The notes under the pieces: model-generated
What the model saw: the letters and a program-made list of their open reading frames with translations, nothing else
Told to the model about the DNA's origin: nothing
Databases searched by the model: none
From: Escherichia coli
GTDB taxonomy: Bacteria > Pseudomonadota > Gammaproteobacteria > Enterobacterales > Enterobacteriaceae
Reading direction: 5' to 3' (one strand)
Length of the DNA: 64,000 bases
NCBI RefSeq assembly: GCF_003790525.1
Contig: NZ_CP033635.1
Shown here: positions 1 through 64,000 of the stretch, piece by piece
How the letters are laid out: each line of letters opens with the position of its first letter
How positions within the stretch are numbered: the stretch's first letter is position 1
Translations under genes and position numbers: made by a program

Positions 1-109
1 AGCGGCGAAAGTTTACGGACATGAATATATAACGCGCAGGATTAAAGGGGTTACGCAAACCAACGTGACAACAACAGACGACTGCGACGCGTTTTTATAG
101 TTTTAGACA

Positions 110-340
110 AAAGCCCTCTACCCCTTCTACCTTAAGAAAATAATTACATATATTTCATGTTGATAGATTGGGTAGATGGCAGGTAGAAGGTACTTAAAAG
201 CCCTCTACACCCTCTACCATAATTCAGGGCATTTGTGAGGGGGTGGTAGATGGCAGGTAGAGGGCCAAAAAAGCCCTCTACCCCGCTGAAATCCGCGCCA
301 TTACTGACCTGAAAGATGATTGTGTAGAGAGGTAGAGGAG
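110..340. repeat. Array of about 10 copies of a 9-bp motif CCCTCTACC / GGTAGAGGG in both orientations; candidate iteron-type origin or regulator-binding array of the upstream island
   Basis: Motif copies read at about 113, 123, 172, 182, 201, 210, 245, 256, 274 and 331. Confidence 0.5.
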
Positions 341-386
341 GTGCACCACAACACAAAACTTTTTAAACACGAGGGTAAAAATAAAA

Positions 387-644
387 ATGCACACATCAGA
401 AAAATTTAACAATCAGAAGAAATCACATAACCGCGCCATTGACCTTACAGAGCACTGGCTGAGGGTGGCGATAAAAATCATCGACCGCAACGCGGGAGAA
501 GGATACGCGAAAGCGCATCCCGAACTGATTAGCGCATTCATGACCACAGCGGCGGCAAACTTTGCCACGCTGACACAACGGGAGATTGCCGAAGCGGAAC
601 AGGTAACAACCATCAACGTTAAAACCAGTGAGGTGGAATCATGA
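387..644 (+). CDS. Hypothetical protein (island)
   Basis: 85-aa ORF; stop overlaps start of the next ORF (ATGA). Confidence 0.4.
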   Translation: MHTSEKFNNQKKSHNRAIDLTEHWLRVAIKIIDRNAGEGYAKAHPELISAFMTTAAANFATLTQREIAEAEQVTTINVKTSEVES

Positions 645-1051
645 CAGCACAGATAGCGGCTTACGGGCGGCTGGTGGCTGACCCGCAGTTAAAGACCACC
701 AGCAAGGGGACACAAATGGCGATGGCGAGTATGGCGGTCCCCCTTCCGTGCAGCCAGGCAGATGACGGAACGGCGACGATGTGGTTATCTGTGCTGGCGT
801 TTGGCAGACAGGCCGAAGCACTGGCAAAGCACCGCAAGGGTGAACTCCTGAGCGTGGCGGGTAACATGCAGGTCAGCCAGTGGACCGGACAGAACGGGGA
901 AACGCGGCAGGGCTGGCAGGTTATCGCAGACAGCGTAATCAGTGCGCGGACAGTGCGACCGGGCGGAAAAACACGCAAAACCACAGGCGCACAGGGGAAT
1001 AAGCCACCAGCGGGAGGCGATGGCCCCTACGGAGATGATATACCCTTCTGA
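641..1051 (+). CDS. SSB-like single-stranded DNA-binding protein
   Basis: OB-fold-like N-terminus, Gly/Pro-rich linker and C-terminal DDIPF tail as in bacterial SSB. Confidence 0.6.
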   Translation: MTAQIAAYGRLVADPQLKTTSKGTQMAMASMAVPLPCSQADDGTATMWLSVLAFGRQAEALAKHRKGELLSVAGNMQVSQWTGQNGETRQGWQVIADSVISARTVRPGGKTRKTTGAQGNKPPAGGDGPYGDDIPF

Positions 1052-1068
1052 ATCAGGCGGGGAGCAAC

Positions 1069-1389
1069 ATGAACAACAGCACACCGAAGAACCGGACAAT
1101 AAGCGACGCGACAGCAGAAGAACTCGAGAGCAGGGGACTGTGGCGACGGGCTGCCAGAAGGTGGCAGGATGTGATGATTACTCTTCAGGAAGACAGGCAC
1201 AGAGAACTTGCGGCAATGAGAGCAAGGGAATGTATCAGGAAGGCAAAGCGCCCGATACCTGAAAACCGTTATGATGTTCACGCAGTCAGAAGGGCCGCAG
1301 ACAGGACAATACAACAGATGGGGCTACCGTCGCTTACTGATGAAATATGGCGTGATTACCCTGATAACGTAAATGATGACGGTTATTAA
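1069..1389 (+). CDS. Small regulator, possibly PerC-family
   Basis: 106 aa with AEELESRGLWRRAARRW motif recalled from the PerC/Pch family; memory-based. Confidence 0.3.
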   Translation: MNNSTPKNRTISDATAEELESRGLWRRAARRWQDVMITLQEDRHRELAAMRARECIRKAKRPIPENRYDVHAVRRAADRTIQQMGLPSLTDEIWRDYPDNVNDDGY

Positions 1390-1468
1390 CAGGCGGGGAA
1401 ACACGACACCAGCGGGAGCGACACGGGGTAGCAGATGCCGCTGGTGGAACAGCACAAAGGGGGAGAAC

Positions 1469-2053
1469 ATGACAAAGCTGACCATTAACCGAAAACCAAA
1501 AGGCATATACGGCACACCGCAGAAAAAGACGCAGGAGGCTGAACAGCCGGATAAAACCACACCAGCGCAAAAGCAGAGCCGCGAGCAGAAAACACAACAG
1601 AAGACGGCAGCAAAACGCAAATCAGAAAAGAGCCGGAAAAAAAATATCAGACGCGTTGAACGCCTTGCCGCGCTCTGGCCTGAACTTTTCAGCCAGGAAT
1701 CGCCCAGACCGCTTAAGGTTGGCATATTTGATGACCTGATGGAGGATATTACTGCGAGAGGTATTTCATTAGGTCAGGGAGCGCTTCGCGCAACGCTGGC
1801 GTATTATGTCAGTTCAGTGCGATATTACCGTTCCCTGATGGCTGGTGGCGTGCGTTACGACCTGAAAGGCCATCCGTGCGGGGAGGTGACACAGGAGCAC
1901 CAGTTGAACGCGGGGAAGCGACTGGATGAGATGAAGAAAAAACAGCAGGAGCGCAGAAACATGAAGGCAGAAAATAAGCATAACGGTAAGCCACCAGCAG
2001 GGCATAATATTATTCTGAAAAATGCCAGTTCCTCGGGCGTACGGAAAGCATAA
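1469..2053 (+). CDS. ProQ/FinO-domain RNA-binding protein
   Basis: RPLKVGIFDDL and YYVSSVRYYRSL...GGVRYDLKGHPCGEV closely resemble the E. coli ProQ N-terminal domain; start at ATG 1469 after a GGGGGAG SD (ORF track starts at 1373). Confidence 0.7.
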   Translation: MTKLTINRKPKGIYGTPQKKTQEAEQPDKTTPAQKQSREQKTQQKTAAKRKSEKSRKKNIRRVERLAALWPELFSQESPRPLKVGIFDDLMEDITARGISLGQGALRATLAYYVSSVRYYRSLMAGGVRYDLKGHPCGEVTQEHQLNAGKRLDEMKKKQQERRNMKAENKHNGKPPAGHNIILKNASSSGVRKA

Positions 2054-2077
2054 AACCCTGACCACATGAAGAGACGA

Positions 2078-2105
2078 AGCCGGAGTAGTCCGGCTTTATT
2101 TTTTA
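2078..2105 (+). terminator. Intrinsic terminator after the ProQ/FinO-like gene
   Basis: agccggagtagtccggct hairpin followed by a T-run. Confidence 0.6.
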
Positions 2106-2110
2106 TGGGT

Positions 2111-2225
2111 CCTTTCCGGCATGTGGACCCGTTACGGGGCGGCGACCTCGCGCAAAACAACTCCTTATGAAATTTTTACGGGAAATTCAGATCCGTTCTT
2201 CTTTTTTGTAAGTCATTGTGTATAT
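2111..2225 (+). other. Lambda-type cos site (cosQ-cosN-cosB); cosN GGGCGGCGACCT at 2137-2148
   Basis: gggtcctttccgg...gttacggggcggcgacctcgcg...tatgaaatttt...ccgttcttctt matches the phage lambda cos junction as recalled. Confidence 0.65.
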
Positions 2226-2340
2226 TGAATTTTATTTGTTCTGAGAAAGGATCTGATAAGGCTTCGTTTCGCCTGAAAAGGCAGTTTTAAGATCCTTTCT
2301 TAAAAAAACGGGTCATTTTCTTGCTGGAGGGGATGCTGGT

Positions 2341-2925
2341 GTGAGGGTTAACAAGAAAAAGCTGGCTGAGATTTTTGATGTTGATGTGCGGACTATATCC
2401 ACCTGGCAAAATCAGGGGCTGCCGCTGATATCAGGCGGCGGGAAAGGGAATGAAGCGATTTTTGATACGGGAAAAGCGATTGAGTGGTTCGCTCAGCGTG
2501 AGGCCGACATTGAAAATGAAAAACTTCGTAAGGAAGTCGACGATATGCGCGTGGCTGCTGAGTCGGATCTGCAGCCCGGTACGATTGATTACGAACGCTA
2601 CCGTCTCACAAAAGCACAGGCAGATGCGCAGGAACTTAAAAACGAGCGCGATCGCGGTGACGTGATTGATACAGAGTTTTGCATGTACGCGCTTTCAAAA
2701 CTGGCGAGACAGATTTCATCAATCATGGACAGCCTCCCGCTTACTATGCAAAGGAGCTTCCCACAGATGACCCCCGCCATGCTGGATGGCCTGAAAAAAG
2801 AAGTTGTCAGAGCCTGTAACGCATGCACAAAACTTGATGAAAACATCCCGCGAATGCTGTCCGATTATCTGATGGAAACTACCGGAAATGTGCCTGATAA
2901 GTTTCAGCCGGATAAAGACAAGTAA
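2341..2925 (+). CDS. Nu1-like small terminase subunit homolog; no large subunit follows
   Basis: MRVNKKKLAEIF...GGGKGNE...ENEKLRKEV...LQPGTIDYERYRLTKAQADAQELKN tracks lambda Nu1 along its length; GTG start. Confidence 0.75.
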   Translation: MRVNKKKLAEIFDVDVRTISTWQNQGLPLISGGGKGNEAIFDTGKAIEWFAQREADIENEKLRKEVDDMRVAAESDLQPGTIDYERYRLTKAQADAQELKNERDRGDVIDTEFCMYALSKLARQISSIMDSLPLTMQRSFPQMTPAMLDGLKKEVVRACNACTKLDENIPRMLSDYLMETTGNVPDKFQPDKDK

Positions 2926-3086
2926 CGTAGTGCACAATGACCGAAGCCAGTTTACTGACTGGCTTTCAGCGTTGCGCTGGTGGGCGTTATGCGTCAGTGA
3001 TGAACAAAAAACAATCGAAATCGACACCGAAAAATAAAACATCAAGTCATATCAATATATTGCATTGGTGGTGATAACGAATAAAA

Positions 3087-3467
3087 ATGCAAAAACTAGC
3101 CTTTTTCCGCGATGCTCCCGCCCCGTGGCAGGGCACCCCACAAGGAGGACCCGCCATCACTATGGAGGACATGACCATGACCATGACCGAGACCGAAGCG
3201 ATCGGGATAATCCGCAGTATTACCGGAATCAGCCAGCAGGCTGGCGAACAGGAGGCCACGCAGCCGGACAGCGTGATAGCCGAAAATTACGCGTGTGTTG
3301 TTGCTGAGGTGATGCGCCGTGATGGTATTGAGCTTAACGGCGTGGATATGCGCAACATACGAACCAGAGTCCTTGAGTTGCTGGCATACCGTCGCCGTTC
3401 TCAACAACGGAGGGAGAGCGCGAAAAACACTTATCAGTGGAAGAAGCCGGAACGGTTGCGGCGGTAG
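3087..3467 (+). CDS. Hypothetical protein; start uncertain (possibly near 3162)
   Basis: ORF track; several in-frame ATGs with SD-like sequences. Confidence 0.3.
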   Translation: MQKLAFFRDAPAPWQGTPQGGPAITMEDMTMTMTETEAIGIIRSITGISQQAGEQEATQPDSVIAENYACVVAEVMRRDGIELNGVDMRNIRTRVLELLAYRRRSQQRRESAKNTYQWKKPERLRR

Positions 3468-4488
3468 ATTCCTGATATTCAGGAAAACCACGAATCCGGG
3501 GGTTTTACTGGCGCGGTGTACACGGTGGAACGCATAGCGTTACCTGACTTATTGCATTGTAAAAAGTTAGAAAGGCACGGCCTGTAAGATGGGATGTTGT
3601 GAGTAGTTTAAAGCTACCCGCAAATTCTTTCGTTGTGCTGGCACAGGCGGTTAAACCGTCGGTAACTGGATAATCCCCACTGGGGGAAAAGCTGGCTACA
3701 TCCCTCACATCTGAGGACTGATAATGCGACATTGCGCTGGCTGGTGGGTGAGTTGCAGATTTGCAACTCGACCATGAAACTACGGAAACTACCCGTAGTT
3801 TGGGTAGTAAGAGTAACACCCAGATTTTGGGGCTTACTCGCGATACCCAAATAAAGGGTATCGGTGGAAGAAATATCGTTTCTCATATGTAAGTACCGAG
3901 GGCGGAATTCCGCCTTCGGTTACTTATTGTGCTCATTCACAGGGAGGGGCGGGTCAAATCTCTGTACCCTGACGTCTTCAGGACTGCCCGCCCCATCGAT
4001 TTTTTATACCCGCGAAAAATGAAAAACGCTTCACGCTGGTGGGCCTGATGCCGATATGGGGAGCCGCATACCGGAGAATATCCACCAGCACGGCAACAGC
4101 AGAATAGCCCCGACACAGAAAAACCACGAATATGGGGTTTTTGTTATGGCATGGTCATGATGACCGCCCCTGCTCTGAATGGTGGAAATCACCACGCAGA
4201 TCATCCACCAGCTTCATGACGGATAGCCGGAAAATGATAATGATTAAAGCGTGTTGATCTTTGTTCGCGGTTGTTCGATATTGTTCGTGAAGCGGTGTAG
4301 TTAATGGTGTAGTTAATATCACTGTTTTTGACGGGCTTGTTATTTGCAACATAATGAAAAATAAAGACTAATTAACTAAATGATATAAGATAGTTATCTA
4401 TCATGTGGAGTAGATTGGTCAGGCAAATAAGCTCTTGTCAGCGGCAGGGCGTTCTGCCGATAACCGTAACCGAAGATGATAACTGACA

Positions 4489-4809
4489 ATGGGTAAAACG
4501 AACGACTGGCTGGACTTTGATCAACTGGCGGAAGAAAAAGTTCGCGACGCGCTAAAACCGCCATCTATGTATAAAGTGATATTAGTCAATGATGATTACA
4601 CTCCGATGGAGTTTGTTATTGACGTGTTACAAAAATTCTTTTCTTATGATGTAGAACGTGCAACGCAATTGATGCTCGCTGTTCACTACCAGGGGAAGGC
4701 CATTTGCGGAGTCTTTACCGCCGAGGTTGCAGAAACCAAAGTGGCGATGGTGAACAAGTACGCGAGGGAGAATGAGCATCCATTGCTGTGTACGCTAGAA
4801 AAAGCCTGA
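4489..4809 (+). CDS. clpS: ATP-dependent Clp protease adaptor ClpS
   Basis: 106-aa translation matches ClpS. Confidence 0.95.
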
Positions 4810-4839
4810 ATGCAGGCATAAAAATTGGGGGAGGTGCCT

Positions 4840-7116
4840 ATGCTCAATCAAGAACTGGAACTCAGTTTAAATATGGCTTTCGCCAGAGCGCGCGAGCACC
4901 GTCATGAGTTTATGACCGTCGAGCACTTGTTACTGGCGCTGCTCAGTAACCCATCTGCCCGGGAGGCGCTGGAAGCGTGTTCTGTGGATTTGGTTGCGCT
5001 CCGTCAGGAACTGGAAGCCTTTATTGAACAAACCACACCCGTTCTGCCTGCCAGTGAAGAGGAGCGCGACACACAGCCGACGCTGAGTTTTCAGCGTGTA
5101 CTGCAACGTGCGGTCTTCCATGTCCAGTCCTCCGGTCGCAATGAGGTTACCGGTGCAAACGTTCTGGTCGCTATTTTTAGCGAACAGGAGTCGCAGGCGG
5201 CATATCTGTTGCGTAAACATGAAGTCAGCCGTCTCGATGTGGTGAACTTTATCTCTCATGGCACGCGTAAAGACGAGCCGACACAGTCTTCTGATCCTGG
5301 CAGCCAGCCAAACAGCGAAGAACAAGCTGGTGGGGAGGAACGTATGGAGAATTTCACGACGAACCTGAATCAGCTTGCGCGAGTGGGCGGAATCGACCCA
5401 CTGATTGGTCGTGAGAAGGAGCTGGAGCGTGCTATTCAGGTTCTCTGCCGTCGCCGTAAAAACAACCCGCTGCTGGTGGGGGAATCTGGTGTCGGTAAAA
5501 CCGCGATTGCGGAAGGTCTTGCCTGGCGAATTGTTCAGGGCGATGTGCCGGAAGTGATGGCTGACTGTACGATTTACTCTCTCGATATCGGTTCTCTGTT
5601 AGCGGGCACTAAATATCGCGGCGACTTTGAAAAACGTTTTAAAGCGTTGCTCAAGCAGCTGGAGCAGGACACTAACAGCATCCTGTTTATTGATGAGATC
5701 CACACCATTATCGGTGCGGGTGCAGCGTCTGGTGGTCAGGTCGATGCGGCTAACCTGATCAAACCGTTGCTCTCCAGCGGTAAAATTCGCGTAATTGGTT
5801 CGACAACCTATCAGGAGTTCAGCAACATTTTCGAGAAAGACCGTGCTCTGGCGCGTCGCTTCCAGAAAATTGATATTACTGAACCGTCGATCGAAGAAAC
5901 TGTTCAAATCATCAATGGCCTGAAACCGAAGTACGAAGCGCACCATGACGTGCGTTATACCGCAAAAGCGGTGCGTGCAGCGGTAGAGCTGGCGGTGAAA
6001 TACATTAACGATCGTCATCTGCCGGATAAAGCCATTGACGTTATCGACGAAGCGGGCGCTCGCGCACGCCTGATGCCGGTAAGCAAACGCAAGAAAACCG
6101 TTAATGTGGCGGATATTGAGTCTGTGGTGGCCCGTATTGCGCGCATTCCAGAGAAGAGTGTTTCGCAGAGTGACCGCGATACCCTGAAAAACCTCGGCGA
6201 TCGCCTGAAAATGCTGGTCTTCGGTCAGGATAAAGCCATTGAGGCGCTGACTGAAGCCATTAAGATGGCGCGTGCAGGTTTAGGTCACGAACATAAACCG
6301 GTCGGTTCGTTCCTGTTTGCCGGTCCTACCGGGGTCGGGAAAACAGAGGTGACGGTACAGCTTTCGAAAGCTTTGGGCATTGAGCTTCTGCGCTTTGATA
6401 TGTCCGAGTATATGGAACGCCATACCGTCAGCCGTCTGATTGGTGCGCCTCCGGGATACGTTGGTTTTGATCAGGGGGGGCTGCTGACCGATGCGGTCAT
6501 CAAGCATCCGCACGCGGTACTGCTGCTGGACGAAATCGAGAAAGCGCATCCGGACGTGTTCAATATTCTGTTGCAGGTGATGGACAACGGTACGCTGACC
6601 GATAACAACGGACGCAAAGCGGACTTCCGTAACGTGGTATTGGTGATGACCACCAACGCTGGGGTACGAGAAACTGAGCGTAAATCGATTGGTCTTATCC
6701 ATCAGGACAACAGCACCGATGCGATGGAAGAGATCAAGAAGATCTTTACGCCGGAGTTTCGTAACCGTCTCGACAACATTATCTGGTTCGATCATCTCTC
6801 CACCGACGTGATCCATCAGGTAGTGGATAAATTCATCGTCGAGTTGCAGGTTCAGCTGGATCAGAAAGGTGTTTCTCTGGAAGTGAGCCAGGAAGCGCGT
6901 AACTGGCTGGCCGAGAAAGGTTACGACCGGGCAATGGGCGCACGTCCGATGGCGCGTGTCATCCAGGACAACCTGAAAAAACCGCTCGCCAACGAACTGT
7001 TGTTTGGTTCGCTGGTGGACGGCGGTCAGGTGACGGTTGCGCTGGATAAAGAGAAAAATGAGCTGACTTACGGATTCCAGAGTGCACAAAAGCACAAGGC
7101 GGAAGCAGCGCATTAA
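4840..7116 (+). CDS. clpA: ATP-dependent Clp protease ATP-binding subunit ClpA
   Basis: Two AAA+ modules with Walker A GESGVGKT and GPTGVGKT; start [10 protein letters not shown] inside the track ORF. Confidence 0.95.
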
Positions 7117-7140
7117 TCTGATTGTCTGGTAGGTTGGTGA

Positions 7141-7179
7141 AGTCCGTAATCTCGAAAGAGGTTACGGACTTTTTGTTTG
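7141..7179 (+). terminator. clpA intrinsic terminator
   Basis: agtccgtaatctcgaaagaggttacggact hairpin plus T-run. Confidence 0.7.
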
Positions 7180-7399
7180 TAGGGTGGAGGAGGTTCAGAC
7201 CCTTTTTTTGATGATGATGGTAAGTTGTTGATAATTAGTGCTGCGGGAAGGTAAGGATAAAAAAGGGTGGTAGCAGGAAAATGAGATGGTTTTGCTTTAT
7301 TAATAACGGACTAAACGTGTAGTATTTGAGCTCACTGCCGTACAGGCAGATAAAATGCGAAAAAAAGCCCGTACTTTCGTACGAGCTCTTCTTTAAATA

Positions 7400-7487
7400 T
7401 GGCGGTGAGGGGGGGATTCGAACCCCCGATACGTTGCCGTATACACACTTTCCAGGCGTGCTCCTTCAGCCACTCGGACACCTCACC
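7400..7487 (-). tRNA. serW: tRNA-Ser (GGA anticodon)
   Basis: Reverse complement gives GGTGAGGTGTCCGAGTGGCTGAAGGAGCACGCCTGGAAAGTGTG...GGTTCGAATCCCCCCCTCACCGCCA with long variable arm. Confidence 0.9.
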
Positions 7488-7676
7488 AAATTGTTTTGCT
7501 GCCAAACCTCATGGGTGGCAACGGGGCGCTACTATAGGGAGTTGGAGTAAAACGGTCAAGAAGAATTTTAATGATAATTATTGTTTGCTCATACTGTAAA
7601 CAAGTTGTGCAGTATATCTACATCGAGACAAGTTATGGACTTATACTTCCAAAGTACTTCATACATATCACAAAAT

Positions 7677-7704
7677 AAAAAGGTCGGTTAAACCGACCTT
7701 TTAC
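7677..7704 (-). terminator. infA terminator (bidirectional hairpin)
   Basis: aaaaggtcggtttaaccgacctttt. Confidence 0.6.
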
Positions 7705-7740
7705 TCGTTCTTTCTCTTCGCCCATCAGGCGGTAAAACAA

Positions 7741-7962
<222 letters not shown>

Positions 7963-8243
7963 ATCCTCTGGGGTATCACTACCGTAATTTGAACCGGCAA
8001 GATAATGCCGAAGTTCTGTAAATAAGTAAAGATTTGCGCGCTAAATCGCAACAAACAGGTTCGGCACATTACTCCGAAAACACACGGCTAAGCCGCACCA
8101 AAAGCGCAACGTATAAGGGAGCGGTGAGATAAACGATGGGCGTTACCTGACGCGAAAAATTCCTTATCGGCAGCGGGGTAATGAGCGTAACCAACTCTGC
8201 GACCGCAATTATAACACTCTGGGGAGAAATGTGCCGAAAACAT

Positions 8244-8948
8244 TCATTCTTGTGGTGAAAACAAGCACCGTGGTACCCAGAAATTATTCGGCAATCGTCC
8301 GAGGCGCATTTGATTGAGATAATTTAGATAATCCCGGCGGGGAATTTCGCAGGCACCAAGCGAAGCTGTGTGATCGTTAAGGACCTGGCAGTCGATAAGC
8401 TTACCGCCATGACCAATAAATTCCTCACAGAATACCAGAAGCGCCGTTTTAGACGCATTTTCCATCCGGCTGAACATGGACTCGCCACAAAATAGCGTTC
8501 CCTGGGCCACGCCGTACATACCGCCGACAAGCTCATCTTCACGCCAGACTTCAATAGAGTGGGCATGACCGAGTTCGTGAAGGCGATGGTAGGCTTCGAC
8601 CACGCCACGCGTGATCCAGGTTCCTTCTTCGCGATCGCTGGCACAGCCTTCAATGACCTGACCAAAAGCGTAATTCATCGTGACTCGATAGGGCGAGCGT
8701 TTATGAAATCGCTTCATACTACGGCTGATATGCAGTGATTCTGGCCATAGCACCGCGCGGGGATCGGGCGACCACCAGAGGATGGGGTCGCCTGGAGAAA
8801 ACCACGGAAAAATACCACGCTGGTAAGCCATTAACAGGCGCGCAGGGCTAAGATCGCCCCCCAGTGCCAGCAGGCCGTTAGGCTCACGTAATGCGCCTTC
8901 CGGGGAAGGGAAGGCTATTGAATGGCGAGAAAGCTGAACCAGGCGCAT
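8244..8948 (-). CDS. aat: Leucyl/phenylalanyl-tRNA-protein transferase
   Basis: 234-aa translation; conserved position between infA and cydC. Confidence 0.9.
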
Positions 8949-8989
8949 GACCGCAAAACTCCACGCAAGTCGGATCGTTCAATAATAGC

Positions 8990-10711
8990 TTACAAACCCT
9001 GCTTAAACTGGTAATAACGCCCCTGTCGGGCAAGCAGTTCTGCGTGAGTACCTTGCTCAATAATTTGCCCGTTGTCCATCACTATTATTTGCTGGAAACG
9101 AGAGAGCCCGCGAAGTCGATGGGTGACCATTAACACCGTTTTCTCACGCATCATTTCTGCAAGTAATTCAAGGATCTGACTTTCAGTTGTGGCATCTAAG
9201 CCTTCGGTAGGTTCATCCAGCAATACCAGTGGCGCATCATGTAACAGCGCACGGGCGATAGCCAGACGGCGCAGTTCACCACCGGAGAGCTGGCGTCCGC
9301 CTTCACCCAACCAACTGTTGAGACCTGCATCCTCGAGCAGCTTCTCCAGACCAACGCGACGCAAGATCTCCGCCAGAGCCTCATCACTACTATCAGGCGA
9401 GGCGAGTAACAGATTATCACGCAGCGTGGCGCTAAACAGATGCACTCGCTGTGGCACAACGCTGATGGTCTGTCGTAGAGTCGCTTCATTCAGGCTGGCT
9501 ATGGGGCTATCGTTAAGCAAAATCTCGCCCTGTTGCGGGTCCCATGCGCGGGTCAGCAGTTGTAACAATGTTGATTTGCCGCATCCGGTTCGCCCGAGAA
9601 TCGCTATATGTTCTCCGGCGTTTACCTGAAGAGAAATCCCTTTAAGTGCCTGTTGGGATTGCTCTGGATAAGTGAACTGAACATCCCGTAATGTCAGCGA
9701 AACACGATCGGCAACACGAGTTTGGGTATCAGGGAAGGTGACTTCCGGTTTTTGATCCGTTAAGTCAGTGATCCGTACGGCAGAGGCAATGACTTGCCCC
9801 AGATGCTGAAATGCACCCGTTACTGGTGCCAGTGCTTCAAACGCGGCTAACGCGCAGAAGACAAACAGGGCAATTAACGCGCCGGGTTGAGCATTGCCGC
9901 CAACGCCGCCAGACGCCATCCACAGCATCAGGATCACCGCTAACGCGCCAATGAGCAGCATTATCGCTTGCGACAATGCGGTGAGTTCAGATTGACGACG
10001 TTGCGATTCCAGCCACTGAATTTCGGTATTCTCTAACTGCGTGCGATAACGATCGCTGGCACCAAAAATGGTCAGCTCAGCTTGCCCTTGCAGCCAGGCC
10101 GTCAGTTGTTGGCGATACTGCCCGCGAAGATGAGTCAGATTTTGCCCGGTGCTTTTTCCCGCACGATAAAACAGTGGTGGCATAAGGAAAAGCGTCAGTA
10201 ACATAATGCCGCCCAGCGTAAAGGCGAGGGTGAAATCAAGGAAACTTAACCCGATTGTCACCACCATAATCACCACAAAAGCGCCCACCAGCGGCGAGAT
10301 AACGCGCAGGTAAAGATGATCGAGCGTATCAACATCCGCCACCACGCGGTTGAGCAATTCGCCCTGACGATAGCGCGCCAGTCCGGCAGGGGAGAGGGGC
10401 AGCAATTTGCTGAAGGTATAAATGCGCAGATGCTGCAACACGCGGAAAGTCGCGTCGTGACTTACCAGGCGTTCAAAATAGCGCCCGGCAGTACGGGTGA
10501 TTGCTGCGCCACGCACGCCCGCAGCGGGTAGCATATAGTTGAAGCTGTACAGTCCGGCAACCCCCGCAACCGCTGAGGCGGAGAGGAACCAGCCCGAAAG
10601 TGTCAACAGACCGATGCTGGCGAGCAGCGTGACAATTGCCAGCACAATACCAAGACTTAACATCCATTTATGACGTTTATACAGTGCCAGATAGGGTAGC
10701 AAAGCGCGCAT
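8990..10711 (-). CDS. cydC: Cysteine/glutathione ABC exporter subunit CydC
   Basis: N-terminal 6-TM domain plus C-terminal ABC ATPase (GRTGCGKST, LSGGE). Confidence 0.9.
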   Translation of the reverse strand: MRALLPYLALYKRHKWMLSLGIVLAIVTLLASIGLLTLSGWFLSASAVAGVAGLYSFNYMLPAAGVRGAAITRTAGRYFERLVSHDATFRVLQHLRIYTFSKLLPLSPAGLARYRQGELLNRVVADVDTLDHLYLRVISPLVGAFVVIMVVTIGLSFLDFTLAFTLGGIMLLTLFLMPPLFYRAGKSTGQNLTHLRGQYRQQLTAWLQGQAELTIFGASDRYRTQLENTEIQWLESQRRQSELTALSQAIMLLIGALAVILMLWMASGGVGGNAQPGALIALFVFCALAAFEALAPVTGAFQHLGQVIASAVRITDLTDQKPEVTFPDTQTRVADRVSLTLRDVQFTYPEQSQQALKGISLQVNAGEHIAILGRTGCGKSTLLQLLTRAWDPQQGEILLNDSPIASLNEATLRQTISVVPQRVHLFSATLRDNLLLASPDSSDEALAEILRRVGLEKLLEDAGLNSWLGEGGRQLSGGELRRLAIARALLHDAPLVLLDEPTEGLDATTESQILELLAEMMREKTVLMVTHRLRGLSRFQQIIVMDNGQIIEQGTHAELLARQGRYYQFKQGL

Positions 10712-12478
10712 TTAAATCTCCTCCTGACGATGGGCCAGCAATGTGGCGAAAGGACCACCAGCCACGCTTAATTCCGCGTAACGTCCTTGCTCAATAATCT
10801 GACCATCCTGCATTACCCAAATGACATCCCAGTCAGCAAGATCTTCTAACTGGTGGGTGACCATTAACGTTGTCTGGCGCAGAGAGGCGGCATTAAGCGC
10901 CTCCATTACGCGCTGTTCACTGTGAGCATCAAGGCTGGCAGCGGGTTCATCCAACAGTAATAGCGAACAGGGATTCAGTAATGCTCGGGCCACCGCCACG
11001 CGCTGCGCCTGCCCCACGGAAAGGCGGGCAGCCTGGTCACCAACAGGCGTATCAACGCCTTGTGGCAGGAGCGGTAGAAACTCACTGACCCAGGCGTTAT
11101 CCAGTGCTGCTTGTAACTCGTGTTCGTTGGCATCAGGTCGCGCCAGTAGTACGTTATCCCGTAGTGTTGCTGCCGGTAATTGTGGGTTTTGCCCAACCCA
11201 GGAGAGATGTTTACGCCATGATTCTGGTGATAAATCGCGTAATTCTATCCCGTTGATTCGTAGCGATCCCTGATATGAGAGAAAACCAGAAAGCGCGTTC
11301 AGCAGTGAGCTTTTACCTGAACCGCTGCGACCAACCAACACTGCACGTTGGCCTGCTGGCAAAGTAAAGTTCAGCGGTCCGGCCAGCGTTTTACCTTCTG
11401 GTGATGTAATAAACAGCTCCTCGGCTTCAATGGTCACCGGATCGGTCGATGCTAATTCCGCCTCACCACGCTGCGGATGGGCAAGCGGGGTTTCCATAAA
11501 CGTTTTCAAACTGTCAGCTGCACCAACAGCCTGGGCTTTAGCATGATAAAACGTACCGAGATCGCGTAATGGCTGGAAAAACTCCGGCGCAAGGATCAGG
11601 GCCAGAAAACCCGCAGCCAGCGTCACGCCAGTATCATAGTGACCAAAATCCAGCTCGCCGAGATAGGAAAAACCAAAGTAGACCGCCACCAGAGCAATTG
11701 ACAGCGAGGTAAAAAATTCGAGAATGCCGGAGGATAAAAACGCCAGCCGTAGCACTTCCATTGTCCGTTGGCGGAAATCTTCCGAAGCAGAACGAATACT
11801 TTCAATTTCAGCTTCACCACGACCAAAAATACGCAATGTTTCCATGCCGCGCAGGCGATCGAGAAAATGCCCACTTAAGCGAGCAAGAGCGAGAAAGTTA
11901 CGTCGGTTAGCATCGGCAGCCCCCATTCCAACCAGCGCCATAAACAACGGAATTAACGGAGCAGTGCCCAGCAGAATGAGCGCCGCAGCCCAGTTAGAGG
12001 GGAAGATAGCCACCACAATCAGCAACGGCACCGACACTGCCAGCGCCATTTGCGGCAGGTAGCGTGCATAGTAATCATGCATATCGTCAATTTGCTCGAG
12101 TACCAGCGTCGCCCAGCTCCCCGCCGGTTTACCCTGAATCCACGCTGGCCCTGCTTGTTGCAGACGGTCGAGAACCTGACGGCGGATGGCAAAGCGGATA
12201 TGCTGCCCGGCGTGATAACCCACCCGTTCGCGTAACCAGACCACCCATGCGCGCAGTACAAAGGTCAGAACCAGTAACGTAAAGGGAAGCAGCAGGGCTT
12301 CACGGGGAATATTCTCCATAATCATATGTTGCAGAATTCGCGCCATGAACCAGGCCTGGGCAATGATCAATATGCCGCTCACAAAGCCCAGCAGACGAGA
12401 AATATTCAGCCAACGTTGGGAGATGACGCTTTGCTGTTTTAACCAGCGGGTTAACTCTTTTTGACGGGATTTATTCAT
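10712..12478 (-). CDS. cydD: Cysteine/glutathione ABC exporter subunit CydD
   Basis: TM domain plus ABC ATPase (GRSGSGKSS, LSVGQ); abuts cydC. Confidence 0.9.
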   Translation of the reverse strand: MNKSRQKELTRWLKQQSVISQRWLNISRLLGFVSGILIIAQAWFMARILQHMIMENIPREALLLPFTLLVLTFVLRAWVVWLRERVGYHAGQHIRFAIRRQVLDRLQQAGPAWIQGKPAGSWATLVLEQIDDMHDYYARYLPQMALAVSVPLLIVVAIFPSNWAAALILLGTAPLIPLFMALVGMGAADANRRNFLALARLSGHFLDRLRGMETLRIFGRGEAEIESIRSASEDFRQRTMEVLRLAFLSSGILEFFTSLSIALVAVYFGFSYLGELDFGHYDTGVTLAAGFLALILAPEFFQPLRDLGTFYHAKAQAVGAADSLKTFMETPLAHPQRGEAELASTDPVTIEAEELFITSPEGKTLAGPLNFTLPAGQRAVLVGRSGSGKSSLLNALSGFLSYQGSLRINGIELRDLSPESWRKHLSWVGQNPQLPAATLRDNVLLARPDANEHELQAALDNAWVSEFLPLLPQGVDTPVGDQAARLSVGQAQRVAVARALLNPCSLLLLDEPAASLDAHSEQRVMEALNAASLRQTTLMVTHQLEDLADWDVIWVMQDGQIIEQGRYAELSVAGGPFATLLAHRQEEI

Positions 12479-12600
12479 TGCACGCTTAGCAGGTGAGTTA
12501 TCAGAATTATTTGCAGAGCAATGTTACAACGAGGAAAAAATAAAGGCGACCCATAGTCGCATGGTGTCGCCTTCTTTACTTTTGTTACTGATTTGTAAAA

Positions 12601-13683
<1,083 letters not shown>

Positions 13684-14110
13684 TCAAATTCTCCCGTCAT
13701 TATCACCTCTGCTACTTAAATTTCCCGCTTTATAAGCCGATTAAATGATGAATAAACGCCCCTGTTAATGAATATCTGGCATGTTGTACTAAAAATCGAT
13801 GTTTTGCTTTGACAATCCCCTGGTGTTTTGCGAAAACATTCTAGGAAGAAAAAAAACAGTATTCTTATATGCGCATAATCATGCATGTAAATACCATGTT
13901 TACCGTGCTAGTGAAATCTACGTATGGCGTGGACAGACGCCATTCGTGATGTCGATAGCTGCCACAAGGCAACGGTCTTCTCACCGTAGACCCAGGCATT
14001 GCGCGCCGTGAATCTTCATGATTTCGGTCTATCGTGACGGGTAGCGACTCTGAACAGTGATGTTTCAGGGTCAGACAGGAGTAGGGAAGGAATACAGAGA
14101 GACAATAATA

Positions 14111-14605
14111 ATGGTAGATAGCAAGAAGCGCCCTGGCAAAGATCTCGACCGTATCGATCGTAACATTCTTAATGAGTTGCAAAAGGATGGGCGTATTTCT
14201 AACGTCGAGCTTTCTAAACGTGTGGGACTTTCCCCAACGCCGTGCCTTGAGCGTGTGCGTCGGCTGGAAAGACAAGGGTTTATTCAGGGCTATACGGCGC
14301 TGCTGAACCCCCATTATCTGGATGCATCACTTCTGGTATTCGTTGAGATTACTCTGAATCGTGGCGCACCGGATGTGTTTGAACAATTCAATACCGCTGT
14401 ACAAAAACTTGAAGAAATTCAGGAGTGTCATTTAGTGTCCGGTGATTTCGACTACCTGTTGAAAACACGCGTGCCGGATATGTCAGCTTACCGTAAGTTG
14501 CTGGGGGAAACCCTGCTGCGTCTGCCTGGCGTCAATGACACACGGACATACGTTGTTATGGAAGAAGTCAAGCAGAGTAATCGTCTGGTTATTAAGACGC
14601 GCTAA
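14111..14605 (+). CDS. lrp: Leucine-responsive regulatory protein
   Basis: MVDSKKRPGKDLDRIDRNILNELQKDGRISNVELSKRVGLSPTPC...; internal start of the track ORF. Confidence 0.95.
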   Translation: MVDSKKRPGKDLDRIDRNILNELQKDGRISNVELSKRVGLSPTPCLERVRRLERQGFIQGYTALLNPHYLDASLLVFVEITLNRGAPDVFEQFNTAVQKLEEIQECHLVSGDFDYLLKTRVPDMSAYRKLLGETLLRLPGVNDTRTYVVMEEVKQSNRLVIKTR

Positions 14606-14645
14606 CACGGAACAGGTGCAAAATCGGCGTATTTTGATTACACTC

Positions 14646-14661
14646 CTGTTAATCCATACAG
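14646..14661. promoter_or_regulatory. LexA-box-like CTGT-N8-ACAG upstream of ftsK
   Basis: CTGTTAATCCATACAG about 80 bp upstream of the ftsK start. Confidence 0.45.
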
Positions 14662-14739
14662 CAACAGTACTGGGGTAACCTGGTACTGTTGTCCGTTTTA
14701 GCATCGGGCAGGAAAAGCCTGTAACCTGGAGAGCCTTTC

Positions 14740-17700
14740 TTGAGCCAGGAATACACTGAAGACAAAGAAGTCACATTGACAAAGTTAAGTAGCGGCCGCC
14801 GCCTTCTGGAGGCGTTGCTGATCCTTATTGTCCTGTTTGCCGTCTGGTTGATGGCTGCCTTACTAAGCTTTAACCCTTCGGACCCCAGCTGGTCGCAAAC
14901 GGCCTGGCATGAACCTATCCATAATTTAGGTGGGATGCCCGGTGCATGGCTGGCAGATACGCTGTTCTTTATTTTTGGAGTGATGGCTTACACCATTCCC
15001 GTCATTATTGTCGGCGGTTGTTGGTTTGCCTGGCGTCATCAGTCCAGCGACGAATACATTGATTATTTTGCCGTTTCGCTACGCATCATTGGCGTTTTGG
15101 CGCTCATCCTTACCTCCTGTGGTCTGGCGGCAATCAACGCTGACGATATCTGGTATTTTGCCTCCGGTGGCGTCATTGGCAGCTTACTGAGCACTACGCT
15201 ACAACCACTGCTACACAGTAGCGGGGGAACTATTGCACTGCTCTGCGTTTGGGCAGCGGGCCTGACGCTGTTCACCGGTTGGTCATGGGTGACCATTGCT
15301 GAAAAACTCGGCGGCTGGATTTTAAATATTCTTACCTTCGCCAGTAATCGTACCCGTCGCGATGATACCTGGGTCGATGAAGATGAGTATGAAGACGACG
15401 AAGAATATGAAGAAGATGAAAGTCACGGCAAACAGCATGAATCACGCCGTGCCCGTATTCTTCGCGGCGCGCTAGCGCGTCGTAAACGGTTGGCGGAAAA
15501 ATTCATTAATCCGATGGGGCGGCAAACAGACGCTGCGTTGTTCTCCGGTAAGCGGATGGATGATGACGAAGAGATTACCTACACTGCACGCGGTGTGGCT
15601 GCCGACCCTGACGACGTCCTCTTTTCGGGCAATCGTGCAACGCAGCCAGAATATGACGAGTACGATCCATTATTAAACGGTGCGCCAATTACCGAACCTG
15701 TTGCTGTAGCAGCTGCTGCTACCACGGCGACACAAAGCTGGGCTGCGCCGGTTGAACCTGTGACTCAGACGCCGCCTGTTGCCTCTGTTGATGTTCCACC
15801 TGCACAACCTACAGTAGCCTGGCAGCCTGTACCGGGGCCACAAACGGGAGAGCCGGTTATTGCTCCTGCACCGGAAGGTTACCCACAGCAGCCACAATAT
15901 GCGCAGCCTGCAGTGCAATATAATGAGCCGCTGCAACAACCAGTACAGCCACAGCAGCCGTATTATGCACCTGCAGCTGAACAATCTGCGCAACAACCTT
16001 ACTACGCTCCTGCGCCGGAACAGTCTGCGCAACAGCCGTATTACGCCCCTGCGCCAGAACAATCGGTGGCAGGTAACGCCTGGCAAGCCGAAGAGCAGCA
16101 ATCCACTTTTGCTCCACAGTCTACATACCAGACGGAGCAAACTTATCAGCAGCCAGCCGCTCAGGAGCCGTTGTACCAACAGCCGCAACCCGTTGAACAG
16201 CAGCCTGTTGTGGAGCCTGAACCCGTTGTAGAAGAGACAAAACCCGCGCGTCCGCCGCTTTACTATTTTGAAGAAGTGGAAGAGAAGCGTGCCCGTGAAC
16301 GTGAACAACTTGCGGCCTGGTATCAACCGATTCCAGAACCTGTTAAAGAACCAGAACCGATCAAATCTTCGCTAAAAGCACCTTCTGTTGCAGCAGTACC
16401 TCCAGTGGAAGCCGCTGCCGCCGTTTCTCCGCTGGCATCTGGCGTGAAAAAAGCGACACTGGCGACGGGGGCTGCCGCAACCGTTGCCGCGCCAGTCTTC
16501 AGTCTGGCAAATAGCGGTGGACCGCGTCCACAGGTCAAAGAGGGGATTGGCCCCCAGTTGCCACGACCGAAACGCATCCGCGTGCCAACTCGTCGTGAAC
16601 TGGCGTCTTACGGTATTAAGCTGCCCTCACAGCGTGCGGCAGAAGAAAAAGCCCGTGAAGCCCAGCGCAATCAGTATGATTCTGGCGATCAGTATAACGA
16701 TGATGAAATCGATGCGATGCAGCAGGATGAACTGGCGCGTCAATTCGCCCAGACACAGCAGCAACGCTACGGCGAACAGTATCAACATGATGTGCCCGTG
16801 AACGCAGAAGATGCAGATGCTGCGGCAGAGGCTGAACTGGCTCGTCAGTTTGCTCAAACTCAACAACAACGTTATTCCGGCGAACAACCGGCTGGGGCGA
16901 ATCCGTTCACTCTGGATGATTTTGAATTTTCGCCAATGAAAGCGTTGCTGGATGATGGTCCACACGAACCGCTGTTTACGCCAATTGTTGAACCTGTACA
17001 GCAGCCGCAACAACCGATTGCACCGCAGCAACAGTATCAGCAGCCGCAGCAACCAGTTGCGCCGCAGCCGCAGTATCAGCAGCCGCAACAGCCGGTTGCA
17101 CCGCAGCAGCAATATCAGCAGCCGCAACAGCCGGTTGCACCACAGCCGCAATATCAGCAGCCGCAACAGCCAGTTGCGCCGCAGCCGCAGTATCAGCAGC
17201 CACAACAACCGGTTGCGCCGCAGCAGCAATATCAGCAGCCACAACAGCCAGTTGCGCCGCAGCCGCAGTATCAGCAGCCACAACAGCCAGTTGCGCCACA
17301 GCCGCAGGATACCCTGCTTCATCCGCTGTTGATGCGTAATGGCGACAGCCGTCCGTTGCATAAACCGACGACGCCGCTGCCTTCTCTGGATTTGTTGACG
17401 CCGCCGCCGAGCGAAGTGGAGCCGGTAGATACCTTTGCGCTTGAACAAATGGCGCGTCTGGTGGAAGCGCGTCTGGCTGATTTCCGTATTAAAGCCGATG
17501 TCGTCAATTACTCTCCGGGGCCAGTTATCACTCGCTTTGAACTTAACCTGGCACCTGGCGTAAAAGCGGCGCGCATTTCTAACTTGTCACGGGACCTTGC
17601 CCGTTCACTTTCGACGGTGGCGGTGCGTGTCGTTGAAGTTATTCCTGGCAAACCCTATGTAGGTCTGGAGTTACCGAATAAAAAACGACAAACCGTTTAT

Positions 17701-18849
17701 CTGCGCGAAGTTTTGGATAACGCCAAATTCCGCGATAATCCGTCGCCATTAACCGTGGTGCTGGGTAAAGATATCGCCGGTGAGCCGGTGGTTGCCGATC
17801 TGGCAAAAATGCCGCACTTGTTGGTTGCGGGGACTACCGGTTCCGGTAAGTCTGTCGGGGTGAACGCGATGATCCTGAGCATGCTTTATAAAGCACAGCC
17901 AGAAGATGTGCGTTTCATCATGATCGACCCGAAAATGCTGGAGCTTTCGGTTTATGAAGGCATTCCGCATCTGTTAACGGAAGTTGTTACTGATATGAAA
18001 GATGCCGCCAACGCGCTGCGCTGGTGTGTTAACGAGATGGAGCGTCGTTATAAACTGATGTCTGCGCTGGGTGTGCGTAATCTGGCGGGTTATAACGAAA
18101 AAATTGCTGAAGCCGATCGCATGATGCGTCCGATTCCAGACCCGTACTGGAAGCCGGGTGACAGTATGGATGCCCAGCATCCGGTGCTGAAAAAAGAACC
18201 GTACATTGTGGTGTTGGTGGACGAATTTGCCGACCTGATGATGACGGTAGGTAAAAAAGTGGAAGAGCTTATAGCACGTCTGGCGCAAAAAGCCCGTGCC
18301 GCGGGTATCCACCTCGTACTGGCAACGCAGCGTCCATCGGTTGATGTTATTACTGGTCTGATTAAAGCGAATATTCCGACCCGTATCGCCTTTACCGTAT
18401 CCAGTAAGATTGACTCACGTACCATTCTTGATCAGGCTGGCGCGGAATCACTGCTGGGTATGGGGGATATGCTTTACTCTGGGCCGAACTCCACGTTGCC
18501 GGTACGTGTTCATGGTGCTTTTGTTCGCGATCAGGAAGTTCATGCCGTGGTGCAGGACTGGAAAGCGCGTGGTCGCCCACAGTATGTTGATGGCATCACC
18601 TCCGACAGTGAAAGCGAAGGTGGCGCGGGCGGTTTCGATGGCGCTGAAGAACTGGATCCGTTGTTCGATCAGGCGGTGCAGTTTGTCACTGAAAAACGCA
18701 AAGCATCAATTTCTGGCGTACAGCGTCAGTTCCGCATTGGTTATAACCGTGCAGCGCGTATTATCGAACAGATGGAAGCGCAGGGGATTGTCAGCGAACA
18801 GGGGCACAACGGTAATCGTGAAGTGCTGGCCCCACCGCCGTTTGACTAA
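14740..18849 (+). CDS. ftsK: DNA translocase FtsK
   Basis: N-terminal membrane domain, Pro/Gln-rich linker, C-terminal motor (GTTGSGKS) and gamma domain; 1369 aa. Confidence 0.95.
16990..17310 (+). repeat. In-frame tandem repeats (about 42 bp) encoding [10 protein letters not shown](P/Q)QYQ in the FtsK linker
   Basis: About eight consecutive near-identical units. Confidence 0.8.
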
Positions 18850-18863
18850 TTAATGCATCGTAT

Positions 18864-18895
18864 GCCGGAAAAGGCGCGGTAGCGTCGCATCCGGC
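18864..18895. repeat. REP-like palindromic element between ftsK and lolA
   Basis: gccggaaaaggcgcggtagcgtcgcatccggc resembles the REP consensus. Confidence 0.5.
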
Positions 18896-19004
18896 ACTCT
18901 ATCAACTGAAAATTCAGTATTTTCTTCTTTCCTCAAGCTGATTATTAGCCTGGAATAGAGAGTAGAGGGAGCTCCCGGTCGGGAGTGACGTAATTTGAGG
19001 AATA

Positions 19005-19619
19005 ATGATGAAAAAAATTGCTATCACCTGTGCATTACTCTCAAGCTTAGTAGCAAGCAGCGTTTGGGCTGATGCCGCAAGCGATCTGAAAAGCCGCCTG
19101 GATAAAGTCAGCAGCTTCCACGCCAGCTTCACACAAAAAGTGACTGACGGTAGCGGCGCGGCGGTGCAGGAAGGTCAGGGCGATCTGTGGGTGAAACGTC
19201 CAAACTTATTCAACTGGCATATGACTCAACCTGACGAAAGCATTCTGGTTTCTGACGGTAAAACACTGTGGTTCTATAACCCGTTCGTTGAGCAAGCTAC
19301 GGCAACCTGGCTGAAAGATGCCACCGGTAATACGCCGTTTATGCTGATTGCCCGCAACCAGTCCAGCGACTGGCAGCAGTACAATATCAAACAGAATGGC
19401 GATGACTTTGTCCTGACGCCGAAAGCCAGCAATGGCAATCTGAAGCAGTTCACCATTAACGTGGGACGTGATGGCACAATCCATCAGTTTAGCGCGGTGG
19501 AGCAGGACGATCAGCGCAGCAGTTATCAGCTGAAATCCCAGCAAAATGGGGCTGTGGATGCAGCGAAATTTACCTTCACCCCGCCGCAAGGCGTCACGGT
19601 AGATGATCAACGTAAGTAG
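19005..19619 (+). CDS. lolA: Outer-membrane lipoprotein carrier LolA
   Basis: [34 protein letters not shown]...; signal peptide. Confidence 0.9.
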
Positions 19620-19629
19620 AGGCACCTGA

Positions 19630-20973
19630 GTGAGCAATCTGTCGCTCGATTTTTCGGATAATACTTTTCAACCTCTGGCCGCGCGTATGCGGCCAGAAAA
19701 TTTAGCACAGTATATCGGCCAGCAACATTTGCTGGCTGCGGGGAAGCCGTTGCCGCGCGCTATCGAAGCCGGGCATTTGCATTCTATGATCCTCTGGGGG
19801 CCGCCGGGTACCGGCAAAACAACCCTCGCTGAAGTGATTGCCCGCTATGCGAACGCTGATGTGGAACGTATTTCTGCCGTCACCTCTGGTGTGAAAGAGA
19901 TTCGCGAGGCGATCGAGCGCGCTCGGCAAAACCGCAATGCAGGTCGCCGCACTATTCTTTTTGTTGACGAAGTTCACCGTTTCAACAAAAGCCAGCAGGA
20001 TGCATTTCTGCCACATATTGAAGACGGCACCATCACTTTTATTGGCGCAACCACTGAAAACCCGTCGTTTGAGCTTAATTCGGCACTGCTTTCCCGTGCC
20101 CGTGTCTATCTGTTGAAATCCCTGAGTACAGAGGATATTGAGCAAGTACTGACTCAGGCGATGGAAGACAAAACCCGTGGCTATGGTGGTCAGGATATTG
20201 TTCTGCCAGATGAAACACGACGCGCCATTGCTGAACTGGTGAATGGCGACGCGCGCCGGGCGTTAAATACGCTGGAAATGATGGCGGATATGGCCGAAGT
20301 CGATGATAGCGGTAAGCGGGTCCTGAAACCTGAATTACTGACCGAAATCGCCGGTGAACGTAGCGCCCGCTTTGATAACAAAGGCGATCGCTTTTACGAT
20401 CTGATTTCCGCATTGCATAAGTCGGTACGTGGTAGCGCACCCGATGCGGCGCTGTACTGGTATGCGCGAATTATTACCGCCGGTGGCGATCCGTTATATG
20501 TTGCGCGTCGTTGCCTGGCAATTGCTTCCGAAGATGTCGGCAATGCCGACCCACGGGCGATGCAGGTGGCAATTGCGGCCTGGGATTGCTTTACTCGCGT
20601 TGGCCCGGCGGAAGGTGAACGCGCCATTGCTCAGGCGATTGTTTACCTGGCCTGCGCGCCAAAAAGCAACGCTGTCTACACCGCGTTTAAAGCCGCGCTG
20701 GCCGATGCTCGCGAACGTCCCGATTATGACGTGCCGGTTCATTTGCGTAATGCGCCGACGAAATTAATGAAGGAAATGGGCTACGGGCAGGAATATCGTT
20801 ACGCTCATGATGAAGCAAACGCTTATGCTGCCGGTGAGGTTTATTTCCCGCCGGAAATAGCACAAACACGCTATTATTTCCCGACAAACAGGGGCCTTGA
20901 AGGCAAGATTGGCGAAAAGCTCGCCTGGCTGGCTGAACAGGATCAAAATAGCCCCATAAAACGCTACCGTTAA
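19630..20973 (+). CDS. rarA: Replication-associated recombination protein RarA (MgsA)
   Basis: AAA+ Walker [10 protein letters not shown], 447 aa; GTG start. Confidence 0.9.
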
Positions 20974-21042
20974 TGTTATCGTTGCGGTAATGTTGTTACT
21001 GTATCCCTGTGGTCGCAGGCTGTGGCCACATCTCCCATTTAA

Positions 21043-22356
<1,314 letters not shown>

Positions 22357-22374
22357 TACCCAATTTTTCTGAAT

Positions 22375-22405
22375 CTAAAAAGCGCCTGCGGGCGCTTTTG
22401 CATGG
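22375..22405 (+). terminator. serS terminator hairpin containing the prophage attL core (22385-22399)
   Basis: aaaaagcgcctgcgggcgctttt; CCTGCGGGCGCTTTT repeated at 59774-59788. Confidence 0.7.
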
Positions 22406-22554
22406 TACTTAACTATATGAAAATAAATGGATTTTATTTTCATGTGTCCAGATAATGTCCATCTTTGAAGAAAAAAGTCCACAATACTGACGTTGTGGGC
22501 TTTTCTTTTTCCTGATGGTGTCGTGCCGTCAGTGCAACGAACCAAAGGGAGGGG

Positions 22555-22782
22555 ATGTTGATGTTGTTTTCCCTTCGCACCAGCTTTAAAGCCACTCTTG
22601 TTAACGATGATGGTACGCCACGGATCACGGCCGAGGTGAGGAATGTGACACCTGATGATATCGGGAAGGTGGCGGAACTTGTCAGGGATGTTTTTGGTAC
22701 TCCTTCCGGTACCTGCCGTTCAGACTCTGCGGCCAGGGTTGACAGGCAGGATGTTAACGCCGGGTGGCTTACGCGCCTCTGA
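22555..22782 (+). CDS. Hypothetical 75-aa protein at the attL end
   Basis: Strong SD GGGAGGGG before the ATG; preceded by a terminator hairpin. Confidence 0.35.
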   Translation: MLMLFSLRTSFKATLVNDDGTPRITAEVRNVTPDDIGKVAELVRDVFGTPSGTCRSDSAARVDRQDVNAGWLTRL

Positions 22783-22932
22783 ATGATGATGCCCTCACTG
22801 GTGAGGGTGACAAAAAAGCCCTCTCAATGGCGGGCAAATCTGGTTTTTTGTTTTGTCTCTACAGGGAAAGGGCGCCATATCGGCCCACCCCAACAACCGG
22901 ATAGCGGGGAATTTCTCCCCCGCTGCGGTTTC

Positions 22933-23073
22933 TTACGGTTTACACTGCAAGAACGCCGCAAAACGCGCTCCCCAGATATCAAAGCTGAATTCACATAACG
23001 AATCGTGGACCATCCAGATGACCAGGGTTATTGTCAGGCATAAAATGCCAACAATAATCGTTTTTTGCGGTAT
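22933..23073 (-). pseudogene. Hok/Gef-family toxin paralog with ATA in the start position
   Basis: Frame gives IPQKTIIVGILCLTITLVIWMVHDSLCEFSFDIWGARFAAFLQCKP; same length and context as the intact copy at 24938-25078. Confidence 0.45.
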
Positions 23074-23173
23074 AGCGCTTGCTCCTTTTACAAAGAGGCG
23101 CTAACCTTCCACTTGTCACGGTAGGAAGGGTCAGGCCTCGGTTAAACACAGATGTTTTCCGGGGCCTTTCCAC
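22991..23173 (-). CDS. Mok-like reading frame overlapping the hok-like ORF
   Basis: ORF overlaps the hok paralog in another frame; paralog of 24945-25178. Confidence 0.3.
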   Translation of the reverse strand: MERPRKTSVFNRGLTLPTVTSGRLAPLCKRSKRYTAKNDYCWHFMPDNNPGHLDGPRFVM

Positions 23174-23283
23174 ATCCGGCCTTCAGGTTTTCCCTCCGGC
23201 CATCAGCCGAAAGGCACCCGTTTCTTTTTGTTGCGGCAATATTTCAGGTGTCAGTTGGGGTGGGCTGTATCTTGTCTGATGCA

Positions 23284-23382
23284 TAAAAAAATGCCCGCGC
23301 TTTGGCGGGCAAAAGACAAGACTTTTCGTTTGTATATCATGGATAATGGACACCCCTTCCTGTTGTCAGGTGGCAGGCACCC
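23284..23382 (-). ncRNA. Candidate small RNA or leader unit X1
   Basis: Minus-strand -35 TTGAGA (23412-23417), 17-bp spacer, -10 TAGATT (23389-23394); ends at hairpin plus U-run. Confidence 0.3.
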
Positions 23383-23486
23383 GTGGTTAATCTACTGTTT
23401 TTGTGCTTTTGTCTCAACCCTGAAGTTTTCATGGAAAATCAGGGTTGCTTCATATGTGCCAGGAAGGTGCGGCTATGATAACTGCC

Positions 23487-23578
23487 AAAAAAAGCCCGCT
23501 TTCCGGCGGGCAAAACAGCAATGTGAGTTGTCTGTCATTGATACTGGACAGCCTTCCTGTTGTCAGGTGGAAGGTACC
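23487..23578 (-). ncRNA. Candidate small RNA or leader unit X2
   Basis: TTGAGA-N17-TAGATT on the minus strand, then terminator. Confidence 0.3.
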
Positions 23579-23930
23579 CGTGGTTAATCTACTGTCTTTG
23601 TGCTTTTGTCTCAACCCTGAAGTTTTCATGGAAAATCAGGGTTGCTTCATGTGAACCAGGAAGGTGAGGCGATGGTAACCGCCAAAAAAATGCCCGCTTT
23701 CCGGCGGGCAAAACAAGGAAGTACGGATCATGTATTATTGATTACGAGGCATTCCACCATGCCCACGTTTAATTTAGCTAGTTTTCATTTTATTCACAAT
23801 ATAGTTACTTATCATATTTATGAACAAAACTGTAATTTCATCTATAGGTATAAGTGATTTGCATTAACATGTTTCTTCTGTATTGCTGTTGGTTTTCCGA
23901 TGCTGATATTTATGATACATTCAGGGGCAA

Positions 23931-24002
23931 ATGAGGTTGTTCCACAGAAACGATGTTGAGATATTTCTGCTCCAGAAAGGACAAGCTAAAAAAATAAAGT
24001 GA
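23931..24002 (+). pseudogene. Disrupted paralog (Y1) of the small protein at 25756-25971
   Basis: MRLFHRNDVEIF... then premature stop; conserved AT-rich upstream region. Confidence 0.3.
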
Positions 24003-24135
24003 AATTATGATATGTCAGGGATGTTCAGGCATGTCAGTGTCTTATTAATAAACTCGTTGCTGCTGTAATAACACCAAAAAAATCAAAGCATAATCTGCAT
24101 GTTGTTCCTGATGACCCAATAACCACAAAAGAATA

Positions 24136-24228
24136 AAAAAATGCCCGCTTTCCGGCGGGCAAAACAGCAATGTGAGTTGTCTGTCATTGATACTGGACAC
24201 CCTTCCTGTTGTCAGGTGGAAGGCACCC
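24136..24228 (-). ncRNA. Candidate small RNA or leader unit X3
   Basis: TTGAGC-N17-TAGATT on the minus strand, then terminator. Confidence 0.3.
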
Positions 24229-24586
24229 GTGGTTAATCTACTGTCTTTGTGCTTTTGGCTCAACCCTGAAGTTTTCATGGAAAATCAGGGCTGCTTTGTG
24301 TGCGCCAGGGAAGGCGCCTCGATGGCAGGCGCAAAAAAAATGCCCGTGCTTCGGCGGGCAAAATAAGGAAGTACAGGTTACATGTTATTGATAAAGTAGC
24401 ATTGCTCTGTCCGTCTTTAATCTAACGAGTTTTGAGTTTTTTCACAATATTGTTACCTGTCATGTTATAGATGAAACTGCAATTTCATCTATAGGTATAA
24501 ATGATTTGTATTAATGTGTGTCCACTGTTTGTCTGCTTTCTGGTTTTCAGTTGACTGTGTTTCTGATGAATTCAGGAGGTTGTCTT

Positions 24587-24685
24587 ATGAGGCTGTTCCA
24601 CAGAAACGATATTGAGATTGAACTGCATTTCTCCTCCGGTGAGGATAAGGTTAAATCATTGTTGATGAAAAAAACAAAGATTTAA
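24587..24685 (+). pseudogene. Truncated paralog (Y2) of the small protein at 25756-25971
   Basis: MRLFHRNDIEIELHFSSGEDKVKS then divergence and stop; SD AGGAGG. Confidence 0.3.
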
Positions 24686-24815
24686 TTTATTGATATAAAG
24701 GATTTGTATCAGCGTATGTCCACGCAGTGACCACATTTTCGAGAGGTAGAGTAAGCCCGCAACATTGCGGGCTTTGTCTTATAGTCTGATCACTGTTTCA
24801 AGTCGGTGAGGACAC

Positions 24816-24852
24816 CAAAAAGAAAACCCGCAGTTTTTATGCTGCGGGTTTG
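24816..24852 (-). terminator. Intrinsic terminator downstream of the hok-like gene
   Basis: Minus strand aaacccgcagcataaaaactgcgggttt plus T-run. Confidence 0.6.
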
Positions 24853-24937
24853 TTGTTCATGTCTGTGAGATAGGGTGCCTTATCGACCTTACCCTGGCAA
24901 CCGATTGACGGGGGATTGCTCCCCCGTCGCGGTTTCC

Positions 24938-25078
24938 TTACTTCTTACATTGTAAGAACGCCGCAAACTCCGCTCCCCAGAAGCTCATCCGTATTTCGCA
25001 CAGCGAACCGTGCAATATCCAGATGATGAGGATTGCCGTCACGCAGAACGTGATGGCCGTAAGCGATTTTTGCGACAT
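24938..25078 (-). CDS. Hok/Gef-family type I toxin homolog (46 aa)
   Basis: MSQKSLTAITFCVTAILIIWILHGSLCEIRMSFWGAEFAAFLQCKK; TM helix plus SLCEIR...AAF as in Hok; SD AAGGAG. Confidence 0.65.
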   Translation of the reverse strand: MSQKSLTAITFCVTAILIIWILHGSLCEIRMSFWGAEFAAFLQCKK

Positions 25079-25178
25079 AGCACTTGCTCCTTTTCCGGAG
25101 AGGCGCTAACCTTTCACTTGTCAAGGTAATGCGGTTAGGGCCTCGGTTAAACAGAAATGTTTTCCGGGGCCTTTCCAC
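24945..25178 (-). CDS. Mok-like reading frame overlapping the hok-like ORF
   Basis: ORF track; overlaps the hok homolog in another frame. Confidence 0.3.
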   Translation of the reverse strand: MERPRKTFLFNRGPNRITLTSERLAPLRKRSKCYVAKIAYGHHVLRDGNPHHLDIARFAVRNTDELLGSGVCGVLTM

Positions 25179-25314
25179 ATCCGGCCTTCAGGTTTTCCCT
25201 CCGGCCATCAGCCGAAAGGCACCCGCGCGTAATTTAACTGTTTCTTTTTGTTGCGGCAATATTTCAGGTGTCAGTTGGGGTGGGCTGTATCTTGTCTGAT
25301 GCATAAAAAAATGC

Positions 25315-25400
25315 CCGCGCTTCGGCGGGCAAAAAACAAGACTTTTCGTTTGTATATCATGGATAATGGACACCCTTCCTGTTGTCAGGGGGAGGTACCC
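25315..25400 (-). ncRNA. Candidate small RNA or leader unit X4
   Basis: -35 and -10 hexamers kept (TTGAGC, TAGATT) while the 17-bp spacer differs from X1-X3. Confidence 0.3.
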
Positions 25401-25755
25401 GTAGCTAATCTACTCACTTTGTGCCCGCAGCTCAACCCTGAAGTTTTCATGGAAAATCAGGGCTGCTTTGTGTGCGCCAGGGAAGGCGCCTCGATGGCAG
25501 GCGCAAAAAAAATGCCCGCTCTCCGGCGGGCAAAACAATGATCTACGTCACATTATATTGATAACCGGGCATTCCTCCATGCCCATTTTTAATTTAGCCA
25601 TTTTTCATTTTGTTCACAATATAGTTATCTATCATATTCATGAATGAAATTATAATTTCATCTATAGGTATAAATGATTTGTGTTAATATGTTTCTCCTG
25701 TCTAACTGTTTTCTCATTTTTCGATACTAGTATTTCTGATATATTCAGGGGGCGT

Positions 25756-25971
25756 ATGAGATTGTTCCGAAGAAACGATATTGAGATTGAACTGCATTTC
25801 TCCTCCGGTGAGGATAAGGTTAAATCAATAAAGGTGAAACTAAGACATGCCCGGGATGTTCAGGCGTGTCAGTGTCTTATTGATGAACTCGTTGCTGCCG
25901 GAGGAACGCCAAAAAAACAAAAATATAATCTGCACGTGGTTCCTGATGACCCCATAACCACAAAAGAATAA
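25756..25971 (+). CDS. Hypothetical small protein (72 aa), intact member of the three-copy 'Y' family
   Basis: MRLFRRNDIEIELHFSSGEDKVKS...; SD AGGGGG; AT-rich upstream region. Confidence 0.45.
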   Translation: MRLFRRNDIEIELHFSSGEDKVKSIKVKLRHARDVQACQCLIDELVAAGGTPKKQKYNLHVVPDDPITTKE

Positions 25972-26113
25972 AAAAATGCCCGCTTTCCGGCGGGCAAAAA
26001 ACAATTTAGGTCATATTTCATCATGGATAATTAAATACTTGCCCGTGGTTGCGGGAAAGTATCTGCCGTTAATCTACTTGCCTTATGATGTCCTCTCAAC
26101 CTGATTATTGTTC

Positions 26114-26365
26114 TTAAATATCAAGATTAATCTGAGTATTCCCCCTGTGAGATCCCGGAAAATCTTCCCACGGTATCCGCTCTGTACCCTGCGGCGACGG
26201 GGCGCGTTTTGATGTGAATTTGTTAAAACCCTCCAGTGTGGTAAAGCCGATCCCGCATTCGAGGTTATTGCACTGGTAGTACTTCAGGCGAACTGTGCCT
26301 GAATCATTTTCATTGCGACTGGTGCGGATACGTGCGGATGCACCGCATAGGGGACAACGGAACAT
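26114..26365 (-). CDS. ogr: Ogr/Delta-type zinc-finger late-gene activator
   Basis: MFRCPLCGASARIRTSR...YYQCNNLEC resembles P2 Ogr C2C2 finger. Confidence 0.85.
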   Translation of the reverse strand: MFRCPLCGASARIRTSRNENDSGTVRLKYYQCNNLECGIGFTTLEGFNKFTSKRAPSPQGTERIPWEDFPGSHRGNTQINLDI

Positions 26366-26408
26366 GGCTTCTCCTTATCTGGCTGAGTGGAGATGGCTCA
26401 TTTTAATT

Positions 26409-27500
26409 TTATCCGCCTGAATCTGCTATCCATTCGGGGATTTTCGCTTCCAGCTCCAGTTGTGTGGTGAAGCCGCTTTCATCTATGATGTGCTCCACCC
26501 TGGCAATAATCCAGTCCTGATTGTCCACCTCGCTTTTAAAACCTGTTACCCTGCCGTGCATTTCGGGATACAGGTCGGCACGACCCCGTGCCAGAGTGAT
26601 GGAGAATGCCGCTGCTCCCCGCTGTAACTCCTGCCACTTTGCCGCAGCTGCACGTCGTGCGGTTTCTTCATTCTGGTAAGTCCTGCGCAGAACGTAGACG
26701 TTCCCTTCCGCGCCTTCCATGTAATCACCCTCCCGGCTGCTGCTCTTCTCCTGTTTCTGTTTCCCGGCTTCCCTGCGTCGCTTCACGTTCACTTTTTTCT
26801 TGTGCCCGAACTTCAGATCGAGCCAGTGCGCCCGGACCCCCGTATACGCATCACGGTCAGCAATGCGAAAGCGGTGACTGTCGCCGCTGCTGCGGGTAAT
26901 GGCGAACGAAGGCAGGGCTCTTCCGTCCGGCCCGGTTCCGCCACCCGGCAGAATGAATAACAGGCTGCCGTTTTTTACGGTGGCAATCGCACCCAGCATT
27001 TCAGCCATGCGGGTCAGGAAGGATATATCGCTCTCTTCGGTCTGGTCAGCGTGGTCAATTTCGATATCCATGAGGATTTCGCTTATCTGTGTCTTCAGGC
27101 CGTAGCGGTGAGCGATGGCTGACACAACCTGTTTTACGGTCACGTCGTGCCAGGATACCTCCCGCCTCACGTTGAACTCTTCCCGAAAATCTGCGCTGCT
27201 GGCGGTGATGATCAGTTTATCTGGAGGTCCTTCCCACGCAACCTCATCAACGACGTAGGTGCCCTTGTTAACCAGTGATTCTCCTCGCCAGCCAATCATC
27301 ACTCTCAGGCGTGCGCCACGTGGTGGCAACTGTAACTGCCCGTCCGTATCGTCAAGGGTGAGGGTGACGCGGTCTGCCTCAAAGGCCCGGTTATCCGTCA
27401 GGGTCAGCGTCATGAGTCGCTCTGTGAGGTTTGCCAGTGTGTTGTTGTTGATGGTGATGTCGATATCCGGTGACGGAACGGTAACTGACAGCTCTTTCAT
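26409..27500 (-). CDS. D: P2 gpD-like tail protein
   Basis: TLTDNRAFEADRVTLTLDDTDGQ...SWHDVT...REGDYMEGAEGNV resemble P2 D; start at MKELSVT with SD AGGAGA. Confidence 0.85.
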   Translation of the reverse strand: MKELSVTVPSPDIDITINNNTLANLTERLMTLTLTDNRAFEADRVTLTLDDTDGQLQLPPRGARLRVMIGWRGESLVNKGTYVVDEVAWEGPPDKLIITASSADFREEFNVRREVSWHDVTVKQVVSAIAHRYGLKTQISEILMDIEIDHADQTEESDISFLTRMAEMLGAIATVKNGSLLFILPGGGTGPDGRALPSFAITRSSGDSHRFRIADRDAYTGVRAHWLDLKFGHKKKVNVKRRREAGKQKQEKSSSREGDYMEGAEGNVYVLRRTYQNEETARRAAAAKWQELQRGAAAFSITLARGRADLYPEMHGRVTGFKSEVDNQDWIIARVEHIIDESGFTTQLELEAKIPEWIADSGG

Positions 27501-27567
27501 GGTGTTCTCTCCTGGTGCGTTCTGTAATGGTTTCATGCACCGCAGCGGCGTTGAATGGCTGTTTTGT

Positions 27568-27585
27568 TGTCGCTGTCAGGAGACA
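27568..27585. promoter_or_regulatory. Ogr-type late-promoter dyad TGT-N12-ACA between divergent D and FI
   Basis: TGTTGTcgctgtcaggagACAACA, about 76 bp from the D ATG and 85 bp from the FI ATG. Confidence 0.5.
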
Positions 27586-27661
27586 ACATCAAAGGGGTGA
27601 GATTACCGCGTGTGTGGGTAATGATTACGCAAAATCAACCAGCCAGACAAGGGTGAAACAT

Positions 27662-28945
27662 ATGAGTGAAACACGCTTTCATGGTGCGCGCGTAAGGGAA
27701 AGTACCGGCCTTGCCACCGCCATTAATGATGTGGATTCCAGTGTTATTGGTATTGTGGCTACGGCAGATGACGCGGATGAAACTCTGTTCCCGCTGAACA
27801 AACCCACACTGCTGACCCGCGTCAGTGATGTGCTGGGTAAGGCCGGCACAAAGGGGACGCTTTACAAATCGCTTAAGGCTGTCGCCGACCAGGTGAGCAC
27901 GAAGGTGATTGTGGTGCGCGTTCCTGATGCCAGTTCTCAGGGCGCCCCGGATACAGGAGTTACATCATTCGGTCATCTGGATCCTGAAGACAGGGCATTT
28001 TTTGGTATTGATGAGTCTGAAGATGCACATCCTGTATACCCACACAAAACGCAGGACCAGTATGTCATTGGTGGCACGGATGGCGACGGTAATTATACCG
28101 GTATGTATGCACTTCTGATAGCTGAACAGGATGATGCCATCGGTTACCGTCCGCGCATCATCGCAGCTCCCGGACTGGATACTGAAGCTGTCACAAAATC
28201 CCTGTGTGTAATTGCAGAAAAACTTCGCGCATTTGTCTACGCGGGCTGTCACAACTGCAAGAAGCCCGCCGATGCAATCAGCTACCGCGCCAGATTTAAC
28301 GAGCGCGAACTTATGCTGGTCTGGCCGGACTTCATCGCCCATAACCCGAAATCCGGCGCTAATGAGGTCTTCCCGGCTGTGGCGTACGCCTGCGGTTTAC
28401 GTGCACGTATTGACCACGAACAGGGCTGGCATAAATCGCTGTCCAACGTGCCGGTAAGAAATGTGCTGGGTATTTCCAGCCCGGTGTTCTGGTCCCTTCA
28501 GTCCGAAGACAGCGATGCCAACAATCTCAACAACAAGGAAATCACTACCATCATTTGCCGTAACGGTTTCCGCTTCTGGGGCAACCGTACGCCGGAAACG
28601 AAGGCGTATATCTTTGAGGTGTACACGCGAACCGCTCAGGTGCTGGCTGATTCCATTGCGGAAGCGCAGTTTGAAACGATTGATGCCCCGCTGACCCCTG
28701 CTAATGTGAAAGACGTGTTAAGCGCAATTCGCGCAAAACTGGATGCGCTGGTTACGTCAGGACGTCTCATTGGTGCGGAGTGCTGGTATGACGTGGTGGA
28801 TAACAGCACCACGGAACTTCGTCAGGGACGCGTGCGTATCCGCTACAAGTACACGCCCGTTCCGCCGCTTGAGGATATGGAACTTTACCAGGCGTTTACT
28901 GATGAATTCTTTGGTCCTGCATTTGCGACGCTTGGAGGTGCTTAA
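27662..28945 (+). CDS. FI: Tail sheath protein (P2 FI-like)
   Basis: MSETRFHGARVRE...DETLFPLNKPTLL...KGTLYKSLKAVADQ resembles P2 FI. Confidence 0.85.
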   Translation: MSETRFHGARVRESTGLATAINDVDSSVIGIVATADDADETLFPLNKPTLLTRVSDVLGKAGTKGTLYKSLKAVADQVSTKVIVVRVPDASSQGAPDTGVTSFGHLDPEDRAFFGIDESEDAHPVYPHKTQDQYVIGGTDGDGNYTGMYALLIAEQDDAIGYRPRIIAAPGLDTEAVTKSLCVIAEKLRAFVYAGCHNCKKPADAISYRARFNERELMLVWPDFIAHNPKSGANEVFPAVAYACGLRARIDHEQGWHKSLSNVPVRNVLGISSPVFWSLQSEDSDANNLNNKEITTIICRNGFRFWGNRTPETKAYIFEVYTRTAQVLADSIAEAQFETIDAPLTPANVKDVLSAIRAKLDALVTSGRLIGAECWYDVVDNSTTELRQGRVRIRYKYTPVPPLEDMELYQAFTDEFFGPAFATLGGA

Positions 28946-29463
28946 TGGCCGTACCAAAAAATCTCAGGGTGTTCACGCTGTTTACTGACGGGGTGAACCA
29001 GATTGGCAGGGTGACCGGCTTCACGCCCCCCAAACTGACCCGTAAAACGGAAGCCTATCGCGGTGGTGGTATGGCCGGCGCGGTGAATATCGACCTTGGT
29101 CTGGATGACGGCGCGCTGGATGCGAGTTTCACCATGGGCGGGCCGACCCGCGAACTGTTCCTTAAGTACGGCGGCACGATCGACGGTACGCTGCTGCGCT
29201 TTGTCGGTGAGTACTACAACGATGAAGAGCAGAGCGACCTGTATGAAATTGAGCTTCGCGGCCGCGTGACGGAAATTGATACGGGGGAGGCAAAACAGGG
29301 TGAGGTCACGTCTCACACCTATGCGGTCAGGAGTACCTACTACAAACTCAGCATTAACGACCGTCCGGTGCTGGAGATTGATTTACTGAACCACATCGAA
29401 CGCAAGGACGGCAAAAACGTCTTCCCGGACCGCGTGCGCTCGGCGATTGGTCTTGGTGGTTAA
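28945..29463 (+). CDS. FII: Tail tube protein (P2 FII-like)
   Basis: 172 aa directly after the sheath gene. Confidence 0.8.
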   Translation: MAVPKNLRVFTLFTDGVNQIGRVTGFTPPKLTRKTEAYRGGGMAGAVNIDLGLDDGALDASFTMGGPTRELFLKYGGTIDGTLLRFVGEYYNDEEQSDLYEIELRGRVTEIDTGEAKQGEVTSHTYAVRSTYYKLSINDRPVLEIDLLNHIERKDGKNVFPDRVRSAIGLGG

Positions 29464-29513
29464 TGTTTCCCACGGCGGCGCGCGGCGTCGCCCCCTGATT
29501 TGAGGTTTTATGC

Positions 29514-29876
29514 ATGAAAGAAAATCCGGTTGTTGCCCCTGTTACTGACGGTGCTGATGCGGCGGACGTGACCAGTGAGCGCGGCGTGACGCTGAAAACG
29601 CCCCTTGTGCTCGGTAACAAAAAAATCACGTATGTGGAAATCACGCCTGCTGTACAGCAGGCCGGTTCACTGCGCGGGCTGTCACTGCTTGACGTGCTGA
29701 ACATGAAAACGGACGCGATGTTTGAGTTACTCCCGCGCGTCACTTCGCCGCGACTGGACGAGGTTCTGCTTAAGCGCATGGGGTCCGCTGATTTTATTCA
29801 GCTGTGCGGGGTGGCGGTTAATTTTTTGGCCGGTCAGGACTCTGGCGGGAAGAGCGGGGCGGCGACGGCAGGCTGA
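29514..29876 (+). CDS. E: Tail assembly chaperone (P2 E-like); E+E' product by -1 frameshift would extend to about 30040
   Basis: Position between tube and tape measure; slippery heptamer near the 3' end. Confidence 0.7.
   Translation: MKENPVVAPVTDGADAADVTSERGVTLKTPLVLGNKKITYVEITPAVQQAGSLRGLSLLDVLNMKTDAMFELLPRVTSPRLDEVLLKRMGSADFIQLCGVAVNFLAGQDSGGKSGAATAG
29822..29828 (+). promoter_or_regulatory. Candidate -1 programmed frameshift heptamer T_TTT_TTG (E/E')
   Basis: In-frame AAT TTT TTG; -1 frame continues about 70 codons to TGA at 30038-30040. Confidence 0.55.
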
Positions 29877-30026
29877 TAACCGTCGTGCCCTTTGAGCACA
29901 TTGAAGACTTTGTGGCGGATATCGCCGTTATTTTCAACTGGTCTCCCGCTGAAATCTTCCTGATGGATCCCGGCGAGGTGGTCGCCTGGCGTGAGCGGGC
30001 GGCCCTTCGCAGCGGGAACGCAGAGC

Positions 30027-33000
30027 ATGAAAACGCTTGATATACGGGTCGCCTTCAGCGCTGTTGACAGGCTGACCCGTCCCACCGAAAACGCCCGTCG
30101 CATGATGGGCCAGCTTGGCGACTCCATACAGAGAACGCAGGGTGCGATCAAAAACCTGGAACGCTACGCCCGTTCATTTGATCGCGCCCGCGAGGCTGCA
30201 AACAAGGCCGGAAACGGCATTGTCAGGGCGCAACGCCAGTTAAGCGCACTTCAGCAAATTCAGCGCGCCGGAACCGTGCTGTCTGACAAACAGAAAAAGC
30301 TGATGAACGATTTGAGCCTCAAACTTGAGCGTCTCAATGAGGTCCGTGCGCGTGAAGTTCAGCGAATGCGCGAACTGGGTGGTGAGCTGCGGCGCCACGG
30401 TATTGCGCTTTCCGGCAGTGACAACACCATTCAACAGGCCATACGGCGAACACAGCAATACAACGACCAGCTGGAACGCGAACGGCAGGCGCTGGCACGT
30501 GTCACGCAGGCACGCCAGCAATATTCCCGTGCTCAGGAGACGGCGGGAAAACTTAAAACGGTCGGACTTACGGCGGTTGGTACGGCGGCGGCAGGCGGCT
30601 ATGCGGCCGGACGTTTCCTGCAACCGGCGGTCAGTTTTGGTAAGGAGATGTCACGCGTCCAGGCGCTGACCCGTATTGACAAAAACAGTCCGCAGTTTAA
30701 GGCGCTGCGCGAACAGGCCATTAAGCTGGGCTCTGAAACGCAGTTTACCGCCGGTGATGCTGCCAGCGGTCAGGCGTTCCTTGCCATGGCCGGCTTCACA
30801 CCACAGGCCATACAGGCGGCGCTACCCGGCGTGCTTGATCTGGCAATGGCTGCAGGGATGGACCTGGGACAGACTGCCGATATCAGTTCGAATATCCTCA
30901 CACAGTTTGGTCTGTCCGCTGACCAGATGGATCGCGTGGGTGACACGCTGGCCGCCACCTTCACACGAACCAATACGGATCTCCGTTCACTGGGTGAAAC
31001 CATGAAGTACACGGGTCCGGTTGCAGCTTCACTTGGCCTGTCCCTTGAACAGGCGGCAGCCATGACGGGTGTCCTTGGCAGTGTGGGGATCCGTGGAAGT
31101 GATGCAGGTACGGCGCTGCGTGCCAGTCTGTCACGTCTGGTTGATCCGCCGAAGGCCGCTGCAATGGCACTGAAAGAGCTTGGCGTGGAGACGCAGAATG
31201 CTTACGGGAACATGCGCCGGATGGAAAATATCCTGAATGAGCTGTACCAGGCCACCCGAAAATACGGTAATGCCGCGCAGGTCTCCTTTTTCAGGGCTAT
31301 TGCCGGGCAGGAGTCCTATGTTTCCCTGATGAATCTTGTCACTGCGGCGGGGGAAAATAATCTTCCCCGTCTTACGCAGGAGATTGAACTGGCCACCGGG
31401 GAACTTAATCACACTGCCCGTGTTATGGCTGATAACCTGGACGGTGACCTGAAATCACTGAACAGCGCATGGGAAGGACTGCGTATCCGTGTCGCTGACC
31501 TCGTTGACGGGCCGCTGCGTTCTGTCACGCAGTCGTTCACCCGGGTTATTGCGAAAGTCACCGCGCTGGCTCAGGCGCACCCTGAACTGACAAAACAACT
31601 GCTGATTGCCGGTGGTGTACTGCTGGCTGCGGTTGCGGCCATGGGGGCGCTGTCACTTGCCACTGGTGTGTTGATGGGGCCGCTGGCAAAACTGCGTCTT
31701 GGGTTTGCCCTGCTGACCGGCACATCCGGCCTCGGTCGTGCGCTGCCGTTACTGACGCAGCTGCGCGGCGTACTCGGTGGTCCGCTGGGCGGTATCGGTG
31801 GCTGGCGCGTGCTGTTTGTCGGTATCACCTCCGGTGCCGGACGGTTTGCTGCACTGCTGGGCGTAGTTGCGGGGCGGCTTCGTGGTGTGCAGGCGGGACT
31901 TGGCGCGCTGCGTGGTGGTCTGCTGGCTGCGTTCACTTCACCTGGCGGCGCACTGATTTCACTGGGGCGCGGTATCGGAATACTGGCGCTCAGACTGTCA
32001 GGTCTGCCCGCACTGTGGGGGATGGTGAGTGGTGCGGTGGGCGCACTTGGCGGGGCGCTGGGTTTTCTGTTAAGTCCGGTGGGCCTTGTGGTGGCGACAC
32101 TGGTCGGTGCGGCAGTGCTTATCTGGCGGCACTGGGACCAGCTGAAGGCTGTCGTGGGCGGGTTCTTGTCCGGCCTGTGGCAGGGGCTTACGCCACTGCG
32201 CGAGGCTGTGGCACCACTGGGACCGCTGTTTGAGTATGTCGGGCAGACAATCGGGCGTGTGTGGCAGTGGTTCGTGGATTTGTTCGCGCCGGTAAGCACA
32301 ACAAAGGATGAGCTGGACAAGTGCACGGAAGCCGGGCGTACGTTCGGGCAGAAGGTAGGGGAGTTTATCAGCAATCTGGTGACCGGTCCGGTTACGCTGC
32401 TGATTGACTCATTAACCCGGGTGCTGGAAAAACTCGGGCTGATTCCGTCGGCGGTTGAGCGCGCCCGGAAAAAGGCGGAAGAACTAAAACAGAAGGAGTT
32501 GCTGAACGAGAAAGCTGCCATGCTTCTGGCGGATGTTAACGTCATTAATCCGCCGAAAAAGGACGAGGATAAAAAAGACGGCGAAAAACCCAAAGGGGGG
32601 CAACCACCCCTGACGGGGGAGAATACCGGCACTATGCGCCGCCTGAACAAAATCGTCGATAACACCGGTGGTCTGCTGGATGAGGCGAAACAGGCGAAAA
32701 AACGCGCTGGTCCCGGCGATATTATCTTTAAAAACCTGCCGGAAGCGCTGGCCGTTCGTGGTGAGTGGAAGGAGGAACGCTTTAACCGAGCAGCTTCCCT
32801 GTTACCGGGTAGTGTCAGTGAGCCACCTGTCAGACTGCCGCAGGTGCCGTCGGTCAGTGTGCCTTCGTTGCCACCGCTGCCAGCGCCACCGCCTGTCAGT
32901 GTTTCGCCGCTGATATCCACCACGGCGAACGTGTCGCCGGTCGTGAAGCCGGTGGTGTCCGTGAATAATGTGCCGGTTATTCCTCCGGTCGTCCGTCCGG

Positions 33001-33338
33001 TACTGTCCGGTAATATTACGCCAGTGGTTCCGCCGGTGATCAAACCGGTTATGACTCACGATGTCATGCCGACGTTCTCCCCGCTAATGACACCAGTGAT
33101 GGCGGCAACATCCCGTCCGGTGGTTGAGGCTGTGCGCCAGCCCATATCCCCCGCATCGCCCCGACCGCGCCAGAGTGAGCCGGCACCATGGGGATTAACT
33201 GGCGAACTGCATATTCACCTGCATGATGTTCACACGCAAAACCCGCGCGAACTGGCAAAAATGGTGGGTGATGCCGTCCGTGCGGAAATGGAACGCCGTA
33301 TCCGCCAGACAGTCGGTAGTTTCCGTGACAGAGATTAG
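30027..33338 (+). CDS. T: Tail tape measure protein (P2 T-like)
   Basis: About 1103 aa, coiled-coil N-terminus, Gly/Ala-rich hydrophobic middle; start MKTLDIRV. Confidence 0.85.
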   Translation: MKTLDIRVAFSAVDRLTRPTENARRMMGQLGDSIQRTQGAIKNLERYARSFDRAREAANKAGNGIVRAQRQLSALQQIQRAGTVLSDKQKKLMNDLSLKLERLNEVRAREVQRMRELGGELRRHGIALSGSDNTIQQAIRRTQQYNDQLERERQALARVTQARQQYSRAQETAGKLKTVGLTAVGTAAAGGYAAGRFLQPAVSFGKEMSRVQALTRIDKNSPQFKALREQAIKLGSETQFTAGDAASGQAFLAMAGFTPQAIQAALPGVLDLAMAAGMDLGQTADISSNILTQFGLSADQMDRVGDTLAATFTRTNTDLRSLGETMKYTGPVAASLGLSLEQAAAMTGVLGSVGIRGSDAGTALRASLSRLVDPPKAAAMALKELGVETQNAYGNMRRMENILNELYQATRKYGNAAQVSFFRAIAGQESYVSLMNLVTAAGENNLPRLTQEIELATGELNHTARVMADNLDGDLKSLNSAWEGLRIRVADLVDGPLRSVTQSFTRVIAKVTALAQAHPELTKQLLIAGGVLLAAVAAMGALSLATGVLMGPLAKLRLGFALLTGTSGLGRALPLLTQLRGVLGGPLGGIGGWRVLFVGITSGAGRFAALLGVVAGRLRGVQAGLGALRGGLLAAFTSPGGALISLGRGIGILALRLSGLPALWGMVSGAVGALGGALGFLLSPVGLVVATLVGAAVLIWRHWDQLKAVVGGFLSGLWQGLTPLREAVAPLGPLFEYVGQTIGRVWQWFVDLFAPVSTTKDELDKCTEAGRTFGQKVGEFISNLVTGPVTLLIDSLTRVLEKLGLIPSAVERARKKAEELKQKELLNEKAAMLLADVNVINPPKKDEDKKDGEKPKGGQPPLTGENTGTMRRLNKIVDNTGGLLDEAKQAKKRAGPGDIIFKNLPEALAVRGEWKEERFNRAASLLPGSVSEPPVRLPQVPSVSVPSLPPLPAPPPVSVSPLISTTANVSPVVKPVVSVNNVPVIPPVVRPVLSGNITPVVPPVIKPVMTHDVMPTFSPLMTPVMAATSRPVVEAVRQPISPASPRPRQSEPAPWGLTGELHIHLHDVHTQNPRELAKMVGDAVRAEMERRIRQTVGSFRDRD

Positions 33339-33349
33339 GAGTACCTCTC

Positions 33350-33838
33350 ATGATGATGATTTACGGCATGTTTGTTTTTGAGTTGCGTACGCTGCCTCAT
33401 CAACAACTGCAACATAATAAAACCTGGCGCCACGTTAAAAATGAACGCATCAATCGTTCGGCCAGCTGGCAGTATATCGGGGCGGGTGACGACCAGATCA
33501 CGTTGTCCGGTGTGCTTTATCCCGAAATTACCGGCGGTGAGGTTTCCCTCAGCCTTTTAACGACGCAGGCTTACACTGGTCGCCCATGGCCGCTGATTGA
33601 CGGTGTGGGGCAGATATACGGCATGTATGTGATAACGGCTGTCCGCACAACGCGAAGCGAACTTGACCGCCACGGTAAGGCCAAAAAAATTGAGTTCACT
33701 GTCAGTCTGGAACGCTGTGATGAGGATTTGCGGGAGAGTATGGCCTCGTCGCCGGTGTCTGATATGCTTTCGGGAATGAAAGGGAAGTTAAGTTCGGTCT
33801 GGAATACCACAGTAAGCGGCGTAAATGATCTGATGTGA
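33350..33838 (+). CDS. U: Tail protein (P2 U-like)
   Basis: MMMIYGMFVFELRTLPHQQLQ...ITLSGVLYPEITGG resembles P2 U. Confidence 0.75.
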   Translation: MMMIYGMFVFELRTLPHQQLQHNKTWRHVKNERINRSASWQYIGAGDDQITLSGVLYPEITGGEVSLSLLTTQAYTGRPWPLIDGVGQIYGMYVITAVRTTRSELDRHGKAKKIEFTVSLERCDEDLRESMASSPVSDMLSGMKGKLSSVWNTTVSGVNDLM

Positions 33839-33845
33839 AGGTAAT

Positions 33846-33865
33846 GTGCCGCATTCTTGCGGCAC
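33846..33865. terminator. Bidirectional hairpin between convergent U (+) and G (-)
   Basis: gtgccgcattcttgcggcac. Confidence 0.5.
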
Positions 33866-33908
33866 CTGCATGATGAATTATTTATGAATGCCCGTTCCTT
33901 TTCCCCGC

Positions 33909-34520
33909 TCATTCCATTTCTGGTGGTGTTTCCGGCCAGCTTATTTCAGGCTCCGTGCTGATATCCAGTGCGTTCAGCTCGTCGATATAATCCAGCACGG
34001 CATTCAGTTTTGCCGTTTCTTCTGGTGTCAGACTGCGACCTGCCCGCAACTTAAGGTTGATGAGGTCGATGGACTTCATCGCCTGATCCACCCGTTCCTT
34101 GCGTTGCTGTCTGGCAACCTCCAGCTCTTCGGCTTGCTGCCGTTCTGTATCGGTTACCCACGCCTCACCGTTCCAGGTATCCCATGGTGTGGCAGGCTGT
34201 TTTGTCGTTGTCCCTTCCGGGTAGTCACCTGGTTGGGTAATCTGGACCGGATTACCGTTCTCTGTGCTGTATACCGTCTCTCCACGATGATCGGGGACAT
34301 ACTCCCACCCGTCCAGCGTGGACGTCCGGCAAATCACGTAACCCGGCATTGCCTCTGGCGGGGCATCGGCGCATGAATGTGCCGGGGTACCCACCCCCAG
34401 GGCGAGATACTCCACAGAGGATGAGGTGTATTCCCGGGTTTCCTCATCATAGTGATATACAGTGATATCGCCTGCGAAAGTGGCGATACCGTTTTCATCC
34501 AGAACTGCAGTGTTACTCAT
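33909..34520 (-). CDS. G: Tail fiber assembly protein (P2 G-like)
   Basis: 203 aa downstream of the tail fiber gene. Confidence 0.7.
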   Translation of the reverse strand: MSNTAVLDENGIATFAGDITVYHYDEETREYTSSSVEYLALGVGTPAHSCADAPPEAMPGYVICRTSTLDGWEYVPDHRGETVYSTENGNPVQITQPGDYPEGTTTKQPATPWDTWNGEAWVTDTERQQAEELEVARQQRKERVDQAMKSIDLINLKLRAGRSLTPEETAKLNAVLDYIDELNALDISTEPEISWPETPPEME

Positions 34521-36754
34521 TAAACTGCCCTCACAATATAATTAAAAGCGATATTGCGCGGTCTGATCGCTATCCATCTGTCTTTTTCATTACTCACCAG
34601 CTTACCGGCTCTGGCTATTGCCCATCTGTCAACTGGTTTTGTGCCGTACAGGATGCCGTTACCGGTTCTGGGTTGATCAGGGGTTATGTTTATGATGTCG
34701 TTATCATGTGATGCAAATGAAATCCCTGCCTGAATATCTGCACCTCCCGCTACGCCGTGGTACGCCTGTATGGCGGTACAAATATATGTTGCTTCCTGTG
34801 TGGATAACAATAAGCGTCCCCTGTCAATCATTCGCAGGTCATCCCATCCACGAATAAATTCCCCGCGCAAATCTGGTAGCCTGAGGTCAGGGTAGGCCAC
34901 CGCCAGTTTTGGGTATTTTGTACGCGTGAATGCGGCACCGTTGCACTGTAACCACCCCTCAGGTGGTCTTGACGAAGGCCACGGAACGGGTACGCCAACT
35001 GGCAGCGTCGAGCCTTCTCCTAAACCAAAGTAATCAAGAATATCTTTTATGCTTTGTTTACCCATGATGACGCGGGCAACAGACGAAAAAACAGGGGCGT
35101 CTGTGATCTGAGCCCAGCGATGAGTGTGGGCTGCCGAGGCTTTGCTGTTGGCAAGGTCATACGCAGCTTTAACAGCTTTTGGTGTGGCCGCCAGCGTTTC
35201 GGAATTGCTGTTTGTGGCGCTGCTTAGCTGTACGATGCCTTTGCGTCCGGTGGTTGCATCCTGTCCTGTATACTTGCTCGTCAGCATATCGTGTAAGGCT
35301 TTAACCGCTTTGGGGGTGGCGGCCTCAGTCTCTGACTCACTGTTTGTGGCACTGCTCAGCTGTACGGTGCCTTTTGCCGTCAGCGAGGCTGATGGCACAC
35401 CTGTTATCTGATTCCACGGGTGGGTGTGGCTGGCGGGTGCTTTACCGGCTGCAAGGTCATATGCAGCCTTGACGGCTCTTGGTGTGGCCGCCAGCGTTTC
35501 GGAATTGCTGTTTGTATCGCTGCTCAGCTGTACGATGCCTTTGCGTCCAGTTGTTGCATCTGTGTTTGTCACCTCCACCCACTCTGACCATGGGCCGTTA
35601 CCGTTAAAGTTTCCGGTAACTGTCCTGATAAATTTTCGTGGCGGATCCCAGCTCGTGTATTCATGCTGGCAGAATCCCCATGCACCAACACGGATGCGTA
35701 ACTCTCCTGCCTTCTCTACAGGATAGTTTCTGTCTGTTCTCGCACCTGAGTCACTCTGCTGGTAATAATCTCCCGCGTCTTCCTTACGCCCCAGAGTGTT
35801 CAGGTCTGTTTCCCCCAGGGATGTTGTTGGCTTCACGAACGCCATGCTCAGTGCATCACTTACTGCCTTCGGTGTGGCCGCCAGTGTTTCGGAATTGCTG
35901 TTTGTGGCGCTGCTCAGCTGTACGATGCCTTTGCGTCCGGTGGTTGCATCCTGTCCTGTATACTTGCTCGTCACCATATCGTGTAAGGCTTTAACCGCTT
36001 TGGGGGTGGCCGCCTCAGTCTCTGACTCACTGTTTGTGGCACTGCTCAGCTGTACGGTGCCTTTTGCCGTCAGCGAGGCTGATGGCACACCAGTTATCTG
36101 ATTCCACGGGTGGGTGTGGCTGGCGGCTGCTTTACCGGCTGCAAGGTCATATGCAGCCTTGACGGCCTTCGGTGTGGCGGCCAGTGTTTCAGAGGTGCTG
36201 TTTGTGGCGCTGCTCAGTTGGGTGAATCCTTTTTCTGTCAGTGTCGCGTCAGGGTGGTTACGGGAACGTGCGTGTTCCGCCATTTTCTCATCAATGTAGT
36301 CCGTGGTCGGCAGAATTGTTGTTGTGTCCATGACCAGTTCCACCACGGCGTCGGAGGTGACGGTGATTACTGCACGGAATATCTGCGCCCGCCCTGAACC
36401 TTCCTCTCTGGTGGGCTTGTAACTTTCAGCGGTATTTCCTACTGCAATCATTGTACCTGTATCATCAAACACACCAATTTCACGCACCCAGAATCCGCCG
36501 GTTTCAGGAGGAATGACCAGTTCGGCGATGAGGCGGTTCGGGTTCTCCGGGTCGGTGAAGACGCGGTTGACAGACTGGCGCCAAACCTCATTGTAAAGCG
36601 ATGTCTGGTTTTTCTGCGGCTGACGAAGCTCTCCATTGCCGTCCCCTACAGCCATGTGCGTAAGGCGTACAGGTCTACCGCCAGGCGCCGTTGTTGCGGC
36701 CAGCTTTGCCAGCCCGATGTCGGTGATAAGGGTTCTGAATTTTCTCGTGCTCAT
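34520..36754 (-). CDS. H: Tail fiber protein (P2 H-like) with internal repeated modules
   Basis: 744 aa; repeated TGRKGIVQLSSATNSNSETLAATPKAVKAAYDLA and TAKGTVQLSSATNSESETEAATPKAVKALHDM blocks. Confidence 0.8.
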   Translation of the reverse strand: MSTRKFRTLITDIGLAKLAATTAPGGRPVRLTHMAVGDGNGELRQPQKNQTSLYNEVWRQSVNRVFTDPENPNRLIAELVIPPETGGFWVREIGVFDDTGTMIAVGNTAESYKPTREEGSGRAQIFRAVITVTSDAVVELVMDTTTILPTTDYIDEKMAEHARSRNHPDATLTEKGFTQLSSATNSTSETLAATPKAVKAAYDLAAGKAAASHTHPWNQITGVPSASLTAKGTVQLSSATNSESETEAATPKAVKALHDMVTSKYTGQDATTGRKGIVQLSSATNSNSETLAATPKAVSDALSMAFVKPTTSLGETDLNTLGRKEDAGDYYQQSDSGARTDRNYPVEKAGELRIRVGAWGFCQHEYTSWDPPRKFIRTVTGNFNGNGPWSEWVEVTNTDATTGRKGIVQLSSDTNSNSETLAATPRAVKAAYDLAAGKAPASHTHPWNQITGVPSASLTAKGTVQLSSATNSESETEAATPKAVKALHDMLTSKYTGQDATTGRKGIVQLSSATNSNSETLAATPKAVKAAYDLANSKASAAHTHRWAQITDAPVFSSVARVIMGKQSIKDILDYFGLGEGSTLPVGVPVPWPSSRPPEGWLQCNGAAFTRTKYPKLAVAYPDLRLPDLRGEFIRGWDDLRMIDRGRLLLSTQEATYICTAIQAYHGVAGGADIQAGISFASHDNDIINITPDQPRTGNGILYGTKPVDRWAIARAGKLVSNEKDRWIAIRPRNIAFNYIVRAV

Positions 36755-36757
36755 GGT

Positions 36758-37324
36758 TCAGTCTTCCGGGTAAATGGTGATGATGTCGCCGTCGTAACCT
36801 GCGGCAGCGGCGTAAATGGCACCGTGTATTTCCTGGATGATACTAAGCCCCACGAGGTGGCGGCTGACGGGGCGCGCATCGGCAATCAGACGCTCCATTT
36901 CTTCATGCAGCTCTTCACTTACTCCGGTTTCAAGTGTGCCAATCTCAATGGTGAAGGTCCCGGGCGAGCCGTCAAACTCCCACCATTCTGATACACGGAT
37001 GAGGTAGCCCAGTGGTTCAACGATGCGGCGGAGTGCACTGATGGTCCCTTTGTGGCGATGTATCATCCATGCGTCCCGAATCACCTGTCGCCTGGTCTCT
37101 TCCGGCCAGTTGCGGTCCCAGCTGTCAACGGAACATGCCCATGCAAGGTAGGGCAGGAGGTGAGCAGGGCAGCGGTCCGGCGACCACAGGGTGTCGGCGT
37201 CCACCGGTATGGTACTGATGCGTACTCCTGTCGCCTCTGTGGCGCGCATGAATGGCCCTGCGGACGGTGGAAGCAGTGATGTACTGTGCTGTGCGCTGTC
37301 TGTTTTTTTCCTGTCACTCATTGC
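36758..37324 (-). CDS. I: Baseplate protein (P2 I-like)
   Basis: Position and size; start chosen at MSDRKK. Confidence 0.7.
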   Translation of the reverse strand, partial: AMSDRKKTDSAQHSTSLLPPSAGPFMRATEATGVRISTIPVDADTLWSPDRCPAHLLPYLAWACSVDSWDRNWPEETRRQVIRDAWMIHRHKGTISALRRIVEPLGYLIRVSEWWEFDGSPGTFTIEIGTLETGVSEELHEEMERLIADARPVSRHLVGLSIIQEIHGAIYAAAAGYDGDIITIYPED

Positions 37325-38210
37325 GTCCTCCTTCGCTGATGCTGAATGTGGTACATCTGGCTGCCTGAGTGTCACTGATGGTGATGTTCTGCGTGGGTTT
37401 TATGACCTCAACGCGCTGGACACCGTGAACATGCAGCGCTGCAGTGATGGCTGACAGGGCCACGTCCTGACCGATACGGCCCTGGTCTGCCAGCCATGCA
37501 CGGAAAGCGGCGTCAGCGGCCGCAAGCATGGGTTCAGACTCCGGCCCTGGATAAAAATACAGCTTCGCTTCCATTACCCAGTTCACGATGGTAGCACTCT
37601 GCACAGTCAGGCGGTCGGCAACCGGGCGCACGTTCTCGGCATTCAGGGCGGTGCGCACCGTGTTCAGTAACGCCTCACCGGCGGTGCCGTCACCGTCTGC
37701 TGACAGGATGGAGACGGTGACTGTGGCCGGTGACGGGCTGATGGCGCGCGCATCACGGACAAGACCGCTTGCGCTCCGGGCAAAATACTCATACGCGCCG
37801 GACGGTCCGGCCACACTCAGGCCGTCCCAGGCTGACTGGGCACGCAGACGCAGCGATGTGTCGCTTTCCATCACTGCTTCCGTGGTATCAGTGGCCGGAT
37901 GAATGACCAGGCGGCGGGTGTTGTTGTTGGCGGCCAGATTGTCCAGGTCACTGCCCCGGCTGTGGCTGAGCATGCAGGCGCGGGCGGCTTCATTGATGCG
38001 CTGGCGAAGCAGCATTTCACGAAAGGCCATGGCCTGGGAAATGATGTTCAATGGCTCGGATTCCAGAGTAAGGGCACGGGTGACGGCGGCGCGGTATTCT
38101 TCCGGGAAGGAGCTCACCATCATGGTTTTAATGTCTGCCAGGATGGACTCAAAATCCGGCTGCGCGATGATGGCCGGTTCCGGTAACTGTGACAGGTCAA
38201 CGGAAGGCAT
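37314..38210 (-). CDS. J: Baseplate protein (P2 J-like)
   Basis: 298 aa in the V-W-J-I-H-G block. Confidence 0.75.
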   Translation of the reverse strand: MPSVDLSQLPEPAIIAQPDFESILADIKTMMVSSFPEEYRAAVTRALTLESEPLNIISQAMAFREMLLRQRINEAARACMLSHSRGSDLDNLAANNNTRRLVIHPATDTTEAVMESDTSLRLRAQSAWDGLSVAGPSGAYEYFARSASGLVRDARAISPSPATVTVSILSADGDGTAGEALLNTVRTALNAENVRPVADRLTVQSATIVNWVMEAKLYFYPGPESEPMLAAADAAFRAWLADQGRIGQDVALSAITAALHVHGVQRVEVIKPTQNITISDTQAARCTTFSISEGGRNE

Positions 38211-38213
38211 GAT

Positions 38214-38564
38214 TTACTCCCTCAGGGTGATACTGAATGTGATGTTCTGCATGGTTTCGGTGATGATGCCGGATAACGTCACCACGGCGCGTCCGCCAGC
38301 CCGCCAGTTCACATCGACGTTCTGCAGTGCTATACGGGGTTCATGGCGCGCCAGCGCAGTCACCGTGGCGCTCATGCACTGTAAACGCGTGGTGTCGTTC
38401 ATGGGCTCGTCGATGAGGTCCGGTAACAGGCTGCCGTATTCGCGGCGCATCACCCGGCTGCCTGGCGGTGTGGTCAGGATATCCCGCACGCTGTTTTTCA
38501 GGTGTTCGCTGTCGCTCAGCGTGCCGGTTCCCTGCGGGTTCATCCCCCTGTAAACAGCGGTCAT
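38214..38564 (-). CDS. W: Baseplate protein (P2 W-like)
   Basis: About 116 aa from MTAVYRGMNP; the track ORF extends upstream. Confidence 0.7.
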   Translation of the reverse strand: MTAVYRGMNPQGTGTLSDSEHLKNSVRDILTTPPGSRVMRREYGSLLPDLIDEPMNDTTRLQCMSATVTALARHEPRIALQNVDVNWRAGGRAVVTLSGIITETMQNITFSITLRE

Positions 38565-39142
38565 TGCGGGCCTCCCGTGGTGCCCGGGCCCGTCCTGACG
38601 CCACCGTGGGTGTGCGTATGAACGGTGATACCGTTGGATGTCAGGCTGCCGCCGCTGTGGGATATGCTGCCGCGCATCTCGCCGCCGTTCTGCACCTCCA
38701 GGGTGGCGGTGATAAGTTTGCGGGTACACACCACCTCCGACGTGTCCAGGGTGATGCGCGTGTCGGCCTGAATGCTGGCTGTTTTAATCCCCTTAACCTC
38801 CAGTGCACCGGCGTCTGCATCGTAGCGGAATACCGCACCGTCCGGTGCTGTCATGATGATTTCCTTCAGTGTGCTGCCCGGTGCCGGGATATCATCGCTC
38901 CAGAGGCTGCCGATGATTATCGCGGTTTCGGGATTACCACCGATACAGACGAACGCCACCTGTTCACCGGTGGCTGGCGGCACCCAGACACTGAACGCGC
39001 CCGCCCGCGCGGTGCTCCAGCGAAGCCAGCCTGTCTCCAGTCCGCCACTGCGCACCCGGACCTCCCAGGTCTGCGGGTTCACGTCGAAAATCACGCCGGT
39101 TCTGATGATGTTGCTGATAAGGCGCATTAATTCCGCGTTCAT
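38561..39142 (-). CDS. V: Baseplate spike/hub protein (P2 V-like)
   Basis: 193 aa; position. Confidence 0.75.
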   Translation of the reverse strand: MNAELMRLISNIIRTGVIFDVNPQTWEVRVRSGGLETGWLRWSTARAGAFSVWVPPATGEQVAFVCIGGNPETAIIIGSLWSDDIPAPGSTLKEIIMTAPDGAVFRYDADAGALEVKGIKTASIQADTRITLDTSEVVCTRKLITATLEVQNGGEMRGSISHSGGSLTSNGITVHTHTHGGVRTGPGTTGGPQ

Positions 39143-39795
39143 GCCACAGCCCTCGCGATATTGTCCATAATGATACGCTGAATAAGTCGTTCATCTGCCG
39201 GTGTTATTCCAAGAAGTTCACGGGCCGGATAATCCGTATACATCCCTGCGGCCACCCGGTCGCGCTCCCCGAACTGGTGAACGCGGGCAATGCGTGCCGC
39301 CACGCCGCTGTAGCCCACCGTCACGCCTGATGCGTCCGCCTTCACTTTCAGATAACGGGCCGTGCGCAGCTTCGCAAACATCGGCACCGTTTTTGTGGTG
39401 TCACGGTTGATGCGGCGTGTCCTGATTTCAAGGAAACGGAGGATATCACTCCGGTAAAAGGTACGTATGCCGCTCCGGTCTTCATCCCAGCCGGTGATGG
39501 TCTGGCCGTATTTTCCTGAACCGTGATGCCAGTTTTTCAGGGTGCGGTTCTGGTTTTGCCAGATAAAGCTGATGCGCTCCTGAAGGCGTGATATACGGCG
39601 TTTACGGCGTGTCCACACCGAACCGTCCGGCGCTTTCTGGGCGCGCATCCGGCTCTGGTTCACGCGCCGCAGCTCCTTACCCACATGCGCGGCAATGCGC
39701 TTCACTGCCTGCGGGCTGGTTGCCAGCCGGATATTGACAAACATGTTACTCATTCCTTCAGCGGGAACGAGGTTACGGTATCTCAGTTTCCCCAT
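39139..39795 (-). CDS. S: Tail completion protein (P2 S-like); start uncertain
   Basis: Position after R; ORF longer than P2 S. Confidence 0.55.
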   Translation of the reverse strand: MGKLRYRNLVPAEGMSNMFVNIRLATSPQAVKRIAAHVGKELRRVNQSRMRAQKAPDGSVWTRRKRRISRLQERISFIWQNQNRTLKNWHHGSGKYGQTITGWDEDRSGIRTFYRSDILRFLEIRTRRINRDTTKTVPMFAKLRTARYLKVKADASGVTVGYSGVAARIARVHQFGERDRVAAGMYTDYPARELLGITPADERLIQRIIMDNIARAVA

Positions 39796-39810
39796 AACAT
39801 TCTCCGCGTG

Positions 39811-40275
39811 TTATCCGGTGACAATGTTCCACGTCACATCCTCCAGAATGTGTGACCAGTCGCCGTCCTGCGGGATGCGTGATTTCGGCTCCGGTAGATG
39901 TTCTGTCATGAGGGTGCCGTCATCCCTGCGGGTGACGCGCACGCGTTCACGTAACGGCAGCTCAAACAGCACGTCCGCGCTGTCGTCGTCGTTAATGGCC
40001 GCCGTGAACTGAATATCGTTGTTGCGCTCAGGATTAAGCAGCAACTGCGGCTGGTTCTCTGCCAGCCAGACAATCAGTGGAAGCGTCAGGTTGTCCAGAT
40101 CGCCCGTGTAGTCCATCACGAACATCACCAGCCGGTAGTTGTACACGAACGTCGGCGTCTCGCCGGTGGTCTCTATCCCGCCACGTTCAATGAACACGGT
40201 GAACTTTTCCGGGTTGGCCCTGCACCACCGGCACGCTGTACTCATGTGTGTGCTCAGGGATTTACTTTTCAGCAT
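39811..40275 (-). CDS. R: Tail completion protein (P2 R-like)
   Basis: 154 aa from MLKSKSLSTH. Confidence 0.65.
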   Translation of the reverse strand: MLKSKSLSTHMSTACRWCRANPEKFTVFIERGGIETTGETPTFVYNYRLVMFVMDYTGDLDNLTLPLIVWLAENQPQLLLNPERNNDIQFTAAINDDDSADVLFELPLRERVRVTRRDDGTLMTEHLPEPKSRIPQDGDWSHILEDVTWNIVTG

Positions 40276-40546
40276 GCGCCTCTCCGTTCTGTCGGTTGAG
40301 TCTCCGGCGCTCCATCGCCTCAATGGCCCGTTTGTCTGCGTTGCAGGTTTCCAGTGCATCCAGGAGGCTGTCGCTCCATATCCCGATATTTCCCCAGGTG
40401 GGGTGTTCAGGGAAGGGCGGGGGCCGTGTTCCCGTCGTCAGTCCCGCCGGAATGAACCGGAAGGAGGGCGCGGGCAGTGGCGCGTTCCGTGTGTTCGCGC
40501 AGCCGGTCAGTAAAACGGTGGTCAGGAAGAGTGCCGGCGCACTCAT
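40262..40546 (-). CDS. lysC: o-spanin lipoprotein (LysC/Rz1-like)
   Basis: Lipobox LLTGC, proline-rich; overlaps the 3' end of the lysB-like gene. Confidence 0.6.
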   Translation of the reverse strand: MSAPALFLTTVLLTGCANTRNAPLPAPSFRFIPAGLTTGTRPPPFPEHPTWGNIGIWSDSLLDALETCNADKRAIEAMERRRLNRQNGEAHAEK

Positions 40547-40814
40547 CCGTCGCAGCAATTTCGCGAAGCTGTTCACGTCTGACTTCTCCTTCCTGTGCCC
40601 TTTTCTGTCGCTGCGTCATCACCTCATGCAGTACGGCGGAGGCATCGCTGATAACGGCGGAGGACTCACGCAGCGCCCGGCTGTATTCGCCCAGCTGCTG
40701 CTCTGCGGCGTCACGTGCCTCACCGGCACGCCCCAGCCGGTATGACTGCCACATGGCCGCCGCCGTCAGGGTGGTCACCATGAGGGCAACAATCACGGCG
40801 TAAACCGGTCTCAT
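40407..40814 (-). CDS. lysB: i-spanin (LysB/Rz-like)
   Basis: N-terminal TM helix then charged coiled coil. Confidence 0.55.
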   Translation of the reverse strand: MRPVYAVIVALMVTTLTAAAMWQSYRLGRAGEARDAAEQQLGEYSRALRESSAVISDASAVLHEVMTQRQKRAQEGEVRREQLREIAATDECAGTLPDHRFTDRLREHTERATARALLPVHSGGTDDGNTAPALP

Positions 40815-41356
40815 GTGCTGCCTCCCGTGTCGCGAAGACACCACTGTCTGAACTCCTCCCGGCGGTTAACCAGCCCCTGTGAGCGGCGTCCGCCACTGTT
40901 GACAAAATCGGTCAGTCTCCCGCACATCGCCACCCAGCGGTGCGCCTGTGCGTGCTTCCAGATGGTGGTGCGCTGCCGGTTGCCGCTCCTGTCCCGGTAC
41001 CACATCAGGCCGGTACAGCCGACGTTGAACGCCGCGTCGGTCATCGCCTCAAAGGCGGACTGGGGCATGGCGGCACCGCTGAAGTTCTGGTTGATACAGT
41101 TTTCCGCGTGCCGCAGGTCATTCACCCAGCGGCGGGCCACCTCCTTTTCTCCGTAAACCCGGTTCTCCACGCCCCCTGTTGAACCACATCCCACGGTCAT
41201 TACTCCTGCAATATCACGGTACGGTGTCGCCCGGCACTCTTCCCGGGTGGCGATTTTTATCTGTGCTTCCCGTGAGGTTCTCAGTTCACCGGGTGCCATG
41301 GAGACGCCCAGCGCCACAATGGCCGCCACCGCATAACGTTTTACCGGCAGTTTCAC
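40811..41356 (-). CDS. Endolysin (lysozyme family) with N-terminal SAR-like hydrophobic segment
   Basis: YAVAAIVALGVSMAPG then lysozyme-like motifs; C-terminus resembles phage 21 R-type SAR endolysins. Confidence 0.7.
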   Translation of the reverse strand: MKLPVKRYAVAAIVALGVSMAPGELRTSREAQIKIATREECRATPYRDIAGVMTVGCGSTGGVENRVYGEKEVARRWVNDLRHAENCINQNFSGAAMPQSAFEAMTDAAFNVGCTGLMWYRDRSGNRQRTTIWKHAQAHRWVAMCGRLTDFVNSGGRRSQGLVNRREEFRQWCLRDTGGST

Positions 41357-41643
41357 CGCTCTTCTCCGTCCTGTCTCACGCTGTCCAGTGCCCGTCTCTC
41401 ACCGTCGTGAAGCTCGCGGTTTTCTGAACGTGCCAGGATGCGGGCGATAAGGTCATTGCGGCGCTTCATTGCCTGCTCCGTACGCCTGCGGTGGCACCAG
41501 GCATGGATGGCGGAAAGTGACCCCAGAAGCAGCCCGGCCAGCGCAATTTTTTCGCTGATGGTCATAACACCAATGGTTGTTGCCGTCACTGACGCCCAGA
41601 AGGTGATCCAGTCACTGACGCGCTGAAAAAATCCCGTCACCAT
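41353..41643 (-). CDS. Holin
   Basis: 96 aa with two TM segments and charged C-terminus, directly upstream of the endolysin. Confidence 0.6.
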   Translation of the reverse strand: MVTGFFQRVSDWITFWASVTATTIGVMTISEKIALAGLLLGSLSAIHAWCHRRRTEQAMKRRNDLIARILARSENRELHDGERRALDSVRQDGEER

Positions 41644-41834
41644 AGCTTTACCTTTTCGCGTTGCTGTTTCCTTTCCGGCTCCGGCATCTCCACCTCCTGT
41701 CCCGCTTCCAGAATTACCTGGCGGCAGAGCCCTGGATTGGCATCAAGTACCTGTGCGGTCACCCCCTGCGTGGTGCCGTAGTGCCGGAAACAGAGTAAAT
41801 CGACGGTATCCCCCTGGAGTGCCCTCACTTTCAT
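41637..41834 (-). CDS. X: Tail protein X (P2 X-like)
   Basis: About 65 aa from MKVRALQGDTVD. Confidence 0.6.
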   Translation of the reverse strand: MKVRALQGDTVDLLCFRHYGTTQGVTAQVLDANPGLCRQVILEAGQEVEMPEPERKQQREKVKLW

Positions 41835-42328
41835 CACACCAGCTCCGCAAAAAGACGGGGGCGACCCAGAATATCTGCCACGGACCAGCGCACATCGCGC
41901 CATAAGTCTTCCATCTGCTCATCCAGTGCGTCAGCCCGGCGGTCCCCCTTGTCGGTGGTGTCCACATCCCGCCAGCGTTCCAGAATCAGGGCGCGGGTGG
42001 CGCTGTAGACGGCGTTGCGGTAATGCCATACGTTGACGCTCTCACCGTTGATGGTGGCGGCAGGCACTTCTGCGAGGATGCTGAACCCTGCGGCAGACTG
42101 CGCCTTCTGCCACTCTTCCAGCTCCCGCGTGACGTGAGCCACGGCTCCCGTGGCAACGTGCGCCAGACGTGTGGAGGTGATGCGGCCCGGCAGGCGTACT
42201 GCAAGGCGCAGCTCCCGCAGCACAATCTCCGGCCAGAATGCCCCGGCGGTGATGGTGGCGTCGCCGTCGTCGGTGTCGGGGATATCGTCCCGTGCAGGGG
42301 CGGCTTCCGGTCTTGCGACCATGCTCAT
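41834..42328 (-). CDS. L: Head completion protein (P2 L-like)
   Basis: About 164 aa from MSMVARPEA with SD AAGGAG. Confidence 0.65.
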   Translation of the reverse strand: MSMVARPEAAPARDDIPDTDDGDATITAGAFWPEIVLRELRLAVRLPGRITSTRLAHVATGAVAHVTRELEEWQKAQSAAGFSILAEVPAATINGESVNVWHYRNAVYSATRALILERWRDVDTTDKGDRRADALDEQMEDLWRDVRWSVADILGRPRLFAELV

Positions 42329-42430
42329 AAATCGCTCCTTCAGAAAAAAAGGCGGTGGGTGCCGGGTGTAAGGGGAACGGAAAACCGTAACCGGAACGCC
42401 CGGCACGCCGCCTTCTGACGGGGTCAGCCG

Positions 42431-43207
42431 TTAACCACGTTTCGCCTTCGCTTTCGCCTTCGGCGTCGTGGTCTGTTCTCTGGTTGTATCTTTCTGTGCC
42501 GCAGGCTCCTGTGCGGCAGCGGCTTCATCCTGTCCGGCCTTTTTCAGGGCCCGTGAAAGCGTGGCAATCTCACGTTTTACCCCCGCATTCGGGTTAAGGT
42601 GCATTGCCTCACGGAACAGCTTCAGACTCACCGCCATGCTGTCGGCATCGGTCAGGCCACGACGGGCAAAGGCGCATGCCTTGCACAGCTTGGCGCGGAC
42701 CTCATCGGGCATGTCCCGGTTCGCGACAATTTGCCAGAGGGTGTCCAGCGGTTCGATGTAGCCGGACAAATCGGCGTGTGCATCCGTTCCGGCCTGTGTC
42801 AGAACAGGGTTGCAGATTTCCTCGGTCAGTACCGTGGCTGCCGTACGCCCGAAGTTGTCAGGCATCGTGAGGTTGTGGCGAACCACATAATCCCCGATGC
42901 GCAGTGCAAGCGCCAGGTCGCCACAGTCCACGGCCCACACCATGAGTGTGGCTATCACCTCATCCTGCTGTCCGCCGTCGGCTTCCAGCGTGCCGTCTAT
43001 CCAGCCTGCAAAACCCGGCAGCATTTCACGCTTGAGCGCGGCCTTTGCCGCTTTTGCCTGGACGCCCTTTATGCGTTGCTGTGCCAGGCGCAGACGGTGA
43101 AGGACCTGCTCATGAGCCGTGCGGGCCACGATATCCTCGTTTTCTGCTGCCGTTCCTGCCCGTAAAGCCATCACGTGCTGGAAATGAGCCTGTGCCGGTG
43201 TCAGCAT
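42431..43207 (-). CDS. M: Terminase small/endonuclease subunit (P2 M-like)
   Basis: 258 aa; position between capsid gene and L. Confidence 0.75.
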   Translation of the reverse strand: MLTPAQAHFQHVMALRAGTAAENEDIVARTAHEQVLHRLRLAQQRIKGVQAKAAKAALKREMLPGFAGWIDGTLEADGGQQDEVIATLMVWAVDCGDLALALRIGDYVVRHNLTMPDNFGRTAATVLTEEICNPVLTQAGTDAHADLSGYIEPLDTLWQIVANRDMPDEVRAKLCKACAFARRGLTDADSMAVSLKLFREAMHLNPNAGVKREIATLSRALKKAGQDEAAAAQEPAAQKDTTREQTTTPKAKAKAKRG

Positions 43208-43209
43208 GG

Positions 43210-44349
43210 TTAATCCTCCTCTTCCCCTGCATCCTTGTCTTCAGCCTGCGCTGACAGTGCTTTTATGCCCTCCCGGTACCAGTCCGGCGCGTCATGGTCA
43301 TATTCGGCAAAGCTGATATTCTCAATCAGTGCGCACTTACCATGGTCCTCAACCACATAGCAGTCGTTAACGGACTGATAGATGGCGATACGGTTGTATT
43401 CGGGCTCATCCTTCATGAGACGACGCATGGACCCCTTCTGCCAGTAAACCGACAGGTTGCTGAATGAGGTGATGAGCATTGACTGAGCCGGGAAAAATGG
43501 CGCAAGGTACACATCAAGGTCGCCAATGGTCCGCGTTGACACAATGAGCTGTCCGGCAAGCAGTTCGGCATTCGCATTCTGCATGCTGATACTGTTCAGG
43601 ACCGGCAGGCGCAGGGAGTTAAAGAGGTTTCGCCCCATGATGACAACGAGGTCGTCTGCGTCCTTGTGCCATTCGTCAAGCAGGGATGAGCGTGCATCCT
43701 GGACCAGTGCATCGGGATTGGCGTATCTGCCTGTGTATGCCACCGAATTGTCCATATTGCGCGCAGTCAGCATCACGTCTTTCATGACGCGTTGCGGGGC
43801 CTGGTCCCTGATATCCTGCAGCCACCCCTTATTGACGTCCTCAAGTCGCGGGTGTTTTTTTATATCCGAGACTTCCGCATGGTGCGTACCGTTAAAACCT
43901 GTCATGATGCGATCAAGTGCCACCTGTCTGGCAATCTGGCGACTCACACGCAGCTGGAAGTCAGGGTGTCCGGCCCACATGTCAAGCTGAGGGTAGGAGA
44001 TGAAGGTGTCGTAGTTCACCTGCTCGCACTCATAGCGTCGCGCTTTCATGTCCACCACATTCAGCGGGTTACGACGATTTGTACCGTCATAACTGCTGTT
44101 CGTGCGCGCAACCGGCCCGGTGGTGTCCAGGAGTACCTTTTCACCTTTCTGCTCTGTCACACCAATGCTGTTGGCTTTCTGAAGAAAATCATGGCTTTCC
44201 TTTGATGCGTTTTCAAATCTCTGCTGCACTGCCGGCTGTACCGAAAAGCGGGAGGAGAGCGCAGATATCGTGATGTTATTCATCTCCGCCTGTTGTGCCT
44301 GGTAAGCAAAAAGCTCGGCCCGCGCGGCATCGCTCATGATCAGATTCAT
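43210..44349 (-). CDS. N: Major capsid protein (P2 N-like)
   Basis: 379 aa; position. Confidence 0.85.
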   Translation of the reverse strand: MNLIMSDAARAELFAYQAQQAEMNNITISALSSRFSVQPAVQQRFENASKESHDFLQKANSIGVTEQKGEKVLLDTTGPVARTNSSYDGTNRRNPLNVVDMKARRYECEQVNYDTFISYPQLDMWAGHPDFQLRVSRQIARQVALDRIMTGFNGTHHAEVSDIKKHPRLEDVNKGWLQDIRDQAPQRVMKDVMLTARNMDNSVAYTGRYANPDALVQDARSSLLDEWHKDADDLVVIMGRNLFNSLRLPVLNSISMQNANAELLAGQLIVSTRTIGDLDVYLAPFFPAQSMLITSFSNLSVYWQKGSMRRLMKDEPEYNRIAIYQSVNDCYVVEDHGKCALIENISFAEYDHDAPDWYREGIKALSAQAEDKDAGEEED

Positions 44350-44377
44350 CGGTTATCACCTCTTGTGGTTATTTCTG

Positions 44378-45214
44378 TCAGTAGTCAGCCAGTTGTCTGG
44401 ACTGCCCGCCGGTTGCCGTAAAACGACTTTCCTGATCAGCGTCCAGTCCGCGCAGTCTGTTTTTCAGCTCTGCCAGCTCAGTGGACAGGGTGGCGATTTT
44501 CTGTCTGTCTGCCTGATGGCGCGATTCCAGTGCACTGAAGCGGTCGAGAAGGTCGGCATGCGATGAGGCTATCCCCTCAACGGCGTCATGAATGCGGGAG
44601 AACCGGGTGTCGTCAGCCCTGCGTCCTCGCCCAATCATGTTCATCACGCGGTTAAGCCACTGCGCACCTTCCTCGCTGCGGCGCTCCGTCAGTTCGATCA
44701 CTTCAGCCTCAATGGCGTCAGAGAACATCGGTGCTTCCGTCTGCTGATTATTGAAGGTCATGACCGAACGGCGCTGCTGCAGGGCGAACTGAAGACGCTC
44801 CGTGCCGATGCTTGCCGGGGTGTCTGTCATGGCAAGGCCAATAAGATACGGGGTGCCCGTAGGGGTGAAATTTCGTGCCAGCTCAATACTGGAGTAAATT
44901 TTCTTACCCCGGGAGACCAGATTTTTCATGCGGTCGGTGGGTTCGATTTCCGCATACAGCGCAGTACGACCGACCAGCGGACCTTCGGTGATTTCTTCTG
45001 TGCTCAGTGCCGTCACATCACCCATGGCGGAAAATTCACTGGACGGAACCGGTGAAAGCCAGTGCTCCACGTTCACGCGTGCGCCGTAAATCTCAGGGTT
45101 GAAGTTACTGGCCGCCGCGCGCAAATCTGCGGCACTGATTTCGCGACCGTCTGCGGTGGGACCGGAAACGGCCACGCGGAATGTTTTACGGGATGTTTTT
45201 TTCTGTTCAGGCAT
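44378..45214 (-). CDS. O: Capsid scaffold protein (P2 O-like)
   Basis: About 278 aa from MPEQKKTSRK with SD GAGGG; the track ORF extends to 45355. Confidence 0.75.
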   Translation of the reverse strand: MPEQKKTSRKTFRVAVSGPTADGREISAADLRAAASNFNPEIYGARVNVEHWLSPVPSSEFSAMGDVTALSTEEITEGPLVGRTALYAEIEPTDRMKNLVSRGKKIYSSIELARNFTPTGTPYLIGLAMTDTPASIGTERLQFALQQRRSVMTFNNQQTEAPMFSDAIEAEVIELTERRSEEGAQWLNRVMNMIGRGRRADDTRFSRIHDAVEGIASSHADLLDRFSALESRHQADRQKIATLSTELAELKNRLRGLDADQESRFTATGGQSRQLADY

Positions 45215-45284
45215 TGTCGGGCCCTCGTGATGATCGTTTGTCTCATGATGGCAAAACGGGGCAGGGACAGACAAAGTGCGTTTG

Positions 45285-45302
45285 TTGTAAGCGAATGCCG
45301 AC
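45285..45302. promoter_or_regulatory. Ogr-type late-promoter dyad TGT-N12-ACA between divergent O and P
   Basis: TGTTGTaagcgaatgccgACAACA, about 79 bp from the O ATG and 76 bp from the P ATG. Confidence 0.5.
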
Positions 45303-45368
45303 AACACCGGGCATGGCAGGAGGCCTGTAAGGGGTGAGTAAACTGCCTGAATCACATGAGGGGGAGAA

Positions 45369-47120
45369 ATGATTCAGGATACATTTGTTCGCCAGCGGGC
45401 ACGCCAGCTGTACTGGCAGGGTTACCCTGTTGCGGAAATTTCCCGCCTTATGGGTATCAACCAGAACACGATCCATTCGTGGAAAAAACGCGACCAGTGG
45501 GATGAGACGCCCCCGGTTCAGCGTGTCACGCAGTCCATGGATGCGCGACTCATTCAGCTCACGGAAAAACAGAATAAAACAGGCGGGGACTTTAAGGAAA
45601 TTGATTTGCTGACCCGTCAGCTTAAAAAGCTGCATGACGGTCTGCCGGATGAGACGGCAACAGGAAAGAAAGGCCGGGCGAAAAAACACAAAAATCATTT
45701 CACGCCGGAACAGATCGCGGCGCTGCGGGAAAAAATTACCGACAGGCTGGCCGGACACCAGCGCAAATGGCTTGATGCTATCGGTGCCTGTGAGCGTGCC
45801 GGAATTACTGACAGGATGATCCTGAAATCCCGCCAGATTGGGGCGACCTGGTATTTTGCGCAGGAAGCGCTGCTGATGGCGCTGCGTGACGATGTGGCAC
45901 AACCTTACCAGCGTAACCAGATTTTTTTGTCTGCGTCTCGTCGTCAGGCGCTCCAGTTTAAAAGCATTATTCAGAAGGCTGCATCTGAAGTTGATGTGGA
46001 ACTGAAAGGGGGCGATAAAGTCATCCTCTCCAACGGTGCAGAGCTGCATTTTCTCGGCACTTCTGCGGCCACCGCGCAAGCGTACACAGGGAATCTGTAT
46101 TTTGATGAGTTTTTCTGGACGGGGCGTTTCGCAGAGCTGCGCAAGGTGGCTGCTGCTATGGCAACGCTGGATGGTTTGCGGTGTACCTATTTTTCCACGC
46201 CATCAAGTGAAACACATGAGGCGTATGCATACTGGAACGGCGATCACTGGAATGAAGGGCTTCGTACTCATAAACGTCAGCATTTTGATGTGAGCTGGAA
46301 TGCGCTTCATAACGGCCTTATCTGTCCTGACTATATCTGGCGGCAAATTGTGACGCTGGAAGATGTGGTCAGTCAGGGATGGACGTTAACCAACATTGAC
46401 AAAATCCGGCGCAATAACACTGAAGACGAGTTCCGCAATCTCTACATGTGTGAATTTGCTCGCGAAGGGGAATCGGCATTTAACCTGAATATCCTGATTG
46501 GCTGCGGTGTTGACGGATACGACGAGTGGCCGGACTGGAAGCCGTTTGCACCGCGTCCGATGGGGAACCGCCCTGTGTGGATTGGGTACGACGCCAACGG
46601 CAGTAGCGGGAACGGTGACAGCGGGGCGGTTGTCGTGGTGGTGCCGCCAGCCGTACCGGGCGGGCGTTTTCGCACCGTGGAGACGCGGCGGGTGCAGGGG
46701 CTGGAGTTTGAGGCGCAGGCGAAGGTGATTGAAGAGTTCACCTTTCGCTATAACGTTGAGCATATCGGTATTGACGTAACCGGCGGTCACGGGGATGCGG
46801 TGTATCAGATTGTGAAGCGCTTTTTTCCGGCAGCCATTCCCTACACCTTCACCCTGTCATCAAAGCGCACGCTGGTTCTGAAGATGCTGCAGCTCATGCG
46901 CGCCGGGCGGTGGGAGTACGACCGCAGCGAGCGCGAACTGGTGAGCGCCTTTAACGCGGTACGCAAAACAAAAACGCAGGCCGGATTTATCACCTACGAA
47001 ACAGATCGCGCAAGAGGCGTAAGCCATGGCGATCTTGCATGGGCCACCATGCTGGCCGTTATCAACGAACCTGTCGGCGGTGAACATGATGCCGCCCCCT
47101 TCAGTGTTACGGAGTTCTGA
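45369..47120 (+). CDS. P: Terminase large (ATPase) subunit (P2 P-like)
   Basis: 583 aa; position. Confidence 0.9.
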   Translation: MIQDTFVRQRARQLYWQGYPVAEISRLMGINQNTIHSWKKRDQWDETPPVQRVTQSMDARLIQLTEKQNKTGGDFKEIDLLTRQLKKLHDGLPDETATGKKGRAKKHKNHFTPEQIAALREKITDRLAGHQRKWLDAIGACERAGITDRMILKSRQIGATWYFAQEALLMALRDDVAQPYQRNQIFLSASRRQALQFKSIIQKAASEVDVELKGGDKVILSNGAELHFLGTSAATAQAYTGNLYFDEFFWTGRFAELRKVAAAMATLDGLRCTYFSTPSSETHEAYAYWNGDHWNEGLRTHKRQHFDVSWNALHNGLICPDYIWRQIVTLEDVVSQGWTLTNIDKIRRNNTEDEFRNLYMCEFAREGESAFNLNILIGCGVDGYDEWPDWKPFAPRPMGNRPVWIGYDANGSSGNGDSGAVVVVVPPAVPGGRFRTVETRRVQGLEFEAQAKVIEEFTFRYNVEHIGIDVTGGHGDAVYQIVKRFFPAAIPYTFTLSSKRTLVLKMLQLMRAGRWEYDRSERELVSAFNAVRKTKTQAGFITYETDRARGVSHGDLAWATMLAVINEPVGGEHDAAPFSVTEF

Positions 47121-48175
47121 TGAGCAGAAAAAATAAACAACGACGTACGAACGCCCGCGCAGCGCAGGGCAGCCTTGCGGATTCCCTGCGAAGCGACCCG
47201 ACACTGAGTGCCTTCACGTTTGAAGGACCTTACCGGCTGTCAGGGGCCGACCTGCTGGACAGCATGTACTGCGCCGACAACGGGCGGTGGTTTGAAACGC
47301 CCGTTGACTGGTACGGACTGGCACGGGCTGCCCGCCAGACGTCCTGGCACCAGTCGGCGCTCAGCTTCAAACGTAATGTGCTGCTGGGCTGCTATATTCC
47401 ACATCCTCTGCTGTCCCGCCAGGAGTTCGCCGGGGTGGCGATGGACTGGTTTGTGTTCGGTAATGCCTGTCTTGAGCTGCGGCGCAACATGCTTGGCGAA
47501 CCGCTGGCCCTGCGCCGGGCGCTGGCGAAATACATGCGACGTGGCAGCGATATGAAATCATGGTGGTATATACAGGAAGGACAGGAAGAGTACCGCTTTC
47601 GTGAGGGGACGATATGCCACCTGATGAATCCTGATATCAACCAGGAGATTTACGGGATGCCGGATTACCTGGGCGGCCTGCTGTCTGCCAGCCTGTCACA
47701 TTCCGCCGATATCTTCCGCAAGCTCTACTACGATAACGGCTCACACGCGGGCTGTATTGTCTACATCGGTGCGGCGCAGGTTGACCGTGAAAGCATGGAA
47801 AAACTGCGGGAAACACTGCAAAGCGCGCGTGGTGGCGGGGCGTTTAAAAATCTGCTCATCCACGCGGCGGGAGGTGGTAAGGATGGCGTACAGATTTTGC
47901 CGTTTCAGCAAATCACCGCAAAGGATGAGTTCATGAACGTCAAGGCTGCATCGCGTGATGATGTGCTGTCCGTGCACCGTGTACCGCCGCAGCTGATGGG
48001 GGCCATGCCGGGTGAGAAGGGGTCATTCGGGGATGTGGAGAAGGCAGCCCGTGTGTTTGCCATTAACGAACTGATGCCCGTCATGGAAGCAATGAAACAC
48101 GTCAACGACTGGCTGGGCGAAGAGGTGATCCGTTTTAACCCTTACGCACTGTTAGACACCCAGCCCATATCCTGA
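47120..48175 (+). CDS. Q: Portal protein (P2 Q-like)
   Basis: 351 aa; position after P. Confidence 0.9.
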   Translation: MSRKNKQRRTNARAAQGSLADSLRSDPTLSAFTFEGPYRLSGADLLDSMYCADNGRWFETPVDWYGLARAARQTSWHQSALSFKRNVLLGCYIPHPLLSRQEFAGVAMDWFVFGNACLELRRNMLGEPLALRRALAKYMRRGSDMKSWWYIQEGQEEYRFREGTICHLMNPDINQEIYGMPDYLGGLLSASLSHSADIFRKLYYDNGSHAGCIVYIGAAQVDRESMEKLRETLQSARGGGAFKNLLIHAAGGGKDGVQILPFQQITAKDEFMNVKAASRDDVLSVHRVPPQLMGAMPGEKGSFGDVEKAARVFAINELMPVMEAMKHVNDWLGEEVIRFNPYALLDTQPIS

Positions 48176-48202
48176 CGCGCTTCGCTTGTCTGCTGCTTCG
48201 CC

Positions 48203-48225
48203 GGGGCATAAAAAATTTATGCCCC
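48203..48225. terminator. Hairpin between the portal gene and the cargo gene
   Basis: ggggcataaaaaatttatgcccc. Confidence 0.5.
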
Positions 48226-48241
48226 GACTCTCCAGCTCTGC

Positions 48242-48955
48242 TTAACGAAGTGCTGATGGCGCTCGCTTTTTCAGGTGATTAGCGATGTGCTTTTTCATGT
48301 GCATAACAACATCGCCCCAGGCTTCTTCGCTGGGTTTATTGATAAATACGCGAACAGAAATATCGTCTTCCACCCGGACTCTCAGAGACACCCGTTCCGC
48401 ATCTACTGAATATAATTCAAGTGCAATAACCACGCTTACCGGGTAGCTGCTGTCAGATGACTTAACCCAGGTTCGCACGGCCATGCGGAAAATATTGTCT
48501 GGTGCAGATGCGATATTGTGGACTGAAAGAGGACTAAAATCCGCCGCTGTCTTACATGGCAAGCCTGTCTCCACGTAGCGGTGCAGGTCGCCATCATCGT
48601 CTTCCCAGTACATGGATGGAAGCCCCAGCCATTCTTCATAGAAATCAATCAGCCTTGCCGCTTCATCCCGCAAAATTTGAGCTGCCTCAGCGCGTTTTTC
48701 TTCAGCTTCACGATTGATCTGGCATAAATCATTAAAGTGGCTCATGACATTATCCTCTTTTGAGTTGATGCCTGCCGCTATTCTGACTTTGCCCGGGTTC
48801 TCCTGCAAGCTGGTTATTCCTTCAGATAATTTCACAACATCTCCAACCTTGTAGCCATCATCGCCGGGCGGATGCTTACGCAACCCCGCAACTCTGACGA
48901 CATATTCTCGCTGCCTCAGTGCGATTTTGACGGCCTTATCTTTCACCCCCATCAA
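48242..48955 (-). CDS. Uncharacterised cargo protein at the P2 tin/old position (237 aa, or 167 aa from an internal start at about 48745)
   Basis: Own transcription unit; internal ATG has SD AAGAGGATAA; no motif recognised. Confidence 0.5.
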   Translation of the reverse strand: MMGVKDKAVKIALRQREYVVRVAGLRKHPPGDDGYKVGDVVKLSEGITSLQENPGKVRIAAGINSKEDNVMSHFNDLCQINREAEEKRAEAAQILRDEAARLIDFYEEWLGLPSMYWEDDDGDLHRYVETGLPCKTAADFSPLSVHNIASAPDNIFRMAVRTWVKSSDSSYPVSVVIALELYSVDAERVSLRVRVEDDISVRVFINKPSEEAWGDVVMHMKKHIANHLKKRAPSALR

Positions 48956-49235
48956 ATCAAGCTTTTACGTCTTTTTTACGCTCAGCGTGAGAAATACAGC
49001 CATTCTGTTGTGTCGCTGCAACATCGTTCAGGGAATGCTATTTACCCCCTGAAACGCGGGCTGTTCCCCCGTCACCTGCGCGCAGAAAAAGGCCTTTTTT
49101 CGTGCACGCACGGATCCCCGACGGATCCAGACGCCACACGGGCCGGAAGGGCAAAAAGTCGTTCAAAAAAATTGTGCAAATTTGTGCACTATTGTGCATT
49201 GAAATAAACGCCCTGGAGGAGGGCGTTTTGCTCAT

Positions 49236-49637
49236 CTATTTATAGCCTTGCCCCTTACTGGCCAGCGCCCTGATGGCAGGGCGTGCCAACACCATATTTT
49301 GGCAATGATGAATTGCCCGGCAAAATTCATCTCTACCCATTGGATGCTCAACTGGCAATGTAAAATACAGGTTCCATGCATCGCCTAAAAGTTGGGCTAT
49401 CTTTTGTTCTTCAGATGTCAGCAAGCGGTACTCCCCATCCTTGATGTAGTCACTTGTGCCATCGACCTGCTGTTCTGCAATGTGGAAAGCACCTATTGGT
49501 TTTGCTTCCAGCGATGCCAAAGCAATCCGTGCCAGTTTTTCCGCTTCTTCGGCTGGCAGTACAACGTTGCTACCAGGTCCGTATGTTTCGCGCCACTGCC
49601 TGATTGTCAGTAGTCGCTCTTTGGTTATAGTGGTCAT
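49236..49637 (-). CDS. Hypothetical protein (133 aa), last gene of the operon downstream of A
   Basis: ORF track; start overlaps upstream ORF; followed by a terminator at about 49210-49232. Confidence 0.45.
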   Translation of the reverse strand: MTTITKERLLTIRQWRETYGPGSNVVLPAEEAEKLARIALASLEAKPIGAFHIAEQQVDGTSDYIKDGEYRLLTSEEQKIAQLLGDAWNLYFTLPVEHPMGRDEFCRAIHHCQNMVLARPAIRALASKGQGYK

Positions 49638-49843
49638 TTGTTAATCCTCAAAACTTTATGCCCGGGCGCAAAAGCACGAGTTTTGTCTTTGCTTATTCGC
49701 CAGCCATCCTTACGCGCCTCTTTTGCACAGCCAGTCCATGACGTACCGATATATTCACCGAAGTCTGGCGTTTGATATTTACCATTTGTACACTGGCGAC
49801 AATCACAATAGAGATGCATGGTGTAACTTGCGGCAATAGCCAT
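49634..49843 (-). CDS. Hypothetical Cys-rich small protein (69 aa), possible zinc ribbon
   Basis: CDCRQC...C pattern; translationally coupled to neighbours. Confidence 0.4.
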   Translation of the reverse strand: MAIAASYTMHLYCDCRQCTNGKYQTPDFGEYIGTSWTGCAKEARKDGWRISKDKTRAFAPGHKVLRINK

Positions 49844-49844
49844 A

Positions 49845-50174
49845 TCAGTCTCCTTTGATGCCAGTGTTTACAACCTGACAAGCCTCTTTGAGCACCCAGT
49901 CAACAGCGTCTTGCCATGCTCCGGTTTCGACTGGCGGATTCTCACGCTTTACCAGTTCATAGAAACGTACTGCTCTAACCAGTCCATCTGACGGTTTTGC
50001 CTGTAGTGCAGCCTGAGCTATGCGGTATACCTGGAGCATACAGGCGTCGTTGATATCCATTCCGAATGGAATATCTGATGACTGAGATTCCACATCTTCC
50101 AGCCTGGCAATTTCTTTACGTAAGAAGCCTTTCAGTTCCTGCTTCTGTTTCCTGTTCATATATTTTTCCTTCAA
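49845..50174 (-). CDS. Hypothetical protein (109 aa)
   Basis: ORF track; coupled within the operon. Confidence 0.45.
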   Translation of the reverse strand: MKEKYMNRKQKQELKGFLRKEIARLEDVESQSSDIPFGMDINDACMLQVYRIAQAALQAKPSDGLVRAVRFYELVKRENPPVETGAWQDAVDWVLKEACQVVNTGIKGD

Positions 50175-50365
50175 AGTTCGGTTCGCTGACAGGGTTTCTC
50201 TTTACGGCAGACAATGACGCTTCCTTTGCTCGAGTCGGTGATTGTTACCGTGCCGTCATCACACTGGACAATGACAACGGTGTTGCTCTTTTTCGCTACG
50301 CAGTTCGGCGTGGCTGATTGTGCGAATGGCGCGAAAAACAGCAGAAAAAGTAATATTCTGCTCAC
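50171..50365 (-). CDS. Candidate small secreted Cys-containing peptide (about 63 aa, GTG start)
   Basis: SD GGGAGGAAA before GTG; hydrophobic signal-like N-terminus and four Cys. Confidence 0.3.
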   Translation of the reverse strand: MSRILLFLLFFAPFAQSATPNCVAKKSNTVVIVQCDDGTVTITDSSKGSVIVCRKEKPCQRTEL

Positions 50366-50793
50366 TGTTGTTTCCTCCCGTTCTGTGCTGGTCTGGCGAA
50401 TGAATTGCGTTGTGGTGAAAAGACCATTCGCGCCAGCGCGGCCTTGTGATTGACTGTGTTCAGTGTTCTGGCCAGTCCGCCGTTGTGCCTGCGTGTCCGC
50501 TCTTCGTGATATCTCTGCATGATTTTCCCGGCAGGCGTGCACGGCTCCGGTTCCTCCGGCGAACGGCGCGGACGAATGACGACAGTCCAGCTATGGCTCT
50601 CGCTGCCCGGCCGCCTGTTGAGTATGTCGGCGATGGTGGTCTCCGTGGTGCGATCGGGGCTGACTATCGTGATTTCCAGCTCGTCGCCCGGTTGTGGCCT
50701 TGTGGCAGGCCTGAACAGTGTCAGCACCGGCATACGCTGGCGCATGATGGCCTCAAACTGTGGGCGCTGCATGGTGCAGCAAAATCGCGTCAT
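50362..50793 (-). CDS. Hypothetical protein (143 aa), translationally coupled to A
   Basis: Start overlaps the A stop. Confidence 0.45.
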   Translation of the reverse strand: MTRFCCTMQRPQFEAIMRQRMPVLTLFRPATRPQPGDELEITIVSPDRTTETTIADILNRRPGSESHSWTVVIRPRRSPEEPEPCTPAGKIMQRYHEERTRRHNGGLARTLNTVNHKAALARMVFSPQRNSFARPAQNGRKQQ

Positions 50794-53300
50794 GCTCCCG
50801 CCTCCACTGGCTGCTCTGTGATGATGTGACGGGCTGACTCATCCCAGTACGCTGTTCCCCCGTTATCCAGACGCACACGGGCACCGTTACGCACGGAGAT
50901 GATGGCCGCGTCAGGCAACTGCACACCCAGCGCATCAAGTTCGCGGGCGATTTGCGTGTCCGTCGCGGTATCCGCAGGCACGACAATCCCCACCCTTACA
51001 GGGGTGTCAGATGCCGGTGTGGTGTCGTTTTGTCCGGTTTTTGCGCCCGACGGCTGATTTTTAATCTGATTACGCAGTTTTCTCCGATCGCCCCTGCTTA
51101 ACGTATTCAGCCAGCTTTCCAGGTTCTCTTCGGGAAGCGTCAGTCGTCCGGGGTCCTGCCTGTTTTCTGGTCCGTGATTGTCTGTTTTTTCATCCCGGGG
51201 ACAGTTATTGCCACGAGTCCAAGGGGCGACGGGGTCGCCCTGAAGGTCAAAACCCTCGCCCGTGCGGTTGTCTGGTATTGTTTCTTTTTTAACCAGTTTC
51301 CACTCGTCCGGATGGGTGCATATGGTGTACCGCTCTCCGAGCGACGGGGCGCAGATTCCGTAGATACGTTGAGGGAATTCACCGTAGTCGTTGGCTTCGT
51401 CTGCGGTTTCGTATGCGGTGCGGACCAGATACTGGTTGCGCGGAATGAGCACACCACCCTGTTTCATGATGTAGGTGGCAAAACATCCCACATCTGCGGC
51501 AGCCATAATGGCGTCAATATCGTCATGATCGAGGTGCTTCGGTGATGCCGGGTTGCGCTCCATCTGGCTTGCAAGGCGGCGGAGTTCACGCCATACCTGG
51601 CGGGGCGGAATGCCGAAAAACTGGAACTGACGGATGCGGTGAAGGCTTGCCCAGGCAATGGCGTTCTCCACGGTTTCCGCCATGGTTTTCCCGGATTCCT
51701 CATCAACGTAAGGTTTTCCGGTTTTCGGATCATTGTTGTGGAAAGCGCTGGCGTCCAGGTTCTTACCGATATAGGTTGCGATATAGCTTGCCGGTGTGCC
51801 TTTTTCCGGGTCTATCTTCTCGCATTTAAAGCGCGGTGAAATATCGTCCCCCAGTTCGTGGCGATCTGATTTAATTGCTGCTTCGCGCATAATTTCGATG
51901 ATGCGCTCTGCGTTCTCCGGGGAAGTGAATACCAGCATATGCCAGTGTGGCGTGCCGTCATGGTGTGGCTCAGCGGTTCGCACGCCGTACCAGCCCAGCC
52001 CCTCTTTTTTTATTTTTTTTCTTACGGCTGCGAAGAAGTCGTAAACCAGATAATCACTGGCATCTCGTACTGTGGCACCGTTGTATTTCGGGTTCAGGCT
52101 GCCGTTCTCGTTCACGCTGTGAAAGCGGGAAGGGGTGGTTACTGTGATGAAGAATGCGACGTCAGCCCGTAATTCGGCCACCATCTCCATCCCTCTGACG
52201 CAGACCATCATTTCATTGCGGCGGTTGCGTGGATTACCCAGGCCAGCCCAGTACACGTCCTCCAGACTCAGGCGCTCGCCGTCTTCGTTTTCAATATCCC
52301 AGCTTTTGAGAAAGTCACAGGTGCGCTGGCGCTTCTCGCGGAACTCCAGTAGTGACTCATGGCTGATATAGGGGGATTGTTTACGTGACACTCTGCCGGC
52401 GGCGCGCAGTAACTCCTCCCGCCAGAGATCGGCGACGTGGCGTAACTGGTTGTTCCACCAGGTCGCGCAGGTGATGCGCAGTACCGCACCCGGAACCCGT
52501 TCAGGGTCCGGCGGTGTGCGTCGGTTGTGCCTGATTTCGAGTTCCGGCCAGTATGGCGGGACCATGCCCAGAATTAAGGCTGTGCGTGCCACCTTCTGGT
52601 AGGCCAGCAGCCAGATAACCGGGCTGTCATTATCCTTGCCTGTCCGTTCAAGAACTTCATCACATATGCGTTCAAATTCTGCGGCGAATGCCTGGGCTGT
52701 CAGTGTGGCGATGCGCTGGATTTCGTCACGGGTGAGTTGCGGCAGTGTGAGCAGTTCTTCAAGGCGATGGCGCACGACGGTGGTTTTGAATGCCGGCGTT
52801 GCAAAGCGGTCGTTAACCCTTTCAATACGTTTCAGGCGCGCACGCAGTCCACGGCGAACGAAATTATCGGCCACGTATGCGCTGTTGTTTTTTACACCTT
52901 CACTGCGGGCACTTTGCTGTTTCCGGTTCAGTCGTGCCAGATCACGGATCAACACACTGGCAAGAAACGAGGGCAGGGTGCGAAGTTCGGCTATCGCCTC
53001 CGATACCGCCGTTGGCGGATTTTCGCGTCTGTGTCGTGCCAGCTTATCCAGCCTTATCTGCCGCTCTTCGTCCCGGTGAAGGTGTGAATTAATTTGCTTA
53101 CCTTTGTCCGTGGTTGTCAGGAAGGCCACGGTTTCTTCATCCAGCCGGGCCTCAGTGCGAATGTCTTCGGTGAGGTAGTCACGGATTGCCCGTTGTAATG
53201 CGGTTGGCTTCTGCGGTAATGCTCTGCCGAATGTCTCAGGATCAATAACCGGCAGCGGGGCGTTCCACGGGTACGCCAGGTGCGTGTGGTGATGGCTCAT
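50790..53300 (-). CDS. A: Replication initiation protein (P2 A-like)
   Basis: 836 aa; position downstream of the regulatory genes. Confidence 0.85.
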   Translation of the reverse strand: MSHHHTHLAYPWNAPLPVIDPETFGRALPQKPTALQRAIRDYLTEDIRTEARLDEETVAFLTTTDKGKQINSHLHRDEERQIRLDKLARHRRENPPTAVSEAIAELRTLPSFLASVLIRDLARLNRKQQSARSEGVKNNSAYVADNFVRRGLRARLKRIERVNDRFATPAFKTTVVRHRLEELLTLPQLTRDEIQRIATLTAQAFAAEFERICDEVLERTGKDNDSPVIWLLAYQKVARTALILGMVPPYWPELEIRHNRRTPPDPERVPGAVLRITCATWWNNQLRHVADLWREELLRAAGRVSRKQSPYISHESLLEFREKRQRTCDFLKSWDIENEDGERLSLEDVYWAGLGNPRNRRNEMMVCVRGMEMVAELRADVAFFITVTTPSRFHSVNENGSLNPKYNGATVRDASDYLVYDFFAAVRKKIKKEGLGWYGVRTAEPHHDGTPHWHMLVFTSPENAERIIEIMREAAIKSDRHELGDDISPRFKCEKIDPEKGTPASYIATYIGKNLDASAFHNNDPKTGKPYVDEESGKTMAETVENAIAWASLHRIRQFQFFGIPPRQVWRELRRLASQMERNPASPKHLDHDDIDAIMAAADVGCFATYIMKQGGVLIPRNQYLVRTAYETADEANDYGEFPQRIYGICAPSLGERYTICTHPDEWKLVKKETIPDNRTGEGFDLQGDPVAPWTRGNNCPRDEKTDNHGPENRQDPGRLTLPEENLESWLNTLSRGDRRKLRNQIKNQPSGAKTGQNDTTPASDTPVRVGIVVPADTATDTQIARELDALGVQLPDAAIISVRNGARVRLDNGGTAYWDESARHIITEQPVEAGA

Positions 53301-53305
53301 TCCGC

Positions 53306-53719
53306 TTACTCCCCTGCTGTTGCCTTCTGAAATGCAGCCCGGTACAGCACAAGAAGGCGCTGGTATTCAGCGATAAAGTCTTCTGCTGTTTTAATCCCTT
53401 TCACGACCACGCTGTGGGTGGTCATTTCCAGAACGAGCACCATTTCTGACGATGACCAGCTGATAACGCTGCTGTCGCACCCGTTGATGTGGAACAGGCC
53501 CAGCTCCAGGCTGTGGTTCTGGTCTCTGACATCCACGCGGTAACGGTCGTCAACGGTGAAGGAAAAATCCCCGTATGTGGCAGCGCTGCGGGCTGCCTGT
53601 TTACAGGCGCGGCGGTAATAGTCGTGCAGGTCATTGAGACGGGAAGCGAGGCGTGGATCCACCGCCCACATCCAGTTAAAAAAATCCTGAATATCTGAAA
53701 GTCCCTTAACGCTCTTCAT
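53306..53719 (-). CDS. Hypothetical early-region protein (137 aa)
   Basis: ORF track; immediately upstream of A. Confidence 0.5.
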   Translation of the reverse strand: MKSVKGLSDIQDFFNWMWAVDPRLASRLNDLHDYYRRACKQAARSAATYGDFSFTVDDRYRVDVRDQNHSLELGLFHINGCDSSVISWSSSEMVLVLEMTTHSVVVKGIKTAEDFIAEYQRLLVLYRAAFQKATAGE

Positions 53720-53787
53720 GAGAACCTCCGGAAACGGACGTGCGGAAGCCTCCCGCGTACGGGGGCGGGATGGCTCCGGGATGTTGA

Positions 53788-54012
53788 TTAGTGGTGGTGC
53801 TGGTTAATGAGGTCCTGCAGCTCGCGCAGGTCATCCACCAGGTAGCTGAATACAGCGGCGGAATACATGTTTGACAGTGCGTGGCTGCGCTCATGCAGCA
53901 TATTGATGTGCATGATATGCGCGACGCGGAATGCGCGGAAAAGTCTGCGGTTGATTTCAGTCTGGATGTGACGACGCGCAGCGTATGCGCGCTGTTGTTT
54001 GCGGTTTGCCAT
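53788..54012 (-). CDS. Hypothetical early-region protein (74 aa)
   Basis: ORF track. Confidence 0.45.
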   Translation of the reverse strand: MANRKQQRAYAARRHIQTEINRRLFRAFRVAHIMHINMLHERSHALSNMYSAAVFSYLVDDLRELQDLINQHHH

Positions 54013-54020
54013 GGTGTGGC

Positions 54021-54245
54021 CTCTGTAGTTGCAAGTTTTGAAAACTCACCATCCAGAGGTTGCAATTCTGGGTGGCGAGACGTACAGGGTTGCAACCACC
54101 GGCAACTACAGAAACCGGCCCGACCGAAGTCGGCCCCATACGCCCCGCCATAATTCTGGCGCGAAAAAGACGTGGCGATACGGTACGCACAAAAAAACCG
54201 CTGGCGCGGTTGTGCGCTGTAGTTGTCAGCGGGGGTTGCAATCCC
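54021..54245. repeat. Cluster of GTTGCAA(C)/TAGTTGCAA motifs in a 320-bp intergenic region
   Basis: Six copies in both orientations at about 54026, 54057, 54087, 54101, 54219 and 54233. Confidence 0.45.
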
Positions 54246-54332
54246 GGCACCCGTTTTATGAGGTGCAGCGGAAATGTAACCTGACTGATTGCGGCATGGC
54301 AAGCGGTTTTTTTGTGTGTGCATAGTGGTTAC

Positions 54333-54971
54333 TCAGTCCGGTAGCAGTTCGCAAAGCACGGTGTCAGCGGCGGTATATCGTGCGTAAAGCCGGGCGAGGA
54401 CCCATCTTTTAAGGGATATCCCGGCCGTGTCCCGGATGTACTTTCTGATTTCGCTGAATGTCATCCCCTGTTCATCGCGCAGTTCAGTTACCAACTCCAC
54501 CAGGTGATCGCTGTATCTGGCTCTGTGGTGGAGTTCCCCGTATTTCCTGAACCGGTACCCTCTTTTTCTCAGGTTCAGTCCCACCGTGGATGTCGAGCGC
54601 CCCAGTTCATTCGCGAGTTCCCGGATGGTTTTTGTGTGGCGATTCCTGATGAGCGTGTTGAGTTCTTTTGTATTCAGGGGGGGTTGTTTGGTGTGGATAA
54701 CCCCCTGAGAGAGCAAAAGACGGATGCGGCTTCGTATTGCTGGCCCGGTTCTCTGAAAGTGTTTTGTCAGTTCTGGTACGGTGTGGGAGGGGTATAAACC
54801 GACCAGTAGAGCATCTTCCTGTTGTGTCCAGGCTCTGACATGCTTCGGTGGTACACCTGATACACCCATAGGTTTAAGTGCGGGCATAGTTGTTCTCCGT
54901 TGTTCTGTTTTGTGTCGGGGTAATGGTCCGGTTTTTTCGCCTTCAACCGGAAAAGAAGGGCGTGTTAGCAT
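54333..54971 (-). CDS. Early-region protein with repeated helix-turn-helix-like segments; start possibly internal (MPALKPMG)
   Basis: Basic, HTH-like stretches. Confidence 0.45.
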   Translation of the reverse strand: MLTRPSFPVEGEKTGPLPRHKTEQRRTTMPALKPMGVSGVPPKHVRAWTQQEDALLVGLYPSHTVPELTKHFQRTGPAIRSRIRLLLSQGVIHTKQPPLNTKELNTLIRNRHTKTIRELANELGRSTSTVGLNLRKRGYRFRKYGELHHRARYSDHLVELVTELRDEQGMTFSEIRKYIRDTAGISLKRWVLARLYARYTAADTVLCELLPD

Positions 54972-55121
54972 TGATGAATCCGCCGTTCAGTGGATCTGGC
55001 GGACACTTTGTTCAACACGCCCGGGGGTAAAGATGTCTGGCTGCAAAAATTCCACGAGCCAGGTTACCCTGCACTCTGCGCTGATTAGGGGCAGAGCGAT
55101 GACGATGAGGGATAAAACACC

Positions 55122-55604
55122 ATGCAAAACAACCAACGTAAAAAATCGAGAGAACGGGATGAGGTCATGTTCCGTCTCTGGTACAGCTACTGGCTGGAGC
55201 GCATCGCGGCGGTATTCAATCGTCGCCTTGATGCGATCATCAACATTTTGATCCTTGCGGCGGGTGCGTTCATCGTAGCCGGCTGGCATTTCGGCTGGGT
55301 GCTTGGGGCAGTGGTGGTGGTTCTCGGAGCCTGTAATTTCATATGTCGTTTCGGGCAACGTGCGCAGGCGGCGAGTGAGCATGCCCATCGCTACAATGAG
55401 TTGATTACCAAAAGCGCCCTCCTCAGTACGGAAGCTCTGCTGGCACGCCTTCCAGAGCTTGAGATGCATGACTCTCCTGTCCTGGAATGCATGGAAAATG
55501 TGGCGTACAACAAAGCCTGTATGTCTCTGAATATCAGTCATCGTGAATCTCTCTCTTTCGCTGAAAAGATGATGGCTGCCATTACGATCGGTTTTTCCCG
55601 ATAA
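55122..55604 (+). CDS. Small membrane protein (160 aa, two adjacent TM helices), opposite strand to all neighbours
   Basis: SD GAGGG; INILILAAGAFIVAGW and GWVLGAVVVVLGACNFI hydrophobic segments. Confidence 0.55.
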   Translation: MQNNQRKKSRERDEVMFRLWYSYWLERIAAVFNRRLDAIINILILAAGAFIVAGWHFGWVLGAVVVVLGACNFICRFGQRAQAASEHAHRYNELITKSALLSTEALLARLPELEMHDSPVLECMENVAYNKACMSLNISHRESLSFAEKMMAAITIGFSR

Positions 55605-55643
55605 GTGCCCTGCGTGTGTCATCTGACGCTCGCCATGTTCCCG

Positions 55644-55856
55644 TCAGTCGTTCGGGTTTATGACGTAATCCACGACGTTTTCCACGCGGCGGCGTAATTC
55701 CCTGTGTATCTGGCCTGGTGTTGCTGGTTCGCCCGGTTGCCCCAGGCCTGCCACAAAATCGTCGATTTCACTCATAAGCAGGTTGCGCATTACGGCGATA
55801 TGGTGACGCGCCTCTTTGCCTGGTCTGCGTGCGTTGGTATCGTGTTTGCTGCTCAT
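55644..55856 (-). CDS. Hypothetical small protein; start chosen at MSSKHDTN
   Basis: ORF track with internal start to avoid overlap. Confidence 0.4.
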   Translation of the reverse strand: MSSKHDTNARRPGKEARHHIAVMRNLLMSEIDDFVAGLGQPGEPATPGQIHRELRRRVENVVDYVINPND

Positions 55857-56062
55857 GTTCTTACCTCGCTTATTATCTCGAGTTCGCGCCATGACTCTGT
55901 CAGGACGGTTATCTGTGACCCGTCCGTCAGGTGGACGTAAATCAGTTCGTCACCTGCCGGGCATCGGGTGGTGGTGGCGATGACACTGCTTTCCACTTCG
56001 TATTCCATCCCGGATGTATCGGTAAAAAGCGTTTTATTGCGTCTTCTCAGAATTGCAGTCAT
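55853..56062 (-). CDS. Hypothetical small protein (69 aa)
   Basis: ORF track. Confidence 0.4.
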   Translation of the reverse strand: MTAILRRRNKTLFTDTSGMEYEVESSVIATTTRCPAGDELIYVHLTDGSQITVLTESWRELEIISEVRT

Positions 56063-56072
56063 GGTGTGGCCC

Positions 56073-56366
56073 TCAGTGTATTCGTGATGACGTGCCAGCC
56101 TCAGTGCTCTGAAGCTGACGTCTGAGGTTTTTCAGCTCCTGAGCCAGCCTGATGTTTTCTTCCCGGAACTCAGAAAGCGCCTGCACGGCAAGGGCGATGG
56201 CTATCGCTTCTGTCTGGTGCATCATGGCTAATAATATTTCTTCCGGATGTTCCATTAATTCACGGCTTAGTTTGTTTTTTTTCTTAATTAATTTGTTTGT
56301 GCCTTCGATTATTTTGTTGACCTGTTCACTGTTATCAATGATTCGGTTTTTTTTATTATTAAGCAT
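56073..56366 (-). CDS. Hypothetical coiled-coil protein (97 aa) in an AT-rich segment
   Basis: Lys/Asn-rich, A/T-rich codons unlike flanking genes. Confidence 0.45.
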   Translation of the reverse strand: MLNNKKNRIIDNSEQVNKIIEGTNKLIKKKNKLSRELMEHPEEILLAMMHQTEAIAIALAVQALSEFREENIRLAQELKNLRRQLQSTEAGTSSRIH

Positions 56367-56568
56367 TCCTGATTTCTCCTTTTTGAGCGGGTCAACCCCT
56401 CCGCGTGAGCGGATGTTTCTGGTTGTTTCTGGTGTTAAACGCCTGTTTATTTACGGCGCTTATCGCCAGTAAATAACGATTCAATGGTGTTAATGCTGTT
56501 AATTACCCGCATAATCCCCACAGCGCAAATAATGGCAAGGATAAGAATTAACCATGACATAAATACGC

Positions 56569-56811
56569 TCATGCTTCCTCCTGAATTACAAAGGGGGTTA
56601 TTACGTTTCCTTCAGACAGGTCTTTATTAATGGCCTGTAATTCCGTCAGAGCTTCATTATCTCCGGAACCAAAGGCGCAACAGGTCAGGCCCTTGATTGC
56701 TGTAGTCAGTGCTGCAAGTGAAACAGCGTCACCGTTAGTGCCACGGCTTGTAAGTCCGTAATGGTAATTCTGAAGCGCGTCGTTAATGAGTTCTTTATAG
56801 GCTCTTTTCAT
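56569..56811 (-). CDS. Hypothetical small protein (80 aa)
   Basis: ORF track. Confidence 0.45.
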   Translation of the reverse strand: MKRAYKELINDALQNYHYGLTSRGTNGDAVSLAALTTAIKGLTCCAFGSGDNEALTELQAINKDLSEGNVITPFVIQEEA

Positions 56812-56849
56812 CTTGCTGCCTCTTCTGTCTTATTAAGACTCCTTTTGCC

Positions 56850-57158
56850 TTAGTAGTCGGTATGCTGAAAGCTGCGCCCCTCGATTAAGCGGTCGGCAGT
56901 TCGCAAGGCTTCGTGCAGTGTGAAATCCTGTCCGAACTGATTGTCGCCGCTGCTCAGTGCAAAAATGCGGTTTCCGGTAAACGGATTGCGGTGGCATCTG
57001 TGGATCACGAGTCCGGCCTGCTCAATCAGCCAGGTGTGTTGACCAGTCTGTTTTACAGCATGACCGCCCGGCGTTGCGTGTGTTTCGCGCAGGCTCCAGC
57101 GGTTATTGCTGCGTGGTGCACTGTTGCGGAAATGTGGCTGTGAATAATGTTTTCGCAT
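56850..57158 (-). CDS. Hypothetical protein (102 aa)
   Basis: ORF track. Confidence 0.45.
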   Translation of the reverse strand: MRKHYSQPHFRNSAPRSNNRWSLRETHATPGGHAVKQTGQHTWLIEQAGLVIHRCHRNPFTGNRIFALSSGDNQFGQDFTLHEALRTADRLIEGRSFQHTDY

Positions 57159-57440
57159 TATTTATCTCCTGCGCTTATTTTTCCTTCTATGCAATCTTTC
57201 ATGAATAACAAATACTCATTGGCTTCCTCTTCCGTTTTTAATATTCTCTCCAGATAGAAATTCTGAAAGTGTATATAGACTTATGCTCCTACCTTTGTTG
57301 TGGCTATTATGTCTTTTGCTTTAAAGTGCAATGCGTCACTACTTCTGGAGGTTAATCTTTGTCTTGGTTTCATGTTGTTGTCTTCCTTTACTTGAATACT
57401 ATTGCGGAAATATAGCTACGAATGATTACGTTGTGTGCCT

Positions 57441-57647
57441 CTACCTGATGAGCCAGATGACAAACGCTGTAAGTCCCGCGCCAACAACTATTGGAAAAAG
57501 CCCTTTAGAATAAGCTGCGACGTAATGAACGTTGAGGACAATAAAACGTTCTTTTTGTCCTGTTAGCTTGCCAAGCAGATAAATCACTACTACGCCTAAT
57601 TCCAGGAATATAATGTTCAAAACGGCATTGATGATATTGCTGGTCAT
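57441..57647 (-). CDS. Small hydrophobic membrane protein (68 aa)
   Basis: Two predicted TM helices; follows the cox-like gene. Confidence 0.35.
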   Translation of the reverse strand: MTSNIINAVLNIIFLELGVVVIYLLGKLTGQKERFIVLNVHYVAAYSKGLFPIVVGAGLTAFVIWLIR

Positions 57648-57655
57648 TTTCGTGT

Positions 57656-58177
57656 TTAGCCGGGCTGGTTGTTTTTGAGTTGCTCCAGTTTTGAAACTCT
57701 GGGGGAGTAAACCTGCTTACCTTTAACGGTCTGGCAGTCCTCCTTGTTTGCCGGTGAAAACTTTCTTTTCTTGCGGTCGTACGTCCAGTAGCTTTTCCAG
57801 TTGTGCCACTCTGGCGGTTCGCACTCCAGTAGTTCGTCGGCTAGTTCGTCCCAGGCTTTGGCGTTAAACCACCATGTACCGTCTGACTTTTCATCTTCGG
57901 GATTTGAGCGCGTTTTGTGACCCGGCATCTGCCCGCGCTGAATGGCGGCGCGTAGCGCAGATTTTGTTACCCCCAGATAGGCAGCCCCTTTTTCCAGTGA
58001 CACAAGTCCTGCGACTGGGCCGTCCAGTCGTAGGGTTGCGCCCTTTTTGTAGGACGGTCTGGTTTTGGTTTCCAGGTGTTCGTTGTCGTTGGCAGCTTCA
58101 ATGAATTCATTGTCCGCGCCATCATCCTGAACCGGTTGAGCGCCAGATAACTCTTTGTCGGCAATAATCTCCCGCAT
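57656..58177 (-). CDS. Cox/Apl-like HTH excisionase-regulator candidate (173 aa)
   Basis: Divergent from the C repressor gene; HTH-like AYLGVTKSALRAAIQRGQMPGHK. Confidence 0.45.
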   Translation of the reverse strand: MREIIADKELSGAQPVQDDGADNEFIEAANDNEHLETKTRPSYKKGATLRLDGPVAGLVSLEKGAAYLGVTKSALRAAIQRGQMPGHKTRSNPEDEKSDGTWWFNAKAWDELADELLECEPPEWHNWKSYWTYDRKKRKFSPANKEDCQTVKGKQVYSPRVSKLEQLKNNQPG

Positions 58178-58280
58178 TTGTTATCCTCTTGCATTGGTGC
58201 GCTTGTTGCGCCTTTTGATGATTTTTGATGACTTGTAAAGATAATCGTACGGTTATCTTTTGTAGGAGATTAATCCCCAA
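58178..58280. promoter_or_regulatory. Divergent early promoter/operator (lysis-lysogeny switch) region
   Basis: Between cox-like and C genes; palindrome AGATAATCGTACGGTTATCT and direct repeats TGATGA. Confidence 0.45.
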
Positions 58281-58622
58281 ATGAGTATCTTGTCAATAGA
58301 CTATGCGAAAAAGTTGCGTTTGATACGCAAGACGGAAGGGCTAACTCAAAAGCAATTTGCTGATATTACAGGGTTATCTCTGGCAACTGTCAGGAATTAT
58401 GAGTCAGGGCAAAAGATCGCCAGAGCAAAGATTGTTGAGGCCGTCCTTCAAGTGGATCGGTTTGAAAAATATATGTTCTGGCTAATCAAAGATAAGACGC
58501 TACCTGTTGCCGGTCAGATCGCCCCGGCTCTCTCTCTTGATGGCTCCACGCAGTCGGAGGACGATCAGGTTTCAACCCGCAATACCCAAAAATCACCCCA
58601 ATCAGGCCGCAATGCTGGCTGA
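58281..58622 (+). CDS. C: Immunity repressor (P2 C-like)
   Basis: HTH LTQKQFADITGLSLATVRNYESGQ and GQIAPAL as in P2 C. Confidence 0.8.
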   Translation: MSILSIDYAKKLRLIRKTEGLTQKQFADITGLSLATVRNYESGQKIARAKIVEAVLQVDRFEKYMFWLIKDKTLPVAGQIAPALSLDGSTQSEDDQVSTRNTQKSPQSGRNAG

Positions 58623-58682
58623 CGCTGTATATTGAACGGGCGGCGTTCAGTAAGCAGGGGTTAACAGGTTTATCCGTCGGAG

Positions 58683-59687
58683 GTGCTGATCATGTCGATT
58701 AAGCAACTCAAAGACGGACGTTATCAGGTTGATGTAAGGCCTCAGGGGGCGGGAGGAAGGCGGATTCGTAAGATTTTCACCCTGAAATCAAAGGCGCAGG
58801 AATTCGAAAGATACGTTCTTCAGAATTTCCACAATAACCCGTGGCAGGCAAGGCCCGCCGATCAACGGCGGTTATCAGAACTGATTGAGGTGTGGTGGAT
58901 GCTTGATGGTCGTAATCAGGCATATGGTGATACCTACAGAACCAGACTGGAGAAGGTGATACGTGAAATGGGGGACCCGCGCGCCAGCCAGATGACACGA
59001 AAATTCGTGATTGAGTATCGCTCGGATAAGTTGCAGGCGGGACTGATGCCGTCCAGTATCAATCGCGACCTGTGCGCCTTATCTGCGATGTTTTCGTTGT
59101 TAATTGACGCGGAGGTTTATCATAACGAAAACCCTGTGCGCGGAATACGTAAACTCAAGGTTCAGAATACAGAAATGGCCTTTCTTTCAGATGACGAGAT
59201 TGATCGCCTTCTGAAACGGCTTGAGGGTGATGCACGACGCATTGCCATTCTGTGCCTTTCGACCGGGGCCAGATGGAAAGAGGCGTCAACGCTTCGCGGG
59301 GAACACATCGTGGGTAACAGGGTGACGTTCTTTAACACAAAGAACGGGAAATCGCGCTCGGTTCCTGTAGCTGATTCCGTTGTGCCGTTAATTAAAACCC
59401 GCCGGACCGGCCTGTTATATCAGGTTGATTATCTCAGTTTCAGGGAGATCCTTCAGGAGGTGAAGCCCGACTTACCCAAAGGGCAGGCCACGCATGTCAT
59501 GCGGCACACGTTCGCCACGCATTTCATGATGAACGGCGGGAACATCGTCACGTTGCAGAGGATCCTGGGTCACGCCACGATTCAGCAAACGATGACGTAT
59601 GCGCATTTTTCACCGGACTTTTTACAGGATGCGATCAGCTTTAATCCGCTGGCTGAAAGTGTCCATAAACTGTCCATCGACCAGTAA
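58683..59687 (+). CDS. int: Tyrosine integrase (P2 Int-like)
   Basis: KQLKDGRYQVDVRP...AILCLSTGARW...HVMRHTFATHF...LGHATIQQTMTYAHF close to P2 Int. Confidence 0.9.
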   Translation: MLIMSIKQLKDGRYQVDVRPQGAGGRRIRKIFTLKSKAQEFERYVLQNFHNNPWQARPADQRRLSELIEVWWMLDGRNQAYGDTYRTRLEKVIREMGDPRASQMTRKFVIEYRSDKLQAGLMPSSINRDLCALSAMFSLLIDAEVYHNENPVRGIRKLKVQNTEMAFLSDDEIDRLLKRLEGDARRIAILCLSTGARWKEASTLRGEHIVGNRVTFFNTKNGKSRSVPVADSVVPLIKTRRTGLLYQVDYLSFREILQEVKPDLPKGQATHVMRHTFATHFMMNGGNIVTLQRILGHATIQQTMTYAHFSPDFLQDAISFNPLAESVHKLSIDQ

Positions 59688-59773
59688 TTATTTGTGATAA
59701 TTTGCTCCCCTTGTTTTTGTTTACTTATTGAAAAATAAGGAAATCAGCAAGAGGAGTAAGTACCGTTAAATCT

Positions 59774-59788
59774 CCTGCGGGCGCTTTT
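59774..59788. other. attR core CCTGCGGGCGCTTTT
   Basis: Identical 15-mer at 22385-22399. Confidence 0.7.
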
Positions 59789-59983
59789 TTTGTCTCCCTT
59801 TGATACCGAACAATAATTACTCCTCACTTACACGTAATACTACTTTCGAGTGAAAATCTACCTATCTCTTTGATTTTCAAATTATTCGATATATACAAGC
59901 CTATATAGCGACCTGCTATAGAAATAATTACACAATACGGTTTGTTACTGGAATCAATCGTGAGCAAGCTTGAGTGAGCCATT

Positions 59984-62428
59984 ATGAAAACGAAAATCCC
60001 TGATGCGGTATTGGCTGCTGAGGTGAGTCGCCGTGGTTTGGTAAAAACGACAGCGATCGGCGGCCTGGCAATGGCCAGCAGCGCATTAACATTACCTTTT
60101 AGTCGGATTGCGCACGCTGTTGATAGTGCCCTTCCGGCAAAGTCAGACGAAAAGGTAATCTGGAGCGCCTGTACAGTTAACTGTGGTAGCCGCTGCCCGC
60201 TACGTATGCACGTTGTGGACGGTGAAATTAAATATGTTGAAACGGATAATACCGGCGATGACAACTATGACGGCCTGCACCAGGTGCGCGCCTGTCTGCG
60301 TGGGCGTTCCATGCGTCGCCGTGTCTACAATCCGGACCGCCTGAAATATCCGATGAAACGAGTCGGGGCGCGCGGTGAAGGCAAATTCGAGCGCATTAGC
60401 TGGGAAGAAGCCTACGACATCATCGCGACCAATATGCAGCGCCTGATCAAAGAGTACGGCAACGAGTCTATCTATCTGAACTATGGTACCGGTACGCTGG
60501 GCGGCACCATGACCCGCTCCTGGCCGCCGGGAAATACCCTGGTCGCTCGCCTGATGAACTGCTGCGGCGGTTATCTGAACCATTACGGTGACTACTCTTC
60601 CGCGCAAATTGCGGAAGGTTTGAACTATACCTACGGCGGCTGGGCAGATGGTAACAGCCCGTCGGATATCGAAAACAGTAAACTGGTAGTGCTGTTTGGT
60701 AATAACCCTGGCGAAACGCGAATGAGTGGCGGTGGGGTGACTTACTATCTTGAACAGGCGCGCCAGAAATCTAATGCTCGCATGATCATCATCGATCCGC
60801 GCTATACCGACACCGGTGCCGGGCGCGAAGATGAGTGGATCCCTATTCGTCCGGGAACAGATGCCGCACTGGTTAACGGTCTGGCGTATGTCATGATCAC
60901 CGAAAACCTGGTGGATCAGGCATTCCTCGATAAATATTGCGTTGGCTACGACGAGAAAACACTGCCAGCCAGTGCGCCGAAAAATGGTCACTATAAAGCT
61001 TATATTCTGGGTGAAGGGCCAGATGGCGTGGCTAAAACGCCGGAATGGGCCTCGCAAATCACTGGTGTTCCGGCAGACAAAATCATCAAATTGGCTCGTG
61101 AAATCGGTAGTACCAAACCGGCGTTTATCAGCCAGGGATGGGGCCCGCAGCGTCACGCTAACGGTGAAATCGCAACCCGTGCTATCTCGATGCTGGCGAT
61201 TCTGACCGGTAACGTTGGTATTAACGGAGGCAACAGCGGCGCGCGTGAAGGTTCATACAGCTTACCGTTTGTCCGTATGCCGACCCTCGAAAACCCGATC
61301 CAGACCAGCATTTCGATGTTTATGTGGACCGATGCCATTGAACGTGGCCCGGAAATGACAGCGCTGCGTGATGGTGTGCGCGGGAAAGATAAGCTGGATG
61401 TGCCGATCAAAATGATCTGGAACTATGCCGGTAACTGCCTGATTAATCAGCATTCTGAAATCAACCGTACCCATGAAATCCTTCAGGATGATAAGAAGTG
61501 CGAGCTGATTGTGGTTATCGACTGCCACATGACCTCATCGGCGAAATATGCTGACATCCTGCTGCCTGACTGCACCGCTTCAGAACAGATGGACTTTGCA
61601 CTGGATGCATCCTGCGGGAATATGTCTTACGTGATTTTCAACGATCAGGTGATTAAACCGCGCTTTGAATGTAAGACCATCTATGAAATGACCAGCGAAC
61701 TGGCAAAACGTCTTGGCGTTGAGCAACAATTTACTGAGGGCCGTACCCAGGAAGAGTGGATGCGGCATCTGTATGCCCAGTCGCGGGAAGCGATTCCTGA
61801 ACTGCCAACGTTTGAAGAGTTCCGTAAGCAGGGGATCTTTAAAAAGCGCGACCCACAAGGGCATCACGTTGCTTATAAAGCTTTCCGTGAAGATCCGCAG
61901 GCAAATCCACTGACCACGCCATCGGGGAAAATTGAGATTTATTCGCAGGCGCTGGCTGACATTGCCGCGACCTGGGAATTGCCAGAAGGTGATGTGATCG
62001 ATCCACTGCCGATCTACACGCCGGGCTTTGAAAGTTATCAGGATCCGCTGAACAAACAGTATCCGCTGCAGCTTACGGGTTTCCACTATAAATCTCGCGT
62101 TCACTCAACTTACGGCAACGTTGATGTGCTGAAAGCAGCTTGCCGTCAGGAAATGTGGATCAACCCGCTTGATGCGCAAAAACGCGGTATCAACAACGGC
62201 GATAAAGTCAGGATCTTTAACGATCGTGGTGAGGTTCATATTGAGGCGAAAGTGACGCCACGAATGATGCCGGGTGTGGTCGCACTGGGTGAAGGTGCCT
62301 GGTATGACCCGGATACAAAACGTGTCGATAAGGGCGGTTGTATCAACGTACTGACCACTCAACGTCCGTCTCCTCTCGCTAAGGGGAATCCGTCACATAC
62401 AAACCTTGTTCAGGTTGAAAAGGTGTAA
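59984..62428 (+). CDS. dmsA: DMSO reductase catalytic subunit
   Basis: Tat signal, Cys cluster, 814 aa. Confidence 0.95.
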   Translation: MKTKIPDAVLAAEVSRRGLVKTTAIGGLAMASSALTLPFSRIAHAVDSALPAKSDEKVIWSACTVNCGSRCPLRMHVVDGEIKYVETDNTGDDNYDGLHQVRACLRGRSMRRRVYNPDRLKYPMKRVGARGEGKFERISWEEAYDIIATNMQRLIKEYGNESIYLNYGTGTLGGTMTRSWPPGNTLVARLMNCCGGYLNHYGDYSSAQIAEGLNYTYGGWADGNSPSDIENSKLVVLFGNNPGETRMSGGGVTYYLEQARQKSNARMIIIDPRYTDTGAGREDEWIPIRPGTDAALVNGLAYVMITENLVDQAFLDKYCVGYDEKTLPASAPKNGHYKAYILGEGPDGVAKTPEWASQITGVPADKIIKLAREIGSTKPAFISQGWGPQRHANGEIATRAISMLAILTGNVGINGGNSGAREGSYSLPFVRMPTLENPIQTSISMFMWTDAIERGPEMTALRDGVRGKDKLDVPIKMIWNYAGNCLINQHSEINRTHEILQDDKKCELIVVIDCHMTSSAKYADILLPDCTASEQMDFALDASCGNMSYVIFNDQVIKPRFECKTIYEMTSELAKRLGVEQQFTEGRTQEEWMRHLYAQSREAIPELPTFEEFRKQGIFKKRDPQGHHVAYKAFREDPQANPLTTPSGKIEIYSQALADIAATWELPEGDVIDPLPIYTPGFESYQDPLNKQYPLQLTGFHYKSRVHSTYGNVDVLKAACRQEMWINPLDAQKRGINNGDKVRIFNDRGEVHIEAKVTPRMMPGVVALGEGAWYDPDTKRVDKGGCINVLTTQRPSPLAKGNPSHTNLVQVEKV

Positions 62429-62438
62429 GGAGTAACCG

Positions 62439-63056
62439 ATGACAACCCAGTATGGATTTTTTATTGATTCCAGCCGTTGCACCGGTTGCAAAACCTGCGA
62501 GCTGGCCTGTAAAGACTACAAAGATTTGACGCCAGAAGTCAGTTTCCGCCGCATTTATGAATATGCTGGCGGCGACTGGCAGGAAGATAACGGTGTCTGG
62601 CACCAGAACGTGTTTGCCTACTATCTGTCGATTTCATGTAACCACTGCGAAGATCCGGCTTGTACTAAAGTCTGCCCGAGCGGTGCGATGCATAAACGTG
62701 AAGATGGTTTTGTTGTGGTCGATGAAGATGTGTGCATTGGCTGCCGCTACTGCCATATGGCTTGCCCGTATGGCGCACCGCAATATAACGAAACGAAAGG
62801 CCGTATGACCAAATGCGATGGTTGTTATGACCGTGTTGCGGAGGGGAAAAAGCCGATCTGTGTTGAATCTTGCCCGCTGCGGGCGCTGGATTTCGGCCCT
62901 ATCGACGAGCTGCGTAAAAAACATGGCGATCTGGCGGCCGTTGCGCCGTTGCCGCGAGCTCACTTTACCAAACCGAATATTGTGATCAAACCCAATGCCA
63001 ACAGCCGCCCGACCGGGGATACCACTGGCTATCTGGCAAACCCGAAGGAGGTGTGA
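62439..63056 (+). CDS. dmsB: DMSO reductase iron-sulfur subunit
   Basis: Four ferredoxin-type Cys clusters. Confidence 0.95.
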   Translation: MTTQYGFFIDSSRCTGCKTCELACKDYKDLTPEVSFRRIYEYAGGDWQEDNGVWHQNVFAYYLSISCNHCEDPACTKVCPSGAMHKREDGFVVVDEDVCIGCRYCHMACPYGAPQYNETKGRMTKCDGCYDRVAEGKKPICVESCPLRALDFGPIDELRKKHGDLAAVAPLPRAHFTKPNIVIKPNANSRPTGDTTGYLANPKEV

Positions 63057-63057
63057 G

Positions 63058-63921
63058 ATGGGAAGTGGATGGCATGAATGGCCGCTGATGATCTTCACGG
63101 TCTTCGGGCAATGTGTAGCGGGTGGTTTTATCGTTCTGGCTTTGGCGCTGCTCAAAGGCGACCTGCGAGCAGAAGCCCAGCAGCGTGTTATTGCCTGCAT
63201 GTTTGGTTTATGGGTGCTGATGGGCATTGGCTTTATCGCCTCTATGCTTCATCTTGGTTCACCGATGCGCGCCTTTAACTCGCTCAACCGGGTAGGGGCT
63301 TCAGCACTCAGTAACGAAATCGCCAGCGGTTCGATCTTTTTTGCTGTTGGTGGCATCGGCTGGTTACTGGCAATGCTGAAAAAGCTGTCACCGGCATTGC
63401 GTACGCTGTGGCTGGTGGTGACGATGGTTCTTGGCGTCATCTTTGTCTGGATGATGGTGCGTGTCTATAACAGCATCGATACCGTACCTACCTGGTACAG
63501 CATCTGGACGCCGATGGGCTTCTTCCTGACGATGTTTATGGGCGGCCCGTTACTGGGTTACCTGTTGTTGAGTCTGGCTGGCGTCGATGGCTGGGCGATG
63601 CGTCTGCTGCCAGCAATTTCTGTACTGGCACTGGTAGTGAGTGGCGTGATGTCAGTGATGCAGGGCGCAGAGCTGGCGACTATTCATAGTTCTGTGCAGC
63701 AGGCCGCAGCGCTGGTGCCGGACTATGGTGCGCTGATGTCCTGGCGGATCGTGCTTTTGGCCGTTGCCCTGTGCTTGTGGATTGCACCACAGCTAAAAGG
63801 TTATCAGCCTGCGGTTCCGCTACTTTCTGTATCATTCATTCTGCTTCTGGCAGGGGAATTAATCGGTCGCGGCGTATTCTATGGTTTGCATATGACCGTG
63901 GGGATGACCGTCGCAAGCTAA
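63058..63921 (+). CDS. dmsC: DMSO reductase membrane anchor subunit
   Basis: Polytopic membrane protein; start MGSGWHEWPLMIF inside the track ORF. Confidence 0.9.
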   Translation: MGSGWHEWPLMIFTVFGQCVAGGFIVLALALLKGDLRAEAQQRVIACMFGLWVLMGIGFIASMLHLGSPMRAFNSLNRVGASALSNEIASGSIFFAVGGIGWLLAMLKKLSPALRTLWLVVTMVLGVIFVWMMVRVYNSIDTVPTWYSIWTPMGFFLTMFMGGPLLGYLLLSLAGVDGWAMRLLPAISVLALVVSGVMSVMQGAELATIHSSVQQAAALVPDYGALMSWRIVLLAVALCLWIAPQLKGYQPAVPLLSVSFILLLAGELIGRGVFYGLHMTVGMTVAS

Positions 63922-64000
63922 TCAGTAACAACCGGGGTTTCGGCCCCGGTTCTCTTTTATTTCTGCTTCGTTAACGTGTCATAACTGGTCATCAAATTAC

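Follow-up and report, generated by a model that had tools for sequence, protein, structure and literature searches.

The region between serS and dmsA carries a prophage of 37,389 bp, with ends at positions 22385 and 59788 of the window, by which we mean the whole 64-kb stretch of E. coli DNA analyzed here. Taken as a whole, the explanation we consider highly probable is that a P88-related temperate phage of the P2 type entered the chromosome by site-specific recombination, in which a tyrosine integrase recombined the phage attP with attB in the chromosome, and that this attB was a bidirectional intrinsic-terminator hairpin with serS on one side and the putative sRNA STnc130/dmsA on the other. 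Strand exchange would have occurred inside the shared sequence CCTGCGGGCGCTTT, which makes up the hairpin loop and 3' arm, leaving the core duplicated at both ends of the insert. With AAATCT in the 5' arm of attP against AAAGCG in attB, the complete hairpin would go wholly to attL, and attR would be left with a T-run and no stem. At attL the hairpin, now followed by a shorter U-run, may still end serS, and the phage brings a terminator of its own about 75 nt inside the junction.

The two junctions and their surroundings consist of the following features.

21064 to 22356, plus strand: serS (serine-tRNA ligase), assigned by open reading frame (ORF) and annotation; host gene, with its terminator as the putative target
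22377 to 22399, unstranded: attL hairpin, in which the host A-run and 5' arm (22377 to 22384) are joined to the core
22385 to 22399, plus strand: attL core copy CCTGCGGGCGCTTTT, comprising hairpin loop, 3' arm, and four T
22473 to 22504, unstranded: phage-borne terminator-like hairpin, predicted to be bidirectional, just inside attL
59700 to 59762, plus strand: long hairpin with imperfect pairing, in the interval from the int stop codon to the core
59774 to 59788, plus strand: attR core copy, with phage DNA (AAATCT) at the 5' arm position and no predicted hairpin on either strand
59984 to 62428, plus strand: dmsA (DMSO reductase subunit A), with its start codon 196 bp past the end of the attR core

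The 15-bp core, which the original prediction had placed at both junctions, is present in the window as exactly two perfect copies, both on the plus strand, and a third match is absent even when one mismatch is allowed. Identity is confined to these 15 bp; the left flank of the core reads AAAGCG at attL and AAATCT at attR, and the right flank reads GCATGG at attL and TTTGTC at attR. The predicted attP joint is GTTAAATCT-CCTGCGGGCGCTTTT-GCATGG. To reconstruct attB (815 nt), we set a single core copy between 400 nt of flanking sequence on each side. Alignment to a prophage-free serS-dmsA region, proposed in the original prediction as the check that could refute it, was run, and the reconstruction matched the uninterrupted region at 100% over all 815 nt in E. 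coli SMS-3-5 and in no fewer than 11 further complete genomes.

A repeat of this length could in principle be a chance match, or a target duplication of the transposition type, with different real boundaries or a different mechanism, and the host-side 20-mer is indeed generic terminator sequence that occurs in more than 120 unrelated genomes. However, the core is expected by chance in 0.01 copies in the window (two or more copies arose in none of 100 shuffles), joining the flanks yields an exact empty site, a P2-type integrase and paired arm sites accompany the junctions, the core stands at both ends in independent lineages, and no transposase is present. We rejected a chance or transposition origin, to which we give almost no credence, on the core count, the empty-site match, the arm sites, and the sharing of the core across lineages, and retain site-specific integration as the explanation.

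The recombination functions lie at both ends of the prophage.

22419 to 22440, unstranded: AT-rich element GAAAATAAATGGATTTTATTTT in the P' arm
22445 to 22461, plus strand: P' arm-type integrase sites TGTCCAGATAATGTCCA, two direct repeats
58692 to 59687, plus strand: P2-type tyrosine integrase (int), with ATG 58692 as the likely start of an ORF that opens at 58683
59660 to 59676, plus strand: P arm-type integrase sites TGTCCATAAACTGTCCA, within the 3' end of int

The integrase aligns with P2 Int at 51% identity over 321 aa (E 2e-131), including the ARW (RWxE), HxxRH, and Y motifs, and matches the Pfam families Int_N (3.9e-30) and Phage_integrase as well as phrog_1. Integrases from other prophages at serS-dmsA are about 90% identical to it. 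Judged from sequence, it is a P2-type enzyme, with a predicted tyrosine recombinase catalytic domain that has the conserved R, H-x-x-R, and Y and is homologous to P2 Int. Exact matches to TGTCCA-N5-TGTCCA occur in the window only on the two phage arms, in the same orientation, and the TGTCCAGATAATGTCCA arm repeat is the reverse complement of tgTGGaCa, the P2-type arm consensus (PMC3448106). The AT-rich element of the P' arm, which is identical in a divergent prophage found at this site in ST131-type genomes (hereafter the ST131-type phage), may serve for DNA bending or for binding of an accessory protein. Three attP variants (AAAGCG, AAATCT, and AAACCT) all retain CCTGCGGGCGCTTT, which therefore bounds the crossover region; comparison of these variants narrows the predicted crossover to 14 bp.

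Every statement about terminators made here refers to predicted folds, not measured transcripts. Joining the flanks had been predicted to restore a single hairpin and T-run between serS and dmsA, and the rejoined attB indeed folds once on the plus strand, as AAAAAGCGCC-UGCG-GGCGCUUUUUUU (-16.3 kcal/mol, z -4.2) followed by seven U. The minus strand folds at -14.1 kcal/mol with five U. The GC-rich stem-loop, preceded by an A-run and followed by a U-run whichever strand is read, suggests that this hairpin is a bidirectional intrinsic (Rho-independent) terminator, a feature absent from the original prediction. At attL, both strands retain the whole stem (-15.6 kcal/mol on the plus and -12.8 kcal/mol on the minus strand), in agreement with the earlier claim that attL regenerates a terminator-like hairpin. 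That claim holds, with the refinement that the U-run 3' of the hairpin on the serS side has four residues compared with seven at attB; because of this shortening, the attL terminator is probably weaker than that of attB. The ST131-type phage has a terminator at the position equivalent to that of the phage-borne hairpin inside attL, with a different stem sequence. At attR of the present lineage, the hairpin is predicted to be lost on both strands and a T-run without a stem is left, since attP has AAATCT where attB has AAAGCG. The long hairpin between int and the core is kept in the ST131-type phage with other paired bases.

The dmsA side of the insertion overlaps a candidate RNA gene.

59759 to 59893, minus strand: match to Rfam RF02084, STnc130 (putative sRNA), 126.9 bits compared with a gathering score of 55

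The 3' terminator of STnc130 is the attB hairpin read on the minus strand. In the copy at attR, the last 15 nt, and with them the 3' arm of the RNA, are phage DNA, which leaves two of the eight terminal pairs non-canonical. It is possible, though we lean against it, that the true target is the 3' end of this sRNA, as for phages that use tRNA, tmRNA, or sRNA genes, rather than the serS terminator, in which case lysogeny would truncate or extend the sRNA. The high Rfam score, the position of the core in the terminal hairpin of STnc130, and the broken pairs and lost fold at attR all point in this direction, as does the prediction that STnc130 would run antisense into int, where the first minus-strand terminator-like site is at 59359-59342. 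However, STnc130 carries no firmer label than "putative sRNA" in its published listing (PMC3632133), the minus strand upstream of 59893 showed no sigma-70-like promoter, and the score may reflect a conserved intergenic region alone. In addition, the commoner ST131-type phage retains the hairpin, so terminator loss is not general among phages at this site. We continue to treat the shared bidirectional terminator as the target.

A regulatory consequence can also be imagined, although we consider it very doubtful. With AAATCT in place of AAAGCG, attP would deprive the dmsA side of the terminator that it shares with serS, and lysogeny would rewire transcription at attR: the repressor-int transcript (made in lysogens) could extend into the dmsA regulatory region, and STnc130 could continue antisense into int. 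If true, control of anaerobic respiration would be linked to prophage integrase expression, a link that the ST131-type phage avoids. The contrast between attR sites that keep and that lose the hairpin could serve as a natural experiment on insertion into a bidirectional terminator and the expression of neighboring host genes.

Between its ends, the prophage contains genes and RNAs for late gene activation, virion structure, lysis, replication, and lysogeny.

26114 to 26365, minus strand: ogr/Delta-type zinc-finger late activator
26409 to 33838, both strands: tail module, with gpD (minus), then sheath, tube, E, tape measure, and U (plus)
29991 to 33338, plus strand: tape measure, an uninterrupted 1115-aa ORF
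33909 to 45355, minus strand: tail-fibre assembly, tail fibre, baseplate, lysis, head completion, small terminase, major capsid, and scaffold
34520 to 36754, minus strand: tail fibre
40811 to 41356, minus strand: endolysin
43210 to 44349, minus strand: major capsid
45369 to 47120, plus strand: large terminase, forming with the portal a block from 45369 to 48175
47120 to 48175, plus strand: portal
50790 to 53300, minus strand: P2 gpA-type replication endonuclease (phrog_91, E 2.5e-241)
54068 to 54266, minus strand: C4 antisense RNA (54068 to 54155) and isrK-like RNA (54191 to 54266), upstream of a "derepression protein" gene
57656 to 58177, minus strand: Cox-family DNA-binding protein, the presumed excision directionality factor and switch protein
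58281 to 58622, plus strand: HTH immunity repressor (C-like), transcribed toward int

PHROG matches and the annotation of a near-identical copy identify the P2-type genes Q, P, O, N, M, L, X, lysis, baseplate, H/G, FI/FII, E, T, U, D, ogr, and A. This gene set and the P2-type integrase bear out the original reading of 22385-59788 as a prophage. The structural and replication genes would place it in Peduoviridae (P2-like phages), and the 37.4-kb element looks complete. The cox gene is encoded divergently from the repressor; it is annotated by PGAP as "Cox family DNA-binding protein" in a 99.9%-identical copy, matches phrog_23196, and has a weak excisionase-domain match.

A fixed defective prophage, integrated by the same route but no longer able to excise or form particles, seems to us unlikely. 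We looked for the free attP form in three kinds of collection. Deposited phage genomes gave three matches, all ending at the core, which are prophage predictions still attached to dmsA. In IMG/VR, the exact attP junction had no matches and a looser pattern found one contig, which was attR. In metagenome assemblies, a pattern excluding attB, attL, and attR had no matches, and a pattern of core plus P' arm recovered 10 contigs, all 10 with attL next to serS. We note that absence of attP from databases does not show inactivity. Likewise, the P2 cos sequence was not found within three mismatches, but the cos of this lineage may differ. Decay does occur in the lineage, as the tape-measure gene of the closest relative is truncated; the small terminase and a tail gene are pseudogenes in the ST131-type relative, and the left arm of the prophage itself is crowded with decayed duplications. 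Against these signs of loss, all essential genes examined in the window, including the tape measure, are uninterrupted ORFs with full-length family matches, both pairs of arm sites and both cores are exact, and 99.9%-identical copies are found in strains from different hosts and countries. We favor a temperate prophage that would still be able to excise.

The decayed duplications form a single block.

22555 to 26110, minus strand: low-GC left-arm cargo, a decayed tandem array

Within this array are two hok/sok modules (with an intact Hok ORF at 24938-25078) and eight terminator hairpins, together with five units of 93-98 nt that each run from promoter to terminator. A small ORF is also present, as one intact and two truncated copies (25755-25971, plus strand). 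A covariation analysis of the left-arm RNA folds found one compensatory pair among 41, with copies too few and too similar. The units were considered as AgvB-like anti-sRNAs and rejected, as the CACAACA motif is absent and the analogy is loose only.

The serS-dmsA region is an ordinary, recurrent integration site. It is uninterrupted in 5077 of 5426 complete E. coli genomes, and 344 (~6%) contain the int-attR-dmsA junction; the prophage family is present in most ST131-type genomes sampled. A 21-mer from attR had no matches in a collection with one genome per species, and the host-side 20-mer, a generic terminator sequence in more than 120 unrelated genomes, was uninformative as a host-range marker. 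A copy in NZ_CM148325.1 matches the present prophage at 99.9% identity, and 25 genomes of poultry and human origin contain the left arm of the prophage, both of which fit recent mobility. We found no description of the serS-dmsA attachment site in the searchable literature, and several deposited "phage" records of this family are mis-bounded, with host dmsA included. Exact ends, attB, core, and arm sites can now be annotated for a prophage family at about 6% of complete E. coli genomes.

Compared with P2, the integration module has the same gene order (int, C-type repressor, and divergent cox) and places attP next to int. It also shares the integrase, at the 51% identity given above, and paired P2-class arm repeats (TGGACA) flanking a short core (PMC3448106). 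P2-type integrases use an intergenic target rather than a tRNA gene (PMC3448106), and the target here is also intergenic. The differences from P2 are the core sequence (15 bp here) and chromosomal site, a Cox protein of 173 aa compared with 91 aa, and the 3.7-kb cargo array between ogr and att.

P88, of the genus Xuanwuvirus (Peduoviridae), gave the best nucleotide matches in the head, replication, and tail-sheath/gpD regions (78-81% identity), and the tail genes FI-FII-E-T-U are likewise inverted relative to P2. However, only ~10-38% of each prophage half aligns with P88, and neither the int/attP region nor the left-arm units have a match. Phage genera are delimited at roughly 70% nucleotide similarity over the full length. 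With 78-81% identity over only ~10-38% of each half, the prophage would fall outside Xuanwuvirus.

The ST131-type prophage (e.g., NZ_CP023844.1, 947.3-986.0 kb; deposited as PV468777.1 and ON470599.1) has in common with the present phage its attB, an integrase of ~90% protein identity, the arm-site layout, the AT-rich P' element, a terminator inside attL, and a hairpin after int. In contrast, its attP matches attB over 20 bp (AAAGCGCCTGCGGGCGCTTT), and because of this longer match the hairpin is kept at both junctions. Nucleotide alignment covers only ~30% of the genome, and the ST131-type phage encodes ParM and a tail fibre under invertase control and is without the left-arm array.

Integration of phages into DNA encoding symmetric RNA structures, such as the 3' ends of tRNA and tmRNA genes and intrinsic terminators, is a general principle. 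Examples among P2-like phages have been described (PMC3448106). As is general for integration of this kind, the crossover would lie in a dyad-symmetric element at gene 3' ends, and the phage brings a partial replacement copy. Here, however, the replacement is incomplete, with the serS-side U-run shortened and the dmsA-side stem not regenerated in the predicted folds. We see this phage as a further case of known P2-type integration with a small twist, the predicted loss of the dmsA-side hairpin in this lineage.

The 15-bp core CCTGCGGGCGCTTTT occurs exactly twice in the window, at 22385-22399 beside serS (attL) and 59774-59788 beside dmsA (attR), both on the plus strand, with no third match even at one mismatch (0.01 expected from shuffles). 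Identity ends at the 15-mer on both sides, with AAAGCG before the left copy versus AAATCT before the right, and GCATGG versus TTTGTC after them. To reconstruct the empty site (attB), we placed a single core copy between 400 nt from each flank (815 nt in all) and searched the construct against 5,426 complete E. coli genomes. In this refutation test, set beforehand, the construct matched the unbroken, prophage-free serS-dmsA region of SMS-3-5 and at least 11 other genomes end to end at 100% identity; the site was unbroken in 5077 genomes. As originally predicted, joining the flanks restored a single hairpin between serS and dmsA, AAAAAGCGCC-UGCG-GGCGCUUUUUUU (predicted fold -16.3 kcal/mol, z -4.2). 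The core duplication is thus confirmed and its interpretation supported: an intergenic terminator served as the target of ordinary P2-type integration, and the site is common in databases. We found no description of this attachment site in the searchable literature.

The insert spans 37,389 bp between cores, counting one core copy, and its GC content exceeds that of the flanks except in the left arm (43% GC), the phage DNA at 22555-26110 between attL and ogr. Genes were identified by PHROG, NCBIfam and Pfam searches and with the help of a 99.9% identical copy in NZ_CM148325.1, as annotated in RefSeq. Judged by homology, the insert holds a full P2-type gene set, which together with its P2-type integrase bears out the reading of 22385-59788 as a prophage.

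Predicted prophage genes
58692-59687: integrase (integration)
58281-58622: HTH repressor (immunity)
57656-58177: Cox-family protein, divergent from the HTH repressor
50790-53300: gpA-type replication endonuclease (replication)
45369-48175: portal and large terminase (head and packaging)
Also present: scaffold, major capsid, small terminase and head completion (head and packaging); lysis genes; baseplate, tail fibre, tail-fibre assembly protein, sheath, tube, E, U and D (tail); tape measure, an unbroken ORF of 1115 aa (tail); ogr (late control)

Over 321 residues, the integrase shares 51% identity with P2 Int (E 2e-131), and the catalytic motifs align. The 64 kb contains only two exact matches to TGTCCA-N5-TGTCCA (22445-22461 and 59660-59676), giving each phage arm one pair in the same orientation. 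The motif's reverse complement is tgTGGaCa, the arm-site consensus of P2-type integrases, which tend toward intergenic sites over tRNA genes (PMC3448106). A tRNA-Ser(GGA) gene in the upstream host region (7400-7487, minus strand) has no relation to the prophage junctions.

Of 5426 complete genomes, 344 carried the int-attR-dmsA junction. Most carriers have an ST131-type prophage (for example, NZ_CP023844.1), with 265 genomes at least 99% identical to its int region, while the window's own left arm was found in only 25 of the complete E. coli genomes searched. In the ST131-type prophage attL is AAAAAGCGCCTGCGGGCGCTTTA and attR is TTAAAGCGCCTGCGGGCGCTTTTTTT, so the core there measures 20 bp, with the entire stem inside it. 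Nine junction sets showed three versions of the phage-side core (AAAGCG, AAATCT, as in the window, and AAACCT), and CCTGCGGGCGCTTT was kept in all of them, so both strand exchanges must fall inside those 14 bp. In both types the P' arm, the phage DNA inside attL, runs from 20 variable nt through GAAAATAAATGGATTTTATTTT to the arm repeats.

Transcriptional anatomy was considered throughout as predicted structures. On the minus strand the attB hairpin folds at -14.1 kcal/mol followed by five U, and the element is predicted to be a bidirectional terminator. It is also the terminal hairpin of the Rfam family STnc130, which matches 59759-59893 on the minus strand (126.9 bits versus a gathering score of 55). 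In Salmonella, STnc130 lies next to dmsA and is listed only as a putative sRNA (PMC3632133). We found no sigma-70-like promoter match for it.

The hairpin predicted to re-form at attL did so as a stem, kept whole on both strands (predicted folds -15.6 and -12.8 kcal/mol); the U-run on the serS side, however, is cut from seven to four. The phage has its own bidirectional terminator-like hairpin (22473-22504) about 75 nt deeper inside the prophage, and we infer that this element shields the prophage from read-through out of serS. An equivalently placed hairpin with a different stem sequence is present in the ST131-type phage. At attR, no hairpin was predicted on either strand in the window lineage (-4.2 and -3.2 kcal/mol, z about 0) and the STnc130 terminator loses two of its eight pairs, whereas the ST131-type attR regenerates the full hairpin and seven T. 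In both lineages a long hairpin (59700-59762) separates the int stop codon from the core, with different paired bases in each. Beyond the original prediction, these comparisons bound the crossover to 14 bp, make hairpin retention at attR lineage-dependent, and add a predicted bidirectional terminator overlapping STnc130 and a putative phage backstop terminator just inside attL.

The sole sigma-70-like match near attR, TTGTCT-16-AATAAT (59790-59817, plus strand), lies 2 nt past the core on the dmsA side and is within chance expectation. Close to the attR core, phage GAGGAGTAAGT on its left (59751-59761) and host ACTCCTC... on its right (59817-59830) are complementary, so a read-through STnc130 transcript in the lysogen is predicted to fold back across the junction, although this pairing could be chance.

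All prophage genes examined were unbroken, both cores and both arm-site pairs were exact, and isolates from poultry and humans in several countries carried 99.9% identical copies, which together favour recent mobility. No excised attP junction (joined phage ends) was found in the phage collection, IMG/VR or the metagenome collection. Phage-collection matches to the predicted attP all ended at the core and were prophage predictions containing dmsA; IMG/VR and the metagenome collection held attR or attL junctions only. Three deposited 'phage genomes' (PV468777.1, ON470599.1 and ON470623.1) are mis-bounded prophage predictions that extend past attR into host dmsABC, and PV468777.1 includes about 18 kb more chromosome. 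No P2-type cos was recognised.

The left arm contains five promoter-like (TTGAGN-17-TAGATT)-to-terminator units with predicted RNAs of 93-98 nt.

Left-arm units, all on the minus strand
26064->25970
25400->25305
24228->24135
23579->23487
23382->23285

The units share a 5' stem-loop and a GCCCGCC..GGCGGGC+U7 terminator (eight copies in total), and their single-stranded middle has three versions. No Rfam family matched the unit and none of 50,697 phage records contained it; of 5426 E. coli genomes, only 30 carried it (2-8 copies per genome), without annotation. These may be phage sRNA genes arranged as an array. The arm also carries two hok/sok-type type I toxin-antitoxin modules (22900-23360 and 24880-25375) about 2 kb apart, with sok matches under the Rfam gathering score; in the right module a 46-aa Hok ORF (24938-25078, minus strand) is intact, and the left module has lost its ORF. 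A 72-aa ORF (MRLFRRNDIEIELHFSSGEDKVKS…; 25755-25971, plus strand) has a good ribosome-binding site and matches phrog_14142, a family of unknown function. Its two decayed, truncated tandem copies, located at about 23932 and 24589, show that the entire left arm expanded by serial duplication.

Elsewhere in the prophage, a C4 antisense RNA (80.1 bits) adjoins an isrK-like RNA (60.1 bits) at 54068-54266 on the minus strand, flanked by genes for a DNA-binding protein and a 'derepression protein'. The locus resembles an RNA-controlled antirepressor module of the P1/P7 immI style, within a P2-type phage. The nearest deposited phages, P88 and relatives, align with only 10-56% of each half of the prophage (78-81% identity), and we therefore consider the prophage P2-like (Peduoviridae) and only loosely P88-like.

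What the first reader, a model, noticed from the sequence alone, without database searches (positions are those of the whole stretch)
22933..25178. Two Hok/Mok-like toxin loci, one intact and one with ATA replacing the start codon
The 46-aa ORF at 24938-25078 has the Hok signature (TM helix, SLCEIR, AAF) and an overlapping mok-like frame. The paralog at 22933-23073 has the same length and frame, but ATA occupies the start position, so it may be a silenced copy. Type I toxins of this kind can stabilise a prophage or contribute to phage exclusion.
Basis: partly seen in the sequence, partly recalled or inferred. Interest (0 to 1): 0.6.

Follow-up and report, generated by a model that had tools for sequence, protein, structure and literature searches.

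The report
Two prophage Hok toxin genes, one dead
A P2-like prophage inserted next to serS in E. coli carries two small Hok-type membrane-toxin genes: one is intact and already annotated, the other has lost its start codon and promoter, so this is an ordinary, already catalogued case.

Summary
Window 24938-25078(-) encodes a 46-aa Hok/Gef toxin (Pfam PF01848 E 9.8e-7; phrog_251 E 8.5e-22). RefSeq already annotates it as "Hok/Gef family protein" WP_000078913.1. It differs at 2 of 46 residues from peptide 72_1621, which was in the toxicity test set of Escalera-Maurer et al. (bioRxiv 10.1101/2025.08.07.668861). The paralog at 22933-23073(-) shares 52% residues with it and has ATA where 64 other unique homologous loci have ATG. 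Copy A also lacks 15 bp that hold the hok promoter -10 box and has a weakened terminator, so the toxin gene has decayed. This start-less peptide is already in that preprint's catalogue (entry 1833). Both loci have a hok-type leader (Rfam sok model, E about 1e-8, below the gathering score) and a predicted 5'-3' fold-back. Both also keep a conserved antisense promoter and hairpin, predicted Sok-like RNAs at about 25120-25178(+) and 23115-23173(+). The mok-like frame exists in both copies but is not conserved among relatives. The loci lie in the cargo region between ogr and the att site of a P2-like prophage integrated in the serS terminator. They are interleaved with unannotated sRNA-like repeats. 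Already known; low interest.

The parts
24938..25078 (-). hok copy B: intact 46-aa Hok/Gef toxin CDS with an ATG start and SD AAAGGAG 7 nt upstream
   Evidence: RefSeq WP_000078913.1
24815..25224 (-). predicted full-length hok-B mRNA. The 5' end is taken from the start of the Rfam hok-leader model; the 3' end follows the terminator hairpin at 24824-24851
   Evidence: MFE -181.2 kcal/mol, z -9.5
25231..25259 (-). predicted hok-B promoter: -35 TTGCCG (25254-25259), 17-nt spacer, -10 TAAATT (25231-25236), +1 G at 25224
   Evidence: read from the sequence; a -10 hexamer of form TA.A.T is present at this position in 72 of 75 homologous loci
24873..24888 (-). fbi-like 3' element (GGUCGAUAAGGCACCC) that pairs with the mRNA 5' end (25210-25224) in the predicted fold
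25084..25178 (+). predicted Sok-like antisense gene B: -35 TTGCTC (25084-25089), 17-nt spacer, -10 TAACCT (25107-25112), RNA about 25120-25178 with a roughly 17-nt single-stranded 5' tail, a GGCCUCGG/CCGGGGCC hairpin and a UUUCC tail
   Evidence: no expression data
24945..25178 (-). mok-like overlapping frame of copy B (77 codons, GTG start); not conserved in relatives
22933..23073 (-). hok copy A: otherwise open 46-codon Hok frame with ATA (23071-23073) in place of ATG; decayed toxin gene
22808..23219 (-). copy A equivalent of the hok mRNA. A 15-bp deletion lies directly upstream (junction 23219/23220) and removes the -10 box. The fbi-like element is at 22870-22885. The terminator (about 22818-22835) is imperfect compared with the intact A-type allele in L005
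23079..23173 (+). predicted Sok-like antisense gene A, apparently intact: -35 TTGCTC (23079-23084), -10 TAACCT (23102-23107), RNA about 23115-23173
22991..23173 (-). mok-like frame of copy A (60 codons)
22385..22399 (.). att core CCTGCGGGCGCTTTT in the serS terminator, repeated at 59774-59788; the two copies bound the inserted P2-like element that carries both hok loci

Best explanation
The region holds two hok/sok-type type I toxin-antitoxin loci. They lie in the accessory (moron) region between ogr and the attachment site of a P2-like (Peduoviridae) prophage that is integrated in the serS terminator of E. coli.

Copy B is intact. A roughly 410-nt mRNA is predicted from a TTGCCG-17-TAAATT promoter. 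In the predicted fold its 5' end pairs with an fbi-like element near the 3' end, so the full-length transcript would be translationally inert, as in hok of plasmid R1. A constitutive cis-antisense Sok-like RNA of about 59 nt is predicted opposite nt 49-105 of the leader. It would block expression of the 46-aa membrane toxin. If the antisense RNA is lost, for example when the prophage is lost, transcription shuts off or the prophage is induced, the toxin is made and damages the inner membrane.

Copy A belongs to a different Hok cluster (52% identity). It was probably brought in by recombination with another P2-like phage lineage. Its toxin gene has decayed: ATG became ATA, the -10 box is deleted and the terminator is weakened. 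Its antisense promoter and hairpin are unchanged.

Shown here: family membership, the lesions in copy A, the location inside the prophage, and the predicted folds. Inferred: transcript ends, regulation by the antisense RNA, and the biological role.
For: Family membership: Pfam HOK_GEF; phrog_251 'MokW-like host killing'; RefSeq annotation of copy B; Rfam sok/hok-leader model over its full length at E about 1e-8 in both copies.

Toxicity of the family: peptide 72_1621 in Table S2 of 10.1101/2025.08.07.668861 differs from copy B at 2 of 46 residues and was in the tested set. Only 19_179, 60_1482 and 69_1540 were reported non-toxic.

Fold-back: the MFE structure of the 410-nt copy B RNA pairs nt 1-15 with nt 343-358 (z -9.5). 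The alifold consensus of 28 relatives keeps the terminal 5'-3' pairs and shows 16 pairs with compensatory changes elsewhere.

Antisense gene: the -10 TAACCT is 100% conserved and the -35 is 95% conserved, while the stretch opposite the antisense 5' tail is the most variable part of the leader. The promoter pair is found in 74 of 75 loci. The hairpin with a single-stranded tail is predicted in both copies.

Decay of copy A: ATA versus ATG in 64 loci, and the -10 box missing only in this allele. The intact A-type allele P0002 (ATG, -10 present, perfect terminator) lies at the same position in P2-like prophages at the copA site.

Prophage context: att repeats; the chromosomal backbone ends 43 nt after serS; homologous single hok loci sit between gpD/ogr and att in phages P88, Chuche and 500465-2.
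Against: There is no expression or toxicity data for these exact alleles.

The Rfam matches fall below the family's gathering score. NCBIfam Hok models score far below their cut-offs (21-40 bits against 73-89).

The mok reading frame, essential in the R1 paradigm, is not conserved in this subfamily, so control of translation may differ from R1.

The 5' end is nearly invariant in my sample because I collected relatives with an exact leader pattern, so the 5'-3' helix itself shows almost no covariation.

The Sok-like hexamers match the sigma-70 consensus at only 3 of 6 positions each and were not picked up by the consensus scan. Part of their conservation could come from overlap with the hok SD.

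Chromosomal hok loci of K-12 are reported as unable to mediate post-segregational killing (cited in the preprint).
Confidence: 0.85

Rival explanations
1. Copy A is not dead but attenuated. It is transcribed from a weak substitute promoter (CTGACA-17-ACAAAA) or by read-through, and is translated at a low level from ATA behind its strong SD. It would then be a low-dose toxin.
For: The 46-codon frame is otherwise open, with an intact SD. One TPA assembly annotates this same allele as a Hok/Gef protein beginning with M at the ATA (P0001/L011). The fold-back with the fbi element is still predicted.
Against: Three independent lesions all hit toxin expression: the start codon, the -10 box and the terminator. 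All other loci keep these features. The R1 terminator lies directly upstream and should block read-through. From general knowledge, ATA initiates at about 1% of ATG or less in E. coli. RefSeq PGAP leaves the locus unannotated in complete genomes.
Confidence: 0.08
2. Copy A persists as an orphan antitoxin gene. Its Sok-like RNA is still made and modulates copy B or incoming related hok loci (anti-addiction or cross-immunity).
For: The antisense promoter hexamers and hairpin of copy A are identical to those of functional relatives. The hairpin part is nearly identical to that of copy B, and the predicted heterologous duplex is still strong at -89 kcal/mol.
Against: The 5' tail, which from knowledge of R1 Sok nucleates pairing, differs at 8 of 21 positions from that of copy B. 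Tail-only duplex energy falls from about -41 to -45 kcal/mol (cognate) to about -21 (heterologous). Retention may simply mean the decay is recent, since the allele is confined to about 26 complete genomes.
Confidence: 0.12
3. Copy B is also functionally silent in its native context, like the chromosomal hok loci of E. coli K-12. It would be carried as neutral cargo with no role in prophage maintenance, exclusion or lysis.
For: Chromosomal hokA, hokB and hokC loci were reported as unable to mediate post-segregational killing (cited in 10.1101/2025.08.07.668861). No mok frame is conserved here.
Against: All sequence elements are intact and conserved across about 70 phage and prophage loci. hok genes are enriched four-fold in prophages. 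A different prophage hok locus, hokW-sokW, has a measured effect on lysis and phage release (PMC8621323).
Confidence: 0.25

Closest known systems
Hok 60%-identity cluster 72 of Escalera-Maurer et al. (bioRxiv 10.1101/2025.08.07.668861): peptides 72_1621 (P88/Chuche type) and 72_1589 (933W/Sp5 type, next to lom)
   Same: Copy B matches 72_1621 at 44 of 46 residues. It has the same 46-aa length, the same SD and leader, and the same position in P2-like phages between gpD/ogr and att.
   Different: Two substitutions (M21I, Q46K). Here it sits in a two-locus islet with a member of another cluster.
hok/sok of plasmid R1 (the type I TA paradigm; Pfam PF01848, Rfam RF01794)
   Same: A small TM toxin with the LCE motif and conserved cysteines; a leader alignable to the Rfam model; a predicted 5'-3' fold-back; a cis-antisense gene opposite the leader with a tail-plus-hairpin shape.
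   Different: 46 aa rather than 52 aa. The Rfam score is below gathering. No conserved mok frame. Carried by a prophage rather than a plasmid.
HokA (NCBIfam NF007290)
   Same: It is the best-scoring NCBIfam model for both copies. From my own recollection of the HokA sequence, it shares the MPQK N-terminus and the DSLCE...AAFL.CK pattern with copy A.
   Different: Scores of 30.7 and 39.5 bits against a cut-off of 89, so neither copy is a HokA equivalog.
hokW-sokW of Sakai prophage 5 (Takada et al. 2021, PMC8621323)
   Same: A prophage-borne hok/sok locus. The PHROG label 'MokW-like host killing' is applied to both. It shows experimentally that a prophage hok can aid lysis and phage release.
   Different: HokW is a different paralog: 51 aa, beginning MKQQKAM according to primer YO-357, with a leader GCGGGTGCTTGAGGC. 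The window's homolog in 933W/Sp5 is a separate locus next to lom.
Inactivated chromosomal hok loci (E. coli K-12 hokA-E; start-less entries in the Hok catalogue)
   Same: Copy A is a hok locus disabled by small lesions. The identical start-less peptide is entry 1833 in Files S1 and S3 of the preprint.
   Different: From my knowledge of Pedersen and Gerdes 1999, the K-12 loci are mostly hit by IS elements or point mutations. Here the lesions are a start-codon change plus a 15-bp promoter deletion, and the antisense gene is untouched.

Membership tests
Hok/Gef toxin family (Pfam PF01848; phrog_251) | Peptide of about 50 aa matching the family profile, with an N-terminal hydrophobic helix and the conserved residues C16, T18, L30-C31-E32, E41 and C/Y48 (numbering of the logo in 10.1101/2025.08.07.668861) | tested here: met
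   Pfam E 9.8e-7 (B) and 1e-4 (A); phrog_251 E 8.5e-22 and 2.1e-17. B has C12, T14, L26-C27-E28, E37 and C44. A has all of these except R in place of E37, a substitution shared with the intact A-type allele P0002.
hok/sok type I TA locus (R1 paradigm) | hok-type mRNA leader (Rfam RF01794 model) | tested here: inconclusive
   Full-length matches at 48.1 and 46.2 bits (E 6.7e-9 and 2.1e-8), below the gathering score of 59; no hit at the gathering threshold.
hok/sok type I TA locus (R1 paradigm) | Fold-back inhibition: the 5' end (tac) pairs with a 3' fbi element in the full-length mRNA | tested here: met
   Prediction only. The MFE of copy B pairs nt 1-15 with nt 343-358 (z -9.5). Copy A keeps the pairing with one U-G wobble. 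The consensus fold of 28 relatives keeps the terminal pairs, and L010 has a C-G where others have U-A or U-G.
hok/sok type I TA locus (R1 paradigm) | mok: an upstream-initiated frame overlapping hok, needed for hok translation | tested here: not met
   Frames of 77 and 60 codons exist in B and A. In most of the 66 relatives no frame with an upstream start codon spans the hok start; P88 has 21 codons and 933W has 24.
hok/sok type I TA locus (R1 paradigm) | Sok: a short cis-antisense RNA with its own promoter opposite the leader | tested here: inconclusive
   TTGCTC-17-TAACCT on the plus strand is conserved in 74 of 75 loci. The predicted RNA has a single-stranded tail and a stable hairpin. The consensus promoter scan did not flag it. 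There are no transcript data.
hok/sok type I TA locus (R1 paradigm) | Toxicity of the peptide and neutralisation by the antisense RNA; post-segregational killing | not testable with these tools
   Indirect only: the near-identical peptide 72_1621 was among homologs tested for toxicity, and it is not one of the three reported as non-toxic.
HokA equivalog (NCBIfam NF007290) | Whole-protein score at or above the curated cut-off of 89 bits | tested here: not met
   30.7 bits (B) and 39.5 bits (A).
HokW of Sp5 (PMC8621323) | Orthology to the 51-aa HokW (MKQQKAM...) and its leader | tested here: not met
   The primer sequences in the paper give a different N-terminus and 5' leader. The window's homolog in 933W is a separate locus near lom.

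The most novel reading that the evidence does not exclude
The islet is more than one live and one dead toxin gene; it is a small-RNA array. In this reading copy A is kept as a Sok-only antitoxin gene, because all three lesions hit the toxin side and none hits the antisense gene. The five interleaved R units would be real sRNA genes derived from hok promoters and 5' ends. Together they would tune copy B or neutralise related hok loci on incoming phages and plasmids.
Probability: 0.08. Interest if true: 0.45.

Novelty: already known. Interest (0 to 1): 0.12.

Why it matters
The finding matters little beyond annotation. It adds one unannotated decayed hok locus and predicted coordinates for two Sok-like RNAs in a P2-like prophage carried by about 26 complete E. 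coli genomes.

Two minor points may be useful. First, this is a two-cluster hok islet, which the Hok survey reports as rare: 98% of islets hold only one 60%-identity cluster. It appears to have arisen by recombination between phage cargo regions, not by local duplication. Second, the 46-aa subfamily seems to lack a conserved mok frame, so its translational control may differ from the R1 model.

Tried and rejected
- **Rfam at gathering thresholds** gave nothing in the region. Only the sub-threshold sok matches are meaningful; the other E-value hits (RyhB, AgvB, Trp leader and so on) sit on the repeated terminators and are chance.
- **PADLOC** gave no hit for either Hok, the 71-aa ORF or the 75-aa ORF.
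- **P0001 as an ATG-bearing allele of copy A:** rejected. Its contig L011 carries the same ATA and the same 15-bp deletion.
- **The window loci as orthologs of the studied hokW-sokW:** rejected on the primer sequences.
- **mok as a family feature:** rejected.
- **A coding reading of the R units on the plus strand:** rejected, because a 1-nt indel between units breaks the frame (read).
- **Targets of the conserved R-unit motif UUAUCCAUGAU within the window:** none found other than the units' own opposite strand.
- **R and S modules in the phage collection:** no match.
- **Covariation for the tac-fbi helix:** uninformative, because the 5' end is nearly invariant in a sample collected with an exact leader pattern.

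Full report
**Where the loci are.** The window is E. coli. serS lies at 21064-22356(+) and dmsA starts at 59984. The conserved chromosome ends 43 nt after serS in 5,419 of 5,426 complete genomes. A 15-bp core, CCTGCGGGCGCTTTT, lies in the serS terminator at 22385-22399 and recurs at 59774-59788. The DNA between the two copies is a P2-like prophage: ogr at 26114-26365(-), gpD at 26409-27536(-), and an integrase at 58683-59687(+). The finding lies in the 3.7 kb between att and ogr. That whole stretch is present at 99.8% identity or more in only 23 complete E. coli genomes; 26 have at least 80% of it.

**Checking the observation.** Copy A begins with ATA. The two proteins are 52% identical. Both match Pfam HOK_GEF (E 9.8e-7 and 1e-4) and phrog_251, "MokW-like host killing" (E 8.5e-22 and 2.1e-17). 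NCBIfam Hok models match far below their cut-offs, so neither copy is a HokA equivalog. RefSeq annotates copy B as Hok/Gef family protein WP_000078913.1 and leaves copy A unannotated.

**RNA anatomy.** The Rfam sok model in fact describes the sense hok leader from +1 to the hok AUG. It matches both loci over its full length on the hok strand, at 23062-23219 and 25065-25224. The E-values are about 1e-8 and the scores (48.1 and 46.2 bits) are below the gathering score of 59.

I took 25224 as +1. A TTGCCG-17-TAAATT promoter then sits at the right distance. The 410-nt RNA ending after the terminator at 24824-24851 folds with nt 1-15 paired to nt 343-358, at -181 kcal/mol and z -9.5. This is the fold-back arrangement known from hok of plasmid R1.

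I collected relatives from IMG/VR with the invariant leader word GATGTGGAAAGGCCCCG. Together with the loci fetched earlier, this gave 75 unique loci. A consensus fold of 28 representatives keeps the terminal pairs and shows 16 pairs with compensatory changes in internal helices. The 5' end itself is nearly invariant in this sample, so the fold-back helix is supported by prediction rather than covariation.

On the opposite strand, TTGCTC-17-TAACCT is conserved in 74 of 75 loci. The -10 is invariant, while the leader stretch opposite the predicted antisense 5' tail is the most variable part of the leader. That pattern is what one expects where specificity resides. The predicted RNAs, at about 25120-25178 and 23115-23173 on the plus strand, have a single-stranded tail followed by a stable hairpin. 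The hexamers are weak by consensus and the promoter scan missed them. Their resemblance to the R1 Sok promoter rests on my memory of that sequence.

**mok.** Both copies have a frame that starts at a GTG in the leader and overlaps hok. In P88, 933W and most other relatives this frame closes after 14-24 codons. No other frame with an upstream start codon spans the hok start. I therefore do not count mok as a feature of this subfamily. The hok ORF has its own strong SD.

**Copy A is decayed.**
- Among the 75 loci, 64 have ATG. Only the window allele and its twin in L011 have ATA.
- The same two loci are the only genuine homologs that lack the -10 hexamer. A 15-bp deletion at 23219/23220 removes it.
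- The terminator is imperfect compared with the intact A-type allele.
- That intact allele, P0002, has ATG, the -10 box and a good terminator, and was seen on 119 contigs. It occupies the same position in P2-like prophages integrated next to copA.
- P0001, which looked like an ATG version, is the same ATA allele called with M.
- The antisense promoter and hairpin of copy A are untouched.
- The tail of the copy A antisense RNA differs from that of copy B at 8 of 21 positions. Predicted tail pairing drops from about -41 to -45 kcal/mol (cognate) to about -21 (heterologous). Cross-regulation is therefore possible but not favoured.

**Origin of the pair.** Copy B and its 3' flank match P88, Chuche and 500465-2 at 90-93% identity. 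In those phages a single hok sits between gpD/ogr and att. A 146-bp piece at 24653-24798 matches the segment beside the integrase in Chuche. The rest of the region is collinear with the A-type prophage L005. The leaders upstream of +1 are 99% identical between A and B, while the coding parts are about 70% identical. The islet therefore looks like a recombinant of two phage cargo regions, probably through the shared repeats, and not like a local duplication.

**What is already known.**
- The Hok survey by Escalera-Maurer et al. (10.1101/2025.08.07.668861) reports hok enrichment in prophages. It finds that 3.5% of hok-bearing phages have two copies, that 10% of hok genes lie in islets, and that 98% of islets hold a single cluster.
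- Its Table S2 lists 72_1621, which matches copy B at 44 of 46 residues, and 72_1589, the 933W type, among the tested homologs. Neither is one of the three reported as non-toxic.
- Its alignments contain the exact start-less copy A peptide as entry 1833.
- The experimentally studied hokW-sokW of Sp5 is a different 51-aa paralog. The window's homolog in 933W is a separate, originally unannotated locus next to lom.

**Verdict.** The observation and its interpretation hold, with the corrections on mok and on the antisense coordinates, and with the added promoter deletion in copy A. This is a known kind of element and both peptides are already catalogued. Interest is low. The unannotated sRNA-like R repeats in the same stretch are the only part that may deserve a separate look.

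Noticed in passing
window 23285-23490, 23482-23690, 24131-24340, 25303-25512, 25965-26113 (minus strand): Five copies of a roughly 200-nt unit that looks like an sRNA gene. Each has a palindrome CAACCCTGA-N15-TCAGGGTTG overlapping a -35 TTGAGA, a 17-nt spacer and a -10 TAGATT. A transcribed part of about 95 nt follows, with a 5' stem-loop (compensatory CCTG/CAGG to CCCG/CGGG in the ogr-side copy), an A/U-rich single-stranded stretch (UUAUCCAUGAU in three copies) and a GCCCGCC..GCGGGC-U7 terminator. There are three subtypes. The promoter and 5' end resemble those of hok (TAGATTA..GGGTGCCTT). No Rfam family matches. The units are rare: 30 of 5,426 complete E. coli genomes, 3 IMG/VR contigs and no deposited phage.
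   Followed up: partly
window 25756-25971(+); truncated copies at 23931-24002(+) and 24589-24687(+): A small ORF beginning MRLF(R/H)RNDIEIELHFSSGEDKVKS... is repeated three times. Only the ogr-proximal copy is intact (71 aa, WP_001236182.1 hypothetical; phrog_14142, unknown function, E 4.9e-12). As with hok, the copies further from ogr are the degraded ones.
   Followed up: partly
window 24653-24798: A 146-bp segment in the middle of the islet matches, at about 90% identity, the sequence beside the integrase/att region of phages Chuche and 500465-2. This suggests that the copy B module arrived with the end of a different P2-like phage.
   Followed up: partly
window 22555-22782(+): A 75-aa ORF lies between att and hok copy A. 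A 73-aa gene is called at the same position in the copA-site prophages (L005-L010). It has no PHROG or PADLOC match.
   Followed up: no
window 54068-54155(-) and 54191-54266(-); 59759-59893(-): A C4 antisense RNA (80 bits) and an isrK-like RNA (60 bits) lie in the early region of the prophage. STnc130 (127 bits) lies just outside the right att, upstream of dmsA.
   Followed up: no
L012 (phage 933W, AF125520.1 about 45.4-45.9 kb, between lom and L0129): 933W and Sp5 carry a 46-aa hok locus of this subfamily with a full leader and fbi element. It has no CDS in the original 933W record and is distinct from the studied hokW.
   Followed up: partly
L011 (GCA_043158805.1 contig DAYGSF010000073.1): A TPA annotation calls the ATA-start copy A allele as a Hok/Gef protein beginning with M. 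Other assemblies call only the 26-aa internal-ATG fragment (P0003). Annotation of this pseudogene is therefore inconsistent.
   Followed up: yes

Follow-up and report, generated by a model that had tools for sequence, protein, structure and literature searches.

What are the short units that recur on the minus strand beside the attachment site of an Escherichia coli prophage, each with a promoter at one end and a hairpin plus U-run at the other? In the 64-kb window (the whole 64,000-nt stretch of DNA analyzed here), a first-pass annotation had counted four such units, termed X, and had placed two of them next to hok-like toxin loci as possible leaders or attenuators. Whether the X units serve hok, other neighbors, or nothing at all, or are instead genes in their own right, is weighed here from their anatomy, from what has been kept among diverged copies, and from where they occur.

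The ogr–attachment site array and its units

The units lie in the cargo region of a P2-family prophage inserted into the STnc130 gene adjoining serS; the array is bounded by ogr on one side and by the attachment site on the other. Its features are listed below in window coordinates.

22385..22399: attachment-core repeat, outer edge of the array; second copy at 59774-59788 inside STnc130
22790..23240, minus strand: hok-1 remnant, a pseudogene; a 15-bp deletion removed the -10 element and the start codon changed from ATG to ATA
23285..23417, minus strand: X1, subtype a (X coordinates span the -35 hexamer through the U-run); -35 TTGAGA 23417-23412, -10 TAGATT 23394-23389, predicted start ~23384-23382; 5′ stem-loop, seed-like AUUAUCCAUGAU, terminator stem 23311-23292 followed by 7 U
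23418..23444, minus strand: dyad CCCTGATTTTCCATGAAAACTTCAGGG, directly upstream of the X1 -35; identical copies at 23615-23641 (X2), 24264-24290 (X3), and 25436-25462 (X4)
23486..23614, minus strand: X2, subtype b; -35 TTGAGA 23614-23609, -10 23591-23586; 5′ stem-loop, CA-rich second hairpin CAAUG-ACAGACAACUCA-CAUUG, terminator 23511-23494
23684..23799, minus strand: Y1; TTGTGA-17-TAAATT, short 5′ hairpin, UAAUCAAUAA motif, same terminator as X
~23930-24150 and 24586-24670: degraded copies of the 71-aa ORF
24135..24263, minus strand: X3, subtype b; -35 TTGAGC 24263-24258, -10 24240-24235, terminator 24161-24142
24334..24447, minus strand: Y2; as Y1, with -10 TAGATT and an altered 5′ hairpin
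24803..25259, minus strand: hok-2, intact; own promoter TTGCCG-17-TAAATT 25259-25231, Hok ORF 25078-24938, terminator 24851-24824
25305..25435, minus strand: X4, subtype a, diverged spacer; -35 TTGAGC 25435-25430, -10 25412-25407, terminator 25331-25312
25506..25619, minus strand: Y3; as Y1, divergent from the intact 71-aa ORF
25756..25971, plus strand: 71-aa ORF (WP_001236182.1), convergent with X5 and divergent from Y3
25970..26099, minus strand: X5, most diverged copy, subtype a seed; -35 TTGAGA 26099-26094, -10 26076-26071, terminator 25996-25977
26114..26365, minus strand: ogr/Delta-type late activator gene, inner edge of the array

The annotated architecture, a minus-strand TTGAG(A/C)-17 bp-TAGATT promoter followed by a body of ~95-100 nt and a GC hairpin with a U-run, was found for X1-X4 at the claimed sites. 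These four copies are present as counted, but a fifth, X5, lies outside the interval 23284-25400 assigned to the family, and the end of that interval includes the body of X4 while cutting off its promoter (25407-25435). The X5 -35 element starts 15 nt past the ogr stop codon, and its terminator touches the stop codon of the 71-aa ORF (ORF71) that converges on it; its body is ~60% identical to the other copies (~40% diverged from X1-X4). The 3′ half of X4, together with 65 nt downstream, is 99% identical to X1, and the X3 terminator runs into the 3′ end of a plus-strand ORF71 remnant.

The predicted X transcript, with its start placed from the -10 element alone, extends for ~95-100 nt from the promoter to the end of the terminator U-run. 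It contains a conserved, single-stranded motif, UAUC(A/C)AUGA, followed by a subtype-specific segment and then a U-rich stretch. Common to subtype a is a 12-nt island (the seed-like element of X1) that is identical in X5 and X1/X4 despite diverged flanks. Subtype b also includes X6 of sister prophages; its members X2 and X3 carry ACAGACAACUCACA, their predicted GcvB-pairing segment. Comparison of the ORFs bears out the earlier statement that no reading frame is common to the copies. A small protein was considered on account of an ATG conserved in UAUCNAUGA and rejected, as the frames differ by subtype and run through the terminator.

The three Y units are small-RNA-like relatives of X with the same architecture and the same 3′ module and terminator, a sequence that occurs in nine copies within the array. 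Intact copies amount to 5/5 for X, 1/2 for hok, and 1/3 for ORF71, whose hydrophilic product has no match in Pfam, NCBIfam, or PADLOC. The array also contains junk in the form of the pseudo-hok and the degraded ORFs. Sister prophages inserted at copA and ihfA have the order ogr-X5-ORF71-Y-X6-X1′, followed by other cargo, and the core X5-ORF71-Y-X6-X1′ is unchanged at three different integration sites. X1′ is followed there by a convergent hypothetical gene (ORF73) or by hicAB, not by hok.

The family is found in 30 of 5426 complete E. coli genomes; carriers include strains 135, F11, and NRZ14408. A promoter-pattern search of IMG/VR retrieved 3 contigs only, all of the same prophage lineage, and the shared-terminator pattern retrieved only unrelated units from that collection. 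No homologues occur in the phage or plasmid collections; the matches from a metagenome scan (16) and from 100,044 species genomes (7, none enterobacterial) are all due to chance, and no Rfam family reaches threshold within 22000-27500. We class the X units as five copies of a putative small-RNA gene family, not described before, from a rare P2-type prophage of E. coli.

Conservation of the promoter and RNA structure

Since the copies are paralogues, their recurrence is not itself a question of chance, and the meaningful statistic is the pattern of conservation. The X promoter agrees with the consensus at 9/12 positions, with optimal spacing, in 5/5 copies. X4 differs from X2 at 7/17 spacer positions and 1/12 hexamer positions, while X5 differs from X2 at 8/17 spacer positions with both hexamers intact. 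Taken together against X2, X4 and X5 show 1/24 hexamer differences versus 15/34 in the spacer (Fisher p=0.0008). This contrast indicates constraint, and the selection on promoter function that had been proposed from X4 is strengthened by the addition of X5. The 17-bp geometry and the TA(G/A)ATT element are common to the X, Y, and hok promoters.

The dyad upstream of X1-X4 could be a UP-like A/T tract or an operator. It was rejected as a phage-wide operator, being present solely before these four units; X5 has ogr coding sequence in its place. The sequence upstream of X1-X4 was considered as a possible remnant of a second ogr 3′ end, to which it is weakly similar (FPGxH).

Folded singly, six different X RNAs adopt the same 5′ stem-loop and terminator (z-scores -1.2 to -3.3). 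The stem-loop is bipartite, and the very 5′ end of the RNA is predicted to be paired. A covariance model from which X5 was withheld gives it 52.6 bits, with 35-45 bits for the Y units. On the corresponding alignment, which is fitted to the model, 98.8% of cells are paired (26-48% in slid controls), 6 pairs are changed on both sides, and 0/500 shuffles match; the X set comprises no more than seven distinct sequences, so that most of the both-side changes go back to a single split, that of X5 from the rest. The 5′ stem-loop has been kept via compensatory changes, which supports reading X as an RNA.

All X terminators are intact: a stem of 6-7 GC-rich pairs is preceded directly by UUUU and followed by 7 U, and the 5′ stem-loop lies upstream. 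Every copy has the layout of an Hfq-type sRNA, namely a U tail, an upstream U-rich stretch, and a preceding stem-loop. The 3′ end fits the description of the Hfq-binding 3′ module reportedly given by Otaka in 2011 and Ishikawa in 2012. On the opposite strand no U-run follows the hairpin, and the terminator is therefore not bidirectional.

Relation to hok, candidate targets, and rival explanations

Sequence comparison shows that X and hok are homologous in the promoter and in the 5′ structure, the stem-loop of X corresponding to the hairpin of the hok mRNA. A hok-5′ HMM matches X3, X1, and X2 in register (E 0.0035-0.05); X4 and X5 are individually not significant. The pairwise alignment score of the X 5′ half with hok-2 is reached by 0/300 shuffles, and 70 of the 71 matches in the reciprocal search are hok promoters. 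In 73/77 related phage contigs a hok promoter sits at the exact position of X5 after ogr. The 3′ half of X has no similarity to hok (17-264 of 300 shuffles reach the alignment score), and the idea of X as an internally deleted hok was rejected on that basis. Coverage by the hok HMM is confined to 24803-25260 and 22790-23240, the Hok profiles match the ORF at 25078-24938 alone, and the X units contain no frame of the Hok/Gef type (~50 aa, hydrophobic N-terminus, conserved Cys). An fbi element and a Sok gene are likewise absent from X, and the Rfam sok model matches only below threshold and only within the two hok loci.

As annotated, each of the two hok-like loci has an X unit (X1 or X4) 45-65 nt upstream, and hok-1 is a pseudogene. 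On the proposal that X1 and X4 are hok leaders or attenuators, transcription from the X promoter would, in certain conditions, pass the hairpin and continue into hok. Apart from position, this proposal has in its favor the 99% identity of the junction between the X 3′ half and the hok 5′ end at both loci, as well as the loss of the -10 element of hok-1, such that any hok-1 transcription would have to start at X1. However, hok-1 also lacks a start codon, and hok-2 has its own full promoter, collinear with that of 73 related phages that lack X. Regulation of hok depends on pairing between the two ends of its mRNA (tac/fbi; PMC9841398), in hok-2 between the 5′ GGGUGCCUU and AAGGCACCC near 24880-24872, and a 5′ extension would destroy the tac/fbi pairing that this regulation needs (PMC9841398). 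The X terminators are strong (7 GC-rich pairs and 7 U), and no alternative antiterminator pairing is seen. X2, X3, and X5 have no downstream hok, and X1′ of the sisters precedes the convergent ORF73 or hicAB. With a separate promoter at hok-2, hok-1 a pseudogene, and X1′ next to other cargo, the leader proposal does not hold up and is now very improbable; each X unit has its own promoter and terminator and has borrowed its front end from a hok gene.

An action of the X RNAs on hok/sok in trans, as Sok decoys or as competitors of tac/fbi pairing by means of the hok-like 5′ end, is similarly far-fetched. CGGGUGCCU is common to X1, X3, and the hok 5′ end and is complementary to the fbi box at the hok 3′ end, and the apical X stem-loop resembles the hok-leader hairpin near the predicted Sok 5′ end. 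Nevertheless, the duplexes predicted for X with Sok and with fbi do not outperform their shuffled controls, the tac-like sequence is buried within the X stem-loop and is not conserved (GGGUACC in X2/X4/X6; AGAUACU in X5), and sister prophages have X units without hok.

A candidate target is GcvB. The subtype b segment is predicted to be as complementary to the R1 seed of GcvB as is AgvB, a known prophage sponge. The duplex energies with R1 are -23.0 kcal/mol for X2/3 (reached by 16/2000 shuffles), -20.9 kcal/mol for X6 (29/2000), and -19.4 kcal/mol for the AgvB consensus used as a positive control (25/2000); these are composition-controlled in silico energies against a GU-rich target, and GcvB was one of several hypotheses tried. 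X1 and X5 give no signal with R1, the exact CACAACA motif is absent from X2/3, and the pairing segment lies partly within the hairpin stem. For the subtype a seed the expected target sequence is AUCAUGGAUAAU, possibly in a start codon region. Inside the 64-kb window, X has no complementarity of at least 12 nt on the sensible strand. A 13-nt match in int was rejected as same-sense, and a role for X or Y as trans antitoxins of ORF71 was rejected with matches of 7-9 nt only. Mimicry of RyhB on the sodB start region was likewise set aside (X2/3 -13.0 kcal/mol, reached by 222/1000 shuffles, versus -20.9 and 4/1000 for the RyhB consensus).

The reading that we favor, with a probability of roughly 0.55, is that X are paralogous, self-contained sRNA genes with a hok-derived front end whose products act in trans as Hfq-type base-pairing RNAs. 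It builds on the anatomy, paralogy, conservation pattern, structural covariation, hok homology, distribution, and independence from hok established above. The units would be “morons” in the ogr-attachment site cargo array, each with a sigma-70-type promoter, in which the toxin part of hok was presumably replaced by a short body and the terminator shared with the Y units. The lysogen would produce the RNAs constitutively, Hfq would be bound by their 3′ module, and base pairing in trans would involve the exposed, exchangeable middle segment; the CA-rich hairpin of subtype b may pair with the R1 seed of GcvB, as AgvB does. As a caveat, the lineage is narrow, and recent duplication or mosaic recombination could preserve the features without much selection.

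A bolder and rather speculative form of this reading casts X and Y as modular sRNA cassettes exapted from a toxin promoter and 5′ hairpin, with segments swapped at the shared terminator and with X2/X3/X6 as an anti-GcvB sponge. The hok-type promoter, the stem-loop sequestering the 5′ end, and the Hfq-type terminator would constitute a fixed scaffold for expression and stability. The sponge would have evolved independently of AgvB, and two phage lineages would have converged on disarming GcvB.

Two further explanations do without action in trans. The X units may be non-functional debris, hok fragments fused to a shared terminator by illegitimate or homologous recombination and multiplied as the array was rebuilt, with promoters and hairpins that look intact because the copies are young or homogenized by gene conversion. 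The homology of the X 5′ half to hok is in keeping with such an origin, as are the pseudo-hok and the two degraded ORF71 copies nearby, the nine terminator copies as recombination sites, the very narrow distribution, and the 99% identity of the X1 and X4 3′ halves and downstream spacer, which points to recent conversion or duplication. Debris is nonetheless hard to reconcile with X5, which at ~40% divergence still has its hexamers, spacing, compensated stem-loop, 12-nt island, and terminator. Five copies and two extra variants in sister prophages have remained intact while neighboring genes decayed, and the X5-ORF71-Y-X6-X1′ core persists at all three integration sites; we regard debris as doubtful, though the less so of these two explanations. 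The other, an improbable one, has X serving convergent neighbors as cis-antisense RNAs and/or boundary elements at the 3′ ends of cargo genes, namely ORF71 for X5 and X3 and, in relatives, hicB or ORF73 for X1′. The contact of the X5 terminator with the ORF71 stop codon fits this arrangement, as do the junction of the ORF71 3′ end with the X terminator, a conserved repeat (88%), the end of X1′ one base from the hicB 3′ end, and the convergent sRNA/moron pairs known in lambdoid prophages (PMC4104026). It fits poorly with X1, X2, and X4, which have no convergent gene in the window, or with a hairpin that is not a bidirectional terminator, and it leaves the conserved 5′ stem-loop and seed-like island unexplained.

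If the X RNAs are expressed and active, as the favored sRNA reading holds, they would represent the P2 family among the few families of prophage sRNAs that rewire post-transcriptional regulation in the host, and they would document a concrete way for sRNA genes to arise, with a type I toxin gene supplying the promoter and its mRNA the 5′ hairpin. A true GcvB-sponging subtype would represent independent convergence with AgvB of Shiga-toxin-type phages on the control of amino acid and peptide uptake, relevant to gut colonization by the E. coli lineages of poultry and humans in which the prophage is found. Even if inert, the X units would remain a clean example of attachment site-adjacent cargo arrays rebuilt from promoter-terminator modules.

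Comparison with known systems

With hok/sok (PMC9841398), X shares the promoter pattern TTGnnn-17-TA[G/A]ATT and the first ~35 transcribed nt, which are homologous and form a hairpin that sequesters the 5′ end in both. In contrast to hok/sok, X has no Hok/Mok frame, Sok gene, or fbi box, and its RNA ends after ~95 nt. Hfq-dependent sRNAs such as RyhB resemble X in their 5′ structure, single-stranded pairing region, and terminator with a U-rich stretch and a long U tail. The Rfam match of X to RyhB itself amounts to 24 bits against a threshold of 55 bits and derives mostly from the terminator, with a 10-nt identity, CUCACAUUGC.

The closest parallel is with AgvB/AsxR (Tree et al. 2014, PMC4104026; RF02702), from which X differs in several respects. 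The X RNAs are ~95-100 nt long, compared with 51-60 nt for AgvB, which is encoded downstream of PR′ in lambdoid prophages (PMC4104026), and X resides in the ogr-attachment site interval of a P2-family phage. The 3′ half of X3 scores 23.2 bits against the 56-bit gathering threshold, a match that rests mostly on the terminator. The variable part of X is in the middle and its 5′ end is conserved, and its promoter and 5′ hairpin are hok-derived. Prophage moron sRNAs that vary in the pairing part while keeping the 3′ part constant are already known (PMC4104026), and the two families are alike in several ways: both consist of sRNA genes in prophage cargo regions, each gene equipped with a promoter and an intrinsic terminator; related copies recur several times in one genome and frequently converge on a cargo gene; and both combine a conserved scaffold with an exchangeable pairing segment. 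A CA-rich hairpin loop followed by the terminator is also predicted for X2/X3/X6, as in AgvB.

Anatomy and setting of the X units

The X units are minus-strand promoter-to-terminator units in the cargo array of a P2-family prophage. Each comprises TTGAGA or TTGAGC, exactly 17 bp, TAGATT, about 95–100 nt, a 6–7 bp GC-rich hairpin, and seven U, an architecture confirmed by minus-strand reading, a repeat finder, a promoter/terminator scan, and alignment.

Features of the prophage (X units from the −35 element to the end of the U-run)
58683-59687, integrase gene
26365-26114, minus, ogr, late activator gene
26099-25970, minus, X5, the fifth unit and most diverged copy, beginning 15 nt past the ogr stop codon
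25756-25971, plus, ORF71 (WP_001236182.1), 71 aa, hydrophilic, convergent with X5 and divergent from Y3
25619-25506, minus, Y unit (Y3)
25435-25305, minus, X4
25259-24803, minus, hok-2, complete hok-like locus
24447-24334, minus, Y unit
24263-24135, minus, X3
23799-23684, minus, Y unit
23614-23486, minus, X2
23417-23285, minus, X1
23240-22790, minus, hok-1, hok-like pseudogene

The first-pass annotation, which described four units, held that the promoter hexamers are kept while the spacer diverges. With X2 as the reference, X4 and X5 show 1/24 hexamer and 15/34 spacer differences (Fisher p = 0.0008); thus, this central observation holds, and X5, whose spacer differs from that of X4 at 9/17 positions, makes the case stronger. 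It is likewise borne out that no reading frame is common to the copies: despite a conserved ATG, the frames are not the same and read through the terminators. A perfectly conserved dyad, CCCTGATTTTCCATGAAAACTTCAGGG, adjoins the −35 element of X1–X4 (23418-23444, 23615-23641, 24264-24290, and 25436-25462) and has no further copy elsewhere in the window; in a sister-prophage variant, both arms are longer together (TTTTTC-CAT-GAAAAA). Candidate roles for the dyad are those of an operator, an UP-like element, or an RNA hairpin.

In the E. coli chromosome, the prophage (~37 kb) has serS (21064-22356) at one end and the dmsA side at the other. It is inserted into the sRNA gene STnc130 (59759-59893), in the terminator at the gene's 3′ end, with a 15-nt attachment core repeated at 22385-22399 and 59774-59788 and ~15 nt of STnc130 duplicated; a partial STnc130 match is seen at 22379-22399. 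On the serS side, the ordinary phage genes end with ogr; the X units thus fall in the 3.7 kb of cargo that separates ogr from the attachment site. Beside that site, an unannotated 75-aa ORF (22555-22782, plus) is convergent with hok-1; its counterpart in the copA-site sister prophage, WP_029490443.1, is annotated at the matching position and shares 85% identity with it. In the early region, adjacent above-threshold Rfam matches to C4 antisense RNA (80 bits, 54068-54155, minus) and IsrK (60 bits, 54191-54266, minus) suggest that this P2-like genome carries an antisense-RNA control module of the P1/Gifsy type.

The same lineage occupies three chromosomal sites (serS/STnc130, copA, and ihfA), and some genomes carry two such prophages. 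The copA and ihfA arrays read ogr-X5-ORF71-Y-X6-X1′ (X6 and X1′ being further copies); next comes a convergent hypothetical gene or, at ihfA, hicAB. The core array is identical across sites and the terminal cargo is different (sister loci L112 and L113 6007-6607; L085, L111).

Predicted fold and relation to hok

Folded individually, six sequences (X1–X5 and X6) give the same predicted structure, with z-scores of −1.2 to −3.3: from 5′ to 3′, a bipartite stem-loop pairing the very 5′ end, a single-stranded UAUC(A/C)AUGA stretch, a variable segment, UUUU, and the terminator. In X5, the stem-loop is preserved with other sequence, such that GGGUGCC.../...GGUGUCC becomes AGAUACUU.../...AAGUAUUU and CCUG/CAGG becomes CCCG/CGGG, and a covariance model built without X5 detects this unit at 52.6 bits. 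In the X/Y alignment from the covariance model, 98.8% of cells are paired, with 6 pairs changed on both sides, a pairing level reached by 0/500 shuffles (slid controls, 26–48%); this count comes from just 11 distinct sequences, with most both-side changes from one split and the alignment fitted to the model. The middle segment is of two kinds. In subtype a (X1, X4, and X5), the 12-nt island AUUAUCCAUGAU is common to all three units, the sequence around it having otherwise diverged, and subtype b (X2, X3, and X6) carries the hairpin CAAUG-ACAGACAACUCA-CAUUG.

Among 77 related phage contigs (Ogr 70–72% identical), 73 have TTGCCG-17 bp-TAGATT-ACGCGCG-GGGTGCCTTTCGGCTGATGG..., i.e., a hok promoter and 5′ end, directly after ogr. 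An HMM of this hok region, built from the relatives only, detects the window's two hok loci, followed by X3, X1, and X2 in register (E-values of 0.0035, 0.017, and 0.049, respectively). When the X1–3 5′ halves are aligned pairwise with the hok-2 5′ end, 0/300 dinucleotide shuffles reach the observed score; reciprocally, when 561 kb of related loci were searched with an X-5′ HMM, 70 of the 71 matches fell on the hok promoter. The similarity runs from the spacer end through the −10 element and the start region and takes in a ~35-nt hairpin, which in hok mRNA is the metastable hairpin of tac paired with the sequence just downstream (PMC9841398). The X 3′ half shows no similarity to hok in the pairwise alignment with hok-2; thus, X is a hok promoter and 5′ hairpin fused to another short body, with a terminator common to the Y units. 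An evolutionary link between X and hok is supported by these comparisons.

Possible roles of the X units

The proposal that X1 and X4 are hok leader or attenuator modules is not supported. Hok-2 has its own promoter (TTGCCG-17-TAAATT) and terminator, a 5′ GGGUGCCUU with a 3′ complement, AAGGCACCC, and a 46-aa Hok ORF (PHROG 251, E = 8.5e-22). Hok-1 has lost its −10 element to a 15-bp deletion and starts with ATA; the 46-codon frame nevertheless remains open, and an X-type hairpin (TTTGCCCGCC...) forms part of its hybrid terminator. The strong X terminators, the absence of a downstream hok at X2, X3, and X5, and the copA and ihfA arrays, which hold X units but no hok, all argue against such a role. 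Moreover, hok regulation requires end-to-end pairing (PMC9841398), which a 5′ extension of the mRNA would disrupt.

The modules have clearly been shuffled and copied by recombination, such that X could be debris of this process: the array also contains a pseudo-hok and two degraded ORF71 copies, there are nine copies of one terminator, and X1 and X4 share 99% identity in their 3′ halves. Three points speak against debris: 7/7 X variants are intact, X5 is conserved site-specifically despite ~40% divergence, and the core array is unaltered at three integration sites. An Hfq-dependent base-pairing sRNA usually combines 5′ structure with an exposed pairing motif, followed by a U-rich run and a terminator that ends in a long U tail. 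The X layout fits this plan, its conserved motif being exposed beside the variable segment. Judged from sequence, the X units are somewhat favored (probability of roughly 0.55) to be functional trans-acting sRNA genes, with debris less than half as likely and cis roles taking up what remains.

Related units, distribution, and candidate targets

The X covariance model detects the three Y units at 35–45 bits. Each combines a TTGTGA-17 bp-TA(A/G)ATT promoter with a short hairpin at the 5′ end (Y3 loop GGAGGA), a UAAUCAAUAA-type motif, and the X terminator. The Y units probably form an sRNA family sister to X, and are divergent from ORF71 in every case. One of three ORF71 copies is intact (degraded ones at about 23930-24150 and 24586-24670); its promoter region is palindromic (25627-25678). 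The protein has no Pfam, NCBIfam, or PADLOC match, its sole match being PHROG 14142 (unknown function).

Among 5426 complete E. coli genomes, 30 contain X, many of them of poultry origin; X is also seen in 3 IMG/VR contigs, with no records in the phage or plasmid collections and chance matches only in metagenome and species-genome pattern scans. No Rfam family reaches threshold in the X region; the best sub-threshold matches, to the X3 3′ half, are RyhB (24 bits) and AgvB (23 bits), mostly from the terminator. No description of the family was found in the searchable literature. By its sequence features, X is a putative new, narrowly distributed addition to prophage cargo sRNA genes. An unrelated ~130-nt unit with a very similar terminator (TTTTGCCCGCCTTTGAGCGGGCATTTTTT) in IMG/VR contigs L116 (~2294-2450) and L117 (~5750-5900) may be another phage sRNA.

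Complementarity searches found no X targets within the 64-kb window and no pairing with ORF71 mRNA. Duplexes with Sok, the hok antisense RNA, or the hok fbi box (the 3′ complementary element) are no better than shuffles, and RyhB-like action on sodB is unsupported by duplex comparison. The weak AgvB match was followed up with duplex predictions for the R1 region of GcvB, whose sequence was verified (100% match in 5425 genomes; 199 bits with the Rfam GcvB model). These predicted duplexes reach −23.0 kcal/mol for X2/3 (16/2000 shuffles reach it) and −20.9 kcal/mol for X6 (29/2000); the positive control, the AgvB consensus, gives −19.4 kcal/mol (25/2000), and X1 and X5 give no signal. This predicted pairing is a testable lead rather than a result. 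The closest described analogue of X is the AgvB/AsxR family, anti-sRNAs of lambdoid prophages that occur as several related cargo-region copies with a conserved scaffold and a variable pairing part, their genes arranged convergently with cargo genes (PMC4104026).

What the first reader, a model, noticed from the sequence alone, without database searches (positions are those of the whole stretch)
23931..25971. Three-copy small-protein family with only one intact member
Three paralogous units share an AT-rich upstream region, an SD and an MRLF(H/R)RNDIEIELHFSSGEDKVKS N-terminus. Only the 72-aa copy at 25756-25971 is full length. I do not recognise the protein.
Basis: seen in the sequence. Interest (0 to 1): 0.5.

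Follow-up and report, generated by a model that had tools for sequence, protein, structure and literature searches.

The report
Prophage cargo gene with decayed copies
A 71-residue protein gene at the end of a P2-like prophage in E. coli is real and belongs to an unstudied family of phage accessory proteins, and its two neighbours are broken copies left by reshuffling between related phages; it is an ordinary but uncharacterised phage cargo gene.

Summary
There are three homologous units, starting at 23931, 24587 and 25756, and only 25756-25971 is intact (71 aa plus stop).

- **Copy 1** (23931-24136) is a pseudogene with 8-nt and 2-nt deletions and a nonsense codon.
- **Copy 2** stops matching after codon 24, at a junction with a second prophage-end element.

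The window is E. coli. A 37-kb P2-like prophage sits in the serS terminator, and the units lie in its cargo region between the attachment site and ogr.

The 71-aa protein is not a chance ORF. It is a diverged (42-52% identity), stand-alone version of the C-terminal domain of a 126-133-aa protein family, PHROG 14142, whose function is unknown. That family lies next to the attachment site of P2-like prophages across Enterobacterales, either beside ogr or directly after C-int. All invariant family residues are kept.

No Pfam, NCBIfam, PADLOC, PDB or fold match exists. AlphaFold gives a low-confidence beta-hairpin plus helix.

Much of the repeated DNA between and upstream of the copies carries minus-strand sRNA-like genes (promoter, stem-loop, terminator). 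The form studied here occurs in only 30 of 5,426 complete E. coli genomes.

My best guess for function is a small soluble accessory binding protein made in lysogens. This is inferred, not shown.

The parts
25756..25971 (+). Copy 3: the intact 71-aa gene (WP_001236182.1). It is a stand-alone homologue of the C-terminal domain of the PHROG 14142 family.
   Evidence: ORF and translation. RefSeq CDS. PHROG hit. Alignment A1/A2.
23931..24136 (+). Copy 1: full-length pseudogene with an 8-nt deletion after codon 11, a 2-nt deletion and a nonsense codon. The C-terminal tail is still recognisable.
   Evidence: Alignment A3. Translations. tblastn of P0009.
24587..24685 (+). Copy 2: truncated. Homology to copy 3 ends at 24658 (codon 24), and the ORF then reads into junction DNA up to a stop.
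   Evidence: Intact versions of this allele exist elsewhere (L014, L019).
25538..25755 (+). AT-rich (30% GC) upstream region and 5' UTR of copy 3. It contains the invariant block TTTCATCTATAGGTATAA, a TATAAT hexamer and the SD AGGGGG. Homologous regions lie at 23716-23930 and 24366-24586.
   Evidence: Promoter assignment is inferred only.
25969..26102 (-). S5: a minus-strand sRNA-like unit directly downstream of ogr. It has a TTGAGA-17-TAGATT promoter, a 5' stem-loop with loop CAACCA, and a terminator. Its terminator T-run overlaps the stop codon of copy 3.
   Evidence: promoter at 26099-26071, terminator at 25996-25977. Fold z = -3.8. Alignment A4.
25304..25435 (-). S4 sRNA-like unit, upstream of copy 3.
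   Evidence: (family D1).
24134..24266 (-). S3 sRNA-like unit, convergent with copy 1 and sharing its stop/terminator arrangement.
23284..23617 (-). S1 and S2: two tandem sRNA-like units (S1 23284-23420, S2 23486-23617).
   Evidence: promoters at 23417 and 23614; terminators at 23311 and 23511..
25506..25601 (-). T3: a second kind of minus-strand hairpin-plus-terminator unit, divergent from the ORF promoter region. Paralogues are T1 at 23684-23781 and T2 at 24334-24430. The 3' 50 nt are homologous to the S units.
   Evidence: Weak rseX-like Rfam hit well below threshold.
24672..24800 (+). Second prophage-end (P' arm-like) element abutting truncated copy 2. It contains GTCCACGCAGTGACCACAT plus a hairpin and is homologous to the ihfA-site prophage end in L015.
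   Evidence: Alignment A5.
24847..25230 (-). hok/sok-type type I toxin-antitoxin locus. The intact 46-aa Hok ORF is at 24938-25078. A degenerate paralogue lies at 22842-23230.
   Evidence: PHROG 251 at E = 8.5e-22. NCBIfam Hok models match below their curated cutoffs, E = 2.4e-7 and 1.8e-4. Rfam sok at 46-48 bits, below the gathering score of 59. RefSeq annotation.
22385..22510 (+). attL: the 15-bp core CCTGCGGGCGCTTTT (22385-22399, repeated at 59774-59788) followed by the phage arm with GTCCAG/GTCCAT repeats and a hairpin.
26114..26365 (-). ogr/Delta-type late-gene activator. It marks where the conserved P2-like late region begins.

Best explanation
**What it is (well supported).** The 71-aa ORF is a genuine protein-coding cargo ('moron') gene of a rare P2-like prophage lineage of E. 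coli. It is a diverged, stand-alone derivative of the C-terminal domain (about 50 residues, predicted beta-hairpin plus helix) of an uncharacterised 126-133-aa protein family, PHROG 14142. That family lives within a few hundred bp of the attachment site of P2-like prophages. It sits either on the ogr-side arm or directly downstream of C repressor and int.

**Why there are three copies.** This is not a functional multigene family. Copies differ by about 20%. Each comes packaged with sRNA-like units, and one also with a hok/sok locus. Strains exist with one copy, two copies or fused copies. This pattern fits modular recombination between related phages' attachment-site-proximal cargo regions. 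One copy stays intact and the others decay.

**How it works (inferred, low confidence).** The product is a small soluble cytoplasmic domain whose conserved residues look structural. I propose it is made in the lysogen and acts by binding another macromolecule. The likeliest role is a phage-competition or host-modulating accessory factor, like other single-gene cargo of P2-like prophages.
For: **Real gene and family membership**
- PHROG 14142 hit at E = 4.9e-12.
- An exhaustive phmmer search finds P0009, P0010 and P0011.
- The family has more than 40 clusters across Enterobacterales.
- The alignment is gapless over residues 1-50, and every invariant position is kept: M1, L3, D8, E10, E12, L29, R30, C38, L41.
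- dN is 0.09-0.5 with dS saturated. Omega is 0.04-0.36 where measurable.
- The SD and ATG sit exactly at the family's conserved Met72 position.

**Prophage cargo**
- RefSeq context is serS, then the array, then ogr, gpD, sheath and tube.
- The att core is a 15-bp direct repeat, with int at the far end.
- The same gene lies next to ogr at the copA, ihfA and cycA-like sites.
- Full-length relatives lie between the host junction and ogr.
- In 23 IMG/VR loci a relative lies immediately after C-int. In L047 it starts 10 nt after the int stop and has its own GGAGG.

**Mosaic origin of the copies**
- (the L002, L062, L014 and L019 variants).

**Soluble small domain**
- No TM segment or signal peptide is visible in the sequence.
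- AF2 predicts strands 9-15 and 23-29 and a helix at 35-47.
Against: - No functional evidence of any kind exists. There are no hits in Pfam, NCBIfam, PADLOC or PDB.
- Structure models have low confidence (pLDDT 54-62), and fold searches return only family members or noise.
- The form is rare, in 30 of 5,426 complete E. coli genomes.
- Damaged alleles are common: copies 1 and 2 here, a +1 frameshift in the A-run in L013, and P0005.
- One intact allele carries D8N at an otherwise invariant position.
- No convincing sigma-70 promoter could be assigned.
- There is no plus-strand terminator after the stop codon.
Confidence: 0.5

Rival explanations
1. Decaying remnant. The 71-aa ORF is a leftover C-terminal fragment of the 128-aa gene. 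It happens still to be open, has no function of its own and is on its way to loss, like copies 1 and 2.
For: - 5'-truncated remnants of the family, called as '57-aa proteins' from Met72, are widespread. In L015 and L005 the in-frame upstream sequence still shows N-domain residues after stop codons.
- Disrupted alleles of the E. coli form are frequent.
- It occurs in only 0.55% of complete E. coli genomes.
Against: - At 42-52% identity to every relative, it still has no frameshift or stop and keeps all invariant residues.
- Nothing upstream resembles the N-domain. Instead there is an AT-rich region with an SD and an ATG.
- The ORF is annotated as a CDS in all 30 genomes that carry the module.
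- It has acquired a specific 19-residue tail that copy 1 also keeps.
Confidence: 0.2
2. Integrase/attachment-site accessory factor. The family modulates site-specific recombination, for example integration, excision or secondary integration at prophage ends. That would explain its constant position beside the attachment site.
For: - Family members always lie within about 50-400 bp of the att core or arm repeats, on either arm.
- In 23 loci a member follows int directly while the C repressor allele varies from 52 to 100% identity. In 22 of these int is 99-100% identical. In L047 the gene starts 10 nt after the int stop.
- The window itself shows stacked prophage-end modules.
Against: - The E. 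coli 71-aa gene lies 3.4 kb from the att core here and about 1 kb from the prophage's host-proximal end in strain CM2.
- P2-like phages already encode Cox as a directionality factor, and L047 has a Cox-like gene.
- No DNA-binding fold or motif was detected.
- Positions next to att are general cargo sites (bioRxiv 10.64898/2026.02.27.708500).
Confidence: 0.15
3. RNA-controlled module. The ORF and the convergent S5 sRNA, which share a hairpin at their 3' ends, together with the divergent T unit, form a regulatory or type I toxin-antitoxin-like pair.
For: - The ORF has no plus-strand terminator, so its mRNA should read antisense through S5. All eight GCCCGC hairpins terminate minus-strand transcripts.
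- S units and the 71-aa gene co-occur strictly: the same 30 E. coli genomes, the same 3 IMG/VR contigs, and none of 100,044 species-representative genomes.
- Copy 1 has the same convergent S3 arrangement (family D3).
Against: - The protein is hydrophilic, with no membrane segment.
- Full-length relatives have ordinary terminators and no S unit.
- C-domain-only remnants persist without any S unit, so the domain is unlikely to be toxic.
- S and T expression is only predicted, and covariation support is weak.
- Duplex predictions to the ORF 5' UTR are no better than shuffles.
Confidence: 0.1
4. Chance ORFs in repeated non-coding DNA.
For: The units lie in a region rich in non-coding repeats, and two of the three ORFs are broken.
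Against: There are significant protein-level homologues in other genera with conserved residues and saturated synonymous divergence.
Confidence: 0.02

Closest known systems
PHROG 14142 (uncharacterised prophage protein family of 126-133 aa, e.g. Salmonella/Citrobacter 'hypothetical protein' P0009)
   Same: Residues 1-56 match profile positions 72-127 at E = 4.9e-12. The same conserved motif is present: M-x-L-x-x-R-N-D-I-E-I-E-L ... V-K-L-R ... D-V-x-A-C-x-x-L-I-D-x-L. The genomic niche is also the same: P2-like prophage, near the att site, convergent with ogr.
   Different: It lacks the whole 71-residue N-terminal domain. It has an unrelated 19-residue C-terminal tail, and its own AT-rich upstream region and SD. 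It lies 1-3 kb inside the cargo region rather than directly next to the arm. Identity is only 42-52%.
Single-gene lysogenic-conversion/exclusion cargo of P2-like phages (P2 old, tin, fun(Z))
   Same: A non-essential, variable gene carried in a cargo slot of a P2-like prophage, and probably expressed in the lysogen. (This rests on established knowledge of P2 and on the hotspot survey read.)
   Different: There is no sequence or fold similarity and no PADLOC hit. The ogr-att slot is not among the P2 defence hotspots named in the passages of that survey read. No exclusion phenotype is known.
Type I toxin-antitoxin loci with convergent, 3'-overlapping RNAs (e.g. par of pAD1; txpA/ratA). hok/sok sits in the same array.
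   Same: A small ORF is convergent with a small RNA gene and shares a terminator hairpin. Real hok/sok loci sit in the same repeated modules.
   Different: The product is hydrophilic and belongs to a family of larger soluble proteins that have no partner RNA. Toxicity has not been shown.
AgvB-type prophage anti-sRNAs (Tree et al. 2014, PMC4104026). This comparison concerns the flanking S units, not the protein.
   Same: Short prophage-encoded RNAs in several copies, each with a variable 5' stem-loop, a C/A-rich motif (GACAACA against the CACAACA GcvB target motif) and a conserved terminator.
   Different: The Rfam AgvB model scores only 18-23 bits against a gathering score of 56. The phage type differs (P2-like, not lambdoid). 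No expression or GcvB data exist.

Membership tests
PHROG 14142 | Significant match to the family HMM | tested here: met
   E = 4.9e-12, 46.9 bits, residues 1-56 to profile positions 72-127. Reciprocal check: the profile of A1 recovers P0001, P0002 and P0003 at E = 3e-17 to 3.5e-15.
PHROG 14142 | Full two-domain architecture (about 128 aa, N-terminal domain plus C-terminal domain) | tested here: not met
   Only the C-terminal domain is present. tblastn with four N-domain queries finds nothing upstream in any frame.
PHROG 14142 | Conserved residues of the C-terminal domain | tested here: met
   All invariant columns of A2 are kept: M1, L3, D8, E10, E12, L29, R30, C38, L41.
PHROG 14142 | Att-proximal position in a P2-like prophage | tested here: met
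   The gene lies between attL and ogr here and in L002, L013 and L062. Relatives lie in the same slot or after int.
Type I toxin-antitoxin system | Small hydrophobic or otherwise toxic peptide | tested here: not met
   The sequence is hydrophilic, with 13 K/R, 11 D/E and no hydrophobic stretch. Toxicity cannot be tested here.
Type I toxin-antitoxin system | Antisense RNA overlapping the toxin mRNA | tested here: inconclusive
   The predicted S5 unit is convergent and shares the terminator hairpin. Transcripts were not observed.
Rfam AgvB (RF02702), for the flanking S/T units | Score at or above the gathering threshold of 56 bits | tested here: not met
   18.3-23.2 bits.
Known anti-phage defence systems (PADLOC-DB v2) | Match to any defence protein model | tested here: not met
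   No family at E <= 1 for the 71-aa protein or for P0009, P0010 or P0011.
P2-like (Peduovirus-type) prophage cargo gene | Located inside att-delimited P2-like prophage, outside the conserved late/early gene blocks, variable between relatives | tested here: met
   att repeats, int, and ogr, gpD, sheath, tube and GpE. The slot holds ORF75, HicAB, hok/sok or nothing in relatives.

The most novel reading that the evidence does not exclude
The strictly co-occurring set of the 71-aa gene, the convergent S5 RNA, the divergent T RNA and the extra S copies could be one functional unit: a new kind of RNA-controlled prophage accessory module. For example, it could be an sRNA array with variable C/A-rich loops that sponges host sRNAs such as GcvB, coupled to a small effector protein. 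The PHROG 14142 domain would then be a previously unrecognised effector used by P2-like phages and their satellites at attachment sites.
Probability: 0.1. Interest if true: 0.6.

Novelty: new variant of a known kind. Interest (0 to 1): 0.3.

Why it matters
PHROG 14142 is a widespread family with no assigned function. It sits at a fixed place, beside the attachment site, in P2-like prophages of many enteric pathogens, and in one lineage it directly follows the C repressor and integrase genes and so may be co-transcribed with them. A function for it would add to the catalogue of what temperate phages do for, or to, their hosts.

The E. coli short form shows that the roughly 50-residue C-terminal domain can persist on its own. 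That makes it a convenient minimal construct for testing.

The locus is also a clear example of how prophage-end cargo regions grow by stacking modules from related phages and then decay. It carries an unreported set of sRNA-like genes.

None of this is surprising in kind. The value is as a lead, not as a discovery.

Tried and rejected
**Library and sequence searches**
- Pfam, NCBIfam, PADLOC and PDB sequence searches, with single sequences and with profiles, gave no hit.
- tblastn of the 71-aa protein against 50,697 phage records gave no match.
- A literature search for WP_001236182 found nothing.

**Structure**
- AF2 with a 22-23-sequence alignment gave pLDDT 54.5 and 62.

**Hypotheses tested and dropped**
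- ORF75 (22555-22782), which occupies the arm-adjacent slot here, is not a diverged N-domain: hhalign probability 0.2%.
- Copy 2 was not clearly truncated by canonical integration into the ORF. The arm-like element is there, but the expected core is absent. The true core of this phage type is a terminator hairpin, so the origin of the junction stays open.
- My first guess for the att core, the A/T-rich TGAAAATAAATGG, was wrong. The real repeat is CCTGCGGGCGCTTTT.
- Upstream boxes for Fur, LexA, CRP, FNR and ArcA are no better than shuffles.
- A palindromic operator in the promoter region is strong only in copy 2, weak in copy 3 and absent in copy 1.
- 'Intact copies keep a consensus -10' is contradicted by L019, which is intact but has TGCAAT.
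- S-RNA pairing with the ORF 5' UTR or with the ogr translation start is not better than shuffles or than 176 other start regions.
- Covariation in the S stem-loop gives 1 compensatory pair among 7 sequences, which is not above controls.
- The Pas sRNA preprint and the AgvB paper do not describe these units.
Full report
**1. The observation**

Reading 23400-26600 and listing ORFs shows three ORFs that start with ATGAG(A/G)(T/C)TGTTCC, at 23931, 24587 and 25756.
- The first is 23 aa.
- The second reads MRLFHRNDIEIELHFSSGEDKVKSLLMKKTKI from its ATG.
- The third is 71 aa from its ATG, or 96 aa from an upstream GTG.

Repeat finding and self-BLAST show that the ORFs are parts of longer units:
- 23487-24164 matches 25306-25999 at 81% identity.
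- 24133-24658 matches 25303-25827 at 82% identity.

A four-way alignment and in-frame translations define the state of each copy.
- **Copy 1.** It is homologous over the entire gene, down to a homologous stop at 24134-24136. It carries an 8-nt deletion after codon 11, a 2-nt deletion and a nonsense codon at the R30 position.
- **Copy 2.** It is identical in protein sequence to copy 3 for 24 codons except R5H. At 24658 it is abruptly replaced by other DNA.
- **Copy 3** (25756-25971). It is intact at 216 nt, which is 71 residues plus the stop codon, not 72 residues.

The main correction is that the long N-terminal consensus applies to copies 2 and 3 only.

**2. Where this is**

The segment is 100% identical to chromosomes of several E. 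coli strains. RefSeq annotation of one of them gives the order ftsK-lolA-rarA-serS, then an almost unannotated 3.7 kb, then a P2-like late region. In the unannotated stretch only a Hok/Gef protein and 'hypothetical protein WP_001236182.1' (copy 3) are called. The late region holds ogr/Delta, the late-control D protein, sheath, tube, GpE and the tape-measure protein.

A tyrosine integrase lies at 58683-59687. A 15-bp direct repeat, CCTGCGGGCGCTTTT, occurs at 22385-22399 and 59774-59788. It is the serS/STnc130 terminator and bounds a prophage of about 37.4 kb. GTCCA(G/T)...GTCCAT repeats lie just inside both ends. By analogy with P2 attP I take them to be Int arm-type sites; this is inference.

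The three copies therefore lie in the variable cargo region between attL and ogr.

**3. Anatomy of the repeated region**

From left to right:
- attL core and phage arm;
- a 75-aa ORF of unknown function (22555-22782);
- a degenerate hok/sok locus;
- two 'S' units;
- a 'T' unit, an AT-rich region and pseudogene copy 1;
- S3;
- T2, an AT-rich region and truncated copy 2;
- a second prophage-arm-like element (24672-24800);
- an intact hok/sok locus (Hok at 24938-25078 on the minus strand; PHROG 251 at E = 8.5e-22; Rfam sok at 46 bits, below threshold);
- S4;
- T3, an AT-rich region and intact copy 3;
- S5;
- ogr.

All eight GCCCGC...GCGGGC hairpins are followed by T-runs on the minus strand only. 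In S1, S2 and S5 a TTGAGA-17-TAGATT promoter-like site lies about 100 nt upstream on the minus strand; S3 and S4 have TTGAGC in its place.

The predicted S RNAs are about 95-100 nt. They fold into a 5' stem-loop with a C/A-rich loop (GACAACA, or CAACCA in S5), an unstructured middle and a terminator (z = -3.8 for S5).

These features make the S units good sRNA-gene candidates, with limits:
- Covariation support is weak.
- No Rfam family reaches threshold. AgvB, RyhB and rseX appear only at 18-26 bits, driven by the terminator.

S5 lies directly after ogr on the same strand, so it also serves as ogr's 3' UTR and terminator. Its T-run overlaps the stop codon of copy 3. The plus strand has no terminator after the ORF.

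**4. The protein is real and has relatives**

Close relatives are few and all from E. coli. However, the 71-aa sequence hits PHROG 14142 at E = 4.9e-12, aligned to positions 72-127 of a 128-position profile. An exhaustive phmmer search of 1.84 billion representatives found three more distant relatives: P0009 (128 aa), P0011 (133 aa) and P0010 (57 aa), at 42-47% identity.

Searching with P0009 and then with the family profile gave 71 clusters. They are all 'hypothetical' and carry no Pfam domain. They come from Salmonella, Citrobacter, Enterobacter, Klebsiella/Raoultella, Yersinia, Pectobacterium, Kosakonia, Yokenella, Pantoea and Sodalis/Symbiopectobacterium.

In the alignment the E. coli protein aligns without gaps over its first 50 residues to the C-terminal half, and its Met1 aligns with the family's invariant Met72. 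It keeps every invariant or near-invariant residue.

Between family members dN is 0.09-0.5 while dS is saturated. Where dS can be estimated, omega is 0.04-0.36. The ORF is therefore not a chance reading frame.

**5. It is a domain-only derivative**

- No trace of the N-terminal 71 residues exists upstream in any frame. Instead there is a 30%-GC region, an SD and the ATG.
- The last 19 residues (KKQKYNLHVVPDDPITTKE) have no counterpart in the family, but copy 1 retains them.
- Many '57-aa' database entries (P0059-P0074, P0010, P0063) are not independent short genes. They are 5'-truncated remnants that gene callers start at Met72. In L015 and L005 the in-frame upstream sequence still reads ...CFSADAPDKLNIIFELLIRARKFAEVI- or ...FIVTTQTRK-, preceded by stop codons.
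- The E. coli 71-aa form differs from those remnants. It is much more diverged, yet intact and equipped with its own translation signals.

**6. Genomic niche of the family**

Full-length members sit between the host junction and ogr, convergent with ogr. Examples are Klebsiella at yccJ and an unnamed contig. Another sits at a prophage end next to raiA in Salmonella.

A scan of IMG/VR gave 41 loci, nearly all with the gene within a few hundred bp of a predicted prophage end.

In 23 of them (L034, L036-L057) a diverged full-length member follows the P2-type C repressor and integrase directly. In L047 it starts 10 nt after the int stop with its own GGAGG, and the arm repeats and the ihfA-terminator core come next. 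In 22 of these loci the integrase is 99-100% identical while the C allele varies from 55 to 100% (52% in L034, whose int differs), so the gene travels with the int/att module.

In P2, C and int are transcribed from Pc in the lysogen; this is established knowledge of P2. The arrangement therefore suggests, by inference, expression during lysogeny.

One 15.7-kb contig carries both a C-domain copy at the ogr end and a full-length copy after int (L021 and L052).

A short copy also lies after the primase and iterons of a P4-like satellite. A recent survey lists the primase-att interval of P4 and the int-att interval of P2 as minor defence hotspots (bioRxiv 10.64898/2026.02.27.708500).

**7. Origin of the three copies**

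The copies differ by about 20% in DNA, so they are not recent tandem duplicates. Other strains show other arrangements:
- **CM2, at copA:** arm-ORF73-S-S-T-ORF-S5-ogr, with a single intact copy.
- **L013, at ihfA:** HicAB in place of ORF75. The ORF has a +1 frameshift in its A-run that removes only the tail.
- **L062, at serS:** lacks 24659-25827, so 'copy 2' and copy 3 form one intact gene.
- **L014 and L019:** intact ORFs with the copy-2-type 5' UTR.
- **L060:** the complete three-copy array next to a different host gene. The array is therefore carried by the phage and did not accumulate in place at serS.

The element abutting truncated copy 2 aligns with the ogr-side arm of ihfA-site prophages. 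In L015 the sequence beyond that arm holds a truncated family gene followed by the same hok/sok locus.

The simplest reading is recombination between cargo regions of two related phages. It inserted arm'-hok/sok-S-T-ORF into, or next to, the resident ORF, and decay of the redundant copies followed. The canonical att core is missing at this junction, so I cannot say whether Int made it.

**8. What the protein might do**

Every library search was negative: Pfam, NCBIfam, PADLOC and PDB.

AlphaFold models are weak, with pLDDT 54.5 for the 128-aa protein and 62 for the 71-aa protein. They agree on a beta-hairpin (residues 9-15 and 23-29) packed against a helix (35-47). Fold searches gave only noise or family members.

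The conserved residues alternate in the pattern of an amphipathic hairpin: D-I-E-I-E-L opposite V-K-L-R, plus the hydrophobic face of the helix. They look structural. The loop and the tail are variable.

The protein has no membrane segment or signal peptide. I therefore commit, with low confidence, to a small soluble binding module that the prophage produces as accessory cargo. A role in phage-phage or phage-host conflict is the likeliest class, and a role linked to Int/att is the main alternative. The sections on the best and rival explanations give what would refute each.

**9. Rarity and verdict**

The 71-aa form and the S/T units occur in the same 30 of 5,426 complete E. coli genomes and in the same three IMG/VR contigs. 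They are absent from 50,697 phage records and from 100,044 species-representative genomes.

It is a real but narrow variant of an uncharacterised phage accessory family, embedded in a mosaic, partly decayed cargo array. Interest is modest. The most useful leads are the unknown function of PHROG 14142 and the unreported sRNA-like units.

Noticed in passing
window 23284-23617, 24134-24266, 25304-25435, 25969-26102 (minus strand): Five copies of an sRNA-like unit ('S'). Each has a TTGAG(A/C)-17-TAGATT promoter-like site, a 5' stem-loop with a C/A-rich loop (GACAACA or CAACCA) and a strong terminator. No Rfam family reaches threshold. The units occur only where the 71-aa gene occurs. The loop resembles the GcvB-target motif of the AgvB anti-sRNA.
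   Followed up: partly
window 23684-23781, 24334-24430, 25506-25601 (minus strand): Three copies of a second hairpin-plus-terminator unit ('T'), divergent from each ORF's upstream region. Its 3' 50 nt are homologous to the S units. On the plus strand the same hairpin (GGGCATTCCTCCATGCCC followed by a T-run) looks like a terminator that would insulate the ORF from upstream transcription.
   Followed up: partly
window 22385-22399 and 59774-59788: A 15-bp direct repeat, CCTGCGGGCGCTTTT, which is the serS/STnc130 terminator. It delimits a P2-like prophage of about 37.4 kb. The identical phage left end also lies next to a cycA-like permease gene (L060), whose terminator contains the same 15 bp.
   Followed up: yes
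window 24847-25230 and 22842-23230 (minus strand): Two hok/sok-type loci in the cargo array. The right one has an intact 46-aa Hok ORF (24938-25078). The left one appears to have lost its start codon (ATA). The Rfam sok model scores 46-48 bits, below its gathering score of 59.
   Followed up: partly
window 22555-22782 (+): A 75-aa ORF directly after the phage arm. The same protein is found in 64 index blocks of public assemblies and has a 73-aa homologue in strain CM2. It has no PHROG or PADLOC hit and is unrelated to PHROG 14142 (hhalign probability 0.2%).
   Followed up: partly
window 54068-54155 and 54191-54266 (minus strand): C4 antisense RNA (80 bits) and isrK (60 bits) lie side by side inside the P2-like prophage. 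This is a P1/P7-type immunity or antirepressor control element in a phage of another type.
   Followed up: no
L034, L036-L057 (e.g. L047 4409-6183): In 23 IMG/VR prophage ends a full-length family member follows C repressor and int directly. In L047 it starts 10 nt after the int stop with a GGAGG, and the arm repeats and the ihfA-terminator att core follow. In 22 of these loci int is 99-100% identical while the C allele varies (55-100%), so the gene belongs to the int/att module.
   Followed up: partly
L015 6788-7174; L005 5959-6174: Many database '57-aa proteins' of this family are 5'-truncated remnants of the 128-aa gene, called from the conserved internal Met72. In the P0009-like subfamily a GAGG or GGGG lies 6 nt before that Met, so the C-domain might also be made by internal initiation.
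   Followed up: partly
L003 7400-7700; L005 5440-5700: Dense arrays of short direct repeats (GTGACGG/GTGATGG and GTAATAAAAT/ATTACA) lie next to family genes. They look like iterons of P4-like satellite origins and suggest satellites sitting beside these prophage ends.
   Followed up: no
L013 3768-4344: In an ihfA-site relative the slot that holds ORF75 here is filled by a HicA/HicB toxin-antitoxin pair. This shows that the arm-adjacent position is an exchangeable cargo slot.
   Followed up: no
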